A stretch of 64,000 nucleotides of DNA from assembly GCA_977017575.1 (NCBI GenBank), contig CDRNVI010000021.1, positions 682,001 through 746,000 on the forward strand. The letters are read 5' to 3'. The translations under genes and the position numbers were made by a program. The stretch is from Paramoeba atlantica. Taxonomy: Eukaryota > Protista > Discosea. Below, piece after piece: positions 1 through 64,000 of the stretch (positions within the stretch are counted from its first letter, which is position 1; the number at the start of each line of letters is the position of its first letter). The notes beneath the pieces are model-generated. The model saw only the letters and a list, made by a program, of their open reading frames with translations, was not told where the DNA came from and ran no database searches.

Positions 1-450
1 TGTCTCAGACAACTTACCACCTCTTTACACAGCCGGAGGGGTGCACTGCAACCGACCGTTGCATCGGGGTAAGGCGAGGCAGAGCCACGCCCAGTGGCCT
101 TCAAGGAGGGACACAGATGGCGCACAAACACCGATGAACAAAGGTTATTGGTGCACACGTCGGTGAAGACGACGCCGTCATACCAGGATTTTAAACAACA
201 GTCCGGTTTAACGTTCCGGGGGGAAATGATAACGGTTACAGGAATGCTACGTAGCTGCAGGAATGATAACTTTTGAAGATTGTCTTGAGTTTACCGTACG
301 ATTCGTCGACGCAACGGGTTGGTAGCAGCACGTTGTTGCCGCCTTGTACTAACGAAAACAGGTAGAGGACTTCGGCCTCGAAACTTCCAAATCTATCTGT
401 GAAGGGTCTGGCTTGCCAGTGACCGATCGGAGCTATCCGGAATGATTTAG
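1..450 (+). mobile_element. 3' end of a non-LTR retroelement (probable LINE, or another SINE-like family) whose last ~156 bp match the 3' tail of SINE-A
   Basis: 295-450 aligns by eye with 63093-63248 and, inverted, with ~58911-59065 (shared blocks GGTAGAGGAC.TCGGCCTCG, AACTTCCAAATCT.TCTGTGAAGGG.CTGGCTTGCCAGTGACC, CCGGAATGATTT). Upstream of 295 the sequence differs from the SINE. Frame 3 reads SQTTYHLFTQPEGC, loosely like the C-terminal HLFxxC zinc knuckle of LINE ORFs (weak). Confidence 0.6.
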
Positions 451-1031
451 TATGTTGAACCATTTCTAATTCAGAACGATTTTCTTCCGTGTCAGTTTCA
501 TCATCATGTCAGTTTGATCATAAAGTTGCGCCACACTGTTTTGTAGTTCTAAAATATAAATTGGTGTTCAATGGGTTATGTTCTGCGACATCATTTAAAT
601 TTCACGATGTAAGAAATTTTCATGGGGGGGGGAAGTTAAAAGCCCATGGGACATTGTAGACAAGCTAAACGAAACATAAAATATAGAATGTGCAACACGA
701 GGTATTACAACACTCAAGAAAAGGAAATTACGCCCAATGTCGATAGCATAGTGTACTTCAATAACTTGAGGATTTTCGAGAGAACTATAAATTGATCGAA
801 CTTTAAATCATTTATTCACCCCCCTTACTTCACCACCCCCCTTACTTCACCACAAAGTACGGGTCTTGGGCCAAAAAGTGGGGGCTAAATAAGGGGGTGG
901 TAACGTAATTTATTTTTATTAACGTTGCATAGCTTCGACAATAACTATACATACTGTACATGTATTTTGAACAATTTTTGGTGGGATTGTAAGGACTTTC
1001 AAGCATGTGAGCCGTGCTCTGTGAGGTCATA

Positions 1032-2549
1032 ATGTCGGCAAAGGCTTCTATTCCTACATCTGAGAATTCGTTGTGCATGACTTCCTCTACATTTCACCTT
1101 CGACAGAAGGTCCTAGCGCGGCAAAAAGGCTGTGAAATTTGGAAAAATGCTGTAATATGTGATAAATCTGTTCGCGACGGAGGAGTGGCTTGGTATTATG
1201 TGCACTGGCTGGACCAAAACCGAAGAATGGACGAGTGGGTTACGCAAGATCGACTTCGAGTTTCTGGCAACGCTCGACGTTTGCGTTTTTCTCCCGATTT
1301 AGAGTTGCTAAACGCTCCTTCCATGATCACACGTCGCCGAAGTAAAACTCTGAACGTGGAGAAAATACAAACCCCCGCTTATAGTCAGCCTTTGAAGAAA
1401 GAGACGTACCGACTTCCTAAACCACCTGTCCGCCCGCGTTACGATGACCGCGCCAAAAATGTTGCTTTGGTTCATTTTGGGGACTGGATACTTGAATCTT
1501 GGTATTACTCCCCTTACCCTCTATTACATCCCTCTATTGTGCCTTCTCACAGTACAGACTCAACCAAGGAGGGGGGGCGCAAAGTTTTTCGAAACTTTTT
1601 TAAACTTCAAGAACCAACAAATCTAAATATGTATGAAAATTCGGATACATGTGAAACACCATCACTACATAATTACGCTACCAACCCACCATTGTCCGTG
1701 GTAGGTAATCACTTGCCTCAACTATACATCTGTGAAAAGTGTTTAAAAGCCCACCTATCGGCTAGCGAACTGGAGGAATACCACACACCATACTGCACAT
1801 TTCAACATCCCCCGGGGAATGAAATCTATCGCGACACCGTACAGAATATACTCGTCTTCGAGGTCGACGGCGTCTCGCAACCTCACTACTGTGAGCGCCT
1901 GTGTCTACTCTCGCGCTTGTTTCTTGAGCACAAATGTGTGGAGTGGGACACCAGTCCTTTTCTTTTTTATATTCTAGCCCACGTGGACACTCACGGTCTC
2001 CATTTTTTGGGGTACTTTGCAAAAGAAAAGAACTCCCCGGAGAGCTATAATCTATCTTGTATTTTGATTCTGCCGCCGTACCAGTGCCGCGGATTTGGTC
2101 GATTCCTGATTGAGCTCAGCTACGCCCTTTCGAAGAGAGAAGGAGTCATCGGGACTCCAGAACGTCCTCTCAGTGATCTTGGATTGCGTAGCTACAGAAG
2201 TTATTGGCGGGATACTATTCTTGACCTTATTTTACTATGGGATGCGAACGATACAATGGACGTATCATTAAATTTTCTTGAGCGCGAAACTGGAATTTCT
2301 GTCAGAGATATCGTAGAAACGCTGCGATACTACGGTGTGATGGATCGCCCGGGAAGTGGGAAACTTTACCTTTCCGACAAGCTCCGACACGACCACTTCC
2401 GACGCAAAGCACTGCGTAGACTCAAGGAGAAAGACCACGCTTACTTTGACGCCTTTCTTGTTAACTTGCCCCAGAATGATCATCTAATCGAGATTGCAGA
2501 GCAAGATTACTTGTCCTACAGGTCTCCTGTGAAGAAACTCCACCTGTGA
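1032..2549 (+). CDS. MYST-family histone acetyltransferase with N-terminal chromo-barrel (Esa1/Tip60/MOF-like)
   Basis: YYVHWLDQNRRMDEWV chromo-barrel, ESWYYSPYP, C2HC finger LYICEKCLK, FEVDG, GYFAKEK, NLSCILILPPYQCRGFGRFLIELSYALSKREG, GTPERPLSDLG. First ATG at 1032. Confidence 0.95.
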   Translation: MSAKASIPTSENSLCMTSSTFHLRQKVLARQKGCEIWKNAVICDKSVRDGGVAWYYVHWLDQNRRMDEWVTQDRLRVSGNARRLRFSPDLELLNAPSMITRRRSKTLNVEKIQTPAYSQPLKKETYRLPKPPVRPRYDDRAKNVALVHFGDWILESWYYSPYPLLHPSIVPSHSTDSTKEGGRKVFRNFFKLQEPTNLNMYENSDTCETPSLHNYATNPPLSVVGNHLPQLYICEKCLKAHLSASELEEYHTPYCTFQHPPGNEIYRDTVQNILVFEVDGVSQPHYCERLCLLSRLFLEHKCVEWDTSPFLFYILAHVDTHGLHFLGYFAKEKNSPESYNLSCILILPPYQCRGFGRFLIELSYALSKREGVIGTPERPLSDLGLRSYRSYWRDTILDLILLWDANDTMDVSLNFLERETGISVRDIVETLRYYGVMDRPGSGKLYLSDKLRHDHFRRKALRRLKEKDHAYFDAFLVNLPQNDHLIEIAEQDYLSYRSPVKKLHL

Positions 2550-2840
2550 GTAAACTCATGAAAACAAACTTACTTTAGAAGTCCCTTCCTGAGTGGAGGG
2601 TCAATGTGCAATTCTTGTTTCACTTACAAGTCTCTTCTCGGCGACCTCTCTTATACAGTGTACGAGTGTATGAGCAGTAAGAAAGTGTCATTCAAAAACT
2701 TTGCGCGCTTCTCCTTTTCTTATAATCTTTTTATTACATGATAAAAATTGCTATAGCCTACAAAGAGCAGCCAACTATGAGCGTACTAGTCGACGATTCG
2801 GTTCTTTTTCTTTGGTTTACCTTTTTCCACACACGTATTC

Positions 2841-3713
2841 ATGACGTTTGATACCGATACGGAATACGCCAAAGCAGAAGAATTAGTGATGGAACTCGAA
2901 AGCGAAGGCACGGAGGATTGGTCCTGTGGTGTTTTCGCCGATCGCATGTTGCAAGAGCCCTTCGCACGGCGTGTACTTCATTTCTTTCCCATGTTCTCGA
3001 GGTATCAACAGGCAAGATTGTTACTCTCTCTTGTGTACAACCCACCCCGACACGGGGACAAAATTCCACACTCTACACATGAACTTATACGACGTCATCG
3101 AACAGAAACCGTTCATATGAAAGGCGATGCATCAGCAAGGGAAGAACATGCAATACTTGATACCGATCAAAAACAGAAAGCAGATGTGAAAGAACAGGAG
3201 GAAAAAACAGTGCCGTTCCCTGGATTTGAAGTCACACGGAAGCTACCCGATTCTTTACCCACTGTTGTAGATCCGCTGGTGCAATGGGCAGCGGATATCG
3301 CCCATCAAGTTCTTGTTTTTCGAGGTCCACTCTGGCCAATGGAGAGCGATTTGATGGAATTTTCTCGACGCTTGATTAAAGGCTACGGCAGTGCTGAGAC
3401 GACAAAGTCGTTTTCCACGCTTCATGTGCACCATTCTGATGCACCTTTATTCAGCGATGAAAGATTTTCCTTTCACAAGGATTTAATACAAAACCCGAGC
3501 AGTATAGAAACTTCTTCTATCGAATATGGAGGTTGTTCAAAAGTACAGCAATTAATACAGGCTTCTCCGTCAAGCAATGAAGCCGAAGCCTTAGATTTAG
3601 AGGGCGAAGTTATGCGTCATCTGCGATGTAAGGATATATCCTCATGTACATGTTGTTATCACTGTCTTCAAGAGGTTCGGGATCATTGTAGCTTTTTGGA
3701 GGATCCATCTTAG
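2841..3713 (+). CDS. Hypothetical 290-aa protein; N-terminus resembles NELF-A
   Basis: Open ATG-initiated ORF preceded by a polypyrimidine tract. The pattern EDWS..FADRML....RRVLHFF.......RLLLSL..PPR and DPLVQWAADIA is similar to the NELF-A N-terminus as recalled. Confidence 0.75.
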   Translation: MTFDTDTEYAKAEELVMELESEGTEDWSCGVFADRMLQEPFARRVLHFFPMFSRYQQARLLLSLVYNPPRHGDKIPHSTHELIRRHRTETVHMKGDASAREEHAILDTDQKQKADVKEQEEKTVPFPGFEVTRKLPDSLPTVVDPLVQWAADIAHQVLVFRGPLWPMESDLMEFSRRLIKGYGSAETTKSFSTLHVHHSDAPLFSDERFSFHKDLIQNPSSIETSSIEYGGCSKVQQLIQASPSSNEAEALDLEGEVMRHLRCKDISSCTCCYHCLQEVRDHCSFLEDPS

Positions 3714-3906
3714 GGAAAATTACTTGCCCAATTTACATCCACAGCATAACCGATACACGCAAATGCGATCGTCTACTTCAATTTTTTAATCACAGACGCG
3801 AAAACAAGTTTTTCATACATACACGTATCTACAAATGTAGAATACAAATGTACCTACAAATTTTTAACATTGATTTGCACTAATTCAATTATTTAAATGC
3901 CCACTA

Positions 3907-4599
3907 ATGAAATATACACGAAACATTCTTTTACGGTTCATTGTCTCTGTCGACAGTCCTGCACGCGCTTCTGCAAACCTTGGTAAGGTTCGCGGCGTAT
4001 CGCTTCCTCAAGAATATGATCTTGCTCGACTTATCGCTGAGGTTCATATGGGCTATACCACATGGACTAGTAAGACTCCAGCCTGCTCCTGGAAAGGTGT
4101 TAAATGCAATAAAGATGGTAACGTTGTAGATATTTATTGGTCGGGTTGCGATGACTTTATGAAGGGATTTCTACGGTGGGAATCTATTCCCACTACTGTG
4201 CTTCACTTCTCCGTCGCTGATAATGAACTCTATGGTCCGCTCTCGATTCATGATTTGCCCCGTGCATTGGACACATTCGATGCAAGTTATAACGCCCTGC
4301 AGGGTTCGATTGATTTGTCTGCTCTCCCGCCAGAGTTGGATACTTTTAATGTTCAATGGAATTCCTTGTCCGGCAGCATTGCTTTTGCAAAGTTGCCGTC
4401 AACCTTGACTACTCTCAACTTGTCATCAAACCGGTTTAGTGGTGAAGTAGAATTCTCCTCTCTTCCAAAAAATGTTGCTGAGCTATATTTGGATAATAAT
4501 TCGGAGCTCTCAGGGACGGTACGGAGAAACACCTTACCAGACAGTTTGTTGTCTCGAAGTTGGACGAAGACACAGATTACAGATAACTTGGACGCCTGA
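3907..4599 (+). CDS. Short leucine-rich repeat protein with plant-type LRR N-cap
   Basis: TPACSWKGVKCN cap, then repeats such as LxxNxLxGxIxLxxLP; N-terminal KVRGVSLPQEYDL is shared with the 17370 and 31413 ORFs. Confidence 0.9.
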   Translation: MKYTRNILLRFIVSVDSPARASANLGKVRGVSLPQEYDLARLIAEVHMGYTTWTSKTPACSWKGVKCNKDGNVVDIYWSGCDDFMKGFLRWESIPTTVLHFSVADNELYGPLSIHDLPRALDTFDASYNALQGSIDLSALPPELDTFNVQWNSLSGSIAFAKLPSTLTTLNLSSNRFSGEVEFSSLPKNVAELYLDNNSELSGTVRRNTLPDSLLSRSWTKTQITDNLDA

Positions 4600-5373
4600 T
4601 GTACAAAGTGAAGGCATGAAGGCGCAAAAAAATGAACTAAAAGGTTTTTTTCTACCTTAGTGGGTAAGCAAAGAGAGAATCAACGTGTCAGTCGTGGTCG
4701 TGTTCAACATGATCATAAAAAAGTAGAGTTCTTCCTTATTTTTACGAGCATGATAGCGTGCAATGAAGTTGATAACTTTTCGAGAAAAAACAAATTTAGC
4801 TTTTTTGAAGGTATTTTATGAGATCGAAAATTGTTGTCTTCACAGTACTTCTAGTATACTTCCTTCTAGGATTCTTCCTTCTTCCTTCTAGTATACAGTG
4901 TACTTTCTTTTCGCATACAGTGCTCGTAAAAAATAATGTACGTAAAATTGCGTGACGTAAAAAATAATGTTTTTTTAATAATAGCCACTTTTTTTGGAAA
5001 TTTTTTCTTATGCCTTTTTTTGTGCACCCCTTTCTATGACTGACATCCGGTCACACCTTATTGTCGAAAGGTTTTTAAATAACTTATTTTCGGTCTGGAA
5101 TTTTCGAAGTATGCTATGTCTCATGTTTGGCGGTATTCTCTTTTTTAGTAGCAGTAGTTAGGTGTAGTCGGGTAATCGTTTTCTCAAGTCAGACATCTTT
5201 TTTTTCAGAAACACCATAAAAAATATTATATTTTTTTAAATAATGACCACAAATCGGTGGCCATTATTAAAAAATATATTATTTTTTACGAGCACTGCAC
5301 TCTTTTCGACGTCGCATACTTTTCGAACTCCCTACTATCCCAGAAAAGCCAAATTTTATATCTCGCTCACATA

Positions 5374-6747
5374 ATGTCGTCAGAGCAAGCGCCATCTTGC
5401 GTCACTTGCATTTCCTCTATTAATATTGCTCTTGTGAAGTATTGGGGAAAACAAAACACAGTTGAGGGAAAACAACTTCATCTTCCTCTGCATGATTCCC
5501 TCAGTATCACACTTTCTCATGCCCACATTCACACCGTAACTACAGTGTCTATTCTTCACGATACCGATACCACTAGTCATACAGATCCATCATCGGAATC
5601 CGCCAGCCCTGGTGTGCTTCAGCTTTCGGAAAATTCTCCTTCTTCTTTAAATAACATTCGTTTTATTTTCAATGATGTTGAAACATCACCTCTTCCGGAG
5701 CGTATCTCTTCAGTCCTTTCTCACCTCCGCAATAGCATGGCGCATCCATCTTTGCCCCCGCTTGAGATTCGCACAAAAAATAATTTCCCAACGGGCGCCG
5801 GGATGGCTTCCTCTGCCAGCGGGAGTGCCGCACTTGCGGGTGCGCTTAAAACGCTTTTTCCAACCAGCGAGGTGAATCTCTCCGCACTTGCTCGGATTGG
5901 GTCCGGCAGCGCATGTCGGAGTACGCTCGGGGGCTTTGTTCGCTGGGATGCCTCCGCGCAAGAGTTAGAAAACTGTGTGAGCCAAATTGCCGGAGAACAT
6001 GATTGGCCCGATTTAAACATTCTTGGTTTGGTTATTTCTCAAGACAGGAAAGGGTCGGGAAGCACACAAGGTATGCAACATTCCGTCAATACGTCCCGTT
6101 TGATAAAGGATCGGGAGCAGTTGATTGTGCCCCAACGAATGCGTAAGCTGTGTGCTGCTATTGAGCAGAGAGATTTTTCTACTCTTGCGGCCATTACGAT
6201 GGCTGAAAGTGATGACTTGCATGCATTGTGTCATACCTCTTGTCCTCCTCTGCACTATCTGCTGCCTGAATCCTACGCAGTCATGCGACTCATACGTTCC
6301 TATAATCAGTTCAAGCAATCACAATGCCGTGAATCAAGGGATGCACAGTCACAACAAACTAGACACAAGCAGCAGGTTTTCGCTGCTTATACGTTTGATG
6401 CTGGTCCAAATCCGTTTTTACTTTGTGAAAGTGTCAACTTAGTGGAAATTCTATTTTTGCTTCTATGTTATTTTGGTGATTTATCTGATGAAAGGCTATT
6501 GATAGACCCCTCATGCAGTGTGCTGGCGCTTACAGAGCTTTCCTTCAGTAGCCTGAAAAAAACTGACATTGCTACTGAAACATCAGTAGAAAAACACTTG
6601 CGGAATATTTTGGATCCCACAGTTGTCAAAAAATTAGAAAATATAGTCAACGATGTAAAGGACTCTAGCGAAGCTTTTTTAGAACCTTCTCCGCTGCTTT
6701 ATCTTTATCATTTCCTACCCGGATCTTCTCCCTTCATAAAGCTATAA
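5374..6747 (+). CDS. MVD: Diphosphomevalonate decarboxylase (GHMP family)
   Basis: NIALVKYWGK, NNFPTGAGMASSASGSAAL, LARIGSGSACRS..GGFVRW, STQGMQ.SV.TS, AYTFDAGPN. First ATG at 5374. Confidence 0.95.
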   Translation: MSSEQAPSCVTCISSINIALVKYWGKQNTVEGKQLHLPLHDSLSITLSHAHIHTVTTVSILHDTDTTSHTDPSSESASPGVLQLSENSPSSLNNIRFIFNDVETSPLPERISSVLSHLRNSMAHPSLPPLEIRTKNNFPTGAGMASSASGSAALAGALKTLFPTSEVNLSALARIGSGSACRSTLGGFVRWDASAQELENCVSQIAGEHDWPDLNILGLVISQDRKGSGSTQGMQHSVNTSRLIKDREQLIVPQRMRKLCAAIEQRDFSTLAAITMAESDDLHALCHTSCPPLHYLLPESYAVMRLIRSYNQFKQSQCRESRDAQSQQTRHKQQVFAAYTFDAGPNPFLLCESVNLVEILFLLLCYFGDLSDERLLIDPSCSVLALTELSFSSLKKTDIATETSVEKHLRNILDPTVVKKLENIVNDVKDSSEAFLEPSPLLYLYHFLPGSSPFIKL

Positions 6748-6957
6748 GATCTCTCAAAGATGCTTTTTCATATTGGTCTTAGCGCAACGCGCTTCCTTAT
6801 CGTCAGTCTTACTATTTACTGCTGTTAAGTCATACCGCCTGCAATTTGGAATTGCGTGATTGAATATGATATCAATCTCAACAATCAGGGCAGACGTTCT
6901 TATACAAATGTAAAGCTTTTTCTACACTCTTATTCTTATTTATTCTTTTGGTTTGTT

Positions 6958-8112
6958 ATGTTGCCAGTCATATTGGCAGTTATACTCACTTGCGCTGACT
7001 CCGCACGTGTTTCCGATTCAGATCCGTGGACTCGCCAAAAACTTGTGTCTTCCGTTAAGGAGTTTACTGATTCACTACTCTTAAAGAATCAGAATGGGAC
7101 AGTCAAGTTGAATTATCCGATTTATTCCGAAAAAGAAACAATAATTGAACCACACAACGAATATGTATCTCTCAAATGGAACAAAATACGAGTCGGTCCT
7201 GCAAAAACCGGTCCGTTCGACCAAATGCTTTCCGGGTCCCCTCAATGGCGTGAACTTCCACGCACGACGAAACTCATCCATATTGCGAATAGCGACCTCA
7301 ACGGAACGATTACTTTTCCTACCCTAACTATCCTCAGTGACCTTGACATCTCTAATAATAAGCTTTCTGGAAGTGCAGATTTCCTTTCTCAAGCTCCAAA
7401 TTTAGTGCACGCCAATCTTAGCAATAACACATTCAGCGGATCTCTTCACACATCCACCCTGCCCAACACGCTCATCACTTTTAACATCTCCAAGAATCGA
7501 TTCAGCGGACCTCTGGATATGACATCCTTACCGCAAAGTCTTGAAGTCCTTGATCTAAGTAACAATGATTTTCACGGAAGTATTGTCTTAGATCGCCTCC
7601 CATGTCGACTCACGACGCTACTGCTCTTTTTCAATAACTTGAGCGGGCCCCTCGACCTTACTCATCTTTCCCATGATTTTTTATTTAATACAACGCGCCA
7701 ATGTTGTGTACCGCCGTGCAAGACTCAAAGCGGAAAGTTCGTAAGCATTCCTCAGTGTTTAAAATTGCTGGACGTCAGTCATAACGAATTTGAGGGAGAC
7801 CTGAACGTGCAGAACGTTCCATCTTCTCTTCAAGAACTTGATCTTAGCTACAATCGGTTCAGTGGAGAGCCATTACTGCCTAAGACAAAGTTGGCCCTTG
7901 TCAAGTTAGACATGAGTCATAACAGATTGTATGGGAATGCCCGTTTGATTGCATGTGGTGAGGAAATGGAAGTCAACCTCTCGTACAATTTCTTTTCTGG
8001 ATTTTTAATTCCACCGCGCGAGCCTGATGCAAACAAAATGTTGTATCCACAGAAACCCGAAACTGACTTGTTACTTGCTTTCAAGCGTAATCAAGGAGAA
8101 GAAGAGTCATAA
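6958..8112 (+). CDS. Secreted or surface leucine-rich repeat protein
   Basis: Hydrophobic N-terminus MLPVILAVILTCADS (signal-like), then about 10 LxxLDLSxNxFxG repeats. Confidence 0.88.
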   Translation: MLPVILAVILTCADSARVSDSDPWTRQKLVSSVKEFTDSLLLKNQNGTVKLNYPIYSEKETIIEPHNEYVSLKWNKIRVGPAKTGPFDQMLSGSPQWRELPRTTKLIHIANSDLNGTITFPTLTILSDLDISNNKLSGSADFLSQAPNLVHANLSNNTFSGSLHTSTLPNTLITFNISKNRFSGPLDMTSLPQSLEVLDLSNNDFHGSIVLDRLPCRLTTLLLFFNNLSGPLDLTHLSHDFLFNTTRQCCVPPCKTQSGKFVSIPQCLKLLDVSHNEFEGDLNVQNVPSSLQELDLSYNRFSGEPLLPKTKLALVKLDMSHNRLYGNARLIACGEEMEVNLSYNFFSGFLIPPREPDANKMLYPQKPETDLLLAFKRNQGEEES

Positions 8113-8554
8113 TCCTTGTAGTTTCTGCGTGTTTTCTTGTTTATAAGAATTATTCAAACATGAGATAAATTATTTTATCTTGCCGCTTTATCAATTCTAT
8201 CGCGCATAAAATTAAATACTGGTAGTAAAAGGATATTTGTCGGGTTTTTCTCGGTTTCTTATAGCTTTTTTCTTTATCGTAATGCTTACTGTATAGTAAT
8301 TCTTGCCCGAAAGAGTTTTTATAATTCGTATTTTGGTGATATTCTGCGAGCTATTTGATCGCAAAATACATTCCTATCTCTTGTCCAATATCTTCGTGGA
8401 CTTGCCCAATCGTTAAACAATAAAACCTTTTTATTCTTTTTCTTTCTTTTTATTAAAAGGAATGATACTACCATACGCTTTTTAGAAAAAAGAATGTTCT
8501 CTACAATGAATTAAAGAATTTGTGTTCCTTAGATTATCTTTTCTATTCGTTATC

Positions 8555-9793
8555 ATGTCTTACATTGCGCACGACCCTCAGGAGCTGCTTGACCACAATG
8601 AAACGTGGCTCGCACTTCAAGATGTTCCATTGCATAGCAAGGATGGGCATCTTGTTGACAAAGAGGACGTTTTGGAATGTCCAGAACTCGTAGAAAAGGA
8701 GAAGCAAGCCCATATGCTTCGCCAGCGTCAGTTACAGATCAAAGCTCACGGGGCCCCATCGCCAGAGTTTTACGCTGACAACACCGATGAGTCCATTCTT
8801 CCCGAGGTTCTGGGCGCTACCACCGATTTTGAGCAATCTCGAAAAAGGTATCGAATCAACGCTCCAAAAACAGATACTGTTCCGGAAACTTCGTGGGATC
8901 GATATCTTGCGCGACAACAGTCATCTTCAAAAACGACAAGACTAGTTGCGCAGCGAAGCGGAGAGTCCTACGCTGTGCAAGCGGATTACATTCCGCAAGA
9001 TGCTGAGGATTCGGATTCGCTTTTTAAAGATGAAATAGATACGATTGATTCACAATCGAATATCCCGCGTCGTACATTATCTTTCGTGGAACGGCAAACA
9101 ATGAAGAACCCGGAGGAATTTGCAAATTCATCTCGCGTACGCATCTCATCTGAAAAAGTTGACCGCATTCCGGTGGATCACCCGACAGATCGAATATCTA
9201 TTCCAGGAAGTCGACCCACGCACTTACAACCCTCGATGTTCTCCCGCAGCTTTCTTTCAATACCCAAAGAAGAGCGATTGAAAAGGTATCATGATGCCAA
9301 AGAACGTGCTCAGGCATTGCGAGGTCACATGAATGTACGTAAACCCGCATCGGATCAACAATCTTTTACTTCTTCACAACGCACAAGAAAACGTTATGAT
9401 GAAAAGGTTATTTCGAGTGGTGCAAATGTCAAAACCGAGACGGCGACGGAAAATACGCCGAATTCTTTTCTTGAATTTTATTTGAACCGCATTAAAACCG
9501 AACAACCTTCAACTTTGAAGCAGGAGTCTACCACTTACGCATCACAAATTGAAATAAAAAAGGAAATCGCTTCCGAGGGCAAAGAAAGTTCTAATCGTAT
9601 TGCATCTGCAACTGGTAACGCACCGGGTTTGGCACCGGATTATATGGAGGCACTACGTAAATCTACTGCTCAACCAACAAATACAAAATCCGATAAAGAA
9701 GAAAAATTCAGCAATGCACCTCAAGGTCGCGAGCACGTTGGAATATTTTCAATACTACAGTCCATTGATGACATTCCTCTAGAAGACAATTGA
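8555..9793 (+). CDS. Hypothetical hydrophilic protein (~412 aa)
   Basis: Long open ORF on the cluster strand, first ATG at 8555; no motif recognised. Confidence 0.75.
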   Translation: MSYIAHDPQELLDHNETWLALQDVPLHSKDGHLVDKEDVLECPELVEKEKQAHMLRQRQLQIKAHGAPSPEFYADNTDESILPEVLGATTDFEQSRKRYRINAPKTDTVPETSWDRYLARQQSSSKTTRLVAQRSGESYAVQADYIPQDAEDSDSLFKDEIDTIDSQSNIPRRTLSFVERQTMKNPEEFANSSRVRISSEKVDRIPVDHPTDRISIPGSRPTHLQPSMFSRSFLSIPKEERLKRYHDAKERAQALRGHMNVRKPASDQQSFTSSQRTRKRYDEKVISSGANVKTETATENTPNSFLEFYLNRIKTEQPSTLKQESTTYASQIEIKKEIASEGKESSNRIASATGNAPGLAPDYMEALRKSTAQPTNTKSDKEEKFSNAPQGREHVGIFSILQSIDDIPLEDN

Positions 9794-10120
9794 GTCTTTA
9801 CGAATTCCCATTATACTTAAGAATTTCTCTTGCGCAGAAGAAATTGTAAAAACAGATTGTTCTAATAGTCTTATAGAAATGAACGGCTGCGGGTGGAACC
9901 TCGCCACCAGTATCCCCTCGAATGTATTCGACGACACAAAATGATACGAAATTTACTTTTCAACTTTACATGCTCTTCGCAATGTGTTTTTCCTATGTAC
10001 TAAAAGCAGTGCACTATCGCCATATCCCTACAACACCTTCCCATCCTTTGTTCCCATGAGCAACGCAACCACGCATCCCTCCGTCACTCCCCCCTGTAAT
10101 CCCCTTCCCTCCCACCTCCT

Positions 10121-11533
10121 ATGCTAGCCGAGGCCACGCTCTACACCGTTCTCTACGGCTCCAGCTACCGTTTCGCCTCCCTCTTCCTCTCTCGTCTTGC
10201 CCTCCCGGGCGTCCACCGTCTCCCCCTGCGTCACCTCTTCCATGCCATCTTCACCCTGGGCCTCTCCCTGTTCTTCCTTCTCCTGCTGGAGTGCGTGCAC
10301 TACGGCACCCCCACGCTTCGTCTCACACTCTGGAACCTTTCCTTGTTTCTGTGCTTCACACTTCTCGGGTTTGTCCTCCCGATGCGTACGCTGCGGGAGA
10401 TCACGGGCGACCGCTGGACGGGGTGGTCCCCGGGGAGGATACGCAACCTGTATCGAGCCCTCTCCCTGCTCGCGGTGGTGGGTTTTGTGTTCCACGGCTC
10501 CGGCGGGGGCTCCCGTCCAGCGCTTGTGTTTTTGACCCAAACGGTCAGTCGCGCGGCGGTTATGGTGCTGGCAAGTTTTGCCGGCCACAGTACCGTGGTT
10601 ACGTTTGGTCAGTATTTGCTGTCGCTGTATTTTCCTGCAGAGGCGATGGCGCAAGCGACGGAGCTAAAGAACGCTCAGACATGTATGGTAGCCGCGCTAG
10701 AGGAGAAGGAGAGATTGGTCGCTATGCAGGAGGCAGGGGTTTCAGATGGGAAGGCGCAGGTACACGGATTAACTTCTGCCGTCTCTTCATTGGGGTCAAA
10801 ACTTCACTCTGTGTTTCGATCGCCCTGGAATGAGGAAAGGAATTTTTCTAAAAGAGATTCCCATTCTGTCGTCGTCGACCTTACGGTTTTGCGGCAGGAG
10901 ATTGAAAGCTTGCGAAAGATGGAGCATTATCTGGCCCTTCAATCTCAGGAAATTGCAGAACGTATGGAACTGGTGCGTATGCGACAATCATGGGCCGGTA
11001 GAGTTCAACTAGGAATTTGTCTTGTCATTGGTATCATTGGCATTCTTAAAGTATTGGCAAGTTCTATTACTCTTCTCATTGGGTCGTATACTATGGCAAC
11101 AAGCGAGGCACCGGTACTCCGAATCGTGCGCATTTTATCTCTTTGGTCTGAATCGGATTATGGTTCAACTCTTTCCTTGTCCAAAATAAATGTAGCCTCA
11201 TTTGCTTTTCTCTTACTTCTACTGGGGACATCGTTTCGTTCGGTACTTTTGAGTATCTTAAAGTTTTTGACCTGGCACATGTCTTTTCTGCGCCCGTCCT
11301 CCATAGTACTTCTCATTTCTGAGTTTTTAGGACTGTACTGTTTAGGCACGGTTATACTCTCTCGCTCAGCTATACCAGAGCATCACCGGTTTTTTCTGGA
11401 ACGTGCCTTCGGCAACCACACGCAATATGCTGAGTATTACCGCTTGTTTGACATTTTTTTCGTCTTGAGTGCAGTCATTTCTTCTATTTTAAATGGTATA
11501 CACATTAATGAACACGTTTCTACATCCATTTAG
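10121..11533 (+). CDS. GPR89: Golgi pH regulator / GPR89 (GTG)-like multipass membrane protein
   Basis: Multiple hydrophobic helices around a central coiled loop; C-terminal YYRLFDIFFVLSAVISS matches the GPR89 FYHRWFDVIFLVSA motif. Confidence 0.85.
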   Translation: MLAEATLYTVLYGSSYRFASLFLSRLALPGVHRLPLRHLFHAIFTLGLSLFFLLLLECVHYGTPTLRLTLWNLSLFLCFTLLGFVLPMRTLREITGDRWTGWSPGRIRNLYRALSLLAVVGFVFHGSGGGSRPALVFLTQTVSRAAVMVLASFAGHSTVVTFGQYLLSLYFPAEAMAQATELKNAQTCMVAALEEKERLVAMQEAGVSDGKAQVHGLTSAVSSLGSKLHSVFRSPWNEERNFSKRDSHSVVVDLTVLRQEIESLRKMEHYLALQSQEIAERMELVRMRQSWAGRVQLGICLVIGIIGILKVLASSITLLIGSYTMATSEAPVLRIVRILSLWSESDYGSTLSLSKINVASFAFLLLLLGTSFRSVLLSILKFLTWHMSFLRPSSIVLLISEFLGLYCLGTVILSRSAIPEHHRFFLERAFGNHTQYAEYYRLFDIFFVLSAVISSILNGIHINEHVSTSI

Positions 11534-11802
11534 GAGAATGAATGTTTCTGGAAACGAAAACCTAGAAAAAATAAACGTGAAAAAATTGCTCCCGTCGGCT
11601 TTCACTGAAACCGGTGAAAGGCTAAATCTTCTCAGTATAGGAATCGAACATCTTTCCGTATATCTTTCTGTATATTGATACACTAATTTTTTATAGGAAA
11701 ACTGATCTTTTGAAGAGATCTTATGGCGTTTGTTCCCTGAGTAGTATGAAAAAAAGTATGAAATAGAATTTGTGTATCATTTTATGAAAGATCAAATGGA
11801 GC

Positions 11803-13569
11803 ATGAGTAGAAATTTGAAACGGATGCGAGCTACAAACGATGGTGAATTTTCAGTTTCTGCTGACGACTCACCTACTGTTCAAACAAAATCAAAAACGAA
11901 AATCGGGAAAAAGGCCAGAAACGAAACAGTTGTACATTACAAATCCAGGAACGTCTTACCATCAACGCAAGTAGGTAAAGTCGAAGTTTTACCAAAATAT
12001 GATTTTATCCACACGTCCGTATCGACGCGTGATTCGGAACCTAACGGTGGCCAGCGCACCACTCGGGTGACTCCTACAACCCCAACAAAGTCTACAGCTC
12101 CACCTGTTACAATTGACCTTACACATTCTGGGCGCAGTTGTGATCCTTCTCTCCAACGTACACCCCCAAAAGCTGTGCACAAGGGTCGTGCAACAGATGC
12201 TAAAATCATATCCCGCGTAAATCGCATTTCCGTAAGCCCGCAATCTACTCCAGTCCGGTCTCGTCCCAGCACTGCGGCTGGAACAAATCCCCGGAATATC
12301 TCAGTTCAACCTCCACCTCAATATAGGTCATCACGATCTGCCACAAGCCATATACCTGCTTTGCCGAGTTCTTCCCCTATCCGAGAATCCGTTCCTGTTT
12401 CCGTATCTCAGCGCTCCTCCCAACGCCTTGCCTCTGTGTCTGCCGCTCCCTCCCTTCCTTCTCGTCCTGTGACATCTTCTCCCCCCTCTCATGAACGCGC
12501 AAAATCAAAAGCCAGTTTAACGACCCAGGTAGACCAGGCAGAATTACAAACGCAAAAGAAACCCGAGAAAACGCCTTCGTCAACTTCTCGAAGAGGACCG
12601 GTGAATCACCCTGCTTCTTCTTCCTTCTCCTCTTCACGAGATCGTGCCCCTTTGCCCATCTCCTCTCCCCACCCCTCCAACCGCCCATCCATTTCATGTC
12701 CCCACATTCCCGAGGCAACTTCCGATCCTCCGGAGACCGACACCCACAGAACACCACTGCCCACGACCGGGACTGCGACCTACACCTATGTCTACCCCTC
12801 TGAACAAACTGAGGCAAATTTGAATTCAAACGATAGGGAAGAAAGAGAAGATGGAGAAACGCATACCCGTCCCTCTGACCATTCTTCCCGGTCTCGACGA
12901 CGCCCGAATCGTCGTCGTCGAGGGAACCGAAATCAACCCGAAACGTACCGTCGGTCTCGCTTTCATGAGATCTCTCCTCCAGCGTATGCGTATGCCACAG
13001 AGGAGACACCCAATTTTGATTTCAATCCGTTAGCCGGTGGGATTCTGTTTGGGATTCCAGACACAGGAGAGGAGGATTCCGACACGTTGGAGGGAAATGA
13101 ATTCAACGCCATGGTTCCGTTTATGCAGCAAATGATGCGTGTGTTGGGTTCTGGCGCCCCAAACTCACGTAGCCGTGGACGAGGTCGCGCGCAAGGGGTG
13201 TCGAATGCGAATCTACGCTCCATGTTGGATTCGTTGAATGTGCTAAATGAGGTGGTGCAGCAACGGGAAATGGGTCTCACAGGAGATATTGATAACTACT
13301 CCTATGAGCAGCTTCTGGAATTGGAAGATCGTATTGGGAAGGTAAACACAGGTGTGAAAGCGTCAGAATTAGAGTATCTGGAAAATCGCAAAGTGTTTGA
13401 TGGAGACGGAGAGGTGCGCTGTACTATTTGCTTGGAAGAATACAAAAAAGAGGTGGAACTAACTGTTCTTAAATGCGATCACACATTCCACATTTCATGC
13501 ATGGAGGCATGGGCAAAGGATAACAACTGTTGTCCTCTCTGTAAAACTGAAATTGTTAAACGAGAATGA
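11803..13569 (+). CDS. RING-H2 E3 ubiquitin ligase with long S/P/T-rich N-terminus
   Basis: DNYSYEQLLELEDRIGKVNTG followed by CTICLEEY...LKCDHTFHISCMEAW...CPLCK (C3H2C3). Confidence 0.92.
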   Translation: MSRNLKRMRATNDGEFSVSADDSPTVQTKSKTKIGKKARNETVVHYKSRNVLPSTQVGKVEVLPKYDFIHTSVSTRDSEPNGGQRTTRVTPTTPTKSTAPPVTIDLTHSGRSCDPSLQRTPPKAVHKGRATDAKIISRVNRISVSPQSTPVRSRPSTAAGTNPRNISVQPPPQYRSSRSATSHIPALPSSSPIRESVPVSVSQRSSQRLASVSAAPSLPSRPVTSSPPSHERAKSKASLTTQVDQAELQTQKKPEKTPSSTSRRGPVNHPASSSFSSSRDRAPLPISSPHPSNRPSISCPHIPEATSDPPETDTHRTPLPTTGTATYTYVYPSEQTEANLNSNDREEREDGETHTRPSDHSSRSRRRPNRRRRGNRNQPETYRRSRFHEISPPAYAYATEETPNFDFNPLAGGILFGIPDTGEEDSDTLEGNEFNAMVPFMQQMMRVLGSGAPNSRSRGRGRAQGVSNANLRSMLDSLNVLNEVVQQREMGLTGDIDNYSYEQLLELEDRIGKVNTGVKASELEYLENRKVFDGDGEVRCTICLEEYKKEVELTVLKCDHTFHISCMEAWAKDNNCCPLCKTEIVKRE

Positions 13570-14020
13570 CAGGAAAGACGTTTCTAAGTTCTTTTCTGCA
13601 AGAAACATACATTCGTGCCGTCGCTGCCTCGAGAATCCTTTCTAAAGCACTTTTTTTGCTTAATATCATAGATTTAAGACTCATTCTAAATACCACATCG
13701 CTCTTTCTTTGGATATTTCCCCCAATACGTGGAGCTGAAAATACTATTTCCACGGATTTTGAACTCGTGTAGTAATCTATACTTTTTACACTTTTACTCT
13801 TTAATTTGTACATCTTCCGATTTTTAAGTACGTAAAAAATACGTGCGAGATGAATTTGGTTATTCTTAACTGATTTTGGCTTTCGAAACTACTTTTACAT
13901 AAACTTTTAAAGTTGCTACCGTAATTTCTTAAACATTCTCCCTAACTTTTACCTGTATCTTTTTTTTCTTGCAAACTTTCGCATTGTACCTGCCGTACAC
14001 GAATACTTTTAAGCAAAGTA

Positions 14021-17000
14021 ATGGAAAAGTACAAGAAAAATCACGATTCTGCAAGTTCGCACACCAAATCTACAACTTCGAGACCCCGGGTATCTACTCG
14101 AATGCTTCCCAAAATAAGTCAAGTCGCTGTAAAACCGAAACGCGACAGCACATTTGGCGAAACCGAAGAAAAGACAATCAAAAAAGCGAAGCACATGGAG
14201 TCATCTGGCCAAGAAAATAGTGTGGATACAACGTGCGCAGCTCAGGTCAGTGAATCAGGAATTTTAGTCGAAAATCCGTCTATTTCAATTATGGATTTAA
14301 CATGGTTGGGAATGCAGCCTACTCAAATCGACCTGTATTCCTCTTTACATTTGTACAACTGGAGCGAAGTACAGCGTCACGCATCGTGCGCAAAAAAAGT
14401 TTCTCTACGTGAGAAATTATTTCAAGATGAAGCCGACTTTCAATCTCTCTTGAAAGTGCTCATACATCCAGGAGATTTTCCGGACGTCGACGAGATTGGC
14501 AAAAAACATTATGGGGCTCGCTATTCGACATCCGTTTCTCTTCAGCAAGCCCAACAAATACGTCGTAAACATTGGGCAATGAGCTGCATGAAATTTCCAA
14601 TGGTTCAGCGTTACGAGGAGTCTCGTTATGGGATTGCGCGTCTTGTCACTGTTTTTTCTCGTATGTTAGTCTTGCCTCTAAAAGACTCGCAGACACTTTT
14701 GTGGTCTCATCTGTTTAGGCATCGAATCCACGCATGGATTTCGGCAGATATTTTCCTGATGTGCCTAGAATCCGCAAACTGTGATCAGGAAATTGAGCGT
14801 ATTCTCTTTTTGGGAAACAAAACGATACCCCACCTGGAAGAGAGTCTCAAGCATATTATGTGGTTTCGCGTTTCTAACTCGTCCCCCATTTTTGTTTCAA
14901 TAAAGGACGCCTCGACAGCAGCAAAAAGATTCTCATGGAGAAGAGTGTTCATCGCCTCGCTTTTGGTTAAACATCGTTTGCTACCGTTTTCCTTTATATG
15001 GTCGTGCCTCGAAAAAGTGGCGCCTCGCTCATGGAAGGAGGATGCGATAAAATATTATGAAGCTCGAATGAAACGGGCTCAGGAGAAAAAAACAAGAATT
15101 GCGTTAGAAGGCGATAAAAGGGGGGAATTGGAATTTGTGTCGTCACATCCCTTATCGATCCCACACTCCTTAATTGAAAATCAGTGCTTGGATTACATTG
15201 CCGCGGCTCTCGCAAACGATGATCTTGAATCCGCGGATCTTGCTTTACGTCTATGTTCAGAATTTCATCCCATGGACTACTCACCACCTGAACAGAATAG
15301 ACGTATTGATGTAGCTGCATTGGCTGCTCTTCGTCGGCAACCTCTGCACTTTCCAAAGCAAATATTACTCTCTATAGGGTATCGACTGGGGTTGGATCCT
15401 TCTTTGCTATGTTTGCTACTCAAGCAATCTTGGTATCGAGAGAATAAAAGCTTTTTAAAGACGCAGGCTTCCCCTGCGGTGATATTATGCCCTATAATAC
15501 AATCTGCAGCTTCGCTGCTCCCAGAGTATGAACGCCTTCCACTTGAAACTTGCGAACCAGAAATTGTGGCAGAGAGAGTAAAAAATGAAGAAGTTCTGGC
15601 CTACGTAATTCGAAGAGTAACGCCGCAAAACGGAGAATCTTATGCGCGTATGTTGCTACCGATTACAAGCTGCTATCCGTACACGATCATTGAGAAACTA
15701 ATTGAACAAGCCGTTGGATACAACGATCCTGTTTTAATGGCTTCTCAAGTCCGCTTGCTTCAATTCTCTCGGCCATCAATTATCCGTCTTCTTTTTAAGG
15801 AAGTTAACTCGTATGTTGTGCAGATGTGTGAACGTAGAGGTCTCCAGGCTTTAAATAGAATCAAGAGCGCTACCGACTTATTTGTTATTGTCTGGCGACA
15901 TCATTTTGAGGCTTTGACCGTGGATGAATTTTTTTGTAGCATGCTCCGATCTATTTTTCCTGTTGTGCAAATCTGCTACTGGTCTAGTTTACAAGATCAC
16001 ATGCTCTTACTTCCAACATTCAGCGAGACAACGTGGAGTCCTATGCAGCTCAAAGCCTTGTGTTGCGGCCCAATAACACGTTGGTTTGTATCCGGGGGAT
16101 ACAGTTTGTTCAATCAAACCAAATCATGCGATCTTAACTTGACACTTCAGTTATGGTTTTCTAATTTTTACCGCATTTTTGCTGTGCTTCGCAAGTGGGG
16201 ATCTGAATTCTATTTGCGAATGAAGAATTTAAAGAATTCGATTCCTGAAATTTATCGAGATGATGACACCAGCGGATCAACATCTACGGAACGCTTATCT
16301 ATGATACGAAAGCTGCAGACTATGTGCCACGATATTCTTGTGTATCTTCAGTATACGAGCGATTCTAAAACTGTTAACAAAGTCATGTTTGATCATCATT
16401 CCCTTTGTGATGTTCTCTTCCTTGATGAAGCCTACGCAACCGCATTAAACTTTGTGCAACAGGAAGTCACTCGATCCGAAACCGAATCCACTGCACTGGA
16501 AAGCTCTAACAAGAAATTCTTTGACACACTGAACCTGCTTATTCAACAAGAGCAAACTATGCATAAATCTCGTTGCTCAAATGCTGAGATTTACTTCCGT
16601 GAGATTCGAAAATGTTATTCGGACTTCTGCGTGTCGATTCATCAGTTGATGCAACGCGTTCTTCGGAATCCAGAGGATGCGTTATATAGCGCAATTTTTC
16701 TCAAGCTTTATGGATCTTTTAGTTCTGAAGAGCTTGTTTGGTATCTGCGGGCTTTTTTGCATTTTATTTTTGCCTATACAACTGCTGAAAGTACTTATGT
16801 TGGTATTTTTCTGGCGGAACTACTTGAAGGGATAACTCAAAATTGGATTACGGAAGTTCTTATTTTCTCTCGAGTTCTGGCAGCTCTCCGTCATCCGCTG
16901 CAATATGTGCAACACAATGCTCTCATTCTGTTGTGGGAACTCCGAGAATGTTTTCCGTGTTTTCAATTTACAGTGGAAGGCTTATCTTCCGAACTAGAAC

Positions 17001-17155
17001 CCATGGCTATGGTGGATGGTCCCTTGAAGCCTAGGGCATTGGCTATTCTGAACAATACACGCCGTCGCGTTGAGTTTTTAAAAAACCCCGGTGATGAGTT
17101 GAAGAATTTCATTGGACGCATTGTTGCCAAAAATAGAGCGGCGCAGGTTTCTTAA
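14021..17155 (+). CDS. THOC2: THO complex subunit 2-like protein
   Basis: 1044-aa helical protein; IEKLIEQAVGYNDP, QRVLRNPEDALYSAIF, TTAESTYVGIFLAELL and YVQHNALILL...FP match conserved Tho2 blocks as recalled. Confidence 0.75.
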   Translation: MEKYKKNHDSASSHTKSTTSRPRVSTRMLPKISQVAVKPKRDSTFGETEEKTIKKAKHMESSGQENSVDTTCAAQVSESGILVENPSISIMDLTWLGMQPTQIDLYSSLHLYNWSEVQRHASCAKKVSLREKLFQDEADFQSLLKVLIHPGDFPDVDEIGKKHYGARYSTSVSLQQAQQIRRKHWAMSCMKFPMVQRYEESRYGIARLVTVFSRMLVLPLKDSQTLLWSHLFRHRIHAWISADIFLMCLESANCDQEIERILFLGNKTIPHLEESLKHIMWFRVSNSSPIFVSIKDASTAAKRFSWRRVFIASLLVKHRLLPFSFIWSCLEKVAPRSWKEDAIKYYEARMKRAQEKKTRIALEGDKRGELEFVSSHPLSIPHSLIENQCLDYIAAALANDDLESADLALRLCSEFHPMDYSPPEQNRRIDVAALAALRRQPLHFPKQILLSIGYRLGLDPSLLCLLLKQSWYRENKSFLKTQASPAVILCPIIQSAASLLPEYERLPLETCEPEIVAERVKNEEVLAYVIRRVTPQNGESYARMLLPITSCYPYTIIEKLIEQAVGYNDPVLMASQVRLLQFSRPSIIRLLFKEVNSYVVQMCERRGLQALNRIKSATDLFVIVWRHHFEALTVDEFFCSMLRSIFPVVQICYWSSLQDHMLLLPTFSETTWSPMQLKALCCGPITRWFVSGGYSLFNQTKSCDLNLTLQLWFSNFYRIFAVLRKWGSEFYLRMKNLKNSIPEIYRDDDTSGSTSTERLSMIRKLQTMCHDILVYLQYTSDSKTVNKVMFDHHSLCDVLFLDEAYATALNFVQQEVTRSETESTALESSNKKFFDTLNLLIQQEQTMHKSRCSNAEIYFREIRKCYSDFCVSIHQLMQRVLRNPEDALYSAIFLKLYGSFSSEELVWYLRAFLHFIFAYTTAESTYVGIFLAELLEGITQNWITEVLIFSRVLAALRHPLQYVQHNALILLWELRECFPCFQFTVEGLSSELEPMAMVDGPLKPRALAILNNTRRRVEFLKNPGDELKNFIGRIVAKNRAAQVS

Positions 17156-17369
17156 GTTGCTTTAGAAAACGTGGTACGGAAAGAAGTTGTTTAGCGCACT
17201 TTTTAGCTTACTAACTAATTTTGTATGTTACGGACTTACTTAATGATCGTGTCACCGGTATTTGTAGGGTTCGCCTCTAGAGCATGTAGTTATAACCTTC
17301 TCTATTTCATCGGTAATTAGGTTTCTCTACACTGTACTTCATCCTTTTATTTAATCGAGACTATATCAC

Positions 17370-17960
17370 ATGGACTTCTTATTTACAGCAGATAGTACCC
17401 GTTCTGCTGCACGACCAAGTAAGGTTCGTGGGGCAGCTCTACCGCAGGAATACGAATTATCTGTTCTGATTCAGGAAATAGAGATCACAAGTCCTACATG
17501 GAGCACTGCTACTTCTGCCTGTGAATGGGACGGGGTGCAATGCGATTCCCTGAGCAAAGTTACAGATCTTATCTGGCATCGGCGTCGATTGGCTGGAAAA
17601 CTAAAGTGGGATTATCTTCCTCGAACGCTGGAGACAATATACGTGCAAGAAAACGAACTAAGTGGTGGGGTTAATTTGTGTGGACTGCCATTCGGTATCT
17701 TGCTTCTTCACGCTGCGAAGAATCGTTTTTCCGGACAGTTGGATTTCTCCTCTCTTCCTCCAAACATTAAACGCCTTTATCTTAACGACAATTTGTTTAG
17801 CGGGGAAATAAAGTTTGATTCATTGCCCAAAGATATGATCATGCTTTATTTGCAGGATAACGCCCAGCTTTCAGGGAAGATAGAAAGAGCGAATCTTCCT
17901 CGTTTGTTGCATTCAAACAGTGATCTATTTCAAATCGGAACACGAATTACGGTGGTGTAG
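17370..17960 (+). CDS. Short leucine-rich repeat protein, same family as 3907-4599
   Basis: RPSKVRGAALPQEYEL, TSACEWDGVQCD cap, xNxFSGxxxxxxLP repeats. Confidence 0.9.
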   Translation: MDFLFTADSTRSAARPSKVRGAALPQEYELSVLIQEIEITSPTWSTATSACEWDGVQCDSLSKVTDLIWHRRRLAGKLKWDYLPRTLETIYVQENELSGGVNLCGLPFGILLLHAAKNRFSGQLDFSSLPPNIKRLYLNDNLFSGEIKFDSLPKDMIMLYLQDNAQLSGKIERANLPRLLHSNSDLFQIGTRITVV

Positions 17961-18496
17961 TTGTGGCGTACACAATATGATAATCTTTATATGGGAATGA
18001 TACTTATGAAAAAATATGTTCGTGCTCTCGTTCTTATGGTTTCATTATAGAGGATGGATAGTATTTCAGAGCAGCTAGCCACGGCCGTTGTAGTCTGATG
18101 TGAATTTTAAGAAAGATACTGGGGAGCATCAAAATAAAAAACGATACGCGTTTCTTTTTGGTATGTAGGGTAAGAATAGTATACATTTGGTATATACTTA
18201 CCCTACATTTTTTATAGGGTAACTGTATATTGTAAGGAGAACGTTGAATTTGTTTTAAAGAATATTGGGATTTATAAATTTCTCGTTTCGCATAAAAAAG
18301 AGATTCATTCGAAAACAATGCATATAAATTCGTCAATTTCTTATCCTTTATCCGTAGAATATTTAGTATTTCGGTAAATTAATCTCGCACTGTAGTTCAA
18401 TAGTTTACTGTAAATACCGGGAGGTCTACAAAATTATTGTTTTGTGTAGAAATCTTGTTTTGTATAGAAATCTTGTTTTGTATAGAATAAGAGAAA

Positions 18497-18539
18497 TTGG
18501 TTTCTTTATTTTTCTATGCATCGCTTTTTCTAGACAGTT
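18497..18539 (+). promoter_or_regulatory. Polypyrimidine tract and AG: candidate trans-splice acceptor for the SNF2 gene
   Basis: TTGGTTTCTTTATTTTTTCTATGCATCGCTTTTTCTAGACAGTT directly before ATG 18540; similar tracts precede 2841 and 14021. Confidence 0.45.
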
Positions 18540-21209
18540 ATGGCAGATGATTTTCTTCTTTTCGATAAATTGCTTGCTCAGCCGAAATCAAAAGTTTTTG
18601 AATCCAAGTCAATAAGAAAAATAAAATTTCGGGGCGTCTCAGACACTATTGTTTGCTCGAAAGAAGATTCGGGAAAAAATGCAGATTCCGGAAAGTTCAC
18701 TCTAAACGCTGTGGAAGCACTATCTCGAAGCAGAAGGAATGAAGAAATTGAAGTTGAAGCAAAGCGTAGAATGATACTGTTTAGCAAGAAAGCAAATACC
18801 CATTTTTCAAACATTAAGAAGGTGAGGCACCTCTTGCGTGAGGCGGGAGAGTATGAGTCTATTCCTGACGAAACCTTGGATCCTAGCACGCTTCGCAAAG
18901 TTTTTGATGTACCGAACCATTATGATCACATCTTATTACCAGAAGTAGCCGATAACTACCCTTTTCTCCGTCCATACCAACATCGCGGAGTGCAGTGGAT
19001 GTTTCAAAAATATCAACGAGGTGACTTGGGGCTAATTTTGGGCGACGACATGGGCATGGGGAAGACAGCCCAAGTATGTTGCTTTTTACACTTGATCAAT
19101 GATCCTAAATTTTGTAAATTTGCCGCGCCAAGTATCGTCGTGGCTCCCAATGTAACCTTAGCGAATTGGATGCGAGAACTAGCTAGGTGGTCTCCAACTC
19201 TAAAAGTGGTCAAATATCACGGAAGCAAAGACCATCGGAAGCAGATGCGTTCCTCTTCTTTTATTGGGCAAGGCGAGTACGACGTTATGCTAACAACAGC
19301 TACGGTATTGTGTAATGATAAACCATACTTTATTGACAAAATTCATTGGCGGTGTGTCGTAGTGGATGAGGCTCACAGCATTAAAACGTCTAGCTCGCAA
19401 ATTACGCAGACGTGTCGAAAGATTACTTCGCCCTTTCGCGTTGCACTGACTGGAACACCTGTACAAAATCATATGCGCGAATTGTGGTGTTTGGCAGCCT
19501 TTCTTCATTGCAGTCTTCTTCAGGAGGATTTGGTGATATCTGATTCTACAGAATATGAAACATCGGTGGAAGCCACTGGAGTCGAGGCTTATGGGCTATC
19601 CGAGTCCGTCTCAGATTTTCTATCTTGTTTCATGCCGTATGTAATGCTACGCCGCACTAAATCTGAAACTCTCCGTGATCTTCCTCGAAAGCGCATTCAA
19701 ACCGTTTTTCTGGAGCCCACCCCGGAACAAAGACTTCTTTGTCATAAAATATGCTCTGATGCAGTACAGAGAAAAGAAATCACGTCCTCCTACATGCACT
19801 TGCGTAAAGTTGCCTGTCATCCATATCTTATTGATTTGCTATACAGCGGAAAAAGTCAGCTTTGCAGTCCTCTTCACGACAACAGCGTATCATTTTCATC
19901 TCTCTCATCGAATATACCGAACGAAAGTCTTCCCACGGATGATTCTGCACACATGAGACTGCACCGAGCAGGAGTTCCTGCTTTTAACCTCGACACCCTC
20001 AGCTCTCCCTCTGCAAAACTGCTCAAACTCGAGGCATTACTTCCGTCGCTACGCGATGAGGGTCATCGCGTCGTCATTTTTTCGTCATTTCGCACCATGT
20101 TAGATCTTGTCGAGGTGTTGTGTGTGCTTCGTAGCTATCCCTATTGCCGTCTTGATGGTCTCACTCCGTATTCCCGACGGGATTTGGACATGCAGGTATT
20201 CAACCGACCCCATTCCTCGATTTTTGCCTACCTTGTCACCACTACTACCGGAGGTGTGGGAATTTCTCTGGTCGGGGCAGACACCGCTATTCTTCTAGAC
20301 CCTCATTTCAACCCCACAGTGGATGAACAGGCTATCGATCGGATTCACCGACTAGGGCAAACTCGTGACGTCCAAGTGTATCGATTTCTGCTTCAGGACA
20401 GTGTGGAAGAACGTATCAATGTTGTCTCAAGTGATAAAAGTCGCCTGGGATCGGAAGTGCTTCGTGATGGCGTGGAACACGGTGTCGAACGCAGCTCGTA
20501 TTGTGCAAGTATTGAAGATTTGGAGGCGATGGGTTGTAAGAATGCGAGAAAGGAGATTTCCTCCGAGGTACTGCGATGCGTAGACAAGTGGATGCAGAAA
20601 CTTCGAAGTCAGAGCGGCGAGTTCGACTTGGAGCTTAATCTGTCTGAATCGGTCCAAGACGATACCGGACTTATGGAACAAGGCATAGGAGAAATGGTGG
20701 ATGATACCGATGGTAGAGTCATTGGTTCTAAAAAATTACGATTGAATTGCGGTTCACTGACAAGCAGAAATGCGTTCCGATATAGCTCCACATGTTTTAT
20801 TTGTCACGAGTATGTGAGTCCATGTGACGCTCTCCCTTGTAATTATTGTCCTAAGAACTATCATCTTTCTTGTATCGAGGAAATACAGACAGTACGGAAA
20901 CCGTTTTCGTGTCCACGACATTTCTGTCATGTTTGTCAAAAATCGTGCCCGGCAAGTGGTGGAGTGTTATTTCTTTGTATATCATGCACTCACTCTTACT
21001 GCTTTGAGCACTTAAGTCCTTCCCAGTGTGAGTCACAGGATTCCAGCGCACATTCCACACGGACTTCAAAACAAGATGACGGTTTCTGTTTTCTTCCGGA
21101 CACGCGTATCTCCAATACCTATCCGGAACGAATTTCTGAAAATGTTCCGCTGCGAAATTCTTTATTGTACATACGCTGCACAGAGTGCAGGGCAGAGGAT
21201 ATTTTTTGA
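18540..21209 (+). CDS. SNF2-family chromatin-remodelling ATPase with C-terminal PHD-like fingers
   Basis: LGDDMGMGKT, VVDEAH, ALTGTPVQN..ELW, DPHFNP..DEQAIDRIHRLGQ...VQVYRF; C-terminal CFIC..CNYCPKNYHLSC..CPRHFCHVC..C.SC..SYC.EH. Confidence 0.95.
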   Translation: MADDFLLFDKLLAQPKSKVFESKSIRKIKFRGVSDTIVCSKEDSGKNADSGKFTLNAVEALSRSRRNEEIEVEAKRRMILFSKKANTHFSNIKKVRHLLREAGEYESIPDETLDPSTLRKVFDVPNHYDHILLPEVADNYPFLRPYQHRGVQWMFQKYQRGDLGLILGDDMGMGKTAQVCCFLHLINDPKFCKFAAPSIVVAPNVTLANWMRELARWSPTLKVVKYHGSKDHRKQMRSSSFIGQGEYDVMLTTATVLCNDKPYFIDKIHWRCVVVDEAHSIKTSSSQITQTCRKITSPFRVALTGTPVQNHMRELWCLAAFLHCSLLQEDLVISDSTEYETSVEATGVEAYGLSESVSDFLSCFMPYVMLRRTKSETLRDLPRKRIQTVFLEPTPEQRLLCHKICSDAVQRKEITSSYMHLRKVACHPYLIDLLYSGKSQLCSPLHDNSVSFSSLSSNIPNESLPTDDSAHMRLHRAGVPAFNLDTLSSPSAKLLKLEALLPSLRDEGHRVVIFSSFRTMLDLVEVLCVLRSYPYCRLDGLTPYSRRDLDMQVFNRPHSSIFAYLVTTTTGGVGISLVGADTAILLDPHFNPTVDEQAIDRIHRLGQTRDVQVYRFLLQDSVEERINVVSSDKSRLGSEVLRDGVEHGVERSSYCASIEDLEAMGCKNARKEISSEVLRCVDKWMQKLRSQSGEFDLELNLSESVQDDTGLMEQGIGEMVDDTDGRVIGSKKLRLNCGSLTSRNAFRYSSTCFICHEYVSPCDALPCNYCPKNYHLSCIEEIQTVRKPFSCPRHFCHVCQKSCPASGGVLFLCISCTHSYCFEHLSPSQCESQDSSAHSTRTSKQDDGFCFLPDTRISNTYPERISENVPLRNSLLYIRCTECRAEDIF

Positions 21210-21527
21210 CTTTCGAATTCCACTGTACATGACTGCGACGTAAGCGTTTCTATTTTTATGCCACATCTAAAATGAGGTGTATGTAAAATGATTTGTTTAT
21301 TTTATATTTTTATAGAATTTGGTCCCCAGCTGGAATACTAGAAGTAAACGTTTGTATGCACTTTTGGTGTACAACTTTTCTCTTTTCAAAGGGCGAATCG
21401 CAATCATTTCTTTTAAGCGGAACGTTTTTACTGCTGTCTTTTGCGCCATATTTTCCTTTTGTAAACTTATTAAACACTGAATATTTCACTTGTTACCATC
21501 TTTAGGAAGCGTATCACGGAAAGCAAC

Positions 21528-23045
21528 ATGAAACGAAGGAATAAAAAGGTTTCCGAAAAACAAATTGCACTGTCGAAAAAACCTAAGCGTGCCTTCAAGA
21601 CGTCATCCCCCTTATCAACAGAACCTTTAACCTCATGCGAACCCTCAGAGAATACGGTGGAAAGCAGCACTCCCCCCTGCAGCTTTCAACAACTTGGTTT
21701 GCATGCCTGGATCTGTCGTGTCTGCACTCACGTAGGCCTACTCAAGCCCACTCCGGTGCAGCAGAGGGCCATTCCACAGATCCTACGTGGGGATAGGTGT
21801 GTGATGGCGTGTGCCCCGACAGGAACAGGAAAAACAGCGGCTTATGTATTACCTCTTCTCCAGGCGCTCTCCTGTGACATGTATGGCATCTATGGTTTGG
21901 TGCTATCCCCGACACGCGAGCTTGCGATCCAGATTGCGGACCAGTTTCACTTATTCGGGACTCCCATGGGGGTACGCGTAGGGCTGGTGATTGGAGGCAT
22001 TAAACAGAAACTGCAATTTAACGCAGTGGAGACCCGGGCGCATTTTTTAATTGGTACCCCAGGGCGTATGCACTATTTACTGACCGAGTCCCCCTACGCC
22101 AACGTCGCGACCCGATATTTACGTTTCGTGGTATTTGACGAGGCCGATAAGTTACTCACCCTCACCGAAAACGCAGGAGAGGTACACCAACTCATCTCCT
22201 TTCTACAAACCGAACGTCCAACCCACGAACTCCGCTACCTCCTCTTCTCCGCTACTCTTAATCACACCGAGGCCGCCACACAATTAGGTCTTCTAGAGGC
22301 CCCAACCACCTCCCCTTCCCCCGATCTCCCGAAATCGCAACCCCCCAACCTCCCTACCCCTTCTAACTTCCCCAACCTCCCTACCCCTTCTAACTCCCCC
22401 AGCCCCCCCGCCCCCTCCCTCCCCCCCACCCTCTCCGAGCAGTTCCTCCTCGTCCCCAGCCACGTCAAGCTCATCCACCTCGCGCTCCTGCTCTCCCCCC
22501 CGGCCTGCCCCTGGCCCCGCGCCATGGTCTTTGCCAACTCCCGTCGCCGGGCCGCGGTCGTCCGCCTCACGCTCCAGCTCCTCGGGCTCTCCGTGTGCGG
22601 GATGCACGGGCTGCAGACCCAGCAGCAGCGCACGGACGCGCTCGCGCTGTTCGCGCTGGGGGCGTCGCGGGTGCTGGTGTGCACGGACGTGTTCGCCCGG
22701 GGGCTGGACATCCCGGGGGTCGACGTGGTGGTCCACTACGACTTCCCGGTGTCCGCGGTGCGGTATGTGCACCGCGCGGGGCGCACCGCGAGGGCGGGGA
22801 GGGGGGGGCTGTCGCTGGTGATGGTCACGGAGAGGGATGTGGGGATGTTTGAGAGGCTGGAGAGGGGGCTGGGGAGGCGGATGGGGAAGAGGGAGGGGGG
22901 AGGGGAGGAGCGGGTGTTGAGGGTGATGGATACGGTGACGCAGGCGTTGTGGGAGGCGGAGGGGATTGTGAGGAGGGAGTATCCGGTGGGGGGAGGGGGT
23001 GGGGGGAGGGATAAGGGTGGGGGAGGTGATGAAGTGGATGCGTGA
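21528..23045 (+). CDS. DBP8: DEAD-box RNA helicase, DDX49/Dbp8-like
   Basis: PTPVQ, APTGTGKT, LSCDMYGIYGLVLSPTRELAIQIADQF, DEAD, SAT, ARGLDIP, YVHRAGRTARAGR. Confidence 0.9.
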   Translation: MKRRNKKVSEKQIALSKKPKRAFKTSSPLSTEPLTSCEPSENTVESSTPPCSFQQLGLHAWICRVCTHVGLLKPTPVQQRAIPQILRGDRCVMACAPTGTGKTAAYVLPLLQALSCDMYGIYGLVLSPTRELAIQIADQFHLFGTPMGVRVGLVIGGIKQKLQFNAVETRAHFLIGTPGRMHYLLTESPYANVATRYLRFVVFDEADKLLTLTENAGEVHQLISFLQTERPTHELRYLLFSATLNHTEAATQLGLLEAPTTSPSPDLPKSQPPNLPTPSNFPNLPTPSNSPSPPAPSLPPTLSEQFLLVPSHVKLIHLALLLSPPACPWPRAMVFANSRRRAAVVRLTLQLLGLSVCGMHGLQTQQQRTDALALFALGASRVLVCTDVFARGLDIPGVDVVVHYDFPVSAVRYVHRAGRTARAGRGGLSLVMVTERDVGMFERLERGLGRRMGKREGGGEERVLRVMDTVTQALWEAEGIVRREYPVGGGGGGRDKGGGGDEVDA

Positions 23046-23262
23046 GATGAAGTAGAAGGATGAAGAGGAAATCATGTGAATGTTTTTACACGTACACAAC
23101 ATTCAAAACGTACGGACGTACGTTTGGAATTGATGATGTGGAATCATACATACATGAATATGTGCATACATTATGTTGTTTTACGGCATACTTGTGTTCG
23201 CTTTTGCTATCATTTTCTGTATCCATTTTCTATCTTTCTTCTTCACAATTTTATTCAAACTA

Positions 23263-26007
23263 ATGCCGCCGAAACCAAGCACTGGAGCTTCCAAATCAAC
23301 TAAAGGGAAGGAGAGTTCGAAGAGCGCTGGAAAGACTAAAAATGTGCCTCCTTCGCTTCTGGCTATGAAGGCTCAGATTGAAAAGCAGAAGCAAGCAGAA
23401 GCCAAACGAATGGCGGAGGAAGAGGCCGATCAAAAAAGAGTGGAAGAGGAAGAAAAACGTATAGCGTTGGAGGAACAGAAGAAAGAAGAAGAACGAAAAC
23501 GGAAGAAAGCTGCTGCGAAAACTATTACCTCCGCTGATAGGAAACTGTTGGAAAAACAGAAGAAATTAGAAGAACTAAGACACGCTGGGCATTTTATTCC
23601 TAAAGTTGCGGATGAGGAAAATGGAAATGATAGTGGAGGAAAAATGCAACGCTCCAACATGCGCCAGCTCTATAGTTCTCGTCGAAAAACAAATGTATCA
23701 AAACCTAGTGCTCCGCCACGGTGCGAAAATGAAGATGAAAAAATCAAAAGTAGAGCGTCGAACTTGGAGAGCCGCGGCTCGGAGAACGTAGGGTTGGAAA
23801 ATGAAGTTGGGCCACAGAATTTGGATTCTCTTTATAAAGATTTTGAAACTATCGTTGATCGAGGAGATCGCGATTTGTTTCATGACGCATCTGTCGAATC
23901 AGATGTCTGTGCCTCTTGGGAAGATTACTTAGAACACTCTGAACGGTTAGCAGCACGTCGCGTTTTAGCTACGCTTCATCCTGAGGTGGGGGTGATTCGA
24001 ATCGCTGTCAATGAAGAGCAAGCTAAAGAATGGAAATCTCTCATACAAAAGCACGAGAAGTCATTAGAAAACATTTCTGCAAAAGTATCGAGAACTCAAC
24101 TACCTTCTTCCAATGTGCCTTTAAAAAATGATGTCATCATTCATCCTACTTCGCTACGCTCGCCTATAATCTGTATCCTTGGTCACGTCGATGCCGGGAA
24201 AACATCCTTACTTGATTGCCTCCGACGTTCAAAAGTACAATCTGGCGAAGCCGGAGGAATAACGCAGCAAATTGGTGCTACGTTCTTTCCAATAGAACAT
24301 GTAGTACGACGTACCGCGTCATTAATTGAGGCCAACAAATTTCGAGGCGCAGATTCCAAAAAGGCTCTTATGCCGTCGGAGAGTAAGCTTCCGGGTTTCT
24401 TAATGATTGATACTCCTGGTCACTCATGCTTTACACACTTACGCTCACGCGGGTCCTCTCTCTGCGATATTGCCATCCTTCTCGTAGATCTCACGAAAGG
24501 TTTAGAAGCTCAGACAAAGGAAAGCTTAGACCTACTCCGACGTCGGAAGTGTCCTTTCATTGTGGTAATTAACAAAGTGGATCGGATGTATGACTGGGTG
24601 CCAACCTTGGATGCGCCATTTTCTGTTTGTCTTAGCAAGCAAAAAAAATACGTACACTCCGAGTTCTTATCCAGGGTTCAAACGGTTAAAACTCAGCTTA
24701 TGGAAGAAGGTTTCAACTCCGAGCTATTTTATGAAAATACTGACTTACGAAAAACGGTTTCCTTGGTTCCGGTCTCCGCTACCACGGGGGAAGGTATTCC
24801 TGATCTTTTATGTTTGTTGACCCAAATCGTGGAAAACTTTATGGAAAGCAAAGTAACTCTTCACGAAAAGGGCAGCGTGGACTGTACTTTGCTGGAGGTG
24901 AAAAAAACTGAGGGCTTTGGAACTACTCTAGATGTTATCCTTGTGAATGGTGCGTTGCACATTGGAGATACTATTGTCGTCTGCGGGCTAAACGGGCCTA
25001 TTGTTACAACGATTCGAAATCTATTAAGTCCGGCGCCTTGTACGGAGCTTCGTCTGCGTGGGGATTTTGTGACCCATCAAAGCGTACATGCCGCCAAAGG
25101 TGTGAAAATTGCTGCTCATGATATTGAAGATGCTGTTGCAGGGACTCCGCTGTTTGTGTACAACGACAAAGATCCCTCGCCCTCTCTGGAAGATCTAAAA
25201 TCCGATGTCATGAAAGATGTGACCTCTTTGAACTCCCGTCTTGAAGCCTCGGGAAGAGGTATTACCTTGCAAGCTTCTACACTTGGATCTTTAGAGGCTC
25301 TGCTTTCTTTTTTTGAGGAAAAGAAAGTTCCCGTGGCTTGCATTGCTTTAGGTCCTATACATAAGCGACACATGATTCACTGCCAAGTATCATTGGAACG
25401 TGATCCCAAAAACGCGCTTCTTCTTGCCTTCGACGTTCCCATATCGAAAGAAGCACAAGAGATTGCCGATTTTCACAAAATTCCGATTTTTTCATCGAAC
25501 GTGATATACACTCTATTCGATCGTTACATCGCATATGTAAAGCAAAAAGAAGAGCAGGCAAAAGATCGCAACCAAAATCTTGTTGTTTTTCCAGTAAGTT
25601 TTCGGTATTTACAGACGTTTCGAGCTGCCGACCCCATTGTTTTGGGGGTAGAGGTACTACGAGGCCAACTTCGTTCCGGAACTCCTATTGGAATATTGCC
25701 TAAAAATAACGCTGACAGTTCTACAAACAGCTTATCGCCTTCTTTTCAAACAATTGGAACGGTAGTTAGCGTTCAAAGTGAACACAAAGAAATACCAATC
25801 AGCCGTGCGGGGTCGAAAGTTGCAATTAAAATACAAACAAAGGATTTGGGCGCAGTCGTAGGAAGGCACGTACCCACAGATTGCATTTTTCATAGTGCGC
25901 TGTCTCGCAAAAGTATTGATGCTCTGAAGGAATCCTTTCGTGGCGATATGGCGGATGATGACTGGCGTCTGGTTGTGGAACTGAAAAGGATGCAGAGTGT
26001 CCTTTAA
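23263..26007 (+). CDS. EIF5B: Translation initiation factor eIF5B
   Basis: LRSPIICILGHVDAGKT, GEAGGITQQIGATFFP, IDTPGH, NKVDR, QASTLGSLEALL. First ATG at 23263. Confidence 0.97.
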   Translation: MPPKPSTGASKSTKGKESSKSAGKTKNVPPSLLAMKAQIEKQKQAEAKRMAEEEADQKRVEEEEKRIALEEQKKEEERKRKKAAAKTITSADRKLLEKQKKLEELRHAGHFIPKVADEENGNDSGGKMQRSNMRQLYSSRRKTNVSKPSAPPRCENEDEKIKSRASNLESRGSENVGLENEVGPQNLDSLYKDFETIVDRGDRDLFHDASVESDVCASWEDYLEHSERLAARRVLATLHPEVGVIRIAVNEEQAKEWKSLIQKHEKSLENISAKVSRTQLPSSNVPLKNDVIIHPTSLRSPIICILGHVDAGKTSLLDCLRRSKVQSGEAGGITQQIGATFFPIEHVVRRTASLIEANKFRGADSKKALMPSESKLPGFLMIDTPGHSCFTHLRSRGSSLCDIAILLVDLTKGLEAQTKESLDLLRRRKCPFIVVINKVDRMYDWVPTLDAPFSVCLSKQKKYVHSEFLSRVQTVKTQLMEEGFNSELFYENTDLRKTVSLVPVSATTGEGIPDLLCLLTQIVENFMESKVTLHEKGSVDCTLLEVKKTEGFGTTLDVILVNGALHIGDTIVVCGLNGPIVTTIRNLLSPAPCTELRLRGDFVTHQSVHAAKGVKIAAHDIEDAVAGTPLFVYNDKDPSPSLEDLKSDVMKDVTSLNSRLEASGRGITLQASTLGSLEALLSFFEEKKVPVACIALGPIHKRHMIHCQVSLERDPKNALLLAFDVPISKEAQEIADFHKIPIFSSNVIYTLFDRYIAYVKQKEEQAKDRNQNLVVFPVSFRYLQTFRAADPIVLGVEVLRGQLRSGTPIGILPKNNADSSTNSLSPSFQTIGTVVSVQSEHKEIPISRAGSKVAIKIQTKDLGAVVGRHVPTDCIFHSALSRKSIDALKESFRGDMADDDWRLVVELKRMQSVL

Positions 26008-26205
26008 CGGAGTGAAAATATTACAGTTCAGAGGAATACTTCGAGAGTACTCTGAAATATATATTTTTTACGTACTGAAACACCTTTCTTCATACCTTAT
26101 CAACAACAAAAGCGTCTCATCATGCACCTACCTTCTTATCATCCTCTCACGTTTGGTCACCATTCCAATTTGGAATCGATTTTTTCCTGTTCTTTTAATT
26201 TCTCA

Positions 26206-29200
26206 ATGGCAACCAGTCGCGCCTCCCGCAGTGTTAGCATTGAGAATGCCATCGTCCCATGCACAGTAGAGACGGAGGACATCACTCACTTAGAAATTCG
26301 CATCCCGGACGGTCCCGACACGATGGTAGTCCGCACCGATATGATGCTGGGCGAGGGAGCATTCGGAGTTGTTCTTGGCGGGACTCTCGAGTACGCCGGG
26401 GAAAAGACCGAAGTCGCCGTCAAATGTAGTCACAAGAAAGTGCGCGGGAAGGATCTGGACCGCTTGCGAGACGAGGTACGGATTATGAAAATGATGAAAC
26501 ATCCCCACATTGTGCGTTTCATTCATGCGGCCGTGCACATGGACTACGTGTATATCGTAATGGAACGATGTTTGAAGAAATCACTTCAGGATGTAATCCG
26601 GGAGTACACACTAAGTATGGAAGATGTGTTGCGGCTGGGACATCAAATTGTAGACGCAATTGCTTATATCCATTCTCGACACTGCATTCATCGTGATTTA
26701 AAACCGGGAAACTTTGTTTTTGATAGCGAAGGGAATATCAAGATTACAGATTTTGGTCTCTCCTCAAGTGTTTCGACGTTAGAGACACCACGAAAAACTG
26801 TCGCAGGGACCTATTCTTACATGGCGCCAGAACTCATGAAGCAAGTGCTGCACCACCAGAAAACAAGGACCATGGCTCCTGGGTTTCGGTACAATACAGA
26901 AATCGATGTGTACAGTCTTGGGGTGGTGTTGTTTTTCCTAGCCACAAGGGCTTCCCCTTACTGGAATGAAACCAAAGGGAGGGGGAAGGATCCGGACGTG
27001 TTGTGTAAAGCCGTCAGTGAGGGTCGGTGGGAGTGGCCACGCGGGTTCCATGCCGATATAGACTTTATGAAACTTGTGGAAAGTATGCTCCAAGTGGACG
27101 GCACTCGTCGTCCGGACCTTCGAGCAGTACAAAGACATGCAGTGTGGCTAAAGAGGCCGAAACACCCCAGTGTTGCTTTTCTAAAAGCGATTGGCGTTCG
27201 TAACTTTGAGCGCGAATTTCACAAATTACGCACCGATGAAGACGTAGAGCGAACACTTTATCAAAACATGCGAAGAAGTTATGACACATGTATCGATGTG
27301 CAGCAACGCGAGCTAAAGATTCGAAGTCTGTTAGTACACGAATATGACCTAAAGGTGGAGCAATGGAGGCGACAGCGCTTGGACCTACTTCAGAAAGCCT
27401 CTCTAAAGGTTGCACCTTCGCGTGAGGCAAGTACTCGCAGTGTACGAAGTAATTTGGCCTTTGCCGCGCCCTCCGCACGGAGATCTTTTAGTACACGTCG
27501 GTCGCCTTCGTTGGAAAGTGACTGGGGCCTCGCGGAAGGCTCCGCACGCTACAGTTTCCGACAAAGCACTCTCTCCTGGCACCCGGAGTCCAAGCGTACT
27601 ACAACAACCGATGCACCTGAGTCCCGTAAAGGAGCGGAGGGCAAAGGCTCCCCTTCCTCCTCGAGTCGTAAAAGAACTCGCCCCTCTCCTTCTCCAGCAC
27701 GGGGACGGCGCACGCCATCTTTTTGGCTGGATGGACCCCCGGCGAAATGGGAAGGTTCCTCTCCGCAGTTTGACTCACGGCGCCATGTAGTTCGGTGCCC
27801 GCGAAAACACGTCATGCAAGTCCTGGACAAGTTTCCGAAATTAAACGAAACTGGGACGGATGATTATGGGTGGGGTTTCTGGTGCGACGCTTGCCACAAG
27901 GAGGTCGCGACACTGACCAAAACTGACAACGTATTTTACCACTGCAAATGTGGCTATGACTTGTGTAAGACCTGCGGGGTACGTGCCAGCACACTCCATC
28001 CTAAAGTTACCACCGTGTCGGGCGCCGCGAATATAACCGTCAAGCCACCGCTTCAGGCATCCCCTACACGAGGCGCCGCGAAGGGCTCTACGAAACCACT
28101 GCCTCCAATCCCTTCATCAACCCCAACGCCCTCCCCACCCAAAGCACGCGCCGCACAGCAACTTGCCGCGAAATTACTTCCCAAAACACACACCCCTCCT
28201 TCCCAAAAAGACCGTGCCTCCCCACGCCGTGTCGGTCGTAGTCCTCTTCCACGTTCTCGTATCGCGGCCCAACTCGATGCCAATATCCCTACCCCTCCCA
28301 CCGACGTCACCAGCTCCAGCCCTCCCCACCCCGCCAAACGCGTTCCCCGCGCCTCCACCTCTGGCGCCACCACTGCCTCTCGCTCACGAACGAACAAACC
28401 CCCACTCCCCACCACCTCTACTACCCCCAACTCCCCCCTCCTCCCCTCCTCCCACCCCATGCAAACCCGATCCCGTAACGAGACCCCTACCCACCCCACC
28501 AACCTCCCCACCACCCGTCCCACCTTTGCTGCAGAAATCCACGACAACTACCCCACCACCTCCCTCCCCACCCCCCACCGTGTCTCCATCCCCCCCGGCA
28601 GTGTTAGCCCCTTCTTTACTGGATCCCTACCCGAACCCTTAAACGTACATCCCAACAACAGCCTTAGAACCACAACAGCAACAACAACCAACACAGCAGC
28701 AGCAGTAACCCCATCCCTTCACACACAACATCCCGACGCTATCTCGTCTCACCACCTCCCCCTCTCCCCCTCTCGTATCACAGCCCCCCATGAGGTTATA
28801 GCCCCCGAGTTCCCCGAGAGGGTCAGCAGTACTGTGGCTTCCTTATCTCTTACGGGTTCCCCCTCAGCGGAGTCCTCTTCGCGTGCTGCTGCTGCTGTAT
28901 CTGCTGCTGCTGTCTCGAGTCGCTCAAGAAAAGGTCAGCCCTCCTCTCCGTTAGCTGCAGCCTTCACGCCGGCCTCCCCCGTAGGGTCCAAGCCCCCGGC
29001 GGGGGAGCATGGCACCCCGTCGTCGAAACTACGGAAGGGGGGGCCGGGAAGGGGAAGGAGAGAGGGGGAGGAAGTCGAAAAGGGGGAGAGCCATGGGATG
29101 ACACGACGATCCCAGTCAAGCTCTTCGAGTGCGTTGACACGTGCGGCTTCTGCGGTGTCGTCCAACGCAGGTTTGATTATCCCGCAGGAGATTTCACGAT

Positions 29201-29826
29201 TAGAGGGGTGGATTCAGCATTATCAAGTGGTGCAGGAGGAAAATTTGGTGTACTTTTTGTATCAGTGTCAGGTGAATTGTTACGGCGCGTTGATTATGGA
29301 TCCGATTCAGGAACAGACCAGCGCGATTGTACATGATCTGGGGCAGCGGATGGTGTATTATATTCCCACGGTAAACCAAAATGAAGGTTCCCGAGCGCAG
29401 CATCCCCATCCCTATGTACACACTGTGTATACTGATACGATACAAACGCTGCGGGAGTCGGAAGCAACACGAAACGCGACAATCTCGACGCTTGTTCGGG
29501 TGCTTGCGGATTACGCGCAAAGTATCGGTACGTATCAGGAAGGGGTGTCCTGTCCCGAGCGTGTGGTGTACGTACGAAAGTTCTTCTTTGACTTTGTAAA
29601 TGAAGACCCGCGGTGGTACATGATGCGACTCTCAAACGGACGTACACAAATCTCACATCCGAACGAATATGTACAAATTCGGTGGATCTCACAGTCCCTG
29701 TCGGGGATGGATGCGGTACCGAAGTATCGTGTACGTGCGGGTAGCCCCCCTCAGCTGTTTCAGGATATTGAATACTTTGCATCGATCAGGGAAACTCTGG
29801 AAAAATTCGAGGAAATTGAAGCCTAG
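26206..29826 (+). CDS. KKT2: KKT2/KKT3-like kinetochore kinase (polo-related): kinase, central Zn domain, divergent polo boxes
   Basis: N-terminal kinase (LGEGAFG, VAVK, HRDLKPGN, DFG, APE); central CPRKH...WCDACH...YHCKCGYDLCKTC; C-terminal VYVRKF...MRLSNGRTQI polo-box-like segment. This three-part layout is that of kinetoplastid KKT2/KKT3. Confidence 0.75.
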   Translation: MATSRASRSVSIENAIVPCTVETEDITHLEIRIPDGPDTMVVRTDMMLGEGAFGVVLGGTLEYAGEKTEVAVKCSHKKVRGKDLDRLRDEVRIMKMMKHPHIVRFIHAAVHMDYVYIVMERCLKKSLQDVIREYTLSMEDVLRLGHQIVDAIAYIHSRHCIHRDLKPGNFVFDSEGNIKITDFGLSSSVSTLETPRKTVAGTYSYMAPELMKQVLHHQKTRTMAPGFRYNTEIDVYSLGVVLFFLATRASPYWNETKGRGKDPDVLCKAVSEGRWEWPRGFHADIDFMKLVESMLQVDGTRRPDLRAVQRHAVWLKRPKHPSVAFLKAIGVRNFEREFHKLRTDEDVERTLYQNMRRSYDTCIDVQQRELKIRSLLVHEYDLKVEQWRRQRLDLLQKASLKVAPSREASTRSVRSNLAFAAPSARRSFSTRRSPSLESDWGLAEGSARYSFRQSTLSWHPESKRTTTTDAPESRKGAEGKGSPSSSSRKRTRPSPSPARGRRTPSFWLDGPPAKWEGSSPQFDSRRHVVRCPRKHVMQVLDKFPKLNETGTDDYGWGFWCDACHKEVATLTKTDNVFYHCKCGYDLCKTCGVRASTLHPKVTTVSGAANITVKPPLQASPTRGAAKGSTKPLPPIPSSTPTPSPPKARAAQQLAAKLLPKTHTPPSQKDRASPRRVGRSPLPRSRIAAQLDANIPTPPTDVTSSSPPHPAKRVPRASTSGATTASRSRTNKPPLPTTSTTPNSPLLPSSHPMQTRSRNETPTHPTNLPTTRPTFAAEIHDNYPTTSLPTPHRVSIPPGSVSPFFTGSLPEPLNVHPNNSLRTTTATTTNTAAAVTPSLHTQHPDAISSHHLPLSPSRITAPHEVIAPEFPERVSSTVASLSLTGSPSAESSSRAAAAVSAAAVSSRSRKGQPSSPLAAAFTPASPVGSKPPAGEHGTPSSKLRKGGPGRGRREGEEVEKGESHGMTRRSQSSSSSALTRAASAVSSNAGLIIPQEISRLEGWIQHYQVVQEENLVYFLYQCQVNCYGALIMDPIQEQTSAIVHDLGQRMVYYIPTVNQNEGSRAQHPHPYVHTVYTDTIQTLRESEATRNATISTLVRVLADYAQSIGTYQEGVSCPERVVYVRKFFFDFVNEDPRWYMMRLSNGRTQISHPNEYVQIRWISQSLSGMDAVPKYRVRAGSPPQLFQDIEYFASIRETLEKFEEIEA

Positions 29827-30269
29827 TTGATTCGTCTGCTTTTGTATCCTATTTTTTGGATCTTAACAAAGTAGTCTTAGTGGTCGTTAGATAGCAGGGT
29901 TTACGGTTTAGATACACATAACTAGTGAGCGGAACTCGACAGTTTGAATAGCTAATTCTGGTTTTTAAGAGTTTTTAGTAATCCGTTGTAGATTTACTTT
30001 TTATGTGAATCACTCATCACGTAGTTCGAATATGATTTTATAGTCATAATCTTTAGGGGTGTTGCATAAATTCACGTCTATTGAGTTACGTAATCTTATA
30101 CAAACCTCAAAGTTAGGTAAAGGTTTAGTCTTGAATATGAGTTCGTTGCCAACTGTCATGAAATAGTTTTTTGACAGCACTAGTTTTGATAGATTCGGAT
30201 TTTCCTCTTTCTTTAAGTTTTTACGAAAAAGCATGTTGACATGAAATAGCACTGCACAGTAAGTCTAGC

Positions 30270-31163
30270 ATGGAGACCAACATTTCCTTATCTGTCAGCA
30301 AGACTTCATCTACGAGTAATTCTACGCAACGTAGCAAGACGCATACTCGAAACACAACCAGTGGTACAACATCCGACTACTCGCATATTTTTCAAACTCT
30401 TTTAGCACATCAAATTCCTTTTGTCACTCAAAGCGCTGTAAATCTTTTAGGTGGGAAGGTAAAGAAGACTCAACTACAAGTCTTGCTGGATCGGTGGATT
30501 CAAAACAAAAAGATACATTCAAAAACGTATCATAATGGGAAAACGGTAGTCTACTATCCAAAATGGGATCATAAATCAATGACAGATGATCAAGAACATG
30601 TTCAGGAAATGTCCATGAGTCCTGGAACGAAAAATGACAAATCAGAAGTTTTTTATCACAAAGGTACTTCAAATCAAAAACGCGCGTTTTCTAACTCTCC
30701 TGAAAAGGAGAAGTTCTCTGATCAAGATGAACATCATTCAAAAGCGTCTTCCCTTGAGTCTCTTCTATCTCAGGAAAAGGAAATGTCGAAGAAGCACTTA
30801 AGCAGGCAGAAAATATTTGAACAGATGCAAACTGAACGAAGTAAAATTTCCTGTATGAGCAGTTTTAGACAGCTAGAAGAGAGAATCCAAGACGCGGAAA
30901 GGAAAATTTGTGAAGCTAAGGAAAGAATAGATACTCTCAAACAACATAGCGGCACTTTGAGTAGCACAGAAGACATTGAAAAAGCAGTCAACAGATATGC
31001 AAATATGCGTAGCTTATGGGTAGAGCGACGTTCCATGGTGGTTGATGCTATACACTCTATTGCGGGTGATATGCGCTCTAGTTCTGAAGTTATAACAGAG
31101 TTTGGAATTGAAACTGATGAATCAGCAGGAGTTTCTCTTTCAAAATTTCCTGTGAATTTTTAA
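30270..31163 (+). CDS. HOP2: Meiotic recombination protein Hop2 (TBPIP/PSMC3IP)-like
   Basis: N-terminal winged-helix-like KTQL..LLD......KI.SKTY.....VYY, a coiled coil, and C-terminal W..RRSM..D......EFGIETDE. Confidence 0.8.
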   Translation: METNISLSVSKTSSTSNSTQRSKTHTRNTTSGTTSDYSHIFQTLLAHQIPFVTQSAVNLLGGKVKKTQLQVLLDRWIQNKKIHSKTYHNGKTVVYYPKWDHKSMTDDQEHVQEMSMSPGTKNDKSEVFYHKGTSNQKRAFSNSPEKEKFSDQDEHHSKASSLESLLSQEKEMSKKHLSRQKIFEQMQTERSKISCMSSFRQLEERIQDAERKICEAKERIDTLKQHSGTLSSTEDIEKAVNRYANMRSLWVERRSMVVDAIHSIAGDMRSSSEVITEFGIETDESAGVSLSKFPVNF

Positions 31164-31412
31164 CCTAAAAATTCATTGTACGTATTTTCGTCACGCTAGC
31201 TCTACAGTTGTTTGCTACTTTTAACTTGCCATTTTTTTGTGTATTTTCGTCTTTCTTATTTGCGATTAGTTGTACGATTTTACAACTCAACTTTGATTAC
31301 ATTGTATTTTTTAGTAATGACCAATACGTTTTCAATATTTTGTGCTCATTGCTCTATATTTCCGCTCTTGATTTGGTAACGATAAAAAGTAAACGATATT
31401 TAGTAACGATAA

Positions 31413-32132
31413 ATGGATTACCAGTTCGCAGAACGTCGTCCCTCCAAAGTTCGTGGTCTCAATGTACCGCAGGAAATGGATCTTGAACGGCTCATAAGTG
31501 GTTTACACACGCGACATGAGAGTTGGAGTTCAGAGATCCCAGCTTGTAAGTGGGATGGGATAAAATGCAACTCAGATGAGAAAGTTACAGAAATACAGTG
31601 GAACAGTCGAACATTGAACGGAATCATGAATTTCGTGTACATACCAAGCTCTACTACGAGCTTCGATATTGAAGAAAACCGTATATCGGGAGAAGCGATA
31701 CTGAGCGATCTTTTCCCATTAGTAAAGTTGACTGATTTGTTCTTAGGTGGAAACCTCTTTACAGGAAATCCGGATCTTACCAAGTTGCCAAAATTTTTGA
31801 CTGCCGCATGGATGGAGGGGAACAAATTGTCTGGTGAGATATGTCTTACGCAGCTGCCTGTTGGTTTATTGTATTTGGACGTTAGTGACAATTTATTGAC
31901 AGGGAAACTTGATTTGGGAGCACTTCCGAACACTCTAAAAGGTTTGTACTTTAGTCAAAATGAATTCAAAGGAAATATAGATTTGTCATCTCTTCCAGAA
32001 AATCTTGACGGCGTATCATTCGATAACAACAAATTGTTAGAAGGTACAATAAACGTGAATCAACTTCCTCGCATGGTAAGGCAAAATGTAAAGGTGTATA
32101 TTTCTAATACCAAGATCGTTGTTACGAAATAG
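31413..32132 (+). CDS. Short leucine-rich repeat protein, same family as 3907 and 17370
   Basis: RPSKVRGLNVPQEMDL, IPACKWDGIKCN cap, about six xNxxxGxxxLxxLP repeats. Confidence 0.9.
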   Translation: MDYQFAERRPSKVRGLNVPQEMDLERLISGLHTRHESWSSEIPACKWDGIKCNSDEKVTEIQWNSRTLNGIMNFVYIPSSTTSFDIEENRISGEAILSDLFPLVKLTDLFLGGNLFTGNPDLTKLPKFLTAAWMEGNKLSGEICLTQLPVGLLYLDVSDNLLTGKLDLGALPNTLKGLYFSQNEFKGNIDLSSLPENLDGVSFDNNKLLEGTINVNQLPRMVRQNVKVYISNTKIVVTK

Positions 32133-32391
32133 GTGGGACGACAATATTTTCAAAACCTGAACGAGGAACAAAAGTAGTCGAAAGGCAATCTGAGCTCCGT
32201 TTTCCTTGCATTCCCCCTCTTTTCATCATTTTTCTCAACCACACCCCTCACCCCATCCCCCCTATCTCTCCATCCATTTTTCCACAACCCCAACCATTTC
32301 AGAAACGGTTCTTTCCTTTACAGATTTCCTTCTTTCTCTCACTTCTTTCTTTTGTCTCCTTCCCTTCCCTCCCCTCCCCTCCCTGCTCTCC

Positions 32392-33537
32392 ATGTCCCTC
32401 TGGGTCGACACCCAACACCCCCGCACGCTCGACCAGCTCGACCTCCACCCCTCCCTCACCCCACGGCTCCGTGCGATCGCCCACAGCCGTGACTTCCCCC
32501 ACCTGCTGTTCACCGGTCCCCCCGGCAGCGGCAAACGCACCCGTGTCAGCGCCCTCCTCCGTGAGCTGTTCGACCCCGACCACAGCGCCCCTGGCCGTTT
32601 AGACAAACTCAAGCTCGAGCACAAATCGGTGAAAGTCACCGAGAGTAAAACCGTGGAGGTCACGGCGCTCACCTCCCCGTACCACACCGAGATGAATCTG
32701 TCCGAACTAGGGAGTTATGACCGCGCGGTGGTGATGACCACGTTAAAGGAGATTGCGCAGTCGGCCCCGATAGTACGGGCCGGGGAAGGGGGTGTAGGGG
32801 GAGGTGAGAGGGAAAAACAACAAGGGGGGATGTTATCGCCTTCGTTAAGCTCCCCACCGCGTTTTCGTGTGTTAGTGTTGCATGAGGTGGATCGAATGAC
32901 ACGACCGGCGCAACAAGCGTTGCGTCGTACAATGGAGAAATGTGTGACGACGTGTCGGTTGGTTTTAGTTGCGGAGAGTACGGGACGGTTGATTGCACCG
33001 ATTCGAAGTCGGTGTTTGGAGATTCGTGTGCCGTGCCCGCAGGTGGCGCAGATTTCGTTGTTGCTGGATACGGTGTTGAAAAAGGAGGGGGAGGCGAGTG
33101 CAGGTCTAACGACGGAACTGCGAGAGGAGATTTTGCAGCTTGCAAATGGGAATGTGCGACGGTCGTTGCTGTTGTTGGAGTCTGCGTGGAAAAATAATCG
33201 TAAGATTCATATGCCCACGTGGCAGACTACTGTGCGTGATATTGCAACGTGTATTGTACGGGAACAGACGCCTAAGAAACTGCATGAAGTTCGTGGCATG
33301 TTTTACGATTTGTTGGGGTCGTGCATTCCCCCGGGATTAGTTTTTCAAGAGCTTCTTACTGCATTGCTAAAGCTTGCTAATTTTCCAGAGTCGAAAAGCA
33401 AATTGGTAGAACATGCCGCCACATACGATCATTCACTTCGTCTTGGATCCAAGCCTATTTTTCATCTTGAGGCATTTGCGGCGCATGCAATGGCTGTTTT
33501 TAGGGTGGAAGAAATTACAAAGAAGGCGAAGCAGTGA
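32392..33537 (+). CDS. RFC3: Replication factor C small subunit (human RFC3 / yeast Rfc5 type)
   Basis: MSLWVD..PRTLD.L, FPHLLFTGPPGSGKRTR, LHEVDRMTRPAQQALRRTMEK, PIRSRCL, GSKPIFHLEAF. ATG at 32392. Confidence 0.95.
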   Translation: MSLWVDTQHPRTLDQLDLHPSLTPRLRAIAHSRDFPHLLFTGPPGSGKRTRVSALLRELFDPDHSAPGRLDKLKLEHKSVKVTESKTVEVTALTSPYHTEMNLSELGSYDRAVVMTTLKEIAQSAPIVRAGEGGVGGGEREKQQGGMLSPSLSSPPRFRVLVLHEVDRMTRPAQQALRRTMEKCVTTCRLVLVAESTGRLIAPIRSRCLEIRVPCPQVAQISLLLDTVLKKEGEASAGLTTELREEILQLANGNVRRSLLLLESAWKNNRKIHMPTWQTTVRDIATCIVREQTPKKLHEVRGMFYDLLGSCIPPGLVFQELLTALLKLANFPESKSKLVEHAATYDHSLRLGSKPIFHLEAFAAHAMAVFRVEEITKKAKQ

Positions 33538-33869
33538 AGAGCCTTGTACCCACGCACACCTGAGTGATAATTTATATGGACCTTCTGCAAGTCCAATACC
33601 TTTTACAAAATCGTTGAAAATTTGAGGATATCGATGAATATTATCGCAACTTGAAAACAAATTTTCGTAATTACCCGCAAACGCCGCACCTGTGTACGCA
33701 CGGCACACCTAGATGGACAGTGTACTTAGGTCAGGTGTACCTAACTGTCAAATCCTTGTACACCCTCTTTTTTATTTTGAAAGCCTCATTTGCTAACAGC
33801 GTCTCCTTTGCACTTTAACCTCCATTGCATTAATCAATTACACATTGTTTTTTAGATTCGCATACTTTT

Positions 33870-35414
33870 ATGAGCGACGACACGAGATTTGATCAAGACG
33901 ATGAGGAAAGCGATCTTCTCATACCTATTGCTAGGTCGGAAACATTTGATACTTTTTGGAATTCTCCACGCAGATCTAATTCTTCATCAGTGGAAATCGT
34001 AGAAACCGAACTGAGTCAGAAATTTTTAAAAACGATGGCGGAAATTTATAATGATCTCGACTCTCCAGGCCAGTCTATGTCTTTGCTACATGCCTCTCTT
34101 ACTAGTCTTTCAGAGCTCCTGATCTTTGTTAAGAAAGTTGGCCTAAAAATGGAACGCTCTGAAACATGGTCCATAGAATCTCAAGATCCGCGTCTACAAT
34201 ATATTCGGGCGCTGGTTCATGGTGATACGTTGATGAGACTCGCTGGGTTTTCCTGGAAAAAATCTTTGCAAGCTTGGGTATTGCTTCTATCACGCAATAT
34301 TGATTTAGCACCCTACATAGTACTCGTACAGCGACATCAAAGCAAGACCGAAATTCAAATTTTTGATGAGCTTGCTCCTCCCAGAATAAATTACAGTTCC
34401 TTTTCCAAAACATGTGAATTGAATAAATTAGAGACGAAAGTAGTTGGGTCCTTCCTAGGGGGAATCTTTGGAGACCTGTTGGGTATTCCCTTCGATGGCT
34501 GGAAAACGGAAATCATGGAAAAATGGTTTGTTTGCGTTCGTGAAATTTATGCACTTCCACCCTCTTCAGCACTCCCAGAAGAGAAGTGGCATGATTTATC
34601 ATTTCAGAGAACATTGGGCGTCTACTCGACTGAAGTGTCTTCTATGCTAGCACTAACAAGAATGATTTTGAATAAAGATTGTCCTTCCAACTACACTGCA
34701 CTGCGGGAAGATCTAACTTACGAGTTGGGCCATGAACGTCCTCGAGGTTATTTATCTAGCATGAAGGCAAAGTTTCCATTTGATTCTTTGCATATCAAAA
34801 GCAAAGAACATATTCTAGCAAATACATTACCTTCGTCAATGTGTTCTGATCATGAAGACCTCATAGGAGTTGCACTTCTTGTTCCCTTAGCCTTTAAAAA
34901 AACAGGAATTGACTTGTTCAGGGCCATTGCCCAGTTTCTGCTTCCAACATTTCATATGAATGTTGTTATCACAGCTTACATACATTGCTTATCCATTTCT
35001 TACTTGCACAAGTGTGTCGATGCGAATCCGTTAGAAAATCTAAAGACTTTTCTTGCGGGAAGATTAGATTCGATTCCACATGAATTTTCGGATGCTTCCA
35101 ATGAGGCTAGACGTTCTATATTTTCGGAAGCAGAAAATGTACATCCTATCTTTCAGGTTTACCGAATTGTAATTCGATTATTCCTAAGAAGTTCTTGCGA
35201 TCCGTTGTCGGTACTATTGGAAGCGGTGAACGGTGCACAACCGTATCGCAGTCATGTAGCTATGTGGTTAGGGGCACTACTCGGCGCTTTTTATGGATAC
35301 TCATGGATACCGTCAAAATGGTTGCGCTGTTTGTCGAACAGAAAGATGGACTCTATGGAAGGGGTCGCAAGGGATGAAATCATAAATCTCGCATTGGCAC
35401 TTGCAAATTCGTAA
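33870..35414 (+). CDS. ADP-ribosylglycohydrolase-fold protein with N-terminal PUB-like segment; catalytic acids appear lost
   Basis: GSFLGGIFGDLLGIP and GALLGAFYG..WIP..W are ARH/DraG signatures; the expected TDD reads STE; YIRALVHGDTLMRLAGF is PUB-like. Confidence 0.7.
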   Translation: MSDDTRFDQDDEESDLLIPIARSETFDTFWNSPRRSNSSSVEIVETELSQKFLKTMAEIYNDLDSPGQSMSLLHASLTSLSELLIFVKKVGLKMERSETWSIESQDPRLQYIRALVHGDTLMRLAGFSWKKSLQAWVLLLSRNIDLAPYIVLVQRHQSKTEIQIFDELAPPRINYSSFSKTCELNKLETKVVGSFLGGIFGDLLGIPFDGWKTEIMEKWFVCVREIYALPPSSALPEEKWHDLSFQRTLGVYSTEVSSMLALTRMILNKDCPSNYTALREDLTYELGHERPRGYLSSMKAKFPFDSLHIKSKEHILANTLPSSMCSDHEDLIGVALLVPLAFKKTGIDLFRAIAQFLLPTFHMNVVITAYIHCLSISYLHKCVDANPLENLKTFLAGRLDSIPHEFSDASNEARRSIFSEAENVHPIFQVYRIVIRLFLRSSCDPLSVLLEAVNGAQPYRSHVAMWLGALLGAFYGYSWIPSKWLRCLSNRKMDSMEGVARDEIINLALALANS

Positions 35415-35423
35415 ACTTCAAAT

Positions 35424-35536
35424 TACCGTAGAAACGGAAATTAAGGAACATTTTAATTAAGGAAGATTGTTTTCTGGCACAAAATTATTTTCTTAATTAA
35501 AATTTTCTTATTTTCCTAATTTCCGTTTCTACGGTA
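35424..35536. mobile_element. ~110-bp palindromic MITE with TA target duplication (Tc1/mariner-pogo type)
   Basis: TA-CCGTAGAAACGGAAATTA ... TAATTTCCGTTTCTACGG-TA; inner TTTTAATTAAGGAA / TTCTTAATTAAAA also pair. Confidence 0.75.
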
Positions 35537-35733
35537 AATGATGGGATGGCTTTAGCAACTTATACTTGGCTGGGTGATAAACTCTGCCATTTCTATCTGC
35601 TTTTTAACAATTATATTGCAACTAAAAACCTTATCTTTTTTCTGTCTCATAAAAATAGTTCATATATAGCGATGAATATTGGCAAATTTTGAAGAATGGT
35701 ATACTGGTCCTCCACAACAAACGTCTCTGTTTT

Positions 35734-38703
35734 ATGACATCAAAAAGAAAGGGACGCAAGGCATTTGAAAGGAATGTATCAACTGAGACTTCGTCTCAGT
35801 GCACCGAGGAGTCGTGTCCGAAGAGGCAGTCTCCACGTCCATCGATTACTAATGAAGTTATCCGGTGTCCTCAAATCACCAATGATGGCATTTTAAATAC
35901 TTCATTCAAACAAGCAAGACAAAGCTCTGCACGCGCAGAACTACTGGCGCTCCTGTCTGCTGACAGTTCTCGCACGGACGACCTTGAGACAGCTCTGAAA
36001 ATTCTCTACGTACACTATGAAAGTCATCTCTCACAATGTAAGCATCAAACATGGAACAGTGCCTACGCTCCTGTGCAGCTTTCGAATTGTATGCTTCCAT
36101 TTGAAGACAGCGACTGTGCTCTCGCCGTTTCGGATTGGATGTCCTCTTGGGCTACACCACGACGAGCCCCACATTTACCTGGGGATTATTGGCACTCACA
36201 CCCAACACCTGCTAGCATATTTCCGAGTAGCTCAGAATTTGGTACATGCGATATGGGACACCTTCCTATGCGTACGTCACCACGCCTGGTTGAAATGGAA
36301 CGACAACGTGTGAATCGTATTCGTCACAAGCCAGGGTTCTTTTCTCCATTGAGTAAAATTACGACTTCTTTATGTTTTCAAAGCCCTCCAGGATGTGGAC
36401 TAAAGTCCTTCTTGTATTGCATGGCTCAGGAAGCTGGATTTCGAGTGGTGGAAATTAATTCCTCACAGTTACGCAGTAGTAAAGGCCTCGCGCCTCTTCT
36501 GAACGATATTTCACAAAGCCATGCAATTCGTCGATCTGAATTTGAAAATGGAAGAAGCGCTTGGGATGATCTTCCTTCACTGCCACTGATTCGTCACGAA
36601 AAAAATTCAAATTCGGTAAGAGATGTTTGCTTTCCGAAAAATACTTCCTCTTCAGAAGATAATTTGAAGGATACAAGTGCTTTGAAAAGAAAAACCTTCG
36701 AAACAAACGATCGTAGGTTTTCTTCAAAAGTCTCGTCTGGCAAGTCTGCTGAAAAAAAGAAATTAGGCGTTTCCCAAAATAGTGTGAATGCTTTTTTTTC
36801 TACAGTCAAAAAAGTACACACTGAAAGGGCCATAACAGAAGATATCAAAACTTGTGACTTATCCAAACCTTGTACAGAATTAGTGGACGAATCTTCAAGG
36901 GTTTCGAAAAAAACAAAAACTCTATGTGAGATAATGAAAGTGAAAGCACGTGCTGTGCAACACAAAACTACCGATACTGTCGAAGTTAAATCTTCTCCTG
37001 AAAAAAGAAATGTTGTTGAAGATCAGACTTCACCTGTTAGAGTAACTGCCGAAAAAGGTATTGAACAAGTAAATGCTGTCCACGCATCTGCCAATTTATC
37101 TTTCTCAGAAACAAAGGTTAAGTCTTCTTCGACAAGCACCTTGTCTCCCTCAAGAGCAATTGCACTGATTCTCTTTGAAGCATGCGACATTCTTTTCGAT
37201 GATGAAACTTCATTTTCTAATTTGCTATCAAACATTTGTGATTCTGCGAAATGTCCTGTGGTTCTTACCCGCTCTACTCCAGAGGATATGTCTCCGGTTC
37301 TACCTTCTTCCGATTTATTCACATCACAAAGCGGTATTTTACCCTTTACACCACCCCCTTATCTACATTACGAAAGCAATACTGCAAGCTGTGCATTTTT
37401 AAATTCTCGCTGTGGTTCTAATTTCTGGGGCATAGACATGCCAATGATAAACTGCTATGCGCCTAACGAGCTTCAAAAGGGCTTGAGCGGCAACAGTTCT
37501 GTATTCTACCAGTTTTCTCGTAAGGGCATTTTTTTCGGTAAAGAAATTCACTTCTTCTCTGCTCTTATTACCCACGGCACAACTCTGTGCTCTGAGGACC
37601 GATCTCTCTTGTTTCGCTTCACACTGAAGTCGCTACTAAATATTTTCCACTTCTTTATAAACCACTCACATATCCGTCCGTTAAGTTGGGAGACGCCCAC
37701 ACCGATCTTTTATCCATACCGTGGCAATTCAGTGCTGCGCCACGTCTTAGGATATGAAAACATTGATAGCTACTTGGAGTCAGCCCGTTGCACTAACGCC
37801 GTTTCGGAATCAGTTGATGAAAGTGCTGCAATTTTTAGTCACATACTTCCGGATTCCTCTTTTCTGTCAGACTTTTTGGTTCGAATGGACTTGTGGAACA
37901 GCTCTTACGCTCGCATGCCATTTCGGAAACCTTGTTACCTTTCCTTGCCTTCCTTGCCCGGATGGCATGAGAAGCGTCGGTCGCAATCCAGTCAGCCACC
38001 TTCAGAACCAAGAACAATTTCAAAGTCAACACAATCTAGAGTACCAGTATCTCATGCAAAGTTGCCTTTTCATGATGTAGAGAACTCCCAGATTTCTTCT
38101 CCCTGTGTAGACGTCGACTCAGATTCCCGTCCCTCTCTGTGCCAGTCTTCAATCGCTAGACTTCTGAGCTCAAGTCCGCGTGAGAGCTCGTGTTCCAGTC
38201 CCCGAATGGGGGAAACATCTTTCAGTGATGAGTCCGATGCATCTTCCTCATCCGAGTGCTCGAGCTTAGATATTTCTTTATTATGCCCTTGTGCTACTCT
38301 TGGGTGTCAGATATGGGATACGACTTGTATGACCCTGCCCGGATGCAACTTATGTTGTCAAGCACCATCTGCTAGAACGACGCGATTAATGAATCAAATG
38401 ATACGCTTTGCGGCCAGAGAAAACGTAAAATTTATCAACAACGAACCAGGCGCTTTCAGTTTGCCGAACCCCAAAACATGGGAAAATGAGGTTATTAAAG
38501 TGTCGAAAGGTAGAGCCTTGGCTCCGAGTATCGATCCTTCGTCTTTTGCTGCTTCTCAGATACGGAATCTCGCTCGATATTCTCGGCATTCTAGTAATTC
38601 CATACTTTCCCATAAATCTTTTCGTTTTCTTCAGACATCTAGGGATATGTCTCCAATATACGCAATGGACTGCGTACTAATATATGGATCAGCGGCAAGT
38701 TAA
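35734..38703 (+). CDS. ELG1: Elg1/ATAD5-like RFC large subunit (PCNA unloader)
   Basis: SPPGCGLKS..Y.MAQEAGFRVVEINSSQLRS and ALILFEACDILFDDE..F......AKCPVVLT match ATAD5 blocks; the Walker A is degenerate. Confidence 0.75.
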   Translation: MTSKRKGRKAFERNVSTETSSQCTEESCPKRQSPRPSITNEVIRCPQITNDGILNTSFKQARQSSARAELLALLSADSSRTDDLETALKILYVHYESHLSQCKHQTWNSAYAPVQLSNCMLPFEDSDCALAVSDWMSSWATPRRAPHLPGDYWHSHPTPASIFPSSSEFGTCDMGHLPMRTSPRLVEMERQRVNRIRHKPGFFSPLSKITTSLCFQSPPGCGLKSFLYCMAQEAGFRVVEINSSQLRSSKGLAPLLNDISQSHAIRRSEFENGRSAWDDLPSLPLIRHEKNSNSVRDVCFPKNTSSSEDNLKDTSALKRKTFETNDRRFSSKVSSGKSAEKKKLGVSQNSVNAFFSTVKKVHTERAITEDIKTCDLSKPCTELVDESSRVSKKTKTLCEIMKVKARAVQHKTTDTVEVKSSPEKRNVVEDQTSPVRVTAEKGIEQVNAVHASANLSFSETKVKSSSTSTLSPSRAIALILFEACDILFDDETSFSNLLSNICDSAKCPVVLTRSTPEDMSPVLPSSDLFTSQSGILPFTPPPYLHYESNTASCAFLNSRCGSNFWGIDMPMINCYAPNELQKGLSGNSSVFYQFSRKGIFFGKEIHFFSALITHGTTLCSEDRSLLFRFTLKSLLNIFHFFINHSHIRPLSWETPTPIFYPYRGNSVLRHVLGYENIDSYLESARCTNAVSESVDESAAIFSHILPDSSFLSDFLVRMDLWNSSYARMPFRKPCYLSLPSLPGWHEKRRSQSSQPPSEPRTISKSTQSRVPVSHAKLPFHDVENSQISSPCVDVDSDSRPSLCQSSIARLLSSSPRESSCSSPRMGETSFSDESDASSSSECSSLDISLLCPCATLGCQIWDTTCMTLPGCNLCCQAPSARTTRLMNQMIRFAARENVKFINNEPGAFSLPNPKTWENEVIKVSKGRALAPSIDPSSFAASQIRNLARYSRHSSNSILSHKSFRFLQTSRDMSPIYAMDCVLIYGSAAS

Positions 38704-38892
38704 TTTTTGTGTTTGGTTGATTTTTTCGTTTATACTTTAGTGTATGCTTTACTGGGCCCTTTAGGAATTCGATTTCTGCAAATATTTTTCAGTATGAATG
38801 CTTCGGTTTTTTTCTATCCTTTTAGTGAAATTGTAAGGCTCTAATGTTCGTGTTACAATCTTATTTATCTTTACGCGTTTCTTAAAGTTATT

Positions 38893-41571
38893 ATGCAGGA
38901 ACCTATTCGCGCGCTGGAGGCCTATCGTAGAGCAACCGATATACTCACTGCGGGAACTTCAACCCTTGAAAGGAAAACTGCGCTTCGCACTCTTCACGAG
39001 CCTCTTGGCGGCCGTCGGCGTGTTAACTACTGGCACCCCGTCATGGAGAAAATCATCCACATGCATCTTGAGCTTTGTATTGAGCTAAACCAACTTGAGT
39101 TAGCGCAGAAGGCCCTGGATCACTACAAGAAAATAACGCAACATAATAACGCGACGTCCCTTCAGGAAGTGGTGATCAAATTTGTGACTGCTCTGGACAA
39201 GAAATTAATGAGCGGTTCACTAGAAACAGACGTCACCGAGAGCTCTGTGTCACTCTTTCCTCTCGAGGAAGAGCTTCGCGCGGCTGCCTTTGATGCCGAC
39301 GGTTTTCAAGAGACTGTAGATCGAAAGAAGCTTCAGCCTCACGCACGCACTACATGGGAAGCGTATCGGTTCTCTCTTGACTTACTCAAGACAAATCCCA
39401 AGCTGACGACTTTATTTCTGCAAACGGTTCAGCGTTGTGCGACTTTTTGTGAGGAGCACAACCGTGCTGCGGAACTTCGAGATCTATTGCGTGTGGCTCG
39501 GAAGCACCTCGATCGCGTACCAAAGCTTATCGCCCATCCCTCAGGAGATCTTCGCAAATTTCTTATCGGCACTCCAGACATTCTGCATGCCTACTTGGAT
39601 ACATGGGCCCGTCTTTTCCGTGTCGTCACAGCACCTTCTATGCGAATGTGGCAAGAGGCTTACCGCCTTGTCGAAACGATGAATTTTACTATGACGGAAG
39701 CTTTTCCTGGTTTAAACCCGCAGCCTTCCCAAATTATCACCTATTTTGACTGTTTGGCGAAAGTCTTTTGGGCTGCCACGATTGGCACTCACCACTACTT
39801 GTACCATGCTTATGCCTTACTTCACCTATGGAAGCGAAAAAAGCGCCAAGGTGCCTCAGATAGCGAATTGGCGGGGAGAGTTTTAATTTCTTCCCTCTGT
39901 GTAAGCTACTCTGATGCCGGAGAGAAGGAGCGTGGAGTAGCGCAACGTTGCGCGCAGTTTTCTCTCGGTCTGCTACACCACTGGACTCGTTTACTTGGGC
40001 TGAAGTACACCCCTACCCGAGAGACGCTTCTCCGCGAAGTTGAAAAGCATGTGCTCCCTCAGTGCTCCGAACTGCTACGCGGTTTTTATGCCAAAGTGCA
40101 ACAAAACCTGCATGATGCCAATTTTCACGTAAAACTCGGAAATGATGTAGGTATATTGGAAAAGGATAACTTGTACGAAAAGTATATTTCTGTTATCCGA
40201 GTGAACATTACAACAGCCGTAATTTCTACAGTGTTTTCTTCCCACAGCGTTGTCAAATTCGCTTCCCTCTGCAAACTGTGTGGCGTAGAAAAATTTTCGA
40301 GTATTGAACCAATAGTGTTGAAAGTTGCTTCCACTCGAAAACGCTCCGCTCACATTGATCACGAGCAAGAATTTGTTTCATTTTCTAACACGGAATCCGA
40401 TTTGTTTACAAGCACGCTTTCTAACTTGCGAAACATTGTTGCGAACGTACGGTCGACGTATTTTATTTCGCAGGATTCTAACGCGCACGCTCGGCTTGTG
40501 CAAAAAGCAGCGGCAGAAGCTAGCTCAGAGCGTCAACAACTCTTGTTGCGTCTGGAGTTGATGGAAAAACGACGTGATGCGCATGACATTGAGAAAGAGG
40601 AGCACCGCAAAAAGTCTTTCCATGAAAAACAGCAGCGTGACGCGCACCATCGCCAGGAAGCTGCGAAACAACTCGAAAAGGAGCGTATCGATCGGGAAAC
40701 CAAAAACAAAGTTGACGAAGAAAACCAAAAAAGTAAGACGCGCATACAGGATCTCATAAAACAAATGGAACAGGTCACCGGGAAAAAGTTTTCTGAGCTT
40801 CATGATCTTACAGACAAGAATTCTTTGCTGCGTGCTGCGCAGAAACAATTAAAGGTGGAGCAGCAAAAGGTACAGGACAGCGCTGTATCTGAAGTAAAGC
40901 GCGCTGATTTTTTTGTTCGAGCAGTGCGTGAAGAGGAGTGGCCAGAAATTGAAAAAACGTGGGCTCTGCAGCAAGGCGAAATGCGACAGAATGCGGAAGA
41001 ACGACGAAAAAATCAATTAGAAATTCAGCAACTGAATCAAGCAAAAGCCGAGGAGACTAGAGCACGGTTGGAAATAATGAGCTCACGTCGATTACAGTGG
41101 GAGTCGGAGAGGATCGCTGATCGACGCAAGGCCCATGAATCTTCCCTCAAGAAAAGAACACAAGAGCAGCAGGTTATGGAGGAATTGGCAAGGGGAGCGG
41201 CTGCCTCTCAAAAGGAAGAACTTCCTGCTGCCTCTAACGCAAAGGCTACTTCCGCATCCGGTTCTGGTATGCATGTAAATGAAAGCACTGGAGAATCGAC
41301 CTTAACAGATTCTGTGGATTCCGCTGCAAAGTCTAAAAAATGGGTTGCTTCATCTAAAATGAGGGGTGTGTTGCCTCCACAAGAATCAGATTCCTCTATG
41401 AATGCTAGCAATAATGCAGCGGTTTTAAATGAATCATCCGGGACGGAGGCACCGACTCCTGTTAGCGCAGCGGCCTCTATAAAGGAAGGCTCAGAGGTTC
41501 CGAAAGCTCCTCTAAAGTGGGCTGGAAGGGCTCAGATGAAGGGATTTTTGCCTCCGCAAAAAAGCAATTAG
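38893..41571 (+). CDS. EIF3A: Translation initiation factor eIF3 subunit a
   Basis: W.PVMEKI....LELC, P..RTTWEAYR..LDLLKTN, PTRETLL, PCI region and a long charged coiled-coil C-terminus. Confidence 0.9.
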   Translation: MQEPIRALEAYRRATDILTAGTSTLERKTALRTLHEPLGGRRRVNYWHPVMEKIIHMHLELCIELNQLELAQKALDHYKKITQHNNATSLQEVVIKFVTALDKKLMSGSLETDVTESSVSLFPLEEELRAAAFDADGFQETVDRKKLQPHARTTWEAYRFSLDLLKTNPKLTTLFLQTVQRCATFCEEHNRAAELRDLLRVARKHLDRVPKLIAHPSGDLRKFLIGTPDILHAYLDTWARLFRVVTAPSMRMWQEAYRLVETMNFTMTEAFPGLNPQPSQIITYFDCLAKVFWAATIGTHHYLYHAYALLHLWKRKKRQGASDSELAGRVLISSLCVSYSDAGEKERGVAQRCAQFSLGLLHHWTRLLGLKYTPTRETLLREVEKHVLPQCSELLRGFYAKVQQNLHDANFHVKLGNDVGILEKDNLYEKYISVIRVNITTAVISTVFSSHSVVKFASLCKLCGVEKFSSIEPIVLKVASTRKRSAHIDHEQEFVSFSNTESDLFTSTLSNLRNIVANVRSTYFISQDSNAHARLVQKAAAEASSERQQLLLRLELMEKRRDAHDIEKEEHRKKSFHEKQQRDAHHRQEAAKQLEKERIDRETKNKVDEENQKSKTRIQDLIKQMEQVTGKKFSELHDLTDKNSLLRAAQKQLKVEQQKVQDSAVSEVKRADFFVRAVREEEWPEIEKTWALQQGEMRQNAEERRKNQLEIQQLNQAKAEETRARLEIMSSRRLQWESERIADRRKAHESSLKKRTQEQQVMEELARGAAASQKEELPAASNAKATSASGSGMHVNESTGESTLTDSVDSAAKSKKWVASSKMRGVLPPQESDSSMNASNNAAVLNESSGTEAPTPVSAAASIKEGSEVPKAPLKWAGRAQMKGFLPPQKSN

Positions 41572-42186
41572 GCCAACTAGGTTCTTCGTCGTAACATTTT
41601 TATCTTTTGAGCATATTTTTCGAATTACAAATTCAGTTCAGTTTGTGCGTTAATTTTATAAATACATTCTTGATTCCACCGAAGTAGTCAATCTCATAGA
41701 CACATGTGGCCAGAGCATCCATGAGCATATGTTTAATTGGTAAGTGTGTTGTACAAATGAGATTCTTTTATAAATTGCTGCTTCTTATGAGTTGACCTTG
41801 AAATGAAAGTTTTCACACGATTAATGCTGTCATTTTTTGAATCATGACATGAGACTAGAAATGTCAAAGTATTGGAAATGCTTGAATTAAATGTTTGAAT
41901 CTTGATATTTTTTTATTGGTTGGGTTTATCATCACCAGCAAGAGGCACCCTACTTGAAGATATTAAACAAAGTGTGCGCTTAATGTACTTTCTGAACACA
42001 CGGCTACTTTGAAATAGTTATCAAACGCTCCACTCATTCCCCTGCCACGCTTTTCTTTCCCTAAGGATCCCTAAGGATGATAAATTTCTTATTTCTCATC
42101 CTTTCGTTCTCCTCTCTCTCCCTCTTCTACCTTTCCTCTCTCTCTCTTTCACCTCTCTCCCCACCCCATCCCCCTCTTCCCACCCC

Positions 42187-43830
42187 ATGCCCCCCTCCAA
42201 CCTCTACCTCTGGGGTGCCGTCGACTGGACCTCCCCCACCGAAACCACCCCCGACCCCCCCTCCCGCATCCTCGACTTCCCCCTCCACCTCCCCCTACGC
42301 GCCCCCCTCCCCGGCACCGTGCTCTCCATCGCCTGCGGGTCCCGGTTCGCCCTCCTCCTCCTCACCAACGGCACCGTCTGCGGGCTCGGCAACAACCAGC
42401 ACGGCCAGCTCGGGCTCCCCCCCTCCAGGCCCGTTGTGCCGTACCCCACGGAACTCCCCATCGGGCCCCCCGGGACACAGATCCGGGAGATCGCGGCGGG
42501 TCAGCTCCACGCGCTCGCACTCACGGCCGAGGGGGTGGTGTACAGCACCGGGGGGAATGCCGCGCGACAGCTGGGGAACACCCACGCGGGCTGTCGTCAC
42601 CGGTGGACGGTGGTGGGGATAGGGGAGGGGGGGAGGGAGAGTGTACGTGCGGTGGCGGCGGGTCGGGACTCCTCCTATGGGGTTACGACCACCGGGAAGG
42701 TGTACTCGTGGGGGGGAAACCGACAGGGGTGTTTGGGTCATGGTGAGGTGTATGGTGGCGGCAAAGGGGGGATGCAGGACGCGAGGGAGGGGGAGAAGTT
42801 CACCCCTGTGGAGCCTTCTCCTCGAGTGGTGGAATGGTTTCTGGACCGTGGAGTGCGTGTGGCGCGGATAGCGGCTGGGGCGTCTCATTTCGTGGCGATG
42901 ACAAGTGCGGGGGAGGTGTATACCTGTGGGGAGGGGGCGTTCGGTCGTCTTGGAGTCGGTAACACCGAGAATGCATGGGAGCCTGTCCATGTGACGACGT
43001 TCCCGAAGCGAAAGTACCCTGAACGCGTGGTGGGAGTTGCCGCGGGTGGGGACGTGACGTTCGTGCTACGGGAGTGTGCGGTGCTGGGTGTGATGGTCTA
43101 CCTCTTTGGGCGCATCGGGTCAGAGTTTGAAGGCTACTATTCGCCGGAAATATTTCCCGAGTTGTGCGGTCGCGAGGTTTGTGGGGTCTGTGCCGGGAAA
43201 ACTCATCAAATTGCGTGGACACGTAGTGGAGAGCTTTTCGGTTGGGGTAAGAACAGCAAATGTCCGACAAATGGTATGATTGGCGAAATTTTACATAAAG
43301 TATCACATCCGCATTCCTTTTCTCTTCTTCATAATTATCAAGTGATTGCCGCCGGATGTGGGGCGCACTACACCCTTATAGCCGTTGAACAATCCGACAA
43401 GGTCTCCCGAGAAATCGTCGTACCTTTAACCAATCGCTATTTTCAAAGAAACTTAAACTTCATCCCGTTAAGTAAAGTACCTTTTGAGAAAGCAGCCGCA
43501 GAATATCGCATTTTCATGCTTGGAGAGAAAGAAGGTTTGGCATACAATGAAACACTACCTCACCCACAGGAAGAGATGGAAAGAAACGAGGGATATGAAA
43601 AGAAAGGAGCACATGCATTGTCTGTAGGCTCCAAGGTCCGGGTCTGGGTACAGGACATTGAGGCGTTAGGCACCATTATTCGCCTACCTGGGCAAGAACA
43701 GGCAAACCCTCATGAATACGAAATTCACTGGCTTCGTGAAGATTGGGTAGATGAGGTCGTGACGCTGCCTTCAGACGATGAAACTGGGGATGTGGCTAAT
43801 ACAAATCGTTGGTTACATGGGTGGACATAA
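42187..43830 (+). CDS. RCC1/BLIP-II repeat beta-propeller protein
   Basis: IACGSRFALLL..G.VCGLGNNQHGQLG, IAAGQLHALALT.EG.VYSTG, VAAGRDSS...G.VYSWG.N..GCLG, IAAGASH...GEVYTCGEG.FGRLG. Confidence 0.92.
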   Translation: MPPSNLYLWGAVDWTSPTETTPDPPSRILDFPLHLPLRAPLPGTVLSIACGSRFALLLLTNGTVCGLGNNQHGQLGLPPSRPVVPYPTELPIGPPGTQIREIAAGQLHALALTAEGVVYSTGGNAARQLGNTHAGCRHRWTVVGIGEGGRESVRAVAAGRDSSYGVTTTGKVYSWGGNRQGCLGHGEVYGGGKGGMQDAREGEKFTPVEPSPRVVEWFLDRGVRVARIAAGASHFVAMTSAGEVYTCGEGAFGRLGVGNTENAWEPVHVTTFPKRKYPERVVGVAAGGDVTFVLRECAVLGVMVYLFGRIGSEFEGYYSPEIFPELCGREVCGVCAGKTHQIAWTRSGELFGWGKNSKCPTNGMIGEILHKVSHPHSFSLLHNYQVIAAGCGAHYTLIAVEQSDKVSREIVVPLTNRYFQRNLNFIPLSKVPFEKAAAEYRIFMLGEKEGLAYNETLPHPQEEMERNEGYEKKGAHALSVGSKVRVWVQDIEALGTIIRLPGQEQANPHEYEIHWLREDWVDEVVTLPSDDETGDVANTNRWLHGWT

Positions 43831-44138
43831 CCCAGGGCACAGTTACTTATTACAATTTTTCTTGTTTATTCTAAACCACCGTCCGGGCTATTGACCCCGG
43901 GACACGATAAGTCACTCCCTTCTAAAATTTGGTTGCTTTGTCCGTTTGGGCTAATTTTTTTTGCTTTTTGCAGATCTCGGTGACGCTTGTTTGCGCATGT
44001 CATATAGAGAATAGAACTGAGGACCAACCCAGGCTAAAGTGGACGAGGTGGATACTAAAGGCATCTTTGGAAAACCACCACAAAACTGGAACGGTATCTC
44101 CCGTTAAAGACCCTTTTGTCACATCAGAATGCTCTATC

Positions 44139-44339
44139 TTTTTTAGGCTCTTCGTTAACCCCCCACCCCCCAAACCCCCATTCATTTTTCATTTTTGGAC
44201 CACCGGAGCCCCCTTTTATATTTTTTTCCTTTGTTATAAACCTTCCTTTACTACTGTGTTCCTCTTTATATTTTCACCGTTTTTGTTCACTTTTTTTCAA
44301 TAATCGAGGGTAGAGCGGTAGTTTTACAACCACCGCAAT
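44139..44339. mobile_element. Internally deleted 201-bp copy of the ~0.94-kb array unit retaining both ends
   Basis: Starts TTTTTTAGGCTCTTCGTTAA and ends GAGCGGTAGTTTTACAACCACCGCAAT, as the units at 52.3-57.6 kb do, with different flanks. Confidence 0.8.
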
Positions 44340-44990
44340 GTTCCCTTAATTGTTTTGCAGGAATCAAGTTGAAAATAGCCCAAGATCACGAGATAAGTAT
44401 AGGGGGGACCACCCATTATCACACTTTTTTCGGTGCGATAATAAGCGAATTGTGTGATAACAAGTGAAATTTCGAGAAAGTGAGTTAATAAGTGGATACT
44501 TCACGTATTACAACGTTTTGGTTGCATATTGCAATTTTTTGACCTAAACTATGAAATATTGGTATGTGGGCTCAGCGGGGGTTGGCGGCACCTGGGCCAT
44601 GGGCGGAAAAAATAATTATTAATTACCTGAAAATGCCAAAACTAGACGAAAAATAATTATTCCCTTAATTGGCGTTCCCTTATTTAATGTGTCTCTTAAT
44701 TAATGTTTCCACGGTAATTATGGTATTATTTAATTCTTTTTTAGGCTCTTCGTTAAACGCGATGTTTGTTTTCAACTTAGAAGTCACTCATGCTGCGCGC
44801 TTCGCGTTGAAAACTACCGCCGCGTTTAACGAAGAGCCTAAAAAAGAAAATTCGACCTGGAAAGCCGAAGAAAACGGAAGGATTTGAGCCAAAAATATCC
44901 GATTTTTAGGTAAAAATAGGGCCATGTTTGCGTATTTTTGCTCTCAGGGCACTAAATTCGACTTGCGTATGGGAAATCACTCGTAGGGCC

Positions 44991-46552
44991 TACCTATGTG
45001 TTCTATGAACACTTTTTTTTGTTTATTGAACACATAGAACGCATTGAACACTTTTTGGGGAGGTACACATCCCACGAACATGTTGACTATTTTTCATAAA
45101 CCTTTTTTGTTTGCGCATATCCAAGTGATTACACATGCCCTAGCTATGCAGTATAAGAATACCGCGGTATGAGGTTCTCTCTTAGTACGCGTGGCAGCTT
45201 TTTTTGTACTCGCCGAACGTAATGCATTTCTTATTTCAAAATATTTTTGTTGTTGTTGTTATAAAAAACTATTGTTTCCCGCATTTAGTCAAGCAGATCT
45301 ATTACCCTCAACAATTTCTAATGAGAGGACGAGGTCCCACAGGAACCTTTCGTTCCCGTTGAAGAAAAATGGGGAACCACCCCAATCGATTACATGGGGA
45401 ACCAATCCAAATCCAAAAATAAATTTTTTGTTGTCGTCATTTCCACAAAACATTCTTTTTGCACTGTGAATACATTATATGCATTAAAACCGTTCGTGTG
45501 CCGAATTGATTAAACGCCTAACACGTGTTCGGACCAGCCTAACTGGGGGTTGGGGCCTCTTCGTGGTCCCCCTTGACGCTGGAATCATATCGATGGCACA
45601 GACTCGCACCACCTATTCTGCAATGTACCTACATGTACGTGAGGATCTAGGTCGTGTAGTACCATCTGGGGCCATACAGGGGTGAAAACTTCCATCTGGG
45701 GAGGGGTCTAAAATTTGCAAACACTTTTCAATTTCGGAAAATAATACCGCATTCGAGAGCTCTCGCAGAGTTGTATGTCTTTGCACTGGTAGCTTTTGAC
45801 ATATCAAATTAGAACTCCAAATACCGAATAGGCCAAAAAAGCAAATGGTCACTTAAAGAGTAATAAAAAATCTCAGATATTTTTAGGAAACATTATTTTA
45901 AAACCCGTATTGCATCCACAATATGCACCCTTCTTTTCTACGATCATTCTACAACGTTTTCTGAAGTTTTTAAACTTATTATCAAACTTATCTTTGTCTT
46001 TTGCCTGAAGTTTGTCGTAAAAAACATGAATCGTTCCACAGTTCCCTAGTGGACCCAAACACTGGTAAGTCCGGGAATAAGACTGTGTTTTCTCGAAGTC
46101 GGCCACAAGAAGTAATCTTTGGTGTTCTTTAATCTTCCTGGCAAAGCATGAGAACGGGCGTTCGAAACACCATGAGAATTCCTTGAGCGAACTCGCTTTT
46201 GGGGCGTAAAATGGGGCAAAAATGAAAAATTGCCATATTTTCACAAGAATAAAAACATGTTTTTTTCTCATCGGGTTAAATCTTTCAAGCCGAGCGTTCC
46301 GAATACGCCAAAGACATACAACTCTGCGAGACCTCTCCAATGCGCTATTATTTTCCAAAATTGGACAATTTTTACAAAATTTAGACCCCCCTCAGATGGA
46401 AATTTTCACCCCTGTATGAATGAAACAAAGCTTCAAAAAAAATTGTTTGTACGTCACGAAAAAAAATCGAAAAAGTGTTCTATTGGTTCATAAAAGTGCT
46501 CATTGAACCATAGAACCACTGAACACACACAAATTCATAGAACACATAGGTA
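44991..46552. mobile_element. Non-autonomous TIR element with TA target duplication
   Basis: TA-CCTATGTGTTCTATGAA (44991) ... TTCATAGAACACATAGG-TA (46552); repeated subterminal GAACAC motifs; no coding capacity of its own. Confidence 0.75.
45675..46416 (-). mobile_element. Internally deleted Tc1/mariner-type transposon (738 bp) nested in the previous element
   Basis: TA-CAGGGGTGAAAA ... TTTTCACCCCTG-TA with ~105-bp imperfect TIRs (45677-45783 and 46309-46414); minus-strand remnant ending RCRMIVEKKGAYCG resembles the Tc1 transposase C-terminus. A related TIR fragment starts at 46831 (TACAGGGGTG). Confidence 0.8.
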
Positions 46553-48039
46553 TGGTAGGCATGCATTCAAGGGTACAGAACGTATTGCGTAAAGAATGCG
46601 ACTCCAACTACACCATTCGTCCGACACAAAAAAGCCCCTTGGGGTCCAAAAAATACCTTTTCGCATTTTTTGGTCCAGAATGGGTCATTTTGGGAGGCGT
46701 ACCAAGGCTGGAAGAAGTGATATCCTGCGAAAAAAACTTTAGTTTACTTTATTTTTCCTTTTCACTTTTTTAAAGGGACTGACGGCTCTTTAGCACATTT
46801 ACATTTTGAACGTACACATCCTATGTTACATACAGGGGTGGCTAATTTTGGAAAATAGTACGCATTCGAGTGCTCTCGAACAGACGAACAGTCCTTGCCA
46901 TCCCATTGGGTAAATCAAGCTCAGATCGGAGCCGTCGCTTCAAAACGACCACATCCAATTTCCCGTTTGTTAAAAACGAGTTCCGTGACAAAACATTTCG
47001 CAAGGTAAATGGTTCTTCGGACTCTTTCTCTTCGGCTGCATCTTCATCTTCAAGTCCCCAATAGTCCTCTACACTGCTGGTAATGCTCCCTCTCCACGTA
47101 TGAAGAAACGCGGACGTCCAGAAGGATCACAGGCTCCCCCACGTACAGTCGAACCTCATATTTGGAGGACTTAAAACCGCTTTTTACAGTTTTAAAGTTT
47201 TTACAGTAAAGAACTGACAGCTTTTTAAGTGCTCTATACCAACTAAGAAGCCCCTTAAACTACCGTACGTACTTCTAAAGACGACATTTTTACTTGCGTT
47301 TTTCTCCTATTTAAATATTATAGCGTTAACGCTATATTATTTAAATACAAACTTTAACACTATATTATTTAAATAGCGATTTAAATAATACACCGTTCCC
47401 CGGGTTATATTACTGTGTTCCTCTTTATATTTTCACTGTTTTTGTTCACTTTTTTTTCAATAATGGAGTGTAGAGCGATAGTTATACAACCACCGCAATT
47501 GAGGGAGATACGGTGAGTATCTAACTCGCTTACTAAGGTTAATTCCGCGAGCTCAAAATGGGCATAAAACGAGCACAAAAACAATTTTTTTTAAAATTTT
47601 AAAAACAGAGGTATGGCTCATCAATGAATCTCTGTAATACTCCAAAAATGAAAACAATCGAGTCCGGTCAGCAGTTTTTAGAATCCTTTTACGAAAACGG
47701 CGACTCGGAATGCGGCTCAGAGGCGGACAATTCAAATCCATAAAAACGCGAAGATCCTTGATTATATTCCCAAAATTGACAGACTACAGCTGTTTCAAAG
47801 TTTGTGGAATATTTTTGAGCTCCTAAACTAACTTTCAGAATTATTGTTTTTTTTGAAACGCATTTCACTCGCCGACGGCATAACAAATGAACGAAAAAAA
47901 GGTATGATTTTCTCAGCCTTGGAAAAGTGGCCAGCTGGCCCCTGGCACAATGGTGAGCCGGCCACCGCCTCTAAAAATGGCCGGCTGACTACCAAAAATT
48001 GCAATTTGTATTTCGTATACGTAAGATGAATGGCAGCGT

Positions 48040-48935
48040 CCAAAAAAAAGCCGCAAGCTGGCCACCTCCTGCATGAAAGGGCAGCTGGCCACTTTTTCAG
48101 GGGGTGGCCAGCTGACCACTTTTTCAGTGGGTGGCCACTGAAACGCATCTGGCCAGGTGGCCACTTTTTCGAGTGGTGGCCAGCTGGCCACTTTTTCGGA
48201 GGGCGGCCAGGTGACCACATTTTCAGTGGATGGCCAGGTGGCCACTTTTTCAGTGGATGGTCAAGTGGGCCAACTTTTCCAGAGGGTGGCCAGGTGGCCA
48301 CTTTTTCAGAGGGTGGCCAGGTGGGCCAACTTTTCCAGATGGTGACCAGGTGGCCACTTTTTCAGTGGGTGGCCAGCGGGCCACTTTTTCAGAGGGTGGT
48401 CAGCTGACCACTTTTTCAGGGGGCGGCCAGGTGACCACATTTTCAGTGGATGGCCAGGTGGCCACTTTTTCAGTGGATGGCCAGCTGGCCACTTTTTCAG
48501 AGGGTTGCCAAGTGGGCGAACTTTTCCAGAGGGTGACCAGGTGGCCACTTTTTCAGAGGGTGGCCAAGTGGGTCAACTTTTTCAGGGGGCGGCCAGGTGA
48601 CCACTTTTTCAGTGGATGGCCAGCTGGCCACTTTTTCTTAGGGTGGCCAGCTGGCCACTTTTTCAGTGGGTGGCCAGGTGGCCACTTTTTCAGAGGGTGG
48701 CCAGCGGGCCAGTTTTTCAGGGGGCGGCCAGGTGACCACTTTTTCAGTGGATGGCCAGCTGGCCACTTTTTCAGAGAGTGGCCAGCTGACCACTTTTTCA
48801 GTGGGTGGCCAGGTGGCCACTTTTTCAGAGGGTGGCCAGGTGGCCACATTTTCAGTGGGTGGCCAACTGGGCAATTTTTCAGAGGGTGGCCAGCTGGCCA
48901 CTTTTTCAGGGGGTGGCCAGCTGACCACTTTGTCA
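48040..48935. repeat. 27-bp satellite array (~33 units)
   Basis: Consensus near TGGCCAG(C/G)TGGCCACTTTTTCAG(A/T/G)GG(G/A); gives the spurious 9-aa repeat ORFs (FSEGGQVAT). Inverted degenerate units at ~47920-47995. Confidence 0.95.
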
Positions 48936-49036
48936 GAAGCCAATTTTGAGAAGAAGGTTGGCATTGTTTTGCCAATTCTTACTGCGAGAACGCCCACGAA
49001 ATTTACTGATCGATACGACAAAACTGTTTTTGTAGT

Positions 49037-49244
49037 ATCCAGGTATAAAGGGGCGAGGGAGATACGAAGCAACAGATGTAGTAGATGCCGACTGAAAAGA
49101 AATCGTATCTCCCTGCACGAAGTTGGCTGCAATCTAGCAAGCGCATATTGTAGGCATTTCTCGTGCAGGGAGATGTGATTTCTTTTCTGTGGGAATCTGC
49201 TACATCTGTTGCTTCGTATCTCCCTCGCCCCTTTATACCTGGAT
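49037..49244. mobile_element. 208-bp foldback (MITE-like) element
   Basis: ATCCAGGTATAAAGGGGCGAGGGAGATACGAAGCAACAGATGTAG pairs perfectly with the right end; an inner pair GAAAAGAAATC..ATCTCCCTGCACGA / TCGTGCAGGGAGAT..GATTTCTTTTC leaves a ~40-nt loop. Confidence 0.85.
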
Positions 49245-49377
49245 TACCAATTTAATATTAAATTCAAATTTGATTTCACTTATCACTATGGCGGAACTAA
49301 GCCCGGTTTACTTCAAAAGTAAATGACACCTTCTCTAATAATCACTTTTACCTCCGTTTATATTAAAATTATACATT

Positions 49378-50046
49378 ATGGGCCTTTCTCACTCCAGTGG
49401 CTTGTCTCGAGATATGGAGCTGGAAAGAATCGCTAAGCAAAGAACTCTTGCGAAAGCGATTATTAATAAAAATCGTCAAAATTTGCAAATTGGTCTGCAA
49501 GGGATTCAAAAAAGTCAGCAATTTTACTATGTAGGAGTCTCCTATTACGCTTTGAGTATGGTCGGTTTCTCATTATCGATGTTAGGAGCCCGCACTAAGT
49601 TTCCTTCCCTTCAAAAGATTCCATGGATCGCCTTTACTGTGTCTGGCTATCTTTTAGGTGGTCAATTCTGGACGTTGCACCAGTACTATTTTCGTCATTC
49701 TGCTGCGTTGCTCGTGGAATCGATGAAAACAGAAATGAACGAAAAAATAGAGCAATGTCCTTATCTATCTCAATATCGTGCTGAGATCAGTGCATTGGAC
49801 AAGATACGGAAAGATTACCACTTGCCAAAAATTGAAAGTAAATCGAGCAAACAAAATTTCGGTATGGGTTTGTTTTCTCCTTCTCATATATCTTCAACGA
49901 TTGAATCTAAGTCTAACAATTTTCCAACCGAAAATACCATGGCATCAGAAGATCCGATGCGAAGTATAGAGGACGACATAGTCTCGCAGGTCTTGGAGCG
50001 AAATAAAGCGATGAATGCAGCCATTAATGTAAAATACAATTCTTAG
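49378..50046 (+). CDS. Hypothetical 222-aa protein with about two predicted membrane segments
   Basis: Intact ATG-to-stop ORF in unique sequence; hydrophobic stretches YYVGVSYYALSMVGFSLSML and IPWIAFTVSGYLLGG. Confidence 0.7.
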   Translation: MGLSHSSGLSRDMELERIAKQRTLAKAIINKNRQNLQIGLQGIQKSQQFYYVGVSYYALSMVGFSLSMLGARTKFPSLQKIPWIAFTVSGYLLGGQFWTLHQYYFRHSAALLVESMKTEMNEKIEQCPYLSQYRAEISALDKIRKDYHLPKIESKSSKQNFGMGLFSPSHISSTIESKSNNFPTENTMASEDPMRSIEDDIVSQVLERNKAMNAAINVKYNS

Positions 50047-50344
50047 TCACCGTCTACTTTAAAAGCATAGAAAATTCATGCGCAGAAATTTTATGCGTAA
50101 TCACATAATTTCTGATAACATTTTTTGCAGTCTTTTAAACTTTGTCTTTTGTGTTATGTTAGCACTCTTTGCTAAAAAAGTTAGCCTGAATTGTGGGAGA
50201 TACTATAGTACCGGATGCCCCCCAGTAAAAGAATGGTTTTTGGGTCGAAATGGCCAAATCTCTCTTACTGGGGGGGGTATGCTTTTTTGGCCAGTTTCCT
50301 CTTTTCTCCCAACTTTTGTCTAGTTTTTAACCCGGGGAACGGTA

Positions 50345-50640
50345 TATTATTCAATAACGCTACATTATTCAAATTACACTACATTATTCAAATTAACACT
50401 ATATTATTCAATTTAACACTATATTATTCAAATAACGCTATAATATTGAAATCGCCAATTTTTGGCATGATGGACCGGATTTTAGACAAACTTTTGCATT
50501 ACCATCCACCAAAATCGCATTTTTCGCTACTCACGGCGCTACTTTATTCAAATTAACACTATAATATTCAAATTAACACTATATTATTCAAATAACGCTA
50601 TATTATTCAAATAGAGCCGCATAATGCTATATTATTCAAA
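50345..50640. repeat. AT-rich ~19-20-bp satellite (AA(A/T)TAAC(G/A)CTATATTATTC)
   Basis: About 10 degenerate copies in two blocks (~50345-50455, ~50540-50640); related units at ~47315-47390. Confidence 0.85.
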
Positions 50641-51171
50641 CTTTTTTAGGCTGTTCGTTAAACGCGGTGGTTGTTTTCAACTTAGAAGCCACTCATGCTG
50701 CGCGTTTCGCGTTGAAAACTACCGCCGCGTTTAACGAAGAGCCTAAAAAAGAAAAATCGCGAAAAGATCATGCATATTCGATTTTTTAGGGGGAAAAACC
50801 TCGATTTTTCGGCAAAAAATGCGAAATTTTAAACCGAATTTATGCCGTTTTTGATGCCTTCCCAGTAGGAGACGGATCTGACGAAAAAAACGTCGTAGAA
50901 TGGTAGCTGAGGTCCCATACTCCTAAAACACGTTTTAGGAATCGATTTTGGAAAAATAATATGTTTACTTTTTTTGGGGTCAAAAAGAAATTTTTTTGGT
51001 CACCCCAAAAGTTTCGGAAATTTTGACCTTGTCGGACCCCTCCTGCGCGTACCAGGGGGGGGCGGAAAATTATCGCCGCGGCCTACTCTACCACTTCCCT
51101 GCGCTCGATTTCGAAAAACAAAAAAATCGAAAAAAAAATCGCGACGTATGCCCCCCCTGGACCCCCCACTC

Positions 51172-51258
51172 GCACCCTTATCTGTCATAAACGCGGCACC
51201 CTTATCTGTCATAGAAACTCGCATCCTTATCTGTCATACAGCACCCTTATCTGTCATA
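51172..51258 (+). repeat. Four spaced direct repeats of GCA(C/T)CCTTATCTGTCATA
   Basis: Copies start at 51172, 51196, 51221 and 51241. Confidence 0.9.
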
Positions 51259-51287
51259 ATAAATTTTCCACAGTTATTCGCGAAAAC

Positions 51288-52305
51288 AGAGCCAGGTTGG
51301 TAGGGCACATGCTGAGACACGACACACCCTTCGCAAATGTCATGCTTTGGAGCACGAAAGAAAATGCTCGCATTAAATCACTTTCTGAAGCATGTGCGGA
51401 GGATCTTGGTATGGACGTAGCGGAGTTATGGGAATTGGCACAGGATCGGGAAGCATGGTGTGCAGTAGTGGGGAACTTGCGAGAGCGCCTAGAACCAATT
51501 GCGCGCTACCGTCCGGTATCGTCCTATACGAAGACCGAGGTCAATAAGATTTTGCTGTCTCCCCAGCTTACCGAGCTAGAAAAATTCGAAGCTCTGCAAT
51601 TCTATGAAGAAGGTAAGGAGCAATGGCCCGATCATGAGCTACTGCACATATATTGCGACGGTTCGATGTACCGCAGAGGAAACCATGTGGGAGCAGGAGC
51701 TGCCATAGTAATATGCCAAAGCGGATTTCTAAAGCTTACTTCGAAAGAGAAACTAAGTCCCACGTATGCTACACCGATCAGAGCTGAACTACGAGCCTTT
51801 CTAAATGCACTTCGCACGGGGAGCATCAAAGGAATACCAGTAGTGATCCATGTAGATGCTGAGCACGTTTGGAATTTCTAGCACCGCATTCGTGTGCCTT
51901 GTCAGCTGGGAAATTATTCTGACTTCGACAACTCTGATCTCCTCATGGAAATCGGCGAACTAGCGGGTAAAATTCTCGATAGCCAAAAGGTCTTTGTGGT
52001 GAAGGTGCGCGCACACTCGGGAAATACGATGAATGATCTTGCGGACACCCTAGCAAAGGCAGCATGCGAACAAGACAGTACTACGCCAGAAACAACCTCA
52101 AACTATACAAAAACTCCTGCACGACAGTTGACGGACGTAACAGAATGTAAACACACGTTCCGTGACAAAAATACATGCTTACATAAGTGCTGTAAGCGAC
52201 ACCTGAATAGTCAAGGCGAATGAAAGTCGAGCTTCATTTTCAGATTATATTTCTTTGTCATTACAGAAAATTCTCTAGTCACGACAGTGACGTATTATTA
52301 TTATC
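51288..52305 (+). mobile_element. 5'-truncated RTE-like LINE relic: RT C-terminal end plus RNase H, with one in-frame stop
   Basis: VGHMLRH...EDLG......ELAQDREAW..VV (RTE-type end); RNase H IYCDGS, RAELRA, IHVDAE, VKVRAHSGN.MNDLADTLAK. ORFs 51297-51881 and 51894-52223 are in the same frame across TAG at 51879. (TTA)n-like tail at ~52293-52304. Confidence 0.8.
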
Positions 52306-55300
52306 TTTTTTAGGCTCTTCGTTAAACGCGGTGGTTGTTTTCAACTTAGAAGTCACTCATGCTGCGCGCTTCGCGTTGAAAACTACCGCCGCGTTTAACG
52401 AAGAGCCTAAAAAAGAAAATTTAGCCTGGAAAACGGGAAGATTATAGCCAAAAATAGCCGAATTTCGGGTAAAAATGGAGTGTTTTTCGCGTATTTTTGC
52501 TGTCAGAGCACTAAATCCGACATTTGCGCGTGGGAAATCACTCGTAGGCATGAATGGAAGCCTACCGAACGTATTGGGTAGAGAATGCGACTCCAACCAT
52601 ACCATTCTTTCGACACAAAAATGCCCCTTTAGGTCCGAAAAATACTTTTTCACCTTTTTTAGTCAAAAATAGGTATTTTTGAGTGGCGCACCACGGTTCG
52701 AAGAAGGGACACCTTGCGAAAGCAACTGCGGAGAAAGCTAGTGTAGGTCCCAAACTATCAAAATACAATAGGGGAAACGATTTTGGAAAAATATTTTTTT
52801 TTGCCATTTTTTTCGCCAAGTTGAAATTTTTTTCAATTTTTTTTTCACCCCCGGGTAGGGGGATCGAAAATGCGCGCCAAGACGCCGGCTACCCTTTCTG
52901 CGGGTTTTTTTCGAAAACTAATTTTTTCGAAAAAATTTGCTCGACCATGACCCCCCCCCTGGACCCCCCCCTGGACCCCCCCCCTGGACCGCCCACCTGG
53001 CCCCCCCCTGGACCCCCCCCCTGGACCCCCCATTTTTTTCAATTTTTTTTTTTCTGTTTTGGACCACCGGAGCCCCCTTTTATATTTTTTTCTTCTATTG
53101 TATTACTGTGTTCCCCTTTATATTTTCACTGTTTTTGTTCACTTTTTTTTCAATTCTTTTTTAGGCTCTTCGTTAAACGCGGTGGTTGTTTTCAACTTAG
53201 AAGTCACTCTTGCTGCGCGCTTCGAGTTGAAAACTACCGCCGCGTTTAACGAAGAGCCTAAAAAAGAAAATTTATCCTGGAAAACGGAACGATTATAGCC
53301 AAAAATAGCCGAATTTCGGGTAAAAATTGGGTGATTTTTGGGTATTTTTGCTGTCAGAGCACTCAATCCGACATTTGCGCGTTGCAAATCACTCGTAGGC
53401 ATGAATGGAAGCCTACCGAACGTATTGGGTAGAGAATGCGACTCCAACCATACCATTCTTTCGACACAAAAATGCCCCTTTAGGTCCGAAAAATACTTTT
53501 TCACCTTTTTTAGTCAAAAATGGGTCATTTTGAGGGGCGCACCACGGTTCGAAGAAGGGATACCTTGCGAAACCAACTGCGGAGAAAGCTAGTGTAGGTC
53601 CCAAACTATCAAAATACAATAGGGGAAACGATTTTGGAAAAATATTTTTTTTTGCCATTTTTTTCGCCAAGTTGAAATTTTTTTTCCGAGAAAATCCGAA
53701 CTTGGCGGACCCGTCCTGCGGATACGCGGGGGGGTCACCCCAGGGTAGGGGGGTGGAAAATGCGCGCCAAGACCCCGGCTACCCTTTCTGCGGTTTTGTT
53801 TCGAAAACTAATTTTTTCGAAAAAATTTGCTCGACCATGACGCCCCCCCCTGGACCCCCCCCCTGGACCCCCCCCTGGACCCCCCCGCTGGACCCCCCCC
53901 CTGGACCCCCCGATGGACCCCCCATTTTTTTTCAAATTTTTTTTCTCAGTTTTGGACCACCGGAGCCCCCTTTTATATTTTTTTCTTCTATTGTATTACT
54001 GTGTTCCCCTTTATATTTTCACTGTTTTTGTTCACGTTTTTTTTCAATAATCGAGTGTAGAGCGGTAGTTTTACAACCACCGCAATTTTCTTTTTTAGGC
54101 TCTTCGTTAAACGCGGTGGTTGTTTTCAACTTAGAAGTCACTCATGCTGCGCGCTTCGCGTTGAAAACTACCGCCGCGTTTAACGAAGAGCCTAAAAAAG
54201 AAAATTTAGCCTGGAAAACGGAAACGATTATAGCCAAAAATAGCCGAATTTCGGGTAAAAATGGGGTGATTTTCGCGTATTTTTGCTCTCAGAGCACTAA
54301 ATCCGACATTTGCGCGTGGGAAATCACTCGTAGGCATGAATGGAAGCCTACCGAACGTATTGTGTAGAGAATGCGACTCCAACCATACCATTCTTTCGAC
54401 ACAAAAATGCCCCTTTAGGTCCGAAAAATACTTTTTCACCTTTTTTAGTCAAAAATGGGTCATTTGGAGGGGCGCACCACGGTTCGAAGAAGTGATACCT
54501 TGCGAAAACAACTGCGGAGAAAGCTAGTGTAGGTCCCAAACTATCAAAATACAATAGGGGAAACGATTTTGGAAAAATATTTTTTTTGTCATTTTTTTCG
54601 CCAAGTTGAAATTTTTTTTCAAAAAAAATTTTCCGAAAAAATCCGAACTTGGCGGACCCGTCCTGCGGAAACGCGGGGGGGTCACCCCCGGGTAGGGGGG
54701 TGGAAAATGCGCGCCAAGACCCCGGCTACCCTTTCTGCGGTTTTTTTTCGAAAACTAATTTTTTCGAAAAAATTTGCTCGACCATGAACCCCCCCCCTGG
54801 ACCACCCCCCTGGACCCCCCCCTGGACCCCCCCGCTGGACCCCCCCCCTGGACCCCCCGATGGACCCCCCATTTTTTTCAAATTTTTTTTCTCAGTTTTG
54901 GACCACCGGAGCCCCCTTTTATATTTTTTTCTTCTATTGTATTACTGTGTTCCCCTTTATATTTTCACTGTTTTTGTTCACGTTTTTTTTCAATAATCGA
55001 GTGTAGAGCGGTAGTTTTACAACCACACCGCAATTTTCTTTTTTAGGCTCTTCGTTAAACGCGGTGGTTGTTTTCAACTTAGAAGTCACTCATGCTGCGC
55101 GCTTCGCGTTGAAAACTACCGCCGCGTTTAACGAAGAGCCTAAAAAAGAAAATTTAGCCTGGAAAACGGAAAGATTATAGCCAAAAATAGCCGAATTTCG
55201 GGTAAAAATTGGGTGATTTTTGGGTATTTTTGCTGTCAGAGCACTCAATCCGACATTTGCGCGTTGGAAATCACTCGTAGGCATGAATGGAAGCCTACCG

Positions 55301-57640
55301 AACGTATTGGGTAGAGAATGCGACTCCAACCATACCATTCTTTCGACACAAAAATGCCCCTTTAGGTCCGAAAAATACTTTTTCACCTTTTTTAGTCAAA
55401 AATGGGTCATTTTGAGGGCGCACCACGGTTCGAAGAAGGGATACCTTGCGAAACCAACTGCGGAGAAAGCTAGTGTAGGTCCCAAACTATCAAAATACAA
55501 TAGGGGAAACGATTTTGGAAAAATATTTTTTTTGCCATTTTTTTCGCCAAGTTGAAATTTTTTTTCCGAGAAAATCCGAACTTGGCGGACCCGTCCTGCG
55601 GATACGCGGGGGGGTCACCCCAGGGTAGGGGGGTGGAAAATGCGCGCCAAGACCCCGGCTACCCTTTCTGCGGTTTTGTTTCGAAAACTAATTTTTTCGA
55701 AAAAATTTGCTCGACCATGACGCCCCCCCCTGGACCCCCCCCCTGGACCCCCCCCTGGACCCCCCCGCTGGACCCCCCCCCTGGACCCCCCGATGGACCC
55801 CCCATTTTTTTCAAATTTTTTTTCTCAGTTTTGGACCACCGGAGCCCCCTTTTATATTTTTTTCTTCTATTGTATTACTGTGTTCCCCTTTATATTTTCA
55901 CTGTTTTTTGTTCACGTTTTTTTTCAATAATCGAGTGGTAGAGCGGTAGTTTTACAACCACCGCAATTTTCTTTTTTAGGCTCTTCGTTAAACGCGGTGG
56001 TTGTTTTCAACTTAGAAGTCACTCATGCTGCGCGCTTCGCGTTGAAAACTACCGCCGCGTTTAACGAAGAGCCTAAAAAAGAAAATTTAGCCTGGAAAAC
56101 GGAACGATTATAGCCAAAAATAGCCGAATTTCGGGTAAAAATGGGGTGATTTTCGCGTATTTTTGCTCTCAGAGCACTAAATCCGACATTTGCGCGTGGG
56201 AAATCACTCGTAGGCATGAATGGAAGCCTACCGAACGTATTGTGTAGAGAATGCGACTCCAACCATACCATTCTTTCGACACAAAAATGCCCCTTTAGGT
56301 CCGAAAAATACTTTTTCACCTTTTTTAGTCAAAAATGGGTCATTTGGAGGGGCGCACCACGGTTCGAAGAAGTGATACCTTGCGAAAACAACTGCGGAGA
56401 AAGCTAGTGTAGGTCCCAAACTATCAAAATACAATAGGGGAAACGATTTTGGAAAAATATTTTTTTTGTCATTTTTTTCGCCAAGTTGAAATTTTTTTCA
56501 AAAAAAATTTTCCGAAAAAATCCGAACTTGGCGGACCCGTCCTGCGGAAACGCGGGGGGGTCACCCCCGGGTAGGGGGGTGGAAAATGCGCGCCAAGACC
56601 CCGGCTACCCTTTCTGCGGTTTTTTTTCGAAAACTAATTTTTTCGAAAAAATTTGCTCGACCATGAACCCCCCCCTGGACCACCCCCCTGGACCCCCCCA
56701 TGGACCCCCCATTTTTTTCAATTTTTTTTTCAGTTTTGGACCACCGGAGCCCCCTTTTATATTTTTTTCTTCTATTATATTACTGTGTTCCTCTTTATAT
56801 TTTCACTGTTTTTGTTCACTTTTTTTTCAATAATCGAGTGTAGAGCGGTAGTTTTACAACCACCGCAATAATCCAGGGTAGAGCGGTAGTTTTACAACCA
56901 CCGCAATTTTCTTTTTTAGGCTCTTCGTAAAACGCGGTGGTTGTTTTCAACTTAGAAGTCACTCATGCTGCGCGCTTCGCGTTGAAAACTACCACCGCAT
57001 TTTACGAAGAGTCTAAAAAAGCAAATTGGCCAGGGACGCGGAAGAAAACGGAAGGATTTGAGCCAAAAATAGCCGATTTTTAGGTTAAAATGGGGTGATT
57101 TTTGTATATAGAGCACTAAACTTGACATTTGCGTGTGGGAAATGACTCGTAGGCACGCATTCGAGGCTACAGAACGTATTGGGTAGAGAATGCGACTCCA
57201 ACCACAGGATTCGTACGACCCAAAAAGACCTCTTGGTGTCCAAAAATTACTTTTTCGCATTTTTTGATCAAAAATGGGACATTTTGGGAGGCGTACCACG
57301 GCTTCAAGAAGCGACACCTCGCAAAACCAATGACGTAAAAAGCTAGAATAGGTCCCAAACTAAAAAAATACAATAGGCGAAACAACTTTGGAAAACTTTC
57401 TTTTTACCATTTTTTTCGTCAAGTTGAAATTTTTTTCAAAACAAATTTTTGACCCGTCTTGCGGATACGAGGGGGGGTCACCCCCGGGTAGGGTATGCCC
57501 CCCCCCATGGACCCCCCATTTTTTTTCAGTTTTTGTTTTCAATTTTGGACCACCGGATCCCCCTTTTATATTTTTTTCCTTTACCGCGTTTAACGAAGAG
57601 CCTAGAAAAGAAAAATTTGACAGGAGAGTAAAAGAAACCA
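52306..57640. repeat. Tandem array of a ~0.94-kb hairpin-ended element (five full units plus a diverged sixth)
   Basis: Unit starts at 52306, 53157, 54091, 55039, 55972 and 56912; each has a ~121-bp palindrome, a TGGACCCCCCC minisatellite and (except the first) a terminal GCGGTAGTTTTACAACCACCGC hairpin. Confidence 0.95.
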
Positions 57641-58286
57641 GAGGGTTAGTTTTGGATTTGGTCAAAAAAGAGCCGATAGTTGGGCAAAAATAGGGTTGTT
57701 TTTGCATATTTCCGCTCACATGTGTTTTCCTTCGGTTCGCACGATTTTGAACGAAGCAGGGTGGAGACCTCTTTTTTTGAAAGGCCCTTGAATTCACCCC
57801 GGCTTTTGAAGAAGGGGGGGGCTTTACCTCGTGGATTTACCTCTTCGTTTTGATTCATTTTGTTTACGCCAGGGGTGCAGTTAATGCCATGTCGGAACGC
57901 TTTTCTGACAGTACGTTGGGTATGCACTAATTGAGTCATCAGAAGCATATTTGTTGAATGATCAGGCTAAAAATAGAAGAAGTGATGACTGCAAATGTAG
58001 ATCTGCTATGTAAATGTAAACATTTTTTTAACAAATTTAGTTTCAATTGTATTTATTTGAGTTTAGAAAATGCGAAGTTACAAATACTTACAGAGGATTT
58101 CCGAGACACAAAGTAATACCACAGAAAAACTTTGATGCGACGAATCGTAAACAAAAAACGGTGCTGTGGACGAATTTAAGCCGAAAATTTCTCGTAAGAA
58201 AGGTGTTTTCTTTCCTTCTCCAACCTTCGAATCATGACTTCAAAATTTTAAACCAACTTTCACTTCCAAACGTCTTACACACTTAT

Positions 58287-58628
58287 TCAGAAATTTAAGT
58301 ATCTGTTTCTCTTCTTTTTCCCTTTGAAGTAAACGCTCGATGCGCGCTTCGCTTCTTCCGTAGTGCTAAAACACACGTGCGCCAGTCCCTTTTTTGATAC
58401 GATTGTTATACAATCGATTTCACCATACGAAGCGTAATGCTTGGTAAGGTCTTCTTTAGCCGTAGAGGAGGGAAGGTGTTCTATTGTGATTGAGCGCTCA
58501 TCACGCTCTTCGCGCGCAGAGCGCAAAACGTGTAGAGATTCTAAGTAATCATCTCTTTTGCGCTTTGTATCTCTTTCCTTGTCGGAAATGTCGTTACCAT
58601 TGGTTGATTGATTCTCCGCCGAGGCCAT
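58287..58628 (-). pseudogene. Single-RRM gene or gene fragment (PABPN1-like start of domain)
   Basis: REERDERSITIEHLPSSTAKEDLTKHYASYGEIDCITIVSKKGLAHVCFSTTEEAKRA (RNP2/RNP1-like); the domain seems cut short at its C-terminus. Confidence 0.6.
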
Positions 58629-58712
58629 AGTAAATTCAAAGAAAGTTTTCAAAAAAATCAAGCTGAGTCTAGAAACATTCAACTTAAAAAGCAATACATG
58701 AACGTAGAAGTC

Positions 58713-58896
58713 TTGTTTTTGAAGGGCCTGCCCGGAGGGCCCTTCGAGAGGGTGCAGATCCGCTGCCGCGGGGGGTGCTTTACCTCGTGACATGTAATTT
58801 TGAAGGAAACAAGCTTCTGATATCTTTTTTTGCAGGGCCCGCCCGGAGCGCCCTTCGAGAGGGTACAGGCCCGCTGCCGCGGTGGGTGCTTTTGAA
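58713..58896. repeat. Two copies of a ~110-bp GC-rich direct repeat; the second is the SINE-A target
   Basis: AGGGCC.GCCCGGAG.GCCCTTCGAGAGGGT.CAG..CCGCTGCCGCGG occurs twice; TTTGAAG.AAACAAGCTTCTGA occurs at ~58800 and resumes at ~59341 after the SINE. A degenerate relative lies at ~57775-57835. Confidence 0.8.
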
Positions 58897-59333
58897 AAAA
58901 AAAAAAAAATCCAAATCATTCCGGATTGCTCCGGATGGTCACTGGCAAGCCAGACCCTTCACAGACAGATTTGGAAGTTCCGAGGCCGACGTCCTCTACC
59001 AGTTTCCGCTTGTCCAAGGCGGCACCAACGTGCTGTTGCCAACACGCTGCGTCGACGAACTGTACTTCAACACGGCTTACCCAAGAGGTGTAAGCCGGGT
59101 AAGGGAGCTGGTTCCCTGAGGGGAGGGTCCGGGACGGTCCTCCGAGTACTGGGCCTAGTCGGTTATCAGCCCAGCCTCTTAGAGTGAGGCCGCCGGGAAT
59201 ATTGCGATGAGCGGGTTTGAACTCGCCGTCTGAGCACCATGTGCTTCAAACTTTGAGTTCTTGCCACTCCGCCACTCCTCCCCTTTGCCACTCCGCCACT
59301 CCTCCCCTTTGCCACTCCGCCACTCCTCCCCGC
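58897..59333 (-). mobile_element. tRNA-derived SINE, family A, copy 1
   Basis: Minus strand: A box TGGCGGAGTGG, B box GAGTTCAAACCC, body near-identical to 62876-63260, oligo(T) 3' end; 13-bp TSD GGGTGCTTTTGAA at 58884-58896 and 59334-59346. Confidence 0.9.
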
Positions 59334-62260
59334 GGGTGCTTTTGAAGCAAACAAGCTTCTGAAATTTCGATAAAAAAAATTGAAAGCAATTTTGACGGAG
59401 CGTAATTCTGCAGCCATGATGGGGACATTTTTTTTGGTAGAGGGCGCTTGAGCGTTGGGGTCACTCGCACTTCTTCTGCCGAAGCTGAAGACGCCGGGCT
59501 TGTGACCGGTATCAAGCGTGCTTCCCCCCTAGAGAGGTCTTCCTAAGAAGATCGTTTCAATCTAATTTCTTAGAATTGATAAGTCAAATCGGTAAGCCGA
59601 TTTGCTTTTTCCATGGCCGGAAATTTAGGCCTATGGTAACCTGAAGTCAGGTGTGTTCCTGGGCGATCTGTGCCCATGCCAGGGAGCACTCGAATATCAT
59701 CGAGGCATTGTGCCCTGGATATTGCTACTGTGAGCTTGGCGAGTTCCGGTCTCTTGGACCACGTCCTATCATTCAAGTCAAGAATAACATCGTTCTTCAC
59801 GGTGATACCTTGTACTTTGTGATACGTATAGGCAAATCCCAATTCCACTTGAAAGTTTCCTTGGGAAGCCTTATCATGGTGCTGCGCCTTTTTGGCGTAA
59901 AATTCTACACCTGACCCCTTCTCAATGCATTGCATAAAAGAAGGGGCTTTTCGTAGATAACAGACACCATCAATAGTGTCGTATGACAAATCGTCTGACA
60001 CAAGGTCTCTCATTTCAATCACTGTCCCATTCGCAATTTTCATTGTATAAGGAGCAATGTTCTCGGTGATTACACCGGGTGCTCCTTTTACATACGGAAA
60101 ATGCTTCAGGGTGTGTGTCAATGAGTTTACCTTGGACGTTATCGCCTGTCCATGCGAACAATGGGCAATTGTGGCGTCTGGCAAAATTTCTTGCCATTGC
60201 GACATTAATCTTGTGCCGTTCAATATTTGTTCCAACAAATAACTGAATTTTCTTGGTCCTCAGAGGTAAGAGGTTTTACCAATTGGATGAACTTCTTCAA
60301 CCCCTCATTGGGAGCTTTTCGAAGAAGACGCAAGATATCTGAAAATACAGTATCTTGTCGTGCTCGCATTTGCTGTTTGAGTTCAAACACATACGAGACT
60401 TGAAAAATATTCTCAAAAATGGGATTATTACCAGGAGAGCTATCTTCTATGGTAAGAGACGCTCCTTGTACTGGTCTCAGCTGATAAAAATCTCCCACAT
60501 AGAGCATGTTGATGCCTCCATAGGGAAGCTGCTCATTGCCTTTGATTTGCTGCAACCTAGTGTTGATACAGGAAAGGAAACACTTGCTGATCATTGACAC
60601 TTCGTCGACTATGATTAATCGACATTTCTCATACCTTTGTTGGTATGGTAGAAGGCTACTGCTTGAAAGATGTTTCAAATTTCTTGCAGTAGCCCCTATC
60701 GGTATGCAGAGGGAAGCGTGTATTGTGCAACAGTGCAGTACTGATGCGGCGATCCCAGTGGGCGCCATTGCAATACATTGGCTTCCCAGTTCTTGCATTA
60801 TGAAACGGGAAACTAGACTTTTCCCGGTTCCGGGTCCACCGAGCAGAAACATACATTTCCGCTCGGGGTCTAGTTTCCCGTTTAGTAAATCTTCAGTTTG
60901 ATTTACGCACTGTTTCTGTGCTTGGTTCAGTTCAATGGAACTGTTGTCTTCGCGAAACATGTAGCTGCGATCAAACGTAATCTCTTCGTATTGATTACTG
61001 CGAGCCAGTGGACGATCCTCATTAAAATGAGCTCTGTCCACTTGGCTCAGATTGATCCGAAGTTGCAAATCGTTCGTTTTGGATCATTTCAGCATAGCGC
61101 TCTCGCGCATTTATGACTGAAATATTGGACCTTGTCATTGTCGATAAAAGATCAATATTTTCTTCAGAGGAGTTCTCAGTAGAACCTCCTAACGCGGCCG
61201 TTAAAGCTCGCGTTTGTAGTTCGCAGTATGCATTCTGCTGAACCAATCGCTCTTCATTAACCACTGCAGTATTCTGCTGTGCTTCAAGAGCATCTTGAAG
61301 ATGAGGTTCAACCTCTCGCACTTCAAGCTCATTTTCGTACGCATGTTGCGTGCTAATCTTGCTTCTTCCAGAGTGCAAGCATCTTTGCGTCGATACAAAT
61401 CTGCCGCGTTCTCTGTATTCTTCGAAGCATGTAAAAGCCGAAGAAAGTTGCACATTATGTCATACTTTCCAGGCGTATTTATTTTCGCTTCATTGAGAAG
61501 CTTTTCAAACCCTTCTAGGGTCATTTCATGGCTCGTTGAGCCTTTCGTCCATGGGGAAAACAATGCCACCATGTGTTTCGCTACTCGAAGATGGCTTCGA
61601 GCTCGTGCCCCAGGTTCTTTTGAAGAATTCAATATGGGAAAACCTGGTATAGCTAGAACTGTGTGCAAAGAGCGCAACTGTTGCTCAACAATATCTCCAG
61701 GCTCAAATTCCGGGAGGCCTTCAATGTCCTCAAAGGCGTATCTCCCATTAGCACGACGTCCGCGACGACGTCTTCGATTTGTCCCTGACTCAAAATCTGA
61801 ATCATGATCGGGCTCTTCTTGAGCTAGTTCAGCTCTTTTCTTCTTTACGCTGACAATGCCTGCATAGGAATACAGGTCAAGGTCTTGAAGATCTTCGCCC
61901 CTGTGCATGTAACGCACATGGAGTGGTGCAAGAACTGCACAACCATGTTCGGTGATCATTAGAGGAGCCTCTAAGATACCTTTGTCGAACTCCATATCAG
62001 AGTCTTGTGACGAATCATCGTCACTGATTTCTAGATCTCTGTGATCTGACTCACTTGAGATATTTGCCAGGAACTTCATTACACGGTTCATATTGATCCA
62101 TGTGAAGTTATGGCTCATATACTCGGAGGATTGGCCGAGACAAAAGGCAGTTGCCATTTCGATTGAAACTTCCATCTTTCGATGTGTCTTGTTCGACAAT
62201 TTCTGTAGAACTAAGCGTGCCATCGGAATGTCAGTTTGCACTCTGTGCTCTTAATTCAGA

Positions 62261-62688
62261 CAGACAGACAGAAGACACGGAGGGCTCTGCAGCGCCAACC
62301 GTTAGGGTAGAGCCTCAGGTCACCGACCTTCATTGTCTCCCAGACGGCACTCGACGCCTTGCGGCCCGATAACGGCTACCCAACCGTAGCTACCAGGACG
62401 GGCGCCCAACCCCGTTGCATCGTGTAGGCTGTGTCTCAAGCCTCCTTTGCGTAAGCAGCTCGCAATTTAGCGGCTGCGCTGGAGCCTGGTTCAGCTCGGC
62501 GGTTCCGGGTCGGTCCTCCAGGGGAGCGGGGTTGGGTGTGGGCCTTGAAGGCACTCCTGATCGCTTTCCCTTTGTAGTGAGGCCGCCAGGTTGCGAGTTT
62601 TGTCGATAGCGGGAATCGAACCCACAACCTGCAGGTTGTAAGGCCCACCGTCTAACAACTACGCCCACACCGCCCTGAATTCAGAGCC
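62261..62688 (-). mobile_element. tRNA-derived SINE, family B
   Basis: Minus strand head GGCGGTGTGGGCGTAGTTGTTAGACGGTGGGCCTTACAACCTGCAGGTTGTGGGTTCGATTCCCGCTATCGACA (B box GGTTCGATTCCC), (TCTG)n tail; 13-bp TSD CTCT(T/G)AATTCAGA at 62248-62260 and 62689-62701; removal restores Helitron frame QMALNSEHRVQTDIP. Confidence 0.88.
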
Positions 62689-62875
62689 CTCTGAATTCAG
62701 AGCCATTTGAAGGTGGTTATTGGCTGCGCGAAGTGCTGGTACAATGTACACAGGTGGACCAATGTCCTTGCTCATATATTTTATGAGATATTGCATAATT
62801 TTTATGCCGGGACCTTCGCTCCCAATGAAAACTACACATGTATTGCATCTTACGCAAGCAGTGAGTGTTTCATTG

Positions 62876-63260
62876 GAGCGGAGGTGGCGGAGTGGCAAGA
62901 ACTCAAAGTTTGAAGCACATGGTGCTCAGACGGCGAGTTCAAACTCGCTCATCGCAATATTCCTGGCGGCCTCACTCCAAGAGGCTGGGCTGATAACCGA
63001 CTAGGCCCAGTACTCGGAGGACCGTCCCGGACCCTCCCCTCAGGGAACCAGCTCCCTTACCATGCTTACACCTCTTGGGTAAGCCGTGTTGACGTACAGT
63101 TCGTCAACGCAGCGTGTTGGTAACAACACGTTGGTGCAGCCTTGGAAAAGCGGAAACTGGTAGAGGACGTCGGCCTCGGAACTTCTAAATCTGTCTGTGA
63201 AGGGCCTGGCTTGCCAGTGACCATCCGGAGCGATCCGGAATGATTTGGATTTTTTTTTTG
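62876..63260 (+). mobile_element. tRNA-derived SINE, family A, copy 2
   Basis: A box TGGCGGAGTGG, B box GAGTTCAAACTC, oligo(T) end; perfect 13-bp TSD GAGTGTTTCATTG at 62863-62875 and 63261-63273; removal restores Helitron frame VPYNETLTACVRCN. Confidence 0.92.
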
Positions 63261-64000
63261 GAGTGTTTCATTGTACGGAACGGTGATGGATCCCCGTTTA
63301 GTGTGTTGTGTCGGGTCCTGGTTGTTGCGCAGAAGCACAATCAGAGACCTTTCATCAAGTACTGGGCAAATGGTATCATTTTTAACCGACCGTGTTGGAG
63401 CCTTGAGCCGGAATTCCGGTTGTCCGGATTCATCCATCTTAACCTCAACCTCTCTAACTTCCGTTTCATTTTCATGAAGTACGGATGGAATGCCATATCG
63501 GCATTTGTTCTTGCTAATGTTTCCTTTCATTTTGAAACGCACGGGTCTGTGACCAACGTGCTGCTGAACATCAACAGCACATTTGGCCACATGTTCCCTG
63601 AAATAATCATCCTTTTCATCAGGAATGATATGTAGACCTCCGCGATACATCTTTGAGTAGTCGAGCGTTGCAGGTCCGTAAATCTCCTTACTGATCCTTT
63701 GCGCCCACTCGGGCAGATCAGCGCGCATCGTCGTACCCAAAGACTACCATCGTGCTCCTTCACAATGTGAATTAATTCGGAGACGTAATGTGGACTAAGA
63801 TTCGTCCATAGCACACTATGAAAGTGTAGCGCACCTCTTTTCTGGCATTCTACAACACCAAAAAATGCTCGAGGGCGACCAAAGAGGCCTTCAAGAACGT
63901 CACGTTCCTTCTTTACCTCATCTACATTCGACATTCCGTACAATTCGGTAAGAAGAGTACGGATTTGCCGTTCGAAAATGCTAGTGGATCTGACAGGATT

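Follow-up and report, generated by a model that had tools for sequence, protein, structure and literature searches.

Within a stretch of 64,000 nucleotides of contig CDRNVI010000021.1 (hereafter the window), the top strand turns abruptly from C-rich to G-rich at several places inside the ordinary genes of a kinetoplastid-like protist. What kind of process could impose such a reversal on coding DNA, and are the places concerned, as an initial annotation of this DNA proposed, the footprints of fixed replication origins? We addressed these questions by analysing the window together with a syntenic contig from a relative.

Five islands of inverted strand composition

Five sites were recovered where the initial annotation had placed them. 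Each is an island of ~1 kb with a GC content of 60-75%, compared with 43% in the background, and in each the top strand passes from C-rich to G-rich over ~200 bp. The island centres, taken as minima of cumulative G-C, lie at 10380, 22592, 28997, 32688, and 42524, and with 300-bp half-windows their C-to-G switch scores were 115, 200, 135, 128, and 182, respectively, whereas the highest value among 200 block shuffles was 92. The islands, together with one marginal site, are as follows.

Island 1, 10020..10994, no strand assigned: C arm 10020 to ~10380, beginning in the 5' UTR of a GPR89/ABA_GPCR-like gene (ATG 10121); G arm 10381 to ~10994; centre 259 bp downstream of the ATG; four-fold sites left C 0.56, right G 0.42; upstream non-coding stretch C 0.50, G 0.07.
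Possible sixth island (marginal), 12200..13456, no strand assigned: RING-finger gene, centre ~13.0 kb; C-rich part 12200-13028, overlapping a Ser/Pro/Thr-rich linker; G-rich part 13029 to 13456; four-fold sites C 0.31 / G 0.15, then G 0.36 / C 0.18; switch score above shuffles only at h=500 (151 vs 120); third-position score 27 vs up to 26 in the best ordinary genes.
Island 3 (strongest), 22143..23186, no strand assigned: 3' half of a DBP8/DDX49 helicase gene; C arm ending at 22592; G arm passing the stop codon (23045) and continuing into the spacer that precedes an eIF5B-type gene; GC up to 0.75; skew from -0.78 to +0.76; four-fold sites left C 0.70, right G 0.81; centre straddled by the Helicase_C domain (aa 330-424).
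Island 4, 28090..29355, no strand assigned: linker and C-terminal part of a KKT2/KKT3-like protein kinase gene; C arm long (28090-28997), G arm short; four-fold sites left C 0.52 / G 0.06, right G 0.45; C-richness of the left arm partly ancestral (four-fold C 0.33 / G 0.12 in the relative's linker).
Island 5, 32185..33296, no strand assigned: RFC small-subunit gene (ATG 32392); C arm beginning in the spacer and 5' UTR; G arm to ~33296; centre 32688, 296 bp downstream of the ATG; four-fold sites left C 0.68, right G 0.56; upstream 150 bp C 0.47, G 0.04; Gly-rich insertions in RFC compared with the relative's orthologue.
Island 6, 41976..43283, no strand assigned: RCC1-like gene (ATG 42187); C/T-rich arm beginning upstream of the gene; G arm to ~43283; centre 42524, 337 bp downstream of the ATG; GC up to 0.74; four-fold sites left C 0.80, right G 0.51; centre straddled by the RCC1-like domain.

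In the pooled profile, GC skew rose from -0.6 at -400 bp to +0.44 at +300 bp and had returned to ~0 by +/-900 bp, and the 3-kb flanks of the islands had a skew of about zero. Pooled GC content was 0.62-0.66 over ~600 bp at the centre, against 0.43 in the background. The centres had been described as rich in both GC and CpG; high GC with balanced C and G is indeed found there, but CpG observed/expected is ~1, as in the background (0.67-1.3 in the islands, 1.05 outside them). The uniform polarity that had been claimed for the five sites was borne out, as all strong dipoles in the window point the same way and every apparent G-to-C switch is the outer edge of an island, although a polarity test on the window alone is weak (n=5, p about 0.03-0.06). 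Since a C-then-G order is identical when read on either strand, this polarity is not a side effect of gene orientation. The purine fraction is 0.28-0.44 on the left and 0.53-0.65 on the right, the outward strand being purine-rich.

The spacing amounts to ~1 island per 5.5 kb (five or six sites in 33 kb), and islands occur in about a quarter of the window's genes. Three centres lie 259 to 337 bp downstream of an ATG, and 4 of the 6 sites, the marginal one included, have one edge in a spacer. Searches of the islands revealed no shared central motif and only short, compositional inverted matches, and neither a tRNA nor an Rfam RNA gene was found near them.

The bias at silent and non-coding sites

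We pooled the four-fold degenerate sites lying up to 500 bp from a centre on either side. The left side had C 0.56 / G 0.14 and the right side G 0.54 / C 0.16, compared with C 0.21 / G 0.20 in the background, which corresponds to C:G ratios of ~4:1 and 1:3.4 and to pooled four-fold G skews of -0.59 and +0.54; GC at these sites reached 0.93-0.94. As had been noted before, the bias also extends into non-coding DNA: C was 0.41-0.47 in the 150 bp upstream of three island-associated ATGs, whereas the same stretch in the other 17 genes had 0.11-0.23. Third positions switch from C to G within conserved domains, again in agreement with the initial annotation, with the Helicase_C, RFC AAA+, and RCC1-like domains each straddling a centre. 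When synonymous and non-coding sites alone were scored, the skew persisted and was strongest there. The presence of the bias at both kinds of sites means that protein sequence is not its cause, as had been argued earlier.

The encoded proteins are altered as well. Residues in the islands shift toward Pro/Thr/Ala on the left and toward Gly/Val/Arg on the right, and the left arms code for Pro/Ser/Thr-rich stretches and the right arms for Gly-rich ones. Remodelling by Pro-rich inserts on the left and Gly-rich inserts on the right had been suggested; the remodelling is real, with small Gly-rich insertions on the right side in RFC and the RCC1-like protein, but most of the supposed Pro-rich inserts turn out to be substitutions at variable residues that were already there, and the left arm of DBP8 has 0 inserted residues compared with the relative.

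Comparison with a relative

The relative's syntenic contig (40.2 kb) is free of islands, its highest switch score being 57 compared with 115-200 here. Its four orthologous genes (DBP8, kinase, RFC, and RCC1) have no island, and its orthologous segments of equal length are AT-rich. On this sequence comparison the islands are lineage-specific overprints, and their absence from the relative fits a turnover of initiation sites.

Third positions were then considered at codons whose amino acid is the same as in this distant relative. Left of the centres, 26 of 54 A, 56 of 78 T, and 14 of 38 G in the relative correspond to C here; right of them, G is found at 46 of 75 A, 28 of 60 T, and 18 of 60 C. 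Third positions gain C on the left and G on the right, so transversions and S<->S changes are involved. T>G, C>G, and T>C are enriched and inverted at the centre, in terms of composition rather than measured rates, as the sites are saturated.

T skew, long-range skew, and G4 motifs

C/A-rich on the left and G/T-rich on the right had further been named as the polarity expected at a fixed origin. The A/T part of this expectation fails, as the pooled AT skew shows no inversion alongside the GC skew. At four-fold sites T skew falls from +0.21 left of the centres to -0.03 right of them, with a background of +0.13, so that there is no upward jump, and the change (p=0.03) is in the wrong direction for an origin reading. 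A replicon-scale sawtooth between islands is likewise absent: GC3 skew is +0.082 in the first halves of the intervals versus +0.047 in the second (p=0.35), and AT3 skew is unchanged between the two (p=0.95). The 44-kb gene region contains 16 canonical G4 motifs, every one of them inside an island, and they are partitioned by strand, with the 10 reverse-strand motifs all in left arms and the 6 forward-strand motifs all in right arms.

What process may have produced the islands

The islands combine a bias at neutral sites with two-sided symmetry, short range, lineage specificity, and a strand partition of G4 motifs. From this combination we infer that replication initiation may be the process responsible, and our best reading, to which we assign a probability of roughly 0.4, is that the islands are origin-type initiation footprints. 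They would have been left by a lineage-specific, strand-asymmetric, and GC-enriching substitution process that spreads outward both ways from fixed points over ~0.5 kb. On the strand running 5'->3' away from the centre, A, T, and C would be converted to G, with a corresponding gain of C on the complement. Purifying selection would preserve protein function, so that the effect would become visible at silent sites, at residues that tolerate change, and as short additions of Gly or Pro. The most likely source may be DNA synthesis that starts repeatedly at fixed replication start sites, its first stretch being presumably error-prone.

Several features speak for such an origin reading, namely a footprint of ~1 kb with a rise in GC, as in the human origin model, a G skew that runs from negative to positive with strand-partitioned G4s, and a third-position composition that would match the substitution classes in excess at human constitutive origins (PMC9645720). 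Against it count the missing T component, which is present in Leishmania and human origin skews, the location of all sites within coding sequence at a very high density for efficient origins, and a skew amplitude of +/-0.6-0.8, far above any published origin footprint. The experimentally mapped initiation sites of other kinetoplastids count against it too, since those of L. major are AT-rich and those of T. brucei lie between genes and are slightly enriched in A/G upstream and in T/C downstream. The fixed origins proposed in the initial annotation thus have a precedent in G skew and G4s, but the flat T skew, the lack of replicon-scale skew, and the dense intragenic sites do not support them. 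A broader proposition, which we regard as possible but somewhat doubtful, is that this is a prokinetoplastid-like genome with dense fixed DNA-synthesis initiation sites, ~1 per 5 kb, whose mutagenesis saturates silent sites and rewrites conserved proteins.

The islands could also reflect stable hotspots of meiotic or mitotic recombination or DNA breakage, where gBGC raises GC and strand-specific resection and fill-in add the mirror skew. We take this as a serious competitor, albeit an unlikely one. gBGC is the best-established neutral force for GC3 >0.9 in kb patches irrespective of coding, it also shifts amino acids toward GC-rich codons, and the density of ~1 per 5.5 kb, the gene-end position, and the absence in the relative would suit hotspots in compact genomes. 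However, gBGC alone is strand-symmetric and C<->G-neutral, whereas the C<->G changes observed here are strand-biased. Strand-asymmetric mutation is documented near human DSB hotspots, but there C and A are lost from the 3' single strand that is retained, which would make the inward strand G-rich and give a polarity opposite to that of the islands (PMC7615360). Hotspots of the nucleosome-free-spacer type would moreover be expected to centre on the spacer and not 300-450 bp into the gene. An undescribed lineage-specific process targeted to chromatin-defined points, such as base J/G4-linked repair or a self-reinforcing loop of G4 and translesion synthesis, is a distinctly unlikely explanation in our estimation. 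No known process fits the amplitude, the G/C-only asymmetry, the flat T skew, the gene-end geometry, and the relative's lack of islands together, and the islands share no central motif; yet such a hypothetical pathway explains less economically what the origin reading already covers, namely polarity, G4 partition, GC rise, and scale.

Bidirectional transcription-initiation or R-loop zones in the gene array, with a G-rich non-template strand running outward on both sides, seem improbable. The polarity and the ~0.5-kb arms match those of skewed bidirectional promoters, a purine-rich outward strand favours RNA:DNA hybrids, and trypanosomatids are reported to have GT-rich elements at bidirectional start regions as well as start regions within polycistronic clusters. 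Mutation in such zones is nevertheless AT-ward (C deamination) and cannot lift GC from 0.43 to 0.75, so that selection for an element would be needed; a selected element would be expected to be conserved or to lie in spacers, whereas the relative lacks the four orthologous islands. With CpG observed/expected ~1 throughout the window, the islands are not methylation-escape islands, and transcription-start sites of L. major show no polarity change of G skew (PMC7511235). Finally, the idea of a by-product of protein or RNA needs, be it low-complexity Pro-/Gly-rich segments or a selected C-arm/G-arm RNA hairpin, retains hardly any probability. It would account for Pro/Ser/Thr-rich left arms and Gly-rich right arms, for the kinase linker that is C-skewed in the relative too, and for an RNA folding of island 3 that is better than in shuffles (z = -3.3). 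On the other hand, island 6 folds worse than shuffles (z = +2.1), inverted matches are short and compositional, equal-length orthologous segments in the relative are AT-rich, and the bias crosses conserved catalytic domains and peaks at four-fold degenerate and at non-coding positions. The results from synonymous and non-coding positions refute the idea for the five strong islands.

Were replication (or breaks) to start at the islands, they would provide a map of such initiation sites that can be read from sequence, locus by locus. The definition of origins in Leishmania is disputed, with one per chromosome according to MFA-seq versus thousands according to SNS-seq or DNAscent. Should the origin reading be true, the islands would be a natural extreme of the model in which origins mutate themselves into GC-rich, G4-flanked sites, and the most extreme case in nature in which a local DNA transaction prevails over codon usage and protein sequence, with a bearing on the co-evolution of origins, G4s, and GC islands. 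On the practical side, genes with islands are bound to distort studies of codon usage, dN/dS, and phylogeny.

Comparison with known systems

Vertebrates reportedly possess GC-skewed (R-loop-forming) bidirectional CpG-island promoters, which Ginno et al. are said to have described in 2012/2013. The islands share with these promoters a GC-rich centre of ~1 kb and a skew that is negative upstream and positive downstream, but vertebrate CpG islands stand in a CpG-depleted, methylated background, whereas CpG observed/expected is ~1 everywhere here, and our islands lie inside coding sequence of a one-way array with an amplitude several-fold larger. A related paper is PMC2817419. gBGC hotspots, as in the 'runaway GC' regions of the gerbil (PMC7403616), are likewise extreme in GC3, kb-scale, and lineage-specific, and in both cases conserved proteins are shifted to GC-rich codons. 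Being strand-symmetric, however, gBGC does not predict the one-sided gain of only C or only G, nor the biased C<->G changes.

A closer match is offered by human constitutive origins, at which initiation-coupled mutagenesis is confined to ~1-4 kb: T>G, C>G, and T>C are overrepresented, their strand bias is reversed across the origin, and the modelled outcome is a local rise in GC, skews, and G4s (Murat, Guilbaud and Sale 2022, PMC9645720). Human origins are often located in gene bodies, and the effect is independent of transcription (PMC9645720); the skew inversions known as S-jumps belong here as well (Touchon et al. 2005, as cited in PMC5137433). The kb-scale footprint, the GC rise, the creation of G4s, and the inverting skew are common to both systems. 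The human effect is subtle and statistical, whereas here it is visible at single loci with silent sites nearly saturated. The human pattern has an AT-skew component as well and, in N-domains, a gradient on the replicon scale; around our islands there is no long-range component.

The initial annotation knew of no description of this pattern in kinetoplastids, but a published precedent exists in Leishmania major. Its early-S (MFA-seq) origins show a highly localised change of G skew from negative to positive (Damasceno et al. 2020, PMC7511235), the G4s upstream being on the reverse strand and those downstream on the forward strand, irrespective of transcription direction and even within one-way transcription. 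These origins coincide with AcH3/base J/KKT1 loci, whereas transcription-start (AcH3-only) sites lack the G-skew change and carry G4s on both strands at the centre (PMC7511235). Thus a kinetoplastid shows both the local G-skew inversion and the same strand arrangement of G4s. The L. major origins differ in that there is one per chromosome, at transcription-unit boundaries, whereas the islands are intragenic and ~5.5 kb apart; their skew, seen in 1-kb windows, is of modest amplitude compared with up to +/-0.8 at 75% GC here; their T skew changes too, while that of the islands does not rise; and neither a GC island nor rewriting of coding sequence is reported for them, both of which occur here. 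Taken as a whole, the islands most resemble the fixed-origin footprints of Leishmania and human DNA, in a form that is far stronger and lies inside coding sequence.

Strand-skew inversions within the gene array

About 20 plus-strand genes with short spacers form a one-way array in the first 44 kb of the window, and the stretch from 44 to 64 kb is rich in repeats. Five genes of the array contain a GC-rich patch, termed an island here, in which a C-rich left arm gives way to a G-rich right arm. At all five, the top-strand GC skew runs from -0.5 to -0.84 on the left to +0.3 to +0.76 on the right, and GC between the negative and positive extremes is 0.60-0.75 (200-bp windows). The strength of the C-to-G flip, scored with 300-bp half-windows, was compared with 200 shuffles preserving 2-kb composition, which reached at most 92; with scores of 115-200, the five inversions described in the initial annotation are confirmed at their places.

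Skew islands of the window, with centres (V-shaped minima of cumulative G-C) and switch scores
Island 1: centre 10380, GPR89/ABA_GPCR-like gene, score 115
Island 3: centre 22592, DBP8-type helicase gene (21528-23045, plus strand), score 200
Island 4: centre 28997, KKT2/KKT3-like kinase gene, score 135
Island 5: centre 32688, RFC gene, score 128
Island 6: centre 42524, RCC1-like gene, score 182

When the five centres are stacked, skew is -0.6 at -400 bp, zero at the centre and +0.44 at +300 bp, and it vanishes by +/-900 bp, with GC of 0.62-0.66 over -300 to +200 bp. The only strong G-to-C switches in the window are the outer edges of the same islands, and a sixth site at 12.2-13.5 kb flips in the same direction, marginally at silent sites. 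The common polarity is intrinsic, the strand running 5' to 3' away from the centre being G-rich; it is not due to all genes lying on the plus strand, since "C-rich then G-rich" reads identically on both strands, and as a statistic within the window it is weak, with five sites.

Faint C-then-G tendencies were also seen inside two other genes, at 5500-6000 (skew -0.36, then GC up to 0.58) and at 19500-20700 (skew -0.15 to +0.38). Neither stands out at third codon positions, and these sites could be nascent or decaying islands. A G/T-rich block at 48230-48949 (GC 0.56) with a 239-aa ORF of repeated "GWPGGHFF(R/S)"-like units is not preceded by a C-rich partner arm and so resembles a tandem repeat more than a skew island.

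Identity of the DBP8-type helicase is highest, at 57%, to a protein encoded by an ENA metagenome contig of 69 kb; next come PhF-6, a free-living prokinetoplastid isolate, with a transcript at 56%, and a JGI protein at 53%. Trypanosoma brucei reaches 42%. This identity ranking points to a kinetoplastid outside the trypanosomatids, probably placed near Prokinetoplastina.

Bias at silent and non-coding sites

Four-fold degenerate sites were scored up to 500 bp from the island centres, and in single islands their C and G frequencies rose to 0.80 and 0.81, respectively.

Base frequencies at four-fold degenerate sites
Left arms (n=526): A 0.12, C 0.56, G 0.14, T 0.18
Right arms (n=544): A 0.16, C 0.16, G 0.54, T 0.15
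Background: A 0.26, C 0.21, G 0.20, T 0.33

The bias extends into non-coding DNA: the 150-bp stretches before the ATGs at 10121, 32392 and 42187 contain 0.41-0.47 C, compared with 0.11-0.23 for the other 17 genes, and no upstream region of the array is richer in G or poorer in pyrimidines than the spacer 3' of the DBP8 stop codon. Four-fold and non-coding sites thus rule out a protein-driven composition, bearing out the earlier claim that protein sequence does not explain the skew; the bias also lies inside conserved domains, as had been stated, with a Helicase_C, an RFC AAA+ and an RCC1-like domain each spanning one centre. A selected RNA hairpin between the arms was likewise rejected as inconsistent (z = -3.3 for island 3 vs +2.1 for island 6), and we regard selection on protein or RNA as a most improbable source of the islands.

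In three islands the C arm begins in the 5' UTR and the centre falls 259, 296 or 337 bp past the ATG; the G arm of island 3 stops just beyond a stop codon. The sample is compatible with an anchoring at gene ends (p ~0.03-0.09 by our own rough estimate), and this geometry does not discriminate between the models discussed below. In the 5' region of the RCC1-like gene (42030-42186), a C/T tract of about 110 nt was noted, and by eye no AG occurs from 42076 to the ATG, so that an AG at ~42064-42076 probably serves as the trans-splice acceptor, which would give this gene an unusually pyrimidine-rich 5' UTR.

Several other explanations were discarded. The arms are not true palindromes or inverted repeats, the only complementary matches being short ones of poly-C with poly-G (70-93%), and CpG o/e of ~1 throughout does not fit methylation-escape CpG islands. 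The window contains no tRNA or other RNA genes as anchors, and a search for a shared motif at the centres (n=6, low power) returned nothing beyond composition.

Comparison with a syntenic relative

The syntenic contig of a relative was rebuilt over 40.2 kb in three pieces (L001-L003), which hold four island-gene orthologues (DBP8, KKT2/KKT3-like kinase, RFC and RCC1-like). Not one 300-bp window there has GC >= 0.58 (maximum 0.49), and the top switch score, 57, comes from the linker of the kinase, a stretch with mild C skew in both species. The islands are thus derived. In island 4, some of the long left arm (28090-28900) is ancestral rather than a product of the island process, because four-fold sites of the relative's Ser/Thr/Pro-rich linker (L001 13900-14600) also favour C over G (C 0.33, G 0.12). 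Synteny is close but inexact between 21528-33537 and L001 10001-18742: the kinase gene directly follows DBP8 in the relative, whereas an eIF5B-type GTPase gene (23173-26007) separates them in the window, and RFC is preceded here by a leucine-rich-repeat gene (31413-32132), at a place where no gene is called in the relative.

Where both species encode the same amino acid, each of the other bases has given way to C at third positions of left arms and to G at those of right arms, through transversions and C<->G changes as well. Among differing residues, Pro, Thr, Ala and His have become commoner in left arms and Lys, Asn and Ile rarer; in right arms, Gly, Val, Arg and Ala have become commoner and Ile and Lys rarer. 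The proposed remodelling of proteins by Pro-rich and Gly-rich inserts holds for these residue shifts and for short Gly-rich insertions that RFC and the RCC1-like protein carry in their right arms, but the DBP8 "Pro-rich insert" is a variable linker replaced at equal length. Other kinetoplastid DBP8 homologues with long linkers do not share the Pro-then-Gly pattern.

Replication initiation as a possible source, and competing explanations

The initial annotation proposed that the islands are fixed, closely spaced origins (or recombination or R-loop hotspots) inside coding sequence. Ordinary leading/lagging replication skew was rejected, as there is no step or sawtooth beyond +/-900 bp: skew is absent from the 3-kb flanks, silent-site GC skew between islands is +0.082 in the half next to the left island vs +0.047 in the other (p=0.35), and AT skew is identical in both halves. 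The G+T excess expected to the right of a fixed origin fails for T, whose skew does not rise across the centres and if anything falls (+0.21 to -0.03). A spacing of 2.6-10 kb, very dense for origins, and a skew amplitude without precedent also count against this reading. The origin interpretation is plausible, its published precedent as a local footprint being better than the initial annotation was aware of, but unproven, and we assign a probability of about 0.4 to origin-type initiation footprints.

Break-repair or recombination hotspots are a possible, if doubtful, alternative: gBGC would account for the GC rise, and hotspots for island density and turnover, but gBGC has no strand preference and leaves C<->G changes unaffected. 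At human meiotic hotspots, moreover, the strand asymmetry measured is that the retained 3' tail loses C and A (PMC7615360), which predicts the opposite polarity. A simple G.T-mismatch-repair model, worked by hand and by inference only, would yield GC bias with zero net strand skew and was dropped. Bidirectional promoters or R-loop zones match the islands in polarity and scale, yet no mutational path leads from them to high GC, and they require selection for elements absent at the relative's four orthologous positions, which makes them improbable. A process hitherto undescribed is rather unlikely. We found no description of such extreme intragenic mirror-skew islands.

Comparison with known origins

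The gene region has 16 canonical G4 motifs, and every one falls inside an island: left arms carry 10, on the reverse strand, and right arms six, on the forward strand. Elsewhere in the window, G4s are dense only at 52950-56710, in five clusters of long C runs (minus-strand G4 motifs) that recur at ~930-bp intervals; these are part of a head-to-tail element array and unrelated to the gene islands.

Against the origin reading, mapped initiation sites in Leishmania major are AT-rich, and those of T. brucei lie between genes, A/G being slightly enriched on their upstream side and T/C on their downstream side (PMC12890776, PMC13179062). At the single early-S origin of each L. major chromosome, both G skew and T skew turn from negative to positive in a "highly localised" way, even where the neighbouring transcription units are co-directional; G4s occupy the reverse strand upstream of the origin and the forward strand downstream of it, and the G-skew change is missing from transcription-start (AcH3-only) sites (PMC7511235). 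The islands resemble these origins in their G4 arrangement and G skew, but differ in that T skew undergoes no such change. At human constitutive origins, mutagenesis is confined to ~1-4 kb and independent of transcription, T>G, C>G and T>C are enriched, their strand bias changing sign at the origin, and simulation of this mutagenesis produces local GC rise, skews, CpG islands and G4s (PMC9645720). The same three changes dominate the island arms, in a saturated and indirect comparison. Under any of the readings considered, the islands are an extreme, intragenic variant of known local skew footprints.

Follow-up and report, generated by a model that had tools for sequence, protein, structure and literature searches.

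The tandemly repeated, non-coding unit of about 0.94 kb in the DNA analysed here (a stretch of 64,000 nucleotides, referred to as the window) is best regarded as a non-autonomous Helitron-type, i.e. rolling-circle, transposon which, judging from its sequence, would be mobilised in trans by a 12.9-kb autonomous family residing in the same genome. We assign this reading a probability of roughly 0.9. A preliminary description of the region had already suggested mobilisation by the neighbouring Helitron family, and the fact that the unit and the RepHel elements have both ends in common argues for this suggestion. The head-to-tail array proposed in that description is real and comprises five units of 850-948 bp each between positions 52304 and 56906, with starts at 52304, 53154, 54086, 55034, 55967 and 56907 (periods of 850-948 bp). 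Unit 3 served as the reference for comparisons. The features of the array are as follows:

52304 to 53153, forward strand: unit 1, 850 bp, 94-95% identical to the other units, without the 38-nt hairpin module
53154 to 54085, forward strand: unit 2, 932 bp, 99.5% identical to unit 4
54086 to 55033, forward strand: unit 3, 948 bp, 99.1% identical to unit 5
55034 to 55966, forward strand: unit 4, 933 bp, 99.5% identical to unit 2
55967 to 56906, forward strand: unit 5, 940 bp, with the 38-nt hairpin module doubled (56828-56907)
54086 to 54206, no strand: terminal palindrome, arms of about 47 nt with 2 mismatches, 29-nt loop
52300-52420, 53154-53268, 55032-55154, 55965-56087 and 56904-57028: other copies of the terminal palindrome
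54062 to 54083, no strand: 22-nt terminal hairpin, 9-bp stem, 4-nt loop, 2 nt from the sharp end
54782 to 54870, forward strand: internal C-rich minisatellite, 12-13-nt period, about 6.5 copies
52949-53032, 53843-53923, 55723-55803 and 56661-56710, forward strand: C-rich minisatellite of the other units

Each unit opens with a palindrome, as had been described. An inverted-repeat scan recovered it in every array unit, with arms of 44-48 nt that are 92-96% complementary and a loop of 27-29 nt, and the T leader constitutes its outer arm. The palindrome has a single-stranded DNA folding energy of -51.7 kcal/mol (z = -12), and none of 200 shuffled sequences folded as well. The 22-nt hairpin that was assigned to the opposite terminus is found in four of the five units, where it closes the unit together with a subsequent AA that runs into the T run of the next unit; as a general rule it does not hold, since unit 1 lacks the module, and therefore continues straight into unit 2, while unit 5 possesses two, so that the number of 38-nt hairpin modules per unit is 0, 1 or 2. 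The hairpin folds at -6.2 kcal/mol on the forward and at -8.0 kcal/mol on the reverse strand (z of about -3 to -4), is nearly invariant among the copies compared, and represents a shortened, inverted version of the palindrome core. Direct reading showed that 11 nt of it are complementary to the palindrome arm, resulting in an asymmetric inverted repeat. Terminal inverted repeats spanning both ends were not detected by the inverted-repeat scan, the palindrome being present at one end only. One terminus of the element is GCAA, and the opposite one consists of T(1-5)C and a subsequent T6. The internal minisatellite was likewise recovered in every unit and is C-rich with a period of 12-13 nt.

What links the unit to a Helitron is the structure of its autonomous relatives. 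Two elements of 12.9 kb, one each on contigs 43 and 41, share 99.7% identity over 10 kb and have unrelated flanks; their homology is bounded exactly by the T leader and palindrome on one side and by the hairpin and AA on the opposite side, and full-length Helitrons with the same ends, which had been named as a possible test, are therefore present in the genome. In the 0.94-kb unit, the first ~75 nt of the autonomous element are directly followed by its last 895 nt; the unit matches positions 11966-12860 of the intact 12,860-bp copy at 94%. As these RepHel elements are bounded by the same two structures, the unit is a deletion derivative of the autonomous element. The latter encodes a protein of 2975 amino acids and a small RRM protein (ORF2, 268 amino acids), both antisense to the orientation in which the unit was first read. 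Pfam identified DUF6570, Helitron_like_N and PIF1 domains in the large protein, and alignments revealed an intact HUH motif, two catalytic tyrosines (Y-x3-Y) and conserved Walker A and B motifs. An AP endonuclease domain is absent from this protein and from its 22 nearest long relatives. In an exhaustive protein search the nearest relatives were 24-31% identical, a word-based search with the Rep region retrieved only one near-identical fragment, in an ENA assembly, and matches in the protein atlas belonged to generic Helitron/Pif1 clusters. Among solved structures, Helraiser (7LCC) was matched weakly and over the helicase only (33 bits), and the Rep part had no match. A Pfam profile search yielded 29 Helitron_like_N matches in the genome, and a second autonomous family was noted on contig 99, of which 20 kb were examined.

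A decayed copy of the autonomous element directly adjoins the array:

56907 to 64000, forward strand: decayed autonomous element matching the intact 12,860-bp copy and running off the window
58287 to 58919, reverse strand: second open reading frame with RRM domain, counterpart of the 268-aa ORF2 of the intact copy
60220 to 61068, reverse strand: Pif1-like helicase fragment of the RepHel gene

The relic had been placed about 2 kb from the array; it is in fact contiguous with it and joined to it by the same exact joint as is found between units. What appeared to be a sixth unit (56907-57640) is only about 82% similar to the others and represents the terminal region of this copy. Residues 56907-57120 match positions 1-207 of the intact copy at 93.7%, 57183-58904 match 208-1947 at 95%, and 59334-62261, 62689-62875 and 63261-64000 match 1927-5790 at 97-98%. 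The colinearity is interrupted by inserted DNA at 58905-59333, 62262-62688 and 62876-63260, and the Rep domain lies at the window end and beyond (C21:745809-746192). ARAGORN did not detect a tRNA gene in the inserted DNA, and we do not endorse the label of a tRNA-derived SINE for it.

The unit is by no means restricted to the array. In the 45.7-Mb genome there are 659 occurrences of the hairpin end and 890 of the palindrome loop, as against none of the reversed controls, and the unit is present in at least 650 copies which are mostly dispersed singly with fixed sharp ends. About 96% of the hairpin ends lie outside arrays, and the 659 hairpin ends compare with 24 exact-match joints within 15 nt, strongly indicating a discrete element rather than a sequence confined to arrays with variable boundaries, as had been proposed. 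In dispersed single copies the hairpin end is razor-sharp, and the length of the T leader varies. The median pairwise identity within the family is 97.3%, with dispersed pairs reaching up to 99.9%; the Helitron family is young and looks intact. The dispersed pieces named previously are also real, and the window contains the following:

44137 to 44338, forward strand: deletion derivative of about 200 bp with both ends kept around the deletion, i.e. a short leader, the beginning of the palindrome arm and ~150 terminal nt with the hairpin; its two flanking bases are A and T
44731 to 44990, forward strand: palindrome-end fragment, palindrome plus ~150 nt
47405 to 47498, forward strand: hairpin-end fragment with 96.8% identity to the autonomous element's end
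50640 to 50755, forward strand: solitary palindrome of a sister subfamily, differing in sequence beyond the inner arm

No hairpin end was matched in the JGI metagenomes, and Rfam detected no RNA families in 43000-64000.

Five empty sites were identified, which may be insertion polymorphisms: one is a nested site within the family itself, a further two are paralogous or allelic, and the remaining two fall inside tandem repeats. In all five, insertion has occurred precisely at A|T with neither duplication nor loss of target sequence, confirming that target site duplications are lacking. Similarly, in a sample of about 40 copies, A was found at position -1 in 32 of 41 and T at position +1 in 35 of 39 flanks. 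We also considered that the A at position -1 might be part of the palindrome; this was rejected, as the template would place T or C at this position in copies whose leader is short, and the A therefore derives from the target. Thus, the target is the dinucleotide A|T, although a shift of the cut by one base is possible, T being the first and A the last base of the element. The T-rich insertion site that had been put forward is not borne out: no T run precedes the insertion point on its 5' side at any of the five empty sites, and the T leader belongs to the element.

Based on this anatomy and on Helraiser, a distant relative, we infer that transposition would start with the Rep domain nicking one strand at one of the hairpin-marked ends and becoming linked there, upon which the helicase would peel off the nicked strand until the hairpin of the other end signals the second cut. 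The ends would then be joined into a circle, in which the AA of one end would meet the T leader of the other as between units of the array, and the circle would integrate at an AT. Joints identical to the one expected of such a circle are present in the genome, which is indirect evidence for this intermediate. With respect to polarity, the preliminary orientation is opposite to the coding strand and probably the inverse of the functional one, with the palindrome probably representing the 3' end and the short hairpin the 5' end. The direction of the genes, the ragged nature of the palindrome end and the surplus of such ends are in line with this assignment; on the other hand, a sharp end with a hairpin 2 nt away resembles a canonical 3' terminator.

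The question of how whole elements become arrayed has to be considered separately. Within 15 nt, 24 exact-match end-to-end joints were observed where about 0.1 would be expected (joint matches in the later genome-wide scans, which gave counts and listed pattern matches, include spacers of up to 15 nt); nine of them have no spacer, and every spacer begins with T and finishes with A. In addition, units abut autonomous copies head-to-tail in three of the four autonomous copies examined. Seeding of arrays is thus far above chance, and growth then proceeds by duplication. A copy may integrate at the AT formed by the terminal A of a resident copy and the flanking T, or a few nucleotides off, or multimeric rolling-circle products may integrate; arrays seeded in either way would enlarge by unequal exchange. 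Alternatively, ordinary recombination might account for the tandems with no rolling-circle contribution, two chance neighbours being multiplied by unequal crossing-over or replication slippage. Such a scenario fits well with the window array, in which neighbouring units are 97-98% identical as compared to 99.5% for units 2 and 4 and 99.1% for units 3 and 5, revealing a higher-order repeat: a block of two units has been duplicated. The presence of 0, 1 or 2 hairpin modules is likewise as expected of slippage, and other arrays repeat unit and spacer together (a 12-nt spacer occurs twice, TAA three times), which an exact circle joint cannot yield. Recombination therefore adds to arrays alongside transposition. 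As the sole explanation we nevertheless consider it unlikely, given the excess of joints over the chance expectation, the occurrence of the spacerless joints at several loci, and the finding that joints also connect units to autonomous copies and, at one locus (L004), to the end of a related subfamily; recombination accounts for the growth of arrays, not for their seeding.

A more speculative, and in our view rather improbable, extension concerns the origin of the palindrome. The base at which the outer arm stops differs between copies, and in the few variant copies the outer arm matches the inner arm of the same copy; therefore, the outer arm might be synthesised during transposition from a free hairpin 3' end that folds back and serves as its own template, and the transposase might additionally prefer 'hairpin-AA|T' sites. 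Candidate sites of this type are the ends of resident copies and the hairpin loop of an unrelated repeat. If true, a lineage regarded as lacking DNA transposons would, through both properties together, possess an inherent path by which a transposon turns into a tandem array.

Returning to the rolling-circle element as such, its termini do not fully match any one of the three described Helitron variants; the family is a hybrid that combines Helitron2-like double-hairpin ends with the canonical AT target. Helitron2-type elements, such as FoHeli1/2 of Fusarium and Helitron2 of Chlamydomonas (PMC5148889), likewise carry a hairpin at either terminus, and a short asymmetric inverted repeat links one of their termini to a subterminal site ~30-40 nt from the opposite one. 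They, too, lack an endonuclease domain and have transposase genes which are sometimes inverted relative to the ends (here antisense to the orientation first read), many short non-autonomous derivatives, and tandem arrays, which in frogs are commoner in Helitron2 than in Helitron1 (PMC12001565). In contrast to the TTTT|T or TTTT|C target of Helitron2, the present family inserts at A|T and the T run is the element's own. One of its two terminal structures is a palindrome of 121 nt extending right up to the terminus, which is far larger than the short hairpins described for Helitron2. With Helitron1 and Helraiser (PMC4778049) the element shares an A|T insertion site that is not duplicated, a hairpin near a sharp end, the exact head-to-tail joint as found in Helraiser circles, and the continuation of units without hairpin module into the next unit, reminiscent of read-through after hairpin loss. 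Helraiser itself is known to use an AT target and to have a terminator hairpin. Unlike Helitron1, which ends in TC...CTRR and carries a single hairpin 10-12 nt from its 3' end, the present element has the termini given above, a hairpin 2 nt from the end and a second, very large terminal palindrome. Tandem Helitron insertions are known in bat, fly, rice, maize and frog (PMC5148889, PMC12001565).

The unit had been proposed to be a Helentron derivative of the DINE-1/HINE type. Read on the coding strand, it does show the end features of Helentrons (PMC4067079), i.e. a palindromic subterminal repeat 2 nt from one end (2-4 nt in HINE/DINE-1), with a complement ~27-45 nt from the other end and a stem-loop near it, and an internal micro- or minisatellite; the number of terminal Ts differs between copies, tandem arrays are formed, and the copy number is high relative to the autonomous partner. 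Yet the partner and its 22 nearest long relatives are devoid of the AP endonuclease and the target is not TT, and membership in the strict Helentron lineage thus appears very improbable. Moreover, whole elements are arrayed end to end here, whereas DINE-1 and the oyster elements (PMC7492417) expand mainly the internal repeat. The view that the unit is a cut-and-paste foldback element or MITE, or a plain satellite merely adjoining a Helitron, can draw on the long palindrome and internal minisatellite also displayed by foldback elements and tandem-repeat-bearing MITEs, but is already contradicted, and its probability practically negligible, by the one-sided palindrome, the five empty sites without target duplication, the identity of both ends to RepHel-coding elements at unrelated loci and the preponderance of hairpin ends outside arrays. 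A retroposon was rejected, as neither a tail nor a target duplication is present.

The host is a trypanosome-related protist. To our knowledge, trypanosomatids have been reported to lack DNA transposons. In the literature searched, only Merlin elements have been described for kinetoplastids (PMC12278014), and for Diplonema solely Helitron-like open reading frames are mentioned in passing (PMC10161547). The mix of Helitron2-like ends and an AT target blurs the feature sets by which Helitron variants are separated, and the genome offers a young, intact-looking family with defined ends, at least 650 passengers, empty sites and exact joints. The choice of end and strand as well as termination in double-hairpin Helitrons thereby become testable, as does the seeding of whole-element tandem arrays as a route to satellite DNA. 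The host genome is small, and its genes consist of uninterrupted reading frames.

The repeat unit was found throughout the 45.7-Mb assembly, of which the window is a part (contig 21). Its 26-nt hairpin end occurs 659 times (at most one mismatch) and its palindrome loop 890 times (at most two mismatches), and the reversed control patterns of both gave no occurrence in the genome. Single dispersed copies of 94-97% identity make up most of the unit's best matches; in these, the hairpin end is razor sharp and the opposite end is formed by a leader of T(1-5), C and T6 whose length depends on the copy. A plain satellite was rejected on these grounds, and the unit is, as the preliminary description had proposed and as its copies indicate, a discrete mobile element. 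The copies are also young as judged from their sequences, with a median pairwise identity of 97.3% and values of 99.6-99.9% reached at unrelated loci.

The Helitron Rep domain yielded 29 matches in the genome. On contig 43, the best autonomous copy contains a 2975-aa ORF free of interruptions, with the Pfam domains DUF6570, Helitron_like_N and Pif1-like helicase. Its HUH histidines and tyrosine pair are intact, as are its Walker A and B motifs; downstream lies a second ORF (268 aa) with an RRM domain. Another copy, on contig 41, shares 99.7% identity with it over 10 kb, and the homology between the two extends exactly from the T leader and palindrome to the hairpin and AA, with unrelated flanks, indicating that the unit carries, in its palindrome and hairpin, the two termini of an autonomous element of 12,860 bp. 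The suggested mobilisation by the local Helitron family thus gains support, as the autonomous copies encoding the Rep/helicase protein (RepHel) on contigs 43 and 41 share both ends with the unit. The unit combines the first ~75 nt of the autonomous element with the last 895 nt (94% match to the latter). Unit-like direct repeats are present inside both ends of the autonomous element, and the unit thus looks like a product of recombination or deletion between these repeats. Whole terminal structures are found there only at the outermost positions; the internal copies are crippled, with single palindrome arms, and the hairpin module is missing from one internal unit-like repeat. Within the 5' third of the RepHel ORF are ~267-bp tandem repeats whose number varies between copies (loci L043/L047, contig 43, 152882-161806; L049), and the long N-terminal extension gave a weak zinc-ribbon match.

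Array and decayed autonomous copy in the window
52304-56906: five head-to-tail units of 850, 932, 948, 933 and 940 bp
56907-57120: decayed copy, intact element 1-207 (93.7%)
57183-58904: decayed copy, intact element 208-1947 (95%)
Further pieces to the window end: decayed copy, intact element 1927-5790 (97-98%)
58905-59333, 62262-62688, 62876-63260: inserted DNA interrupting the decayed copy
58287-58919, minus strand: RRM ORF
60220-61068, minus strand: helicase fragment

Every unit of the array starts with the T leader and the palindrome (arms of 44-48 nt, loop of 27-29 nt), for which folding as single-stranded DNA gave -51.7 kcal/mol (z = -12), and contains a C-rich minisatellite with a period of 12-13 nt. 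Units 2 to 5 are closed by the 22-nt hairpin and AA; the 38-nt module containing the hairpin is missing from unit 1 and present twice in unit 5. No Rfam family matched the array region. The anatomy first described (array, palindrome, minisatellite and hairpin) was accurate. The matches to the intact element and the minus-strand ORFs identify the diverged sixth stretch following the five units (56907-57640) as the terminal part of an autonomous copy in decay. Accordingly, the Helitron relic previously placed ~2 kb away is instead contiguous with the array, as the sequence from 56907 onward matches the intact element from position 1, and it meets unit 5 at the same exact joint as that between units. 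Autonomous copies abut units head-to-tail in three of the four cases examined, with spacers of 0, 3 and 5 nt. ARAGORN detected no tRNA gene in the three inserted blocks. A ~111-bp repeat within the autonomous element is present twice at 58716-58892 and is expanded to ~17 copies at L045:2827-4776, a locus beside a second Helitron family (contig 99). Also in the window are a ~32-copy minisatellite unrelated to the Helitron unit (48082-48937; 27-nt unit with a GGCCAC…GTGGCC inverted repeat), short arrays of 19-20-nt AT-rich repeats immediately upstream of a solitary sister-subfamily palindrome (50343-50612), and host genes for eIF3a (38893-41571) and an RCC1-repeat protein (42187-43830), each a single uninterrupted ORF less than 10 kb from the array.

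Genome sequence of 53 loci (L numbers) was analyzed, within which five empty sites were found.

Empty sites
L019: copy nested in another copy of its own family
L020 vs L006 and L026 vs L012: joined flanks of the filled site align at 98-99% to a paralogous or allelic locus that has no interruption
L016 and L025: copies within short tandem repeats, adjoining repeats showing the uninterrupted sequence

In all five, insertion occurred exactly between A and T, with neither duplication nor loss of target sequence, in agreement with the earlier statement that target site duplications are missing. In the non-redundant flanks of ~40 copies, A precedes the element in 32 of 41 cases (position -1) and T follows it in 35 of 39 (position +1); the next positions outward, -2 and +2, carry A or T. 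The leader represents the outer arm of the palindrome, and because this template does not predict an A at -1 in short-leader copies, this A belongs to the target. A shift of the cut by one base is compatible with the data, as the element itself begins with T and finishes with A. The ragged palindrome end may be self-templated; three variant copies with the identical variant in both arms agree with this without proving it. At least four copies reside at one short motif (…GGTATAA|TAA…) within an unrelated repeat that has many CCTAGG palindromes (filled in L019, L026, L013 and L025; empty at L012:2640-2700 and 3434-3534). They look like independent hits, since their leaders differ, and the motif, which falls in a predicted hairpin loop of the repeat, may be a preferred insertion point in DNA that is single-stranded or folded into a hairpin.

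A hairpin end followed within 15 nt by leader and palindrome was counted at 24 joints by exact pattern matching, compared to ~0.1 predicted by copy number and genome size. No spacer is present at nine joints, spread over several loci; all spacers begin with T and finish with A, which fits entry of a second copy into an AT a few bases from the resident end, and in some arrays the spacer is repeated along with the unit. In the window array, units 2/4 (99.5%) and 3/5 (99.1%) are more similar than neighbors (97-98%), the signature of a two-unit block duplication. We read the arrays as probably seeded in a transposase-dependent manner and grown by unequal exchange. Seeding might occur by integration at or beside the AT of a resident copy's end; alternatively, multimeric products might integrate. 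Helraiser, a reconstructed canonical Helitron, produces circles whose head-to-tail joint is exact, has a preference for AT and, once its hairpin is removed, reads through (PMC4778049), and tandem Helitron insertions are described for bat, fly, rice, maize and frog (PMC5148889, PMC12001565). At L004 (~2440-2500, minus strand), the hairpin end of a related subfamily, with a different stem sequence and an identical ending (…CGCAA), lies 3 nt before a single copy, a head-to-tail joint between different subfamilies.

The palindrome was initially regarded as the element's start and the short hairpin as its end. The opposite, coding-strand orientation appears somewhat the better choice. It is favored by the gene direction, by the contrast between a ragged palindrome end and a sharp hairpin end, by palindrome ends outnumbering hairpin ends, and by agreement with the layout of Helitron2/Helentron ends, where a palindromic repeat begins 2-4 nt inside the 5' end and the complement of this repeat is found ~30-60 nt from the 3' end (PMC4067079, PMC5148889). 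The initial orientation is favored by the resemblance of the hairpin, 2 nt from the sharp end, to a canonical terminator, and by units without the hairpin module, which continue into the next unit. Inverted transposase genes are, however, documented in Helitron2-type elements (PMC5148889).

The suggested Helentron/Helitron2 type holds for the hairpins at both ends and for the asymmetric terminal inverted repeat, features shared with Helitron2, but not for an AP endonuclease or a TT or T-run target; the T-run target is a Helitron2 feature, and insertion here is between A and T. No AP endonuclease was found in the 2975-aa protein or its 22 nearest long relatives (24-31% identity); lacking this domain and using a target other than TT, the family is, by these sequence features, not a Helentron in the strict sense. 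The AT target is shared with canonical Helitrons, whereas their TC...CTRR ends are not, and the match of the 2975-aa protein to Helraiser is weak and confined to the helicase. DNA transposons are reported to be lacking in trypanosomatids, and for Bodo and Perkinsela the only ones described are Merlin elements (PMC12278014); in Diplonema, ORFs resembling Helitrons have been mentioned (PMC10161547). A 940-aa helicase fragment with 96% identity to the autonomous family adjoins reverse-transcriptase fragments on an ENA contig (ERZ24900291, ctg2510l; L054), which probably derives from the same or a sister organism.

Follow-up and report, generated by a model that had tools for sequence, protein, structure and literature searches.

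A young SINE family with a Pol III-type head and a LINE-like GGA(T)n tail in an apparently kinetoplastid-type protist

Short, non-autonomous retroposons of about 0.3-0.6 kb that are flanked by target site duplications (TSDs) are a familiar component of trypanosomatid genomes. RIME, NARTc, and SIDER arose by deletion from autonomous ingi/L1Tc elements and carry poly(A) at the 3' end, and elements of the ingi clade generate TSDs of about 12 bp. The window analyzed here, that is, the whole 64-kb stretch of DNA, contains two copies of one non-coding retroposon of about 382 nt, designated SINE A, which are located on opposite strands and are each flanked by an exact 13-bp TSD. They raise the question of whether a short interspersed element (SINE) with an internal RNA polymerase III (Pol III) promoter has been active in this genome, by which machinery it was copied, and what the T-rich end of its copies represents. 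The host of SINE A looks like a kinetoplastid-type protist: a spliced-leader-like sequence was found at 11 places, in 10 of them as the identical variant, and the open reading frames (ORFs) form a one-directional cluster devoid of introns, both of which bear out the initial annotation of the host as a probable kinetoplastid. In the literature searched, the mobile elements of kinetoplastids comprise only CRE, INGI, TATE, VIPER, and their derivatives, and no SINE is described for this group, in line with the earlier suggestion that the element might be undescribed. The short retroposons of trypanosomatids originate from autonomous elements (PMC12278014, PMC6681497), and SIRE is a non-autonomous element derived from VIPER (PMC6681497).

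The two copies and their parts are located in the window as follows.

58884..58896, no strand: left TSD of copy 1, GGGTGCTTTTGAA; the target is present once in seven paralogous empty sites, with the flanks 10 nt apart
58897..59333, minus strand: SINE A copy 1, 437 nt, head at the high-coordinate end; the plus strand shows the tail as an A run (58897-58909) followed by TCC
59261..59331, minus strand: perfect 3 x 24-nt tandem repeat in the 5' head of copy 1, yielding three A boxes
59334..59346, no strand: right TSD of copy 1, GGGTGCTTTTGAA
62863..62875, no strand: left TSD of copy 2, GAGTGTTTCATTG; at each of ten paralogous empty sites, the alignments of the two flanks have exactly 13 nt in common
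62876..63260, plus strand: SINE A copy 2, 385 nt; 14 differences from the consensus mark it as the older copy
62885..62895, plus strand: A box of copy 2, TGGCGGAGTGG, corresponding to tRNA positions 8-19 when numbering starts (+1) at the usual 5' end GCGGAGG
62936..62946, plus strand: B-box-like motif, AGTTCAAACTC in copy 2 and AGTTCAAACCC in the consensus
63224..63239, plus strand: 3' hairpin TCCGGA-GCGA-TCCGGA of copy 2 with a 6-bp stem and a GNRA loop, which is GCAA in most family copies
63247..63260, plus strand: tail of copy 2, GGA followed by T10 and G
63261..63273, no strand: right TSD of copy 2, GAGTGTTTCATTG

The copies form inverted arms (58900-59275 and 62884-63259) with a length of 376 nt and a complementarity of 96 %. 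A perfect triplication of its first 24 nt accounts for the greater length of copy 1 (437 nt); multiplications of the head arose independently in two other copies, L028 and L030, with units of 22 and 21 nt, respectively. Copy 1 differs from the family consensus by only 2-3 mismatches, and on the strand on which the head is sense its T run comprises 13-15 T, compared to 10 T in copy 2. Copy 1 is missing from its closest paralogue, which is located on contig C32 and is 98-99 % identical, and from at least seven further paralogues, while the insertion of copy 2 is also present in a paralogue with 98 % identity (C32:27110-28359). Both copies are insertions, since paralogous empty sites elsewhere in the genome (seven for copy 1 and ten for copy 2) carry the 13-nt target only once. 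The description of two near-identical, inverted insertions with A box, B box, and 13-bp TSDs, from which this study started, is thus borne out by the arms, the TSDs, and the empty sites.

Searches of the genome contigs gave 253 matches to a head pattern and 288 matches to a tail pattern, plus 22 tails in which GGAT is followed by a base other than T, so that the family comprises about 250-310 copies. The consensus has a length of 382 nt, the divergence of 43 full copies from it is 1.9 % on average and 0.3 % at minimum, and the copies show subfamily structure. The usual 5' end lies 7 nt before the A box, and TSDs of 8-14 bp were recognized in 19 of 28 non-redundant copies. Among 24 partial copies, in a set enriched for 5' truncation by the choice of 20 loci as tails without a matching head, 17 have lost the 5' end but still possess the 3' end, so that the T end can be identified as the 3' end. 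Copy counts, low divergence, TSDs, and empty sites together confirm the proposal of a dispersed, recently active, non-coding retroposon family. Poly(A)-tailed copies, which would have counted against such a family, were absent among the 53 tails examined, all of which are of the GGA(T)n type. The comparison of these copies returned the TSDs and T-rich tails that had been anticipated, but the tails do not consist of bare T. No Rfam family matches SINE A at E<=10, and 26-31-mers from head and tail gave no match in the JGI metagenome contigs. A second non-coding family, represented at window positions 3-450, has the last 147 nt in common with SINE A at 85 % identity and lacks a tRNA-like head.

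The head of SINE A carries the motifs of a Pol III promoter. The A-box consensus TRGCNNAGTGG occurs five times in the 64-kb window, compared to 0.48 expected occurrences, and four of the five are located inside the two copies. A perfect 11-nt A box, TGGCGGAGTGG, occupies positions 8-18 of the consensus and is followed 38 nt further on by the B box AGTTCAAACCC. On this motif-level evidence, SINE A is probably transcribed by Pol III. An acceptor-like stem closes the head, and, judged by eye, the head also has a variable-arm hairpin and a CAA-type loop resembling the host tRNA-Leu(CAA). The Rfam tRNA model gave no match at E<=10, even for a near-consensus copy, ARAGORN found no tRNA in the head, and the best alignments to host tRNAs were obtained with class II tRNA-Ser at a score of 29, which is not above shuffled sequences (maximum 24.2 +/- 3.4). 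Rfam, ARAGORN, and alignment thus gave no significant candidate for a parental tRNA. Of the tRNA-derived head proposed initially, the A and B boxes and the acceptor-like stem stand, whereas no tRNA model recognizes it and the alignments do not exceed shuffles; descent from a tRNA is plausible but unproven. Compared to shuffled controls, RNA folding gave z values of -3.9 and -3.5 for the complete element and its head, respectively.

At the other end of SINE A, a 6-bp hairpin with a GNRA loop and a 7-nt spacer precede a tail of GGA(T)n units, which are often repeated and in which n varies from 1 to 20. The T runs are 13-20 nt long in the youngest copies, and their length drops with copy age (Spearman -0.37, P=0.006, n=53). 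In most copies GGA units come after the T run, and older copies carry tails of the type GGATT GGA... Five of 19 TSDs begin with GA (a post hoc count), which places the junction within the GGA unit. Apart from the terminal run, the sense strand contains no run of at least four T; the missing internal T4 run is weakly informative, because only about 0.9 such runs are expected by chance. Host tRNA genes in a nuclear cluster terminate in T3-T5. Some of the tRNA loci retrieved came from AT-rich contigs. The initial annotation had the element end in a run of T at a Pol III terminator. The T-rich end is indeed found on the strand on which the head is sense, but in the form of GGA(T)n units rather than bare T. 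A role of the T run as terminator is compatible with these data and likely, but the hairpin and GGA(T)n units are laid out like the ends of resident LINEs, and 13-20 T are too long for a remnant of Pol III termination, so that extra steps, either slippage or uridylation, must be assumed.

The LINEs in question encode endonuclease, reverse transcriptase (RT), and RNase H and terminate in a hairpin, a spacer, and (GGATA)n or (GGATT)n. The former type ends in ACCGAT-GCAA-ATCGGT, CTTATA, and (GGATA)n (25 exact ends) and the latter in GCCGAT-TTAT/GTAA-ATCGGC, CTTTTT, and (GGATT)n, and SINE A resembles both in having a 6-bp stem, a 4-nt loop, a 6-7-nt spacer, and GGATN units. In an alignment of the SINE and LINE hairpins all positions of the stem are paired; two of five pairs show compensatory changes, three are invariant, and a CCG...CGG core is common to all. 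In a Smith-Waterman comparison with the 3'-terminal 700 nt of the (GGATA)n LINE, SINE A did not score above shuffles, and none of 100 SINE-type tails listed falls within 5 kb downstream of the best 150 RT loci; the evidence for the partner is therefore a short architectural resemblance. A 26-mer covering hairpin and spacer is confined to SINE-type ends. Sites with a tail only were considered as LINE 3' ends and rejected, as each of the 20 sites retrieved turned out to be a SINE copy, either complete or truncated at the 5' end, or else a 36-nt remnant within another repeat. A SINE-like segment following a LINE ORF at locus L077 was likewise rejected as a LINE 3' untranslated region; it represents a separate, truncated SINE insertion, because in 13 other copies of that LINE a (GGTT)n tail closes the element about 80 nt before this segment. 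From the 3'-end architecture, and in spite of lacking sequence identity, the resident hairpin-GGATN LINEs are the inferred partners of SINE A.

Three other explanations for these copies have to be weighed. SINE A might be a LINE-dependent short retroposon of the RIME/NARTc/SIDER type that arose from Pol II read-through or processed transcripts, with coincidental A and B boxes and tRNA likeness. Known trypanosomatid short retroposons do stem from autonomous elements, tRNA models fail on the head of SINE A, its alignment to tRNAs is not significant, and the family at window positions 3-450 has the same last 147 nt (85 %) without a tRNA-like head. Such an origin is nevertheless unlikely in view of a perfect A box placed exactly 7 nt from a recurrent 5' end and of a B box 38 nt on, when only 0.48 A-box motifs are expected per 64 kb; the acceptor-like stem closing the head, the lack of similarity to the 3' region of the neighboring LINE, and the missing poly(A) tail also speak against it. 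We consider it very improbable that the copies are retro-pseudogenes of a functional, structured host Pol III RNA gene of about 380 nt, comparable to 7SL or BC1 derivatives. No Rfam family was matched at E<=10, no conserved syntenic master gene could be picked out, both head and tail are absent from the JGI metagenome contigs, and about 300 near-identical copies with subfamily structure and a LINE-like 3' end would be difficult to reconcile with this origin, even if folding well below shuffles, as shown by the above z values, discrete 5' and 3' ends, and the lack of an internal T4 run would suit an RNA gene.

The third explanation concerns only the tail: the oligo(T) might be a LINE-type simple-repeat tail that grew by slippage and has no role in ending transcription. 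The variation of n between 1 and 20 in the GGA(T)n units, the 22 copies ending in GGAT plus a non-T base, the GGATA or GGATT pentamers that close the resident LINEs, and the occurrence of the longest T runs in young copies are all in favor of this explanation. If SINE A is transcribed by Pol III, however, a run of at least four T must terminate its transcription; host tRNA genes end in T3-T5, and the terminal run is the sole T>=4 on the sense strand. A tail without terminator function is thus a possibility that we regard as rather doubtful.

Taken together, SINE A is probably a young Pol III-type SINE copied by resident LINEs, with a tail that mimics the LINE tail and likely serves as Pol III terminator. 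According to this model, the 5' 80 nt would represent a type-2 Pol III promoter, composed of A and B box, within a decayed class II tRNA-like frame, and an RNA of about 382 nt would most likely be transcribed as far as the element's own terminal T run. A LINE protein of the endonuclease/RT/RNase H clade would bind the hairpin and nick the target, and reverse transcription would begin on the GGAU(U)n tail, where realignment or slippage at the start would generate the variable GGA(T)n repeats. The outcome would be TSDs of 8-14 bp, many copies truncated at the 5' end, and short 5' additions of a few nucleotides. More tentatively, SINE A may represent the first lineage of classical SINEs with a Pol III promoter in the Kinetoplastea, possibly in the Euglenozoa, in which GGAUUUU acts as pentamer unit of the partner LINEs and as Pol III terminator at the same time. 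If this dual-purpose reading is true, every new copy would be a self-contained transcription unit, and the target would directly prime its RNA, which ends in U. Stuttering of the RT could then account for the long T runs in fresh copies, as could uridylyl transferases, which are abundant in kinetoplastids.

As a kind of element, SINE A is of a known type, but a SINE in a kinetoplastid is unreported in the literature searched. The mobile elements known from kinetoplastids belong to a small number of retrotransposon clades or are deletion derivatives of these; a young Pol III-type SINE with about 300 copies would represent a further class. SINE A and the LINEs offer a clean natural system for studying LINE template recognition, because the hairpin and GGATN tail are combined with compensatory changes in the stem, and the absence of copy 1 from a 98-99 % identical paralogue makes markers of insertion polymorphism available. 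In a genome that is read in long Pol II polycistrons, unit boundaries commonly coincide with tRNA genes and other Pol III sites; if the proposed promoter is real, hundreds of dispersed tRNA-like Pol III sites could, speculatively, seed transcription boundaries and affect genome organization.

Comparison with known systems places SINE A next to the tRNA-derived SINEs of animals, plants, and fungi, with which it has in common the short non-coding sequence, the 5' A and B boxes, the plan of head, body, and tail, the TSDs, the 5'-truncated copies, the hundreds of dispersed young copies, and the dependence on LINEs, which is inferred for SINE A. In contrast to typical members, its head is too decayed for tRNA models and its host is of the kinetoplastid type. 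The plant Au SINE has a non-A, poly(T)-type tail, and in such elements, as in SINE A, T-rich simple sequence ends the strand on which the head is sense. Poly T is among the tail types of SINEs (PMC8825457). Unlike in other poly(T)-tailed SINEs, the T run of SINE A belongs to GGA(T)n units, which correspond to the LINE pentamers and follow a GNRA hairpin. RIME, NARTc, SIDER, and SIRE are likewise short, non-autonomous, and TSD-flanked elements of kinetoplastid hosts, whereas SINE A combines a Pol III-type head with a tail other than poly(A) and showed no similarity to the (GGATA)n LINE over the 3'-terminal 700 nt of the latter. In the eel pair UnaL2/UnaSINE1 the partners have a 3' tail sequence in common (PMC1636434), while the agreement between SINE A and the LINEs is limited to the architecture and to the CCG...CGG core of a stem with compensatory changes. 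In both systems, the apparent recognition and start site consists of a stem-loop at the 3' end and the short tandem repeats behind it, and the number of tail repeats varies, as slippage predicts.

The initial annotation had described two near-identical insertions in opposite orientations, and their coordinates and description are borne out by comparison of the inverted arms, reading of the ends and a search for A- and B-box motifs. The arms (58900-59275 and 62884-63259) extend over 376 nt, are 96% complementary and represent two copies of one element, designated SINE A:

58897-59333, minus strand: SINE A copy 1, 437 nt, bounded by GGGTGCTTTTGAA at 58884-58896 and 59334-59346
62876-63260, plus strand: SINE A copy 2, bounded by GAGTGTTTCATTG at 62863-62875 and 63261-63273

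Copy 1 owes its length to its first 24 nt, which are present three times without mismatch. Five matches to the A-box consensus TRGCNNAGTGG lie in the 64-kb window (0.48 expected), four of them inside the two copies, and a B-box-like motif follows downstream of the A box at tRNA-like spacing. Perfect tandem multiplication of a 21-24-nt 5' head segment including the A box was observed both in the window (59261-59331) and at the 5' ends of two further loci of the assembly (L028, L030). Since these are three independent copies with differing unit lengths, the multiplication is probably generated where reverse transcription reaches the 5' end.

Copies 1 and 2 are insertions. Both lie within the same member of a Helitron-like repeat that is larger than SINE A and whose other members represent empty sites. 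In at least seven members (contigs C52, C43, C41, C47 twice, C109 and C20), the 987-nt left and 954-nt right flanks of copy 1 lie 10 nt apart, exactly as expected of a single 13-nt target with the query ends used; copy 1 is also missing from the closest paralogue, on contig C32 (98-99% identical). For copy 2, the left and right flank alignments overlap by 13 nt in ten members (C43, C41, C52, C34, C82, C109, C62, C50, C100 and C67), which therefore contain a single target, and C32 is filled at this site by the same insertion. As C32 carries copy 2 without copy 1, copy 2 predates the C21/C32 duplication, C21 being the contig of the window, and copy 1 postdates it, in agreement with their 14 and 2-3 differences from the family consensus, respectively. 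The shared copy 2 insertion has 14 consensus differences in the window and six in C32 (L002), only two of them in common, with flanks about 98% identical; this would be uneven decay or possibly gene conversion.

The Helitron-like element itself (minus strand, window ~57900-64000 continuing into positions 1-2555 of the adjoining locus L067) carries all three SINE inserts and has at least 10-14 paralogues of 92-98% identity. Its features, and two further repeats of the window, are:

60220-61068: PIF1 helicase domain of the Helitron-like element
63527-63943: weak match to Helitron_like_N in the same element
L067 114-1769: DUF6570 in the same element
62260-62674, minus strand: family B, a second SINE-like insert unrelated to SINE A
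3-450: further repeat family, non-coding, about 450 nt long and lacking a tRNA-like head

Helitrons may be unreported in kinetoplastids. Family B has a tRNA-like head matched by the Rfam tRNA model (62601-62668; 22 bits, E 0.085), a (TCTG)n tail and a target-site duplication (TSD) of about 13 nt, one of them mismatched. In the C43 paralogue, the stretch separating the two SINE A sites is some 860 nt shorter, as would be expected if both copy 1 and the family B insert were absent. The repeat at 3-450 gave 172 first-look candidates, with matches of 77-100% identity, and its final 147 nt match SINE A positions 225-371 at 85% identity, so that the two families have a 3' module in common.

SINE A is a real and, as had been proposed, recently active SINE: 43 full-length copies, which yield a consensus of 382 nt, diverge from it by 1.9% on average (range 0.3-4.6%). 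When the assembly (45.7 Mb, 248 contigs) was searched with 30-nt head and tail patterns allowing up to two mismatches each, 253 heads and 288 tails were found, a count inflated by copies within segmental arrays, so that independent insertions are somewhat fewer; another 22 ends carry GGAT and then a non-T base. Tandem arrays containing SINE A are located at C21:765700-781400, C12:136400-163300, C54:730500-752300 and C88:1175-9964, the units repeating every 1995, 6485 and 5438 bp and, in C88, roughly every 1.4-2 kb. TSDs of 8-14 bp flank 19 of 28 non-redundant copies. As had been noted, the tail base is T, but in the form of GGA(T)n units. In a sample biased to 3' ends (20 loci were selected as tails without matching head), 17 of 24 partial copies begin at positions 32-348 and extend to the 3' end; because they retain this end, the T-rich terminus is where reverse transcription begins.

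A probable kinetoplastid had been named as host, and several features point that way: long intron-less ORFs, all in one direction, in the first 44 kb of the window; thousands of TTAGGG-type repeats, caught by the reversed control of a LINE-tail pattern search; and the 3' half of a kinetoplastid-type spliced leader at 11 places (ten CAGTTTCTGTACTTTGTTG, one a second one-mismatch variant; controls zero). At the two places read (L031 and L032, both 1487-1520), this dispersed part (...CGATAAAGATACAGTTTCTGTACTTTGTTG) immediately precedes an apparent retro-copied coding sequence, and these are apparently retro-copied trans-spliced mRNAs or spliced-leader-headed elements. Contigs C143, C144 and C149 (L034-L048), small contigs C108-C133 and C221 have very AT-rich flanks in which numerous identical tRNA genes precede runs of T10-T15, and an AT-rich tRNA-Ser-like sequence recurs on about 14 small contigs. 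Because their composition is unlike that of the window, they may represent an organelle, a virus or another organism within the assembly.

The SINE A head bears the signature of a Pol III type-2 promoter, and its transcription by Pol III would be in line with this sequence evidence. The usual 5' end is GCGGAGG, 7 nt upstream of the A box, plus a few extra bases; with GCGGAGG as +1, the A box occupies tRNA positions 8-19, and pairing is possible between positions 1-7 and 76-70. A short hairpin lies at the site of a class II variable arm, and the B box agrees with its consensus at 10 of 11 positions. The claim of tRNA derivation is supported by these boxes and the tRNA-like layout, but not by tRNA detection: at E<=10 the Rfam model matched neither copy 2 nor a copy one mismatch off the consensus, ARAGORN found no tRNA in the head, and when the head was aligned locally to 24 distinct tRNAs of the sampled loci, the top ranks went to three tRNA-Ser genes of class II, with a score also reached by shuffled heads. 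Relative to host tRNA-Leu(CAA), the D and anticodon stems are short of some 8 nt. A class II tRNA is the head's likely, if putative, ancestor.

The 3' end reads ...TCCGGA-GCAA-TCCGGA-ATGATTT-GGA(T)n, with a first T run of 3-20 nt and, in most copies, more units of the form GGA(T)m between this run and the TSD. The proposal that copies end at the Pol III terminator is compatible with the sequence: the terminal run is the only one of at least four T on the sense strand and host tRNA genes of a nuclear cluster end in T3-T5, so that it would stop Pol III, but termination by itself is insufficient for runs of T13-20. The youngest copies have 13-18 T, and T runs become shorter as divergence rises (Spearman -0.37, P=0.006, n=53). 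Five of 19 TSDs start with GA, the GGA unit spanning the junction, and this post hoc count hints at target-tail microhomology at insertion. As poly(T) is a recognised SINE tail type (PMC8825457), the T tail by itself is not novel. The kind of element is well known and the host group, as far as checked, new for it: the literature search gave no paper linking tRNA-derived SINEs with kinetoplastids, a 2025 survey of trypanosomatids and Bodo saltans and a 2025-survey-independent search of JGI metagenome contigs gave neither head nor tail sequences; the survey lists only the CRE, INGI, TATE and VIPER clades (PMC12278014).

Non-LTR elements are abundant (1851 RT candidates in a first-look genome search), and no LINE bearing the SINE A 3' sequence was found among headless-tail loci, in an alignment to the 3' 700 nt of the (GGATA)n LINE, by tail patterns or by comparing listed tails with the best RT loci. 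SINE A shares its 3' architecture with two related families of LINEs that have endonuclease, RT and RNase H domains:

LINE family 1: ACCGAT-GCAA-ATCGGT, CTTATA, (GGATA)n; 25 exact ends, many 1.6 kb past the RT match
LINE family 2: GCCGAT-TTAT- or GTAA-ATCGGC, CTTTTT, (GGATT)n

An apparently intact LINE ORF of 1312 aa with these three domains is located just outside the window (C21:749000-752938, L067 3000-6938, minus strand), and at the end of this LINE stand a hairpin with a GCAA loop and a tail of (GGATA)n. When the SINE A and LINE hairpins are aligned, five inner stem pairs form in every sequence, three invariant (CCG...CGG core) and two altered on both sides, and older SINE A copies have GGATT GGA... 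tails. From some 30 nt of architecture, we infer that the tail mimics the 3' site used by this LINE clade for recognition and for starting reverse transcription, and combines such a mimic with a terminator, a LINE of this kind being the putative partner. SINE A would then be mobilised through its LINE-like 3' hairpin and tail in the manner of the eel pair UnaL2/UnaSINE1 (PMC1636434).
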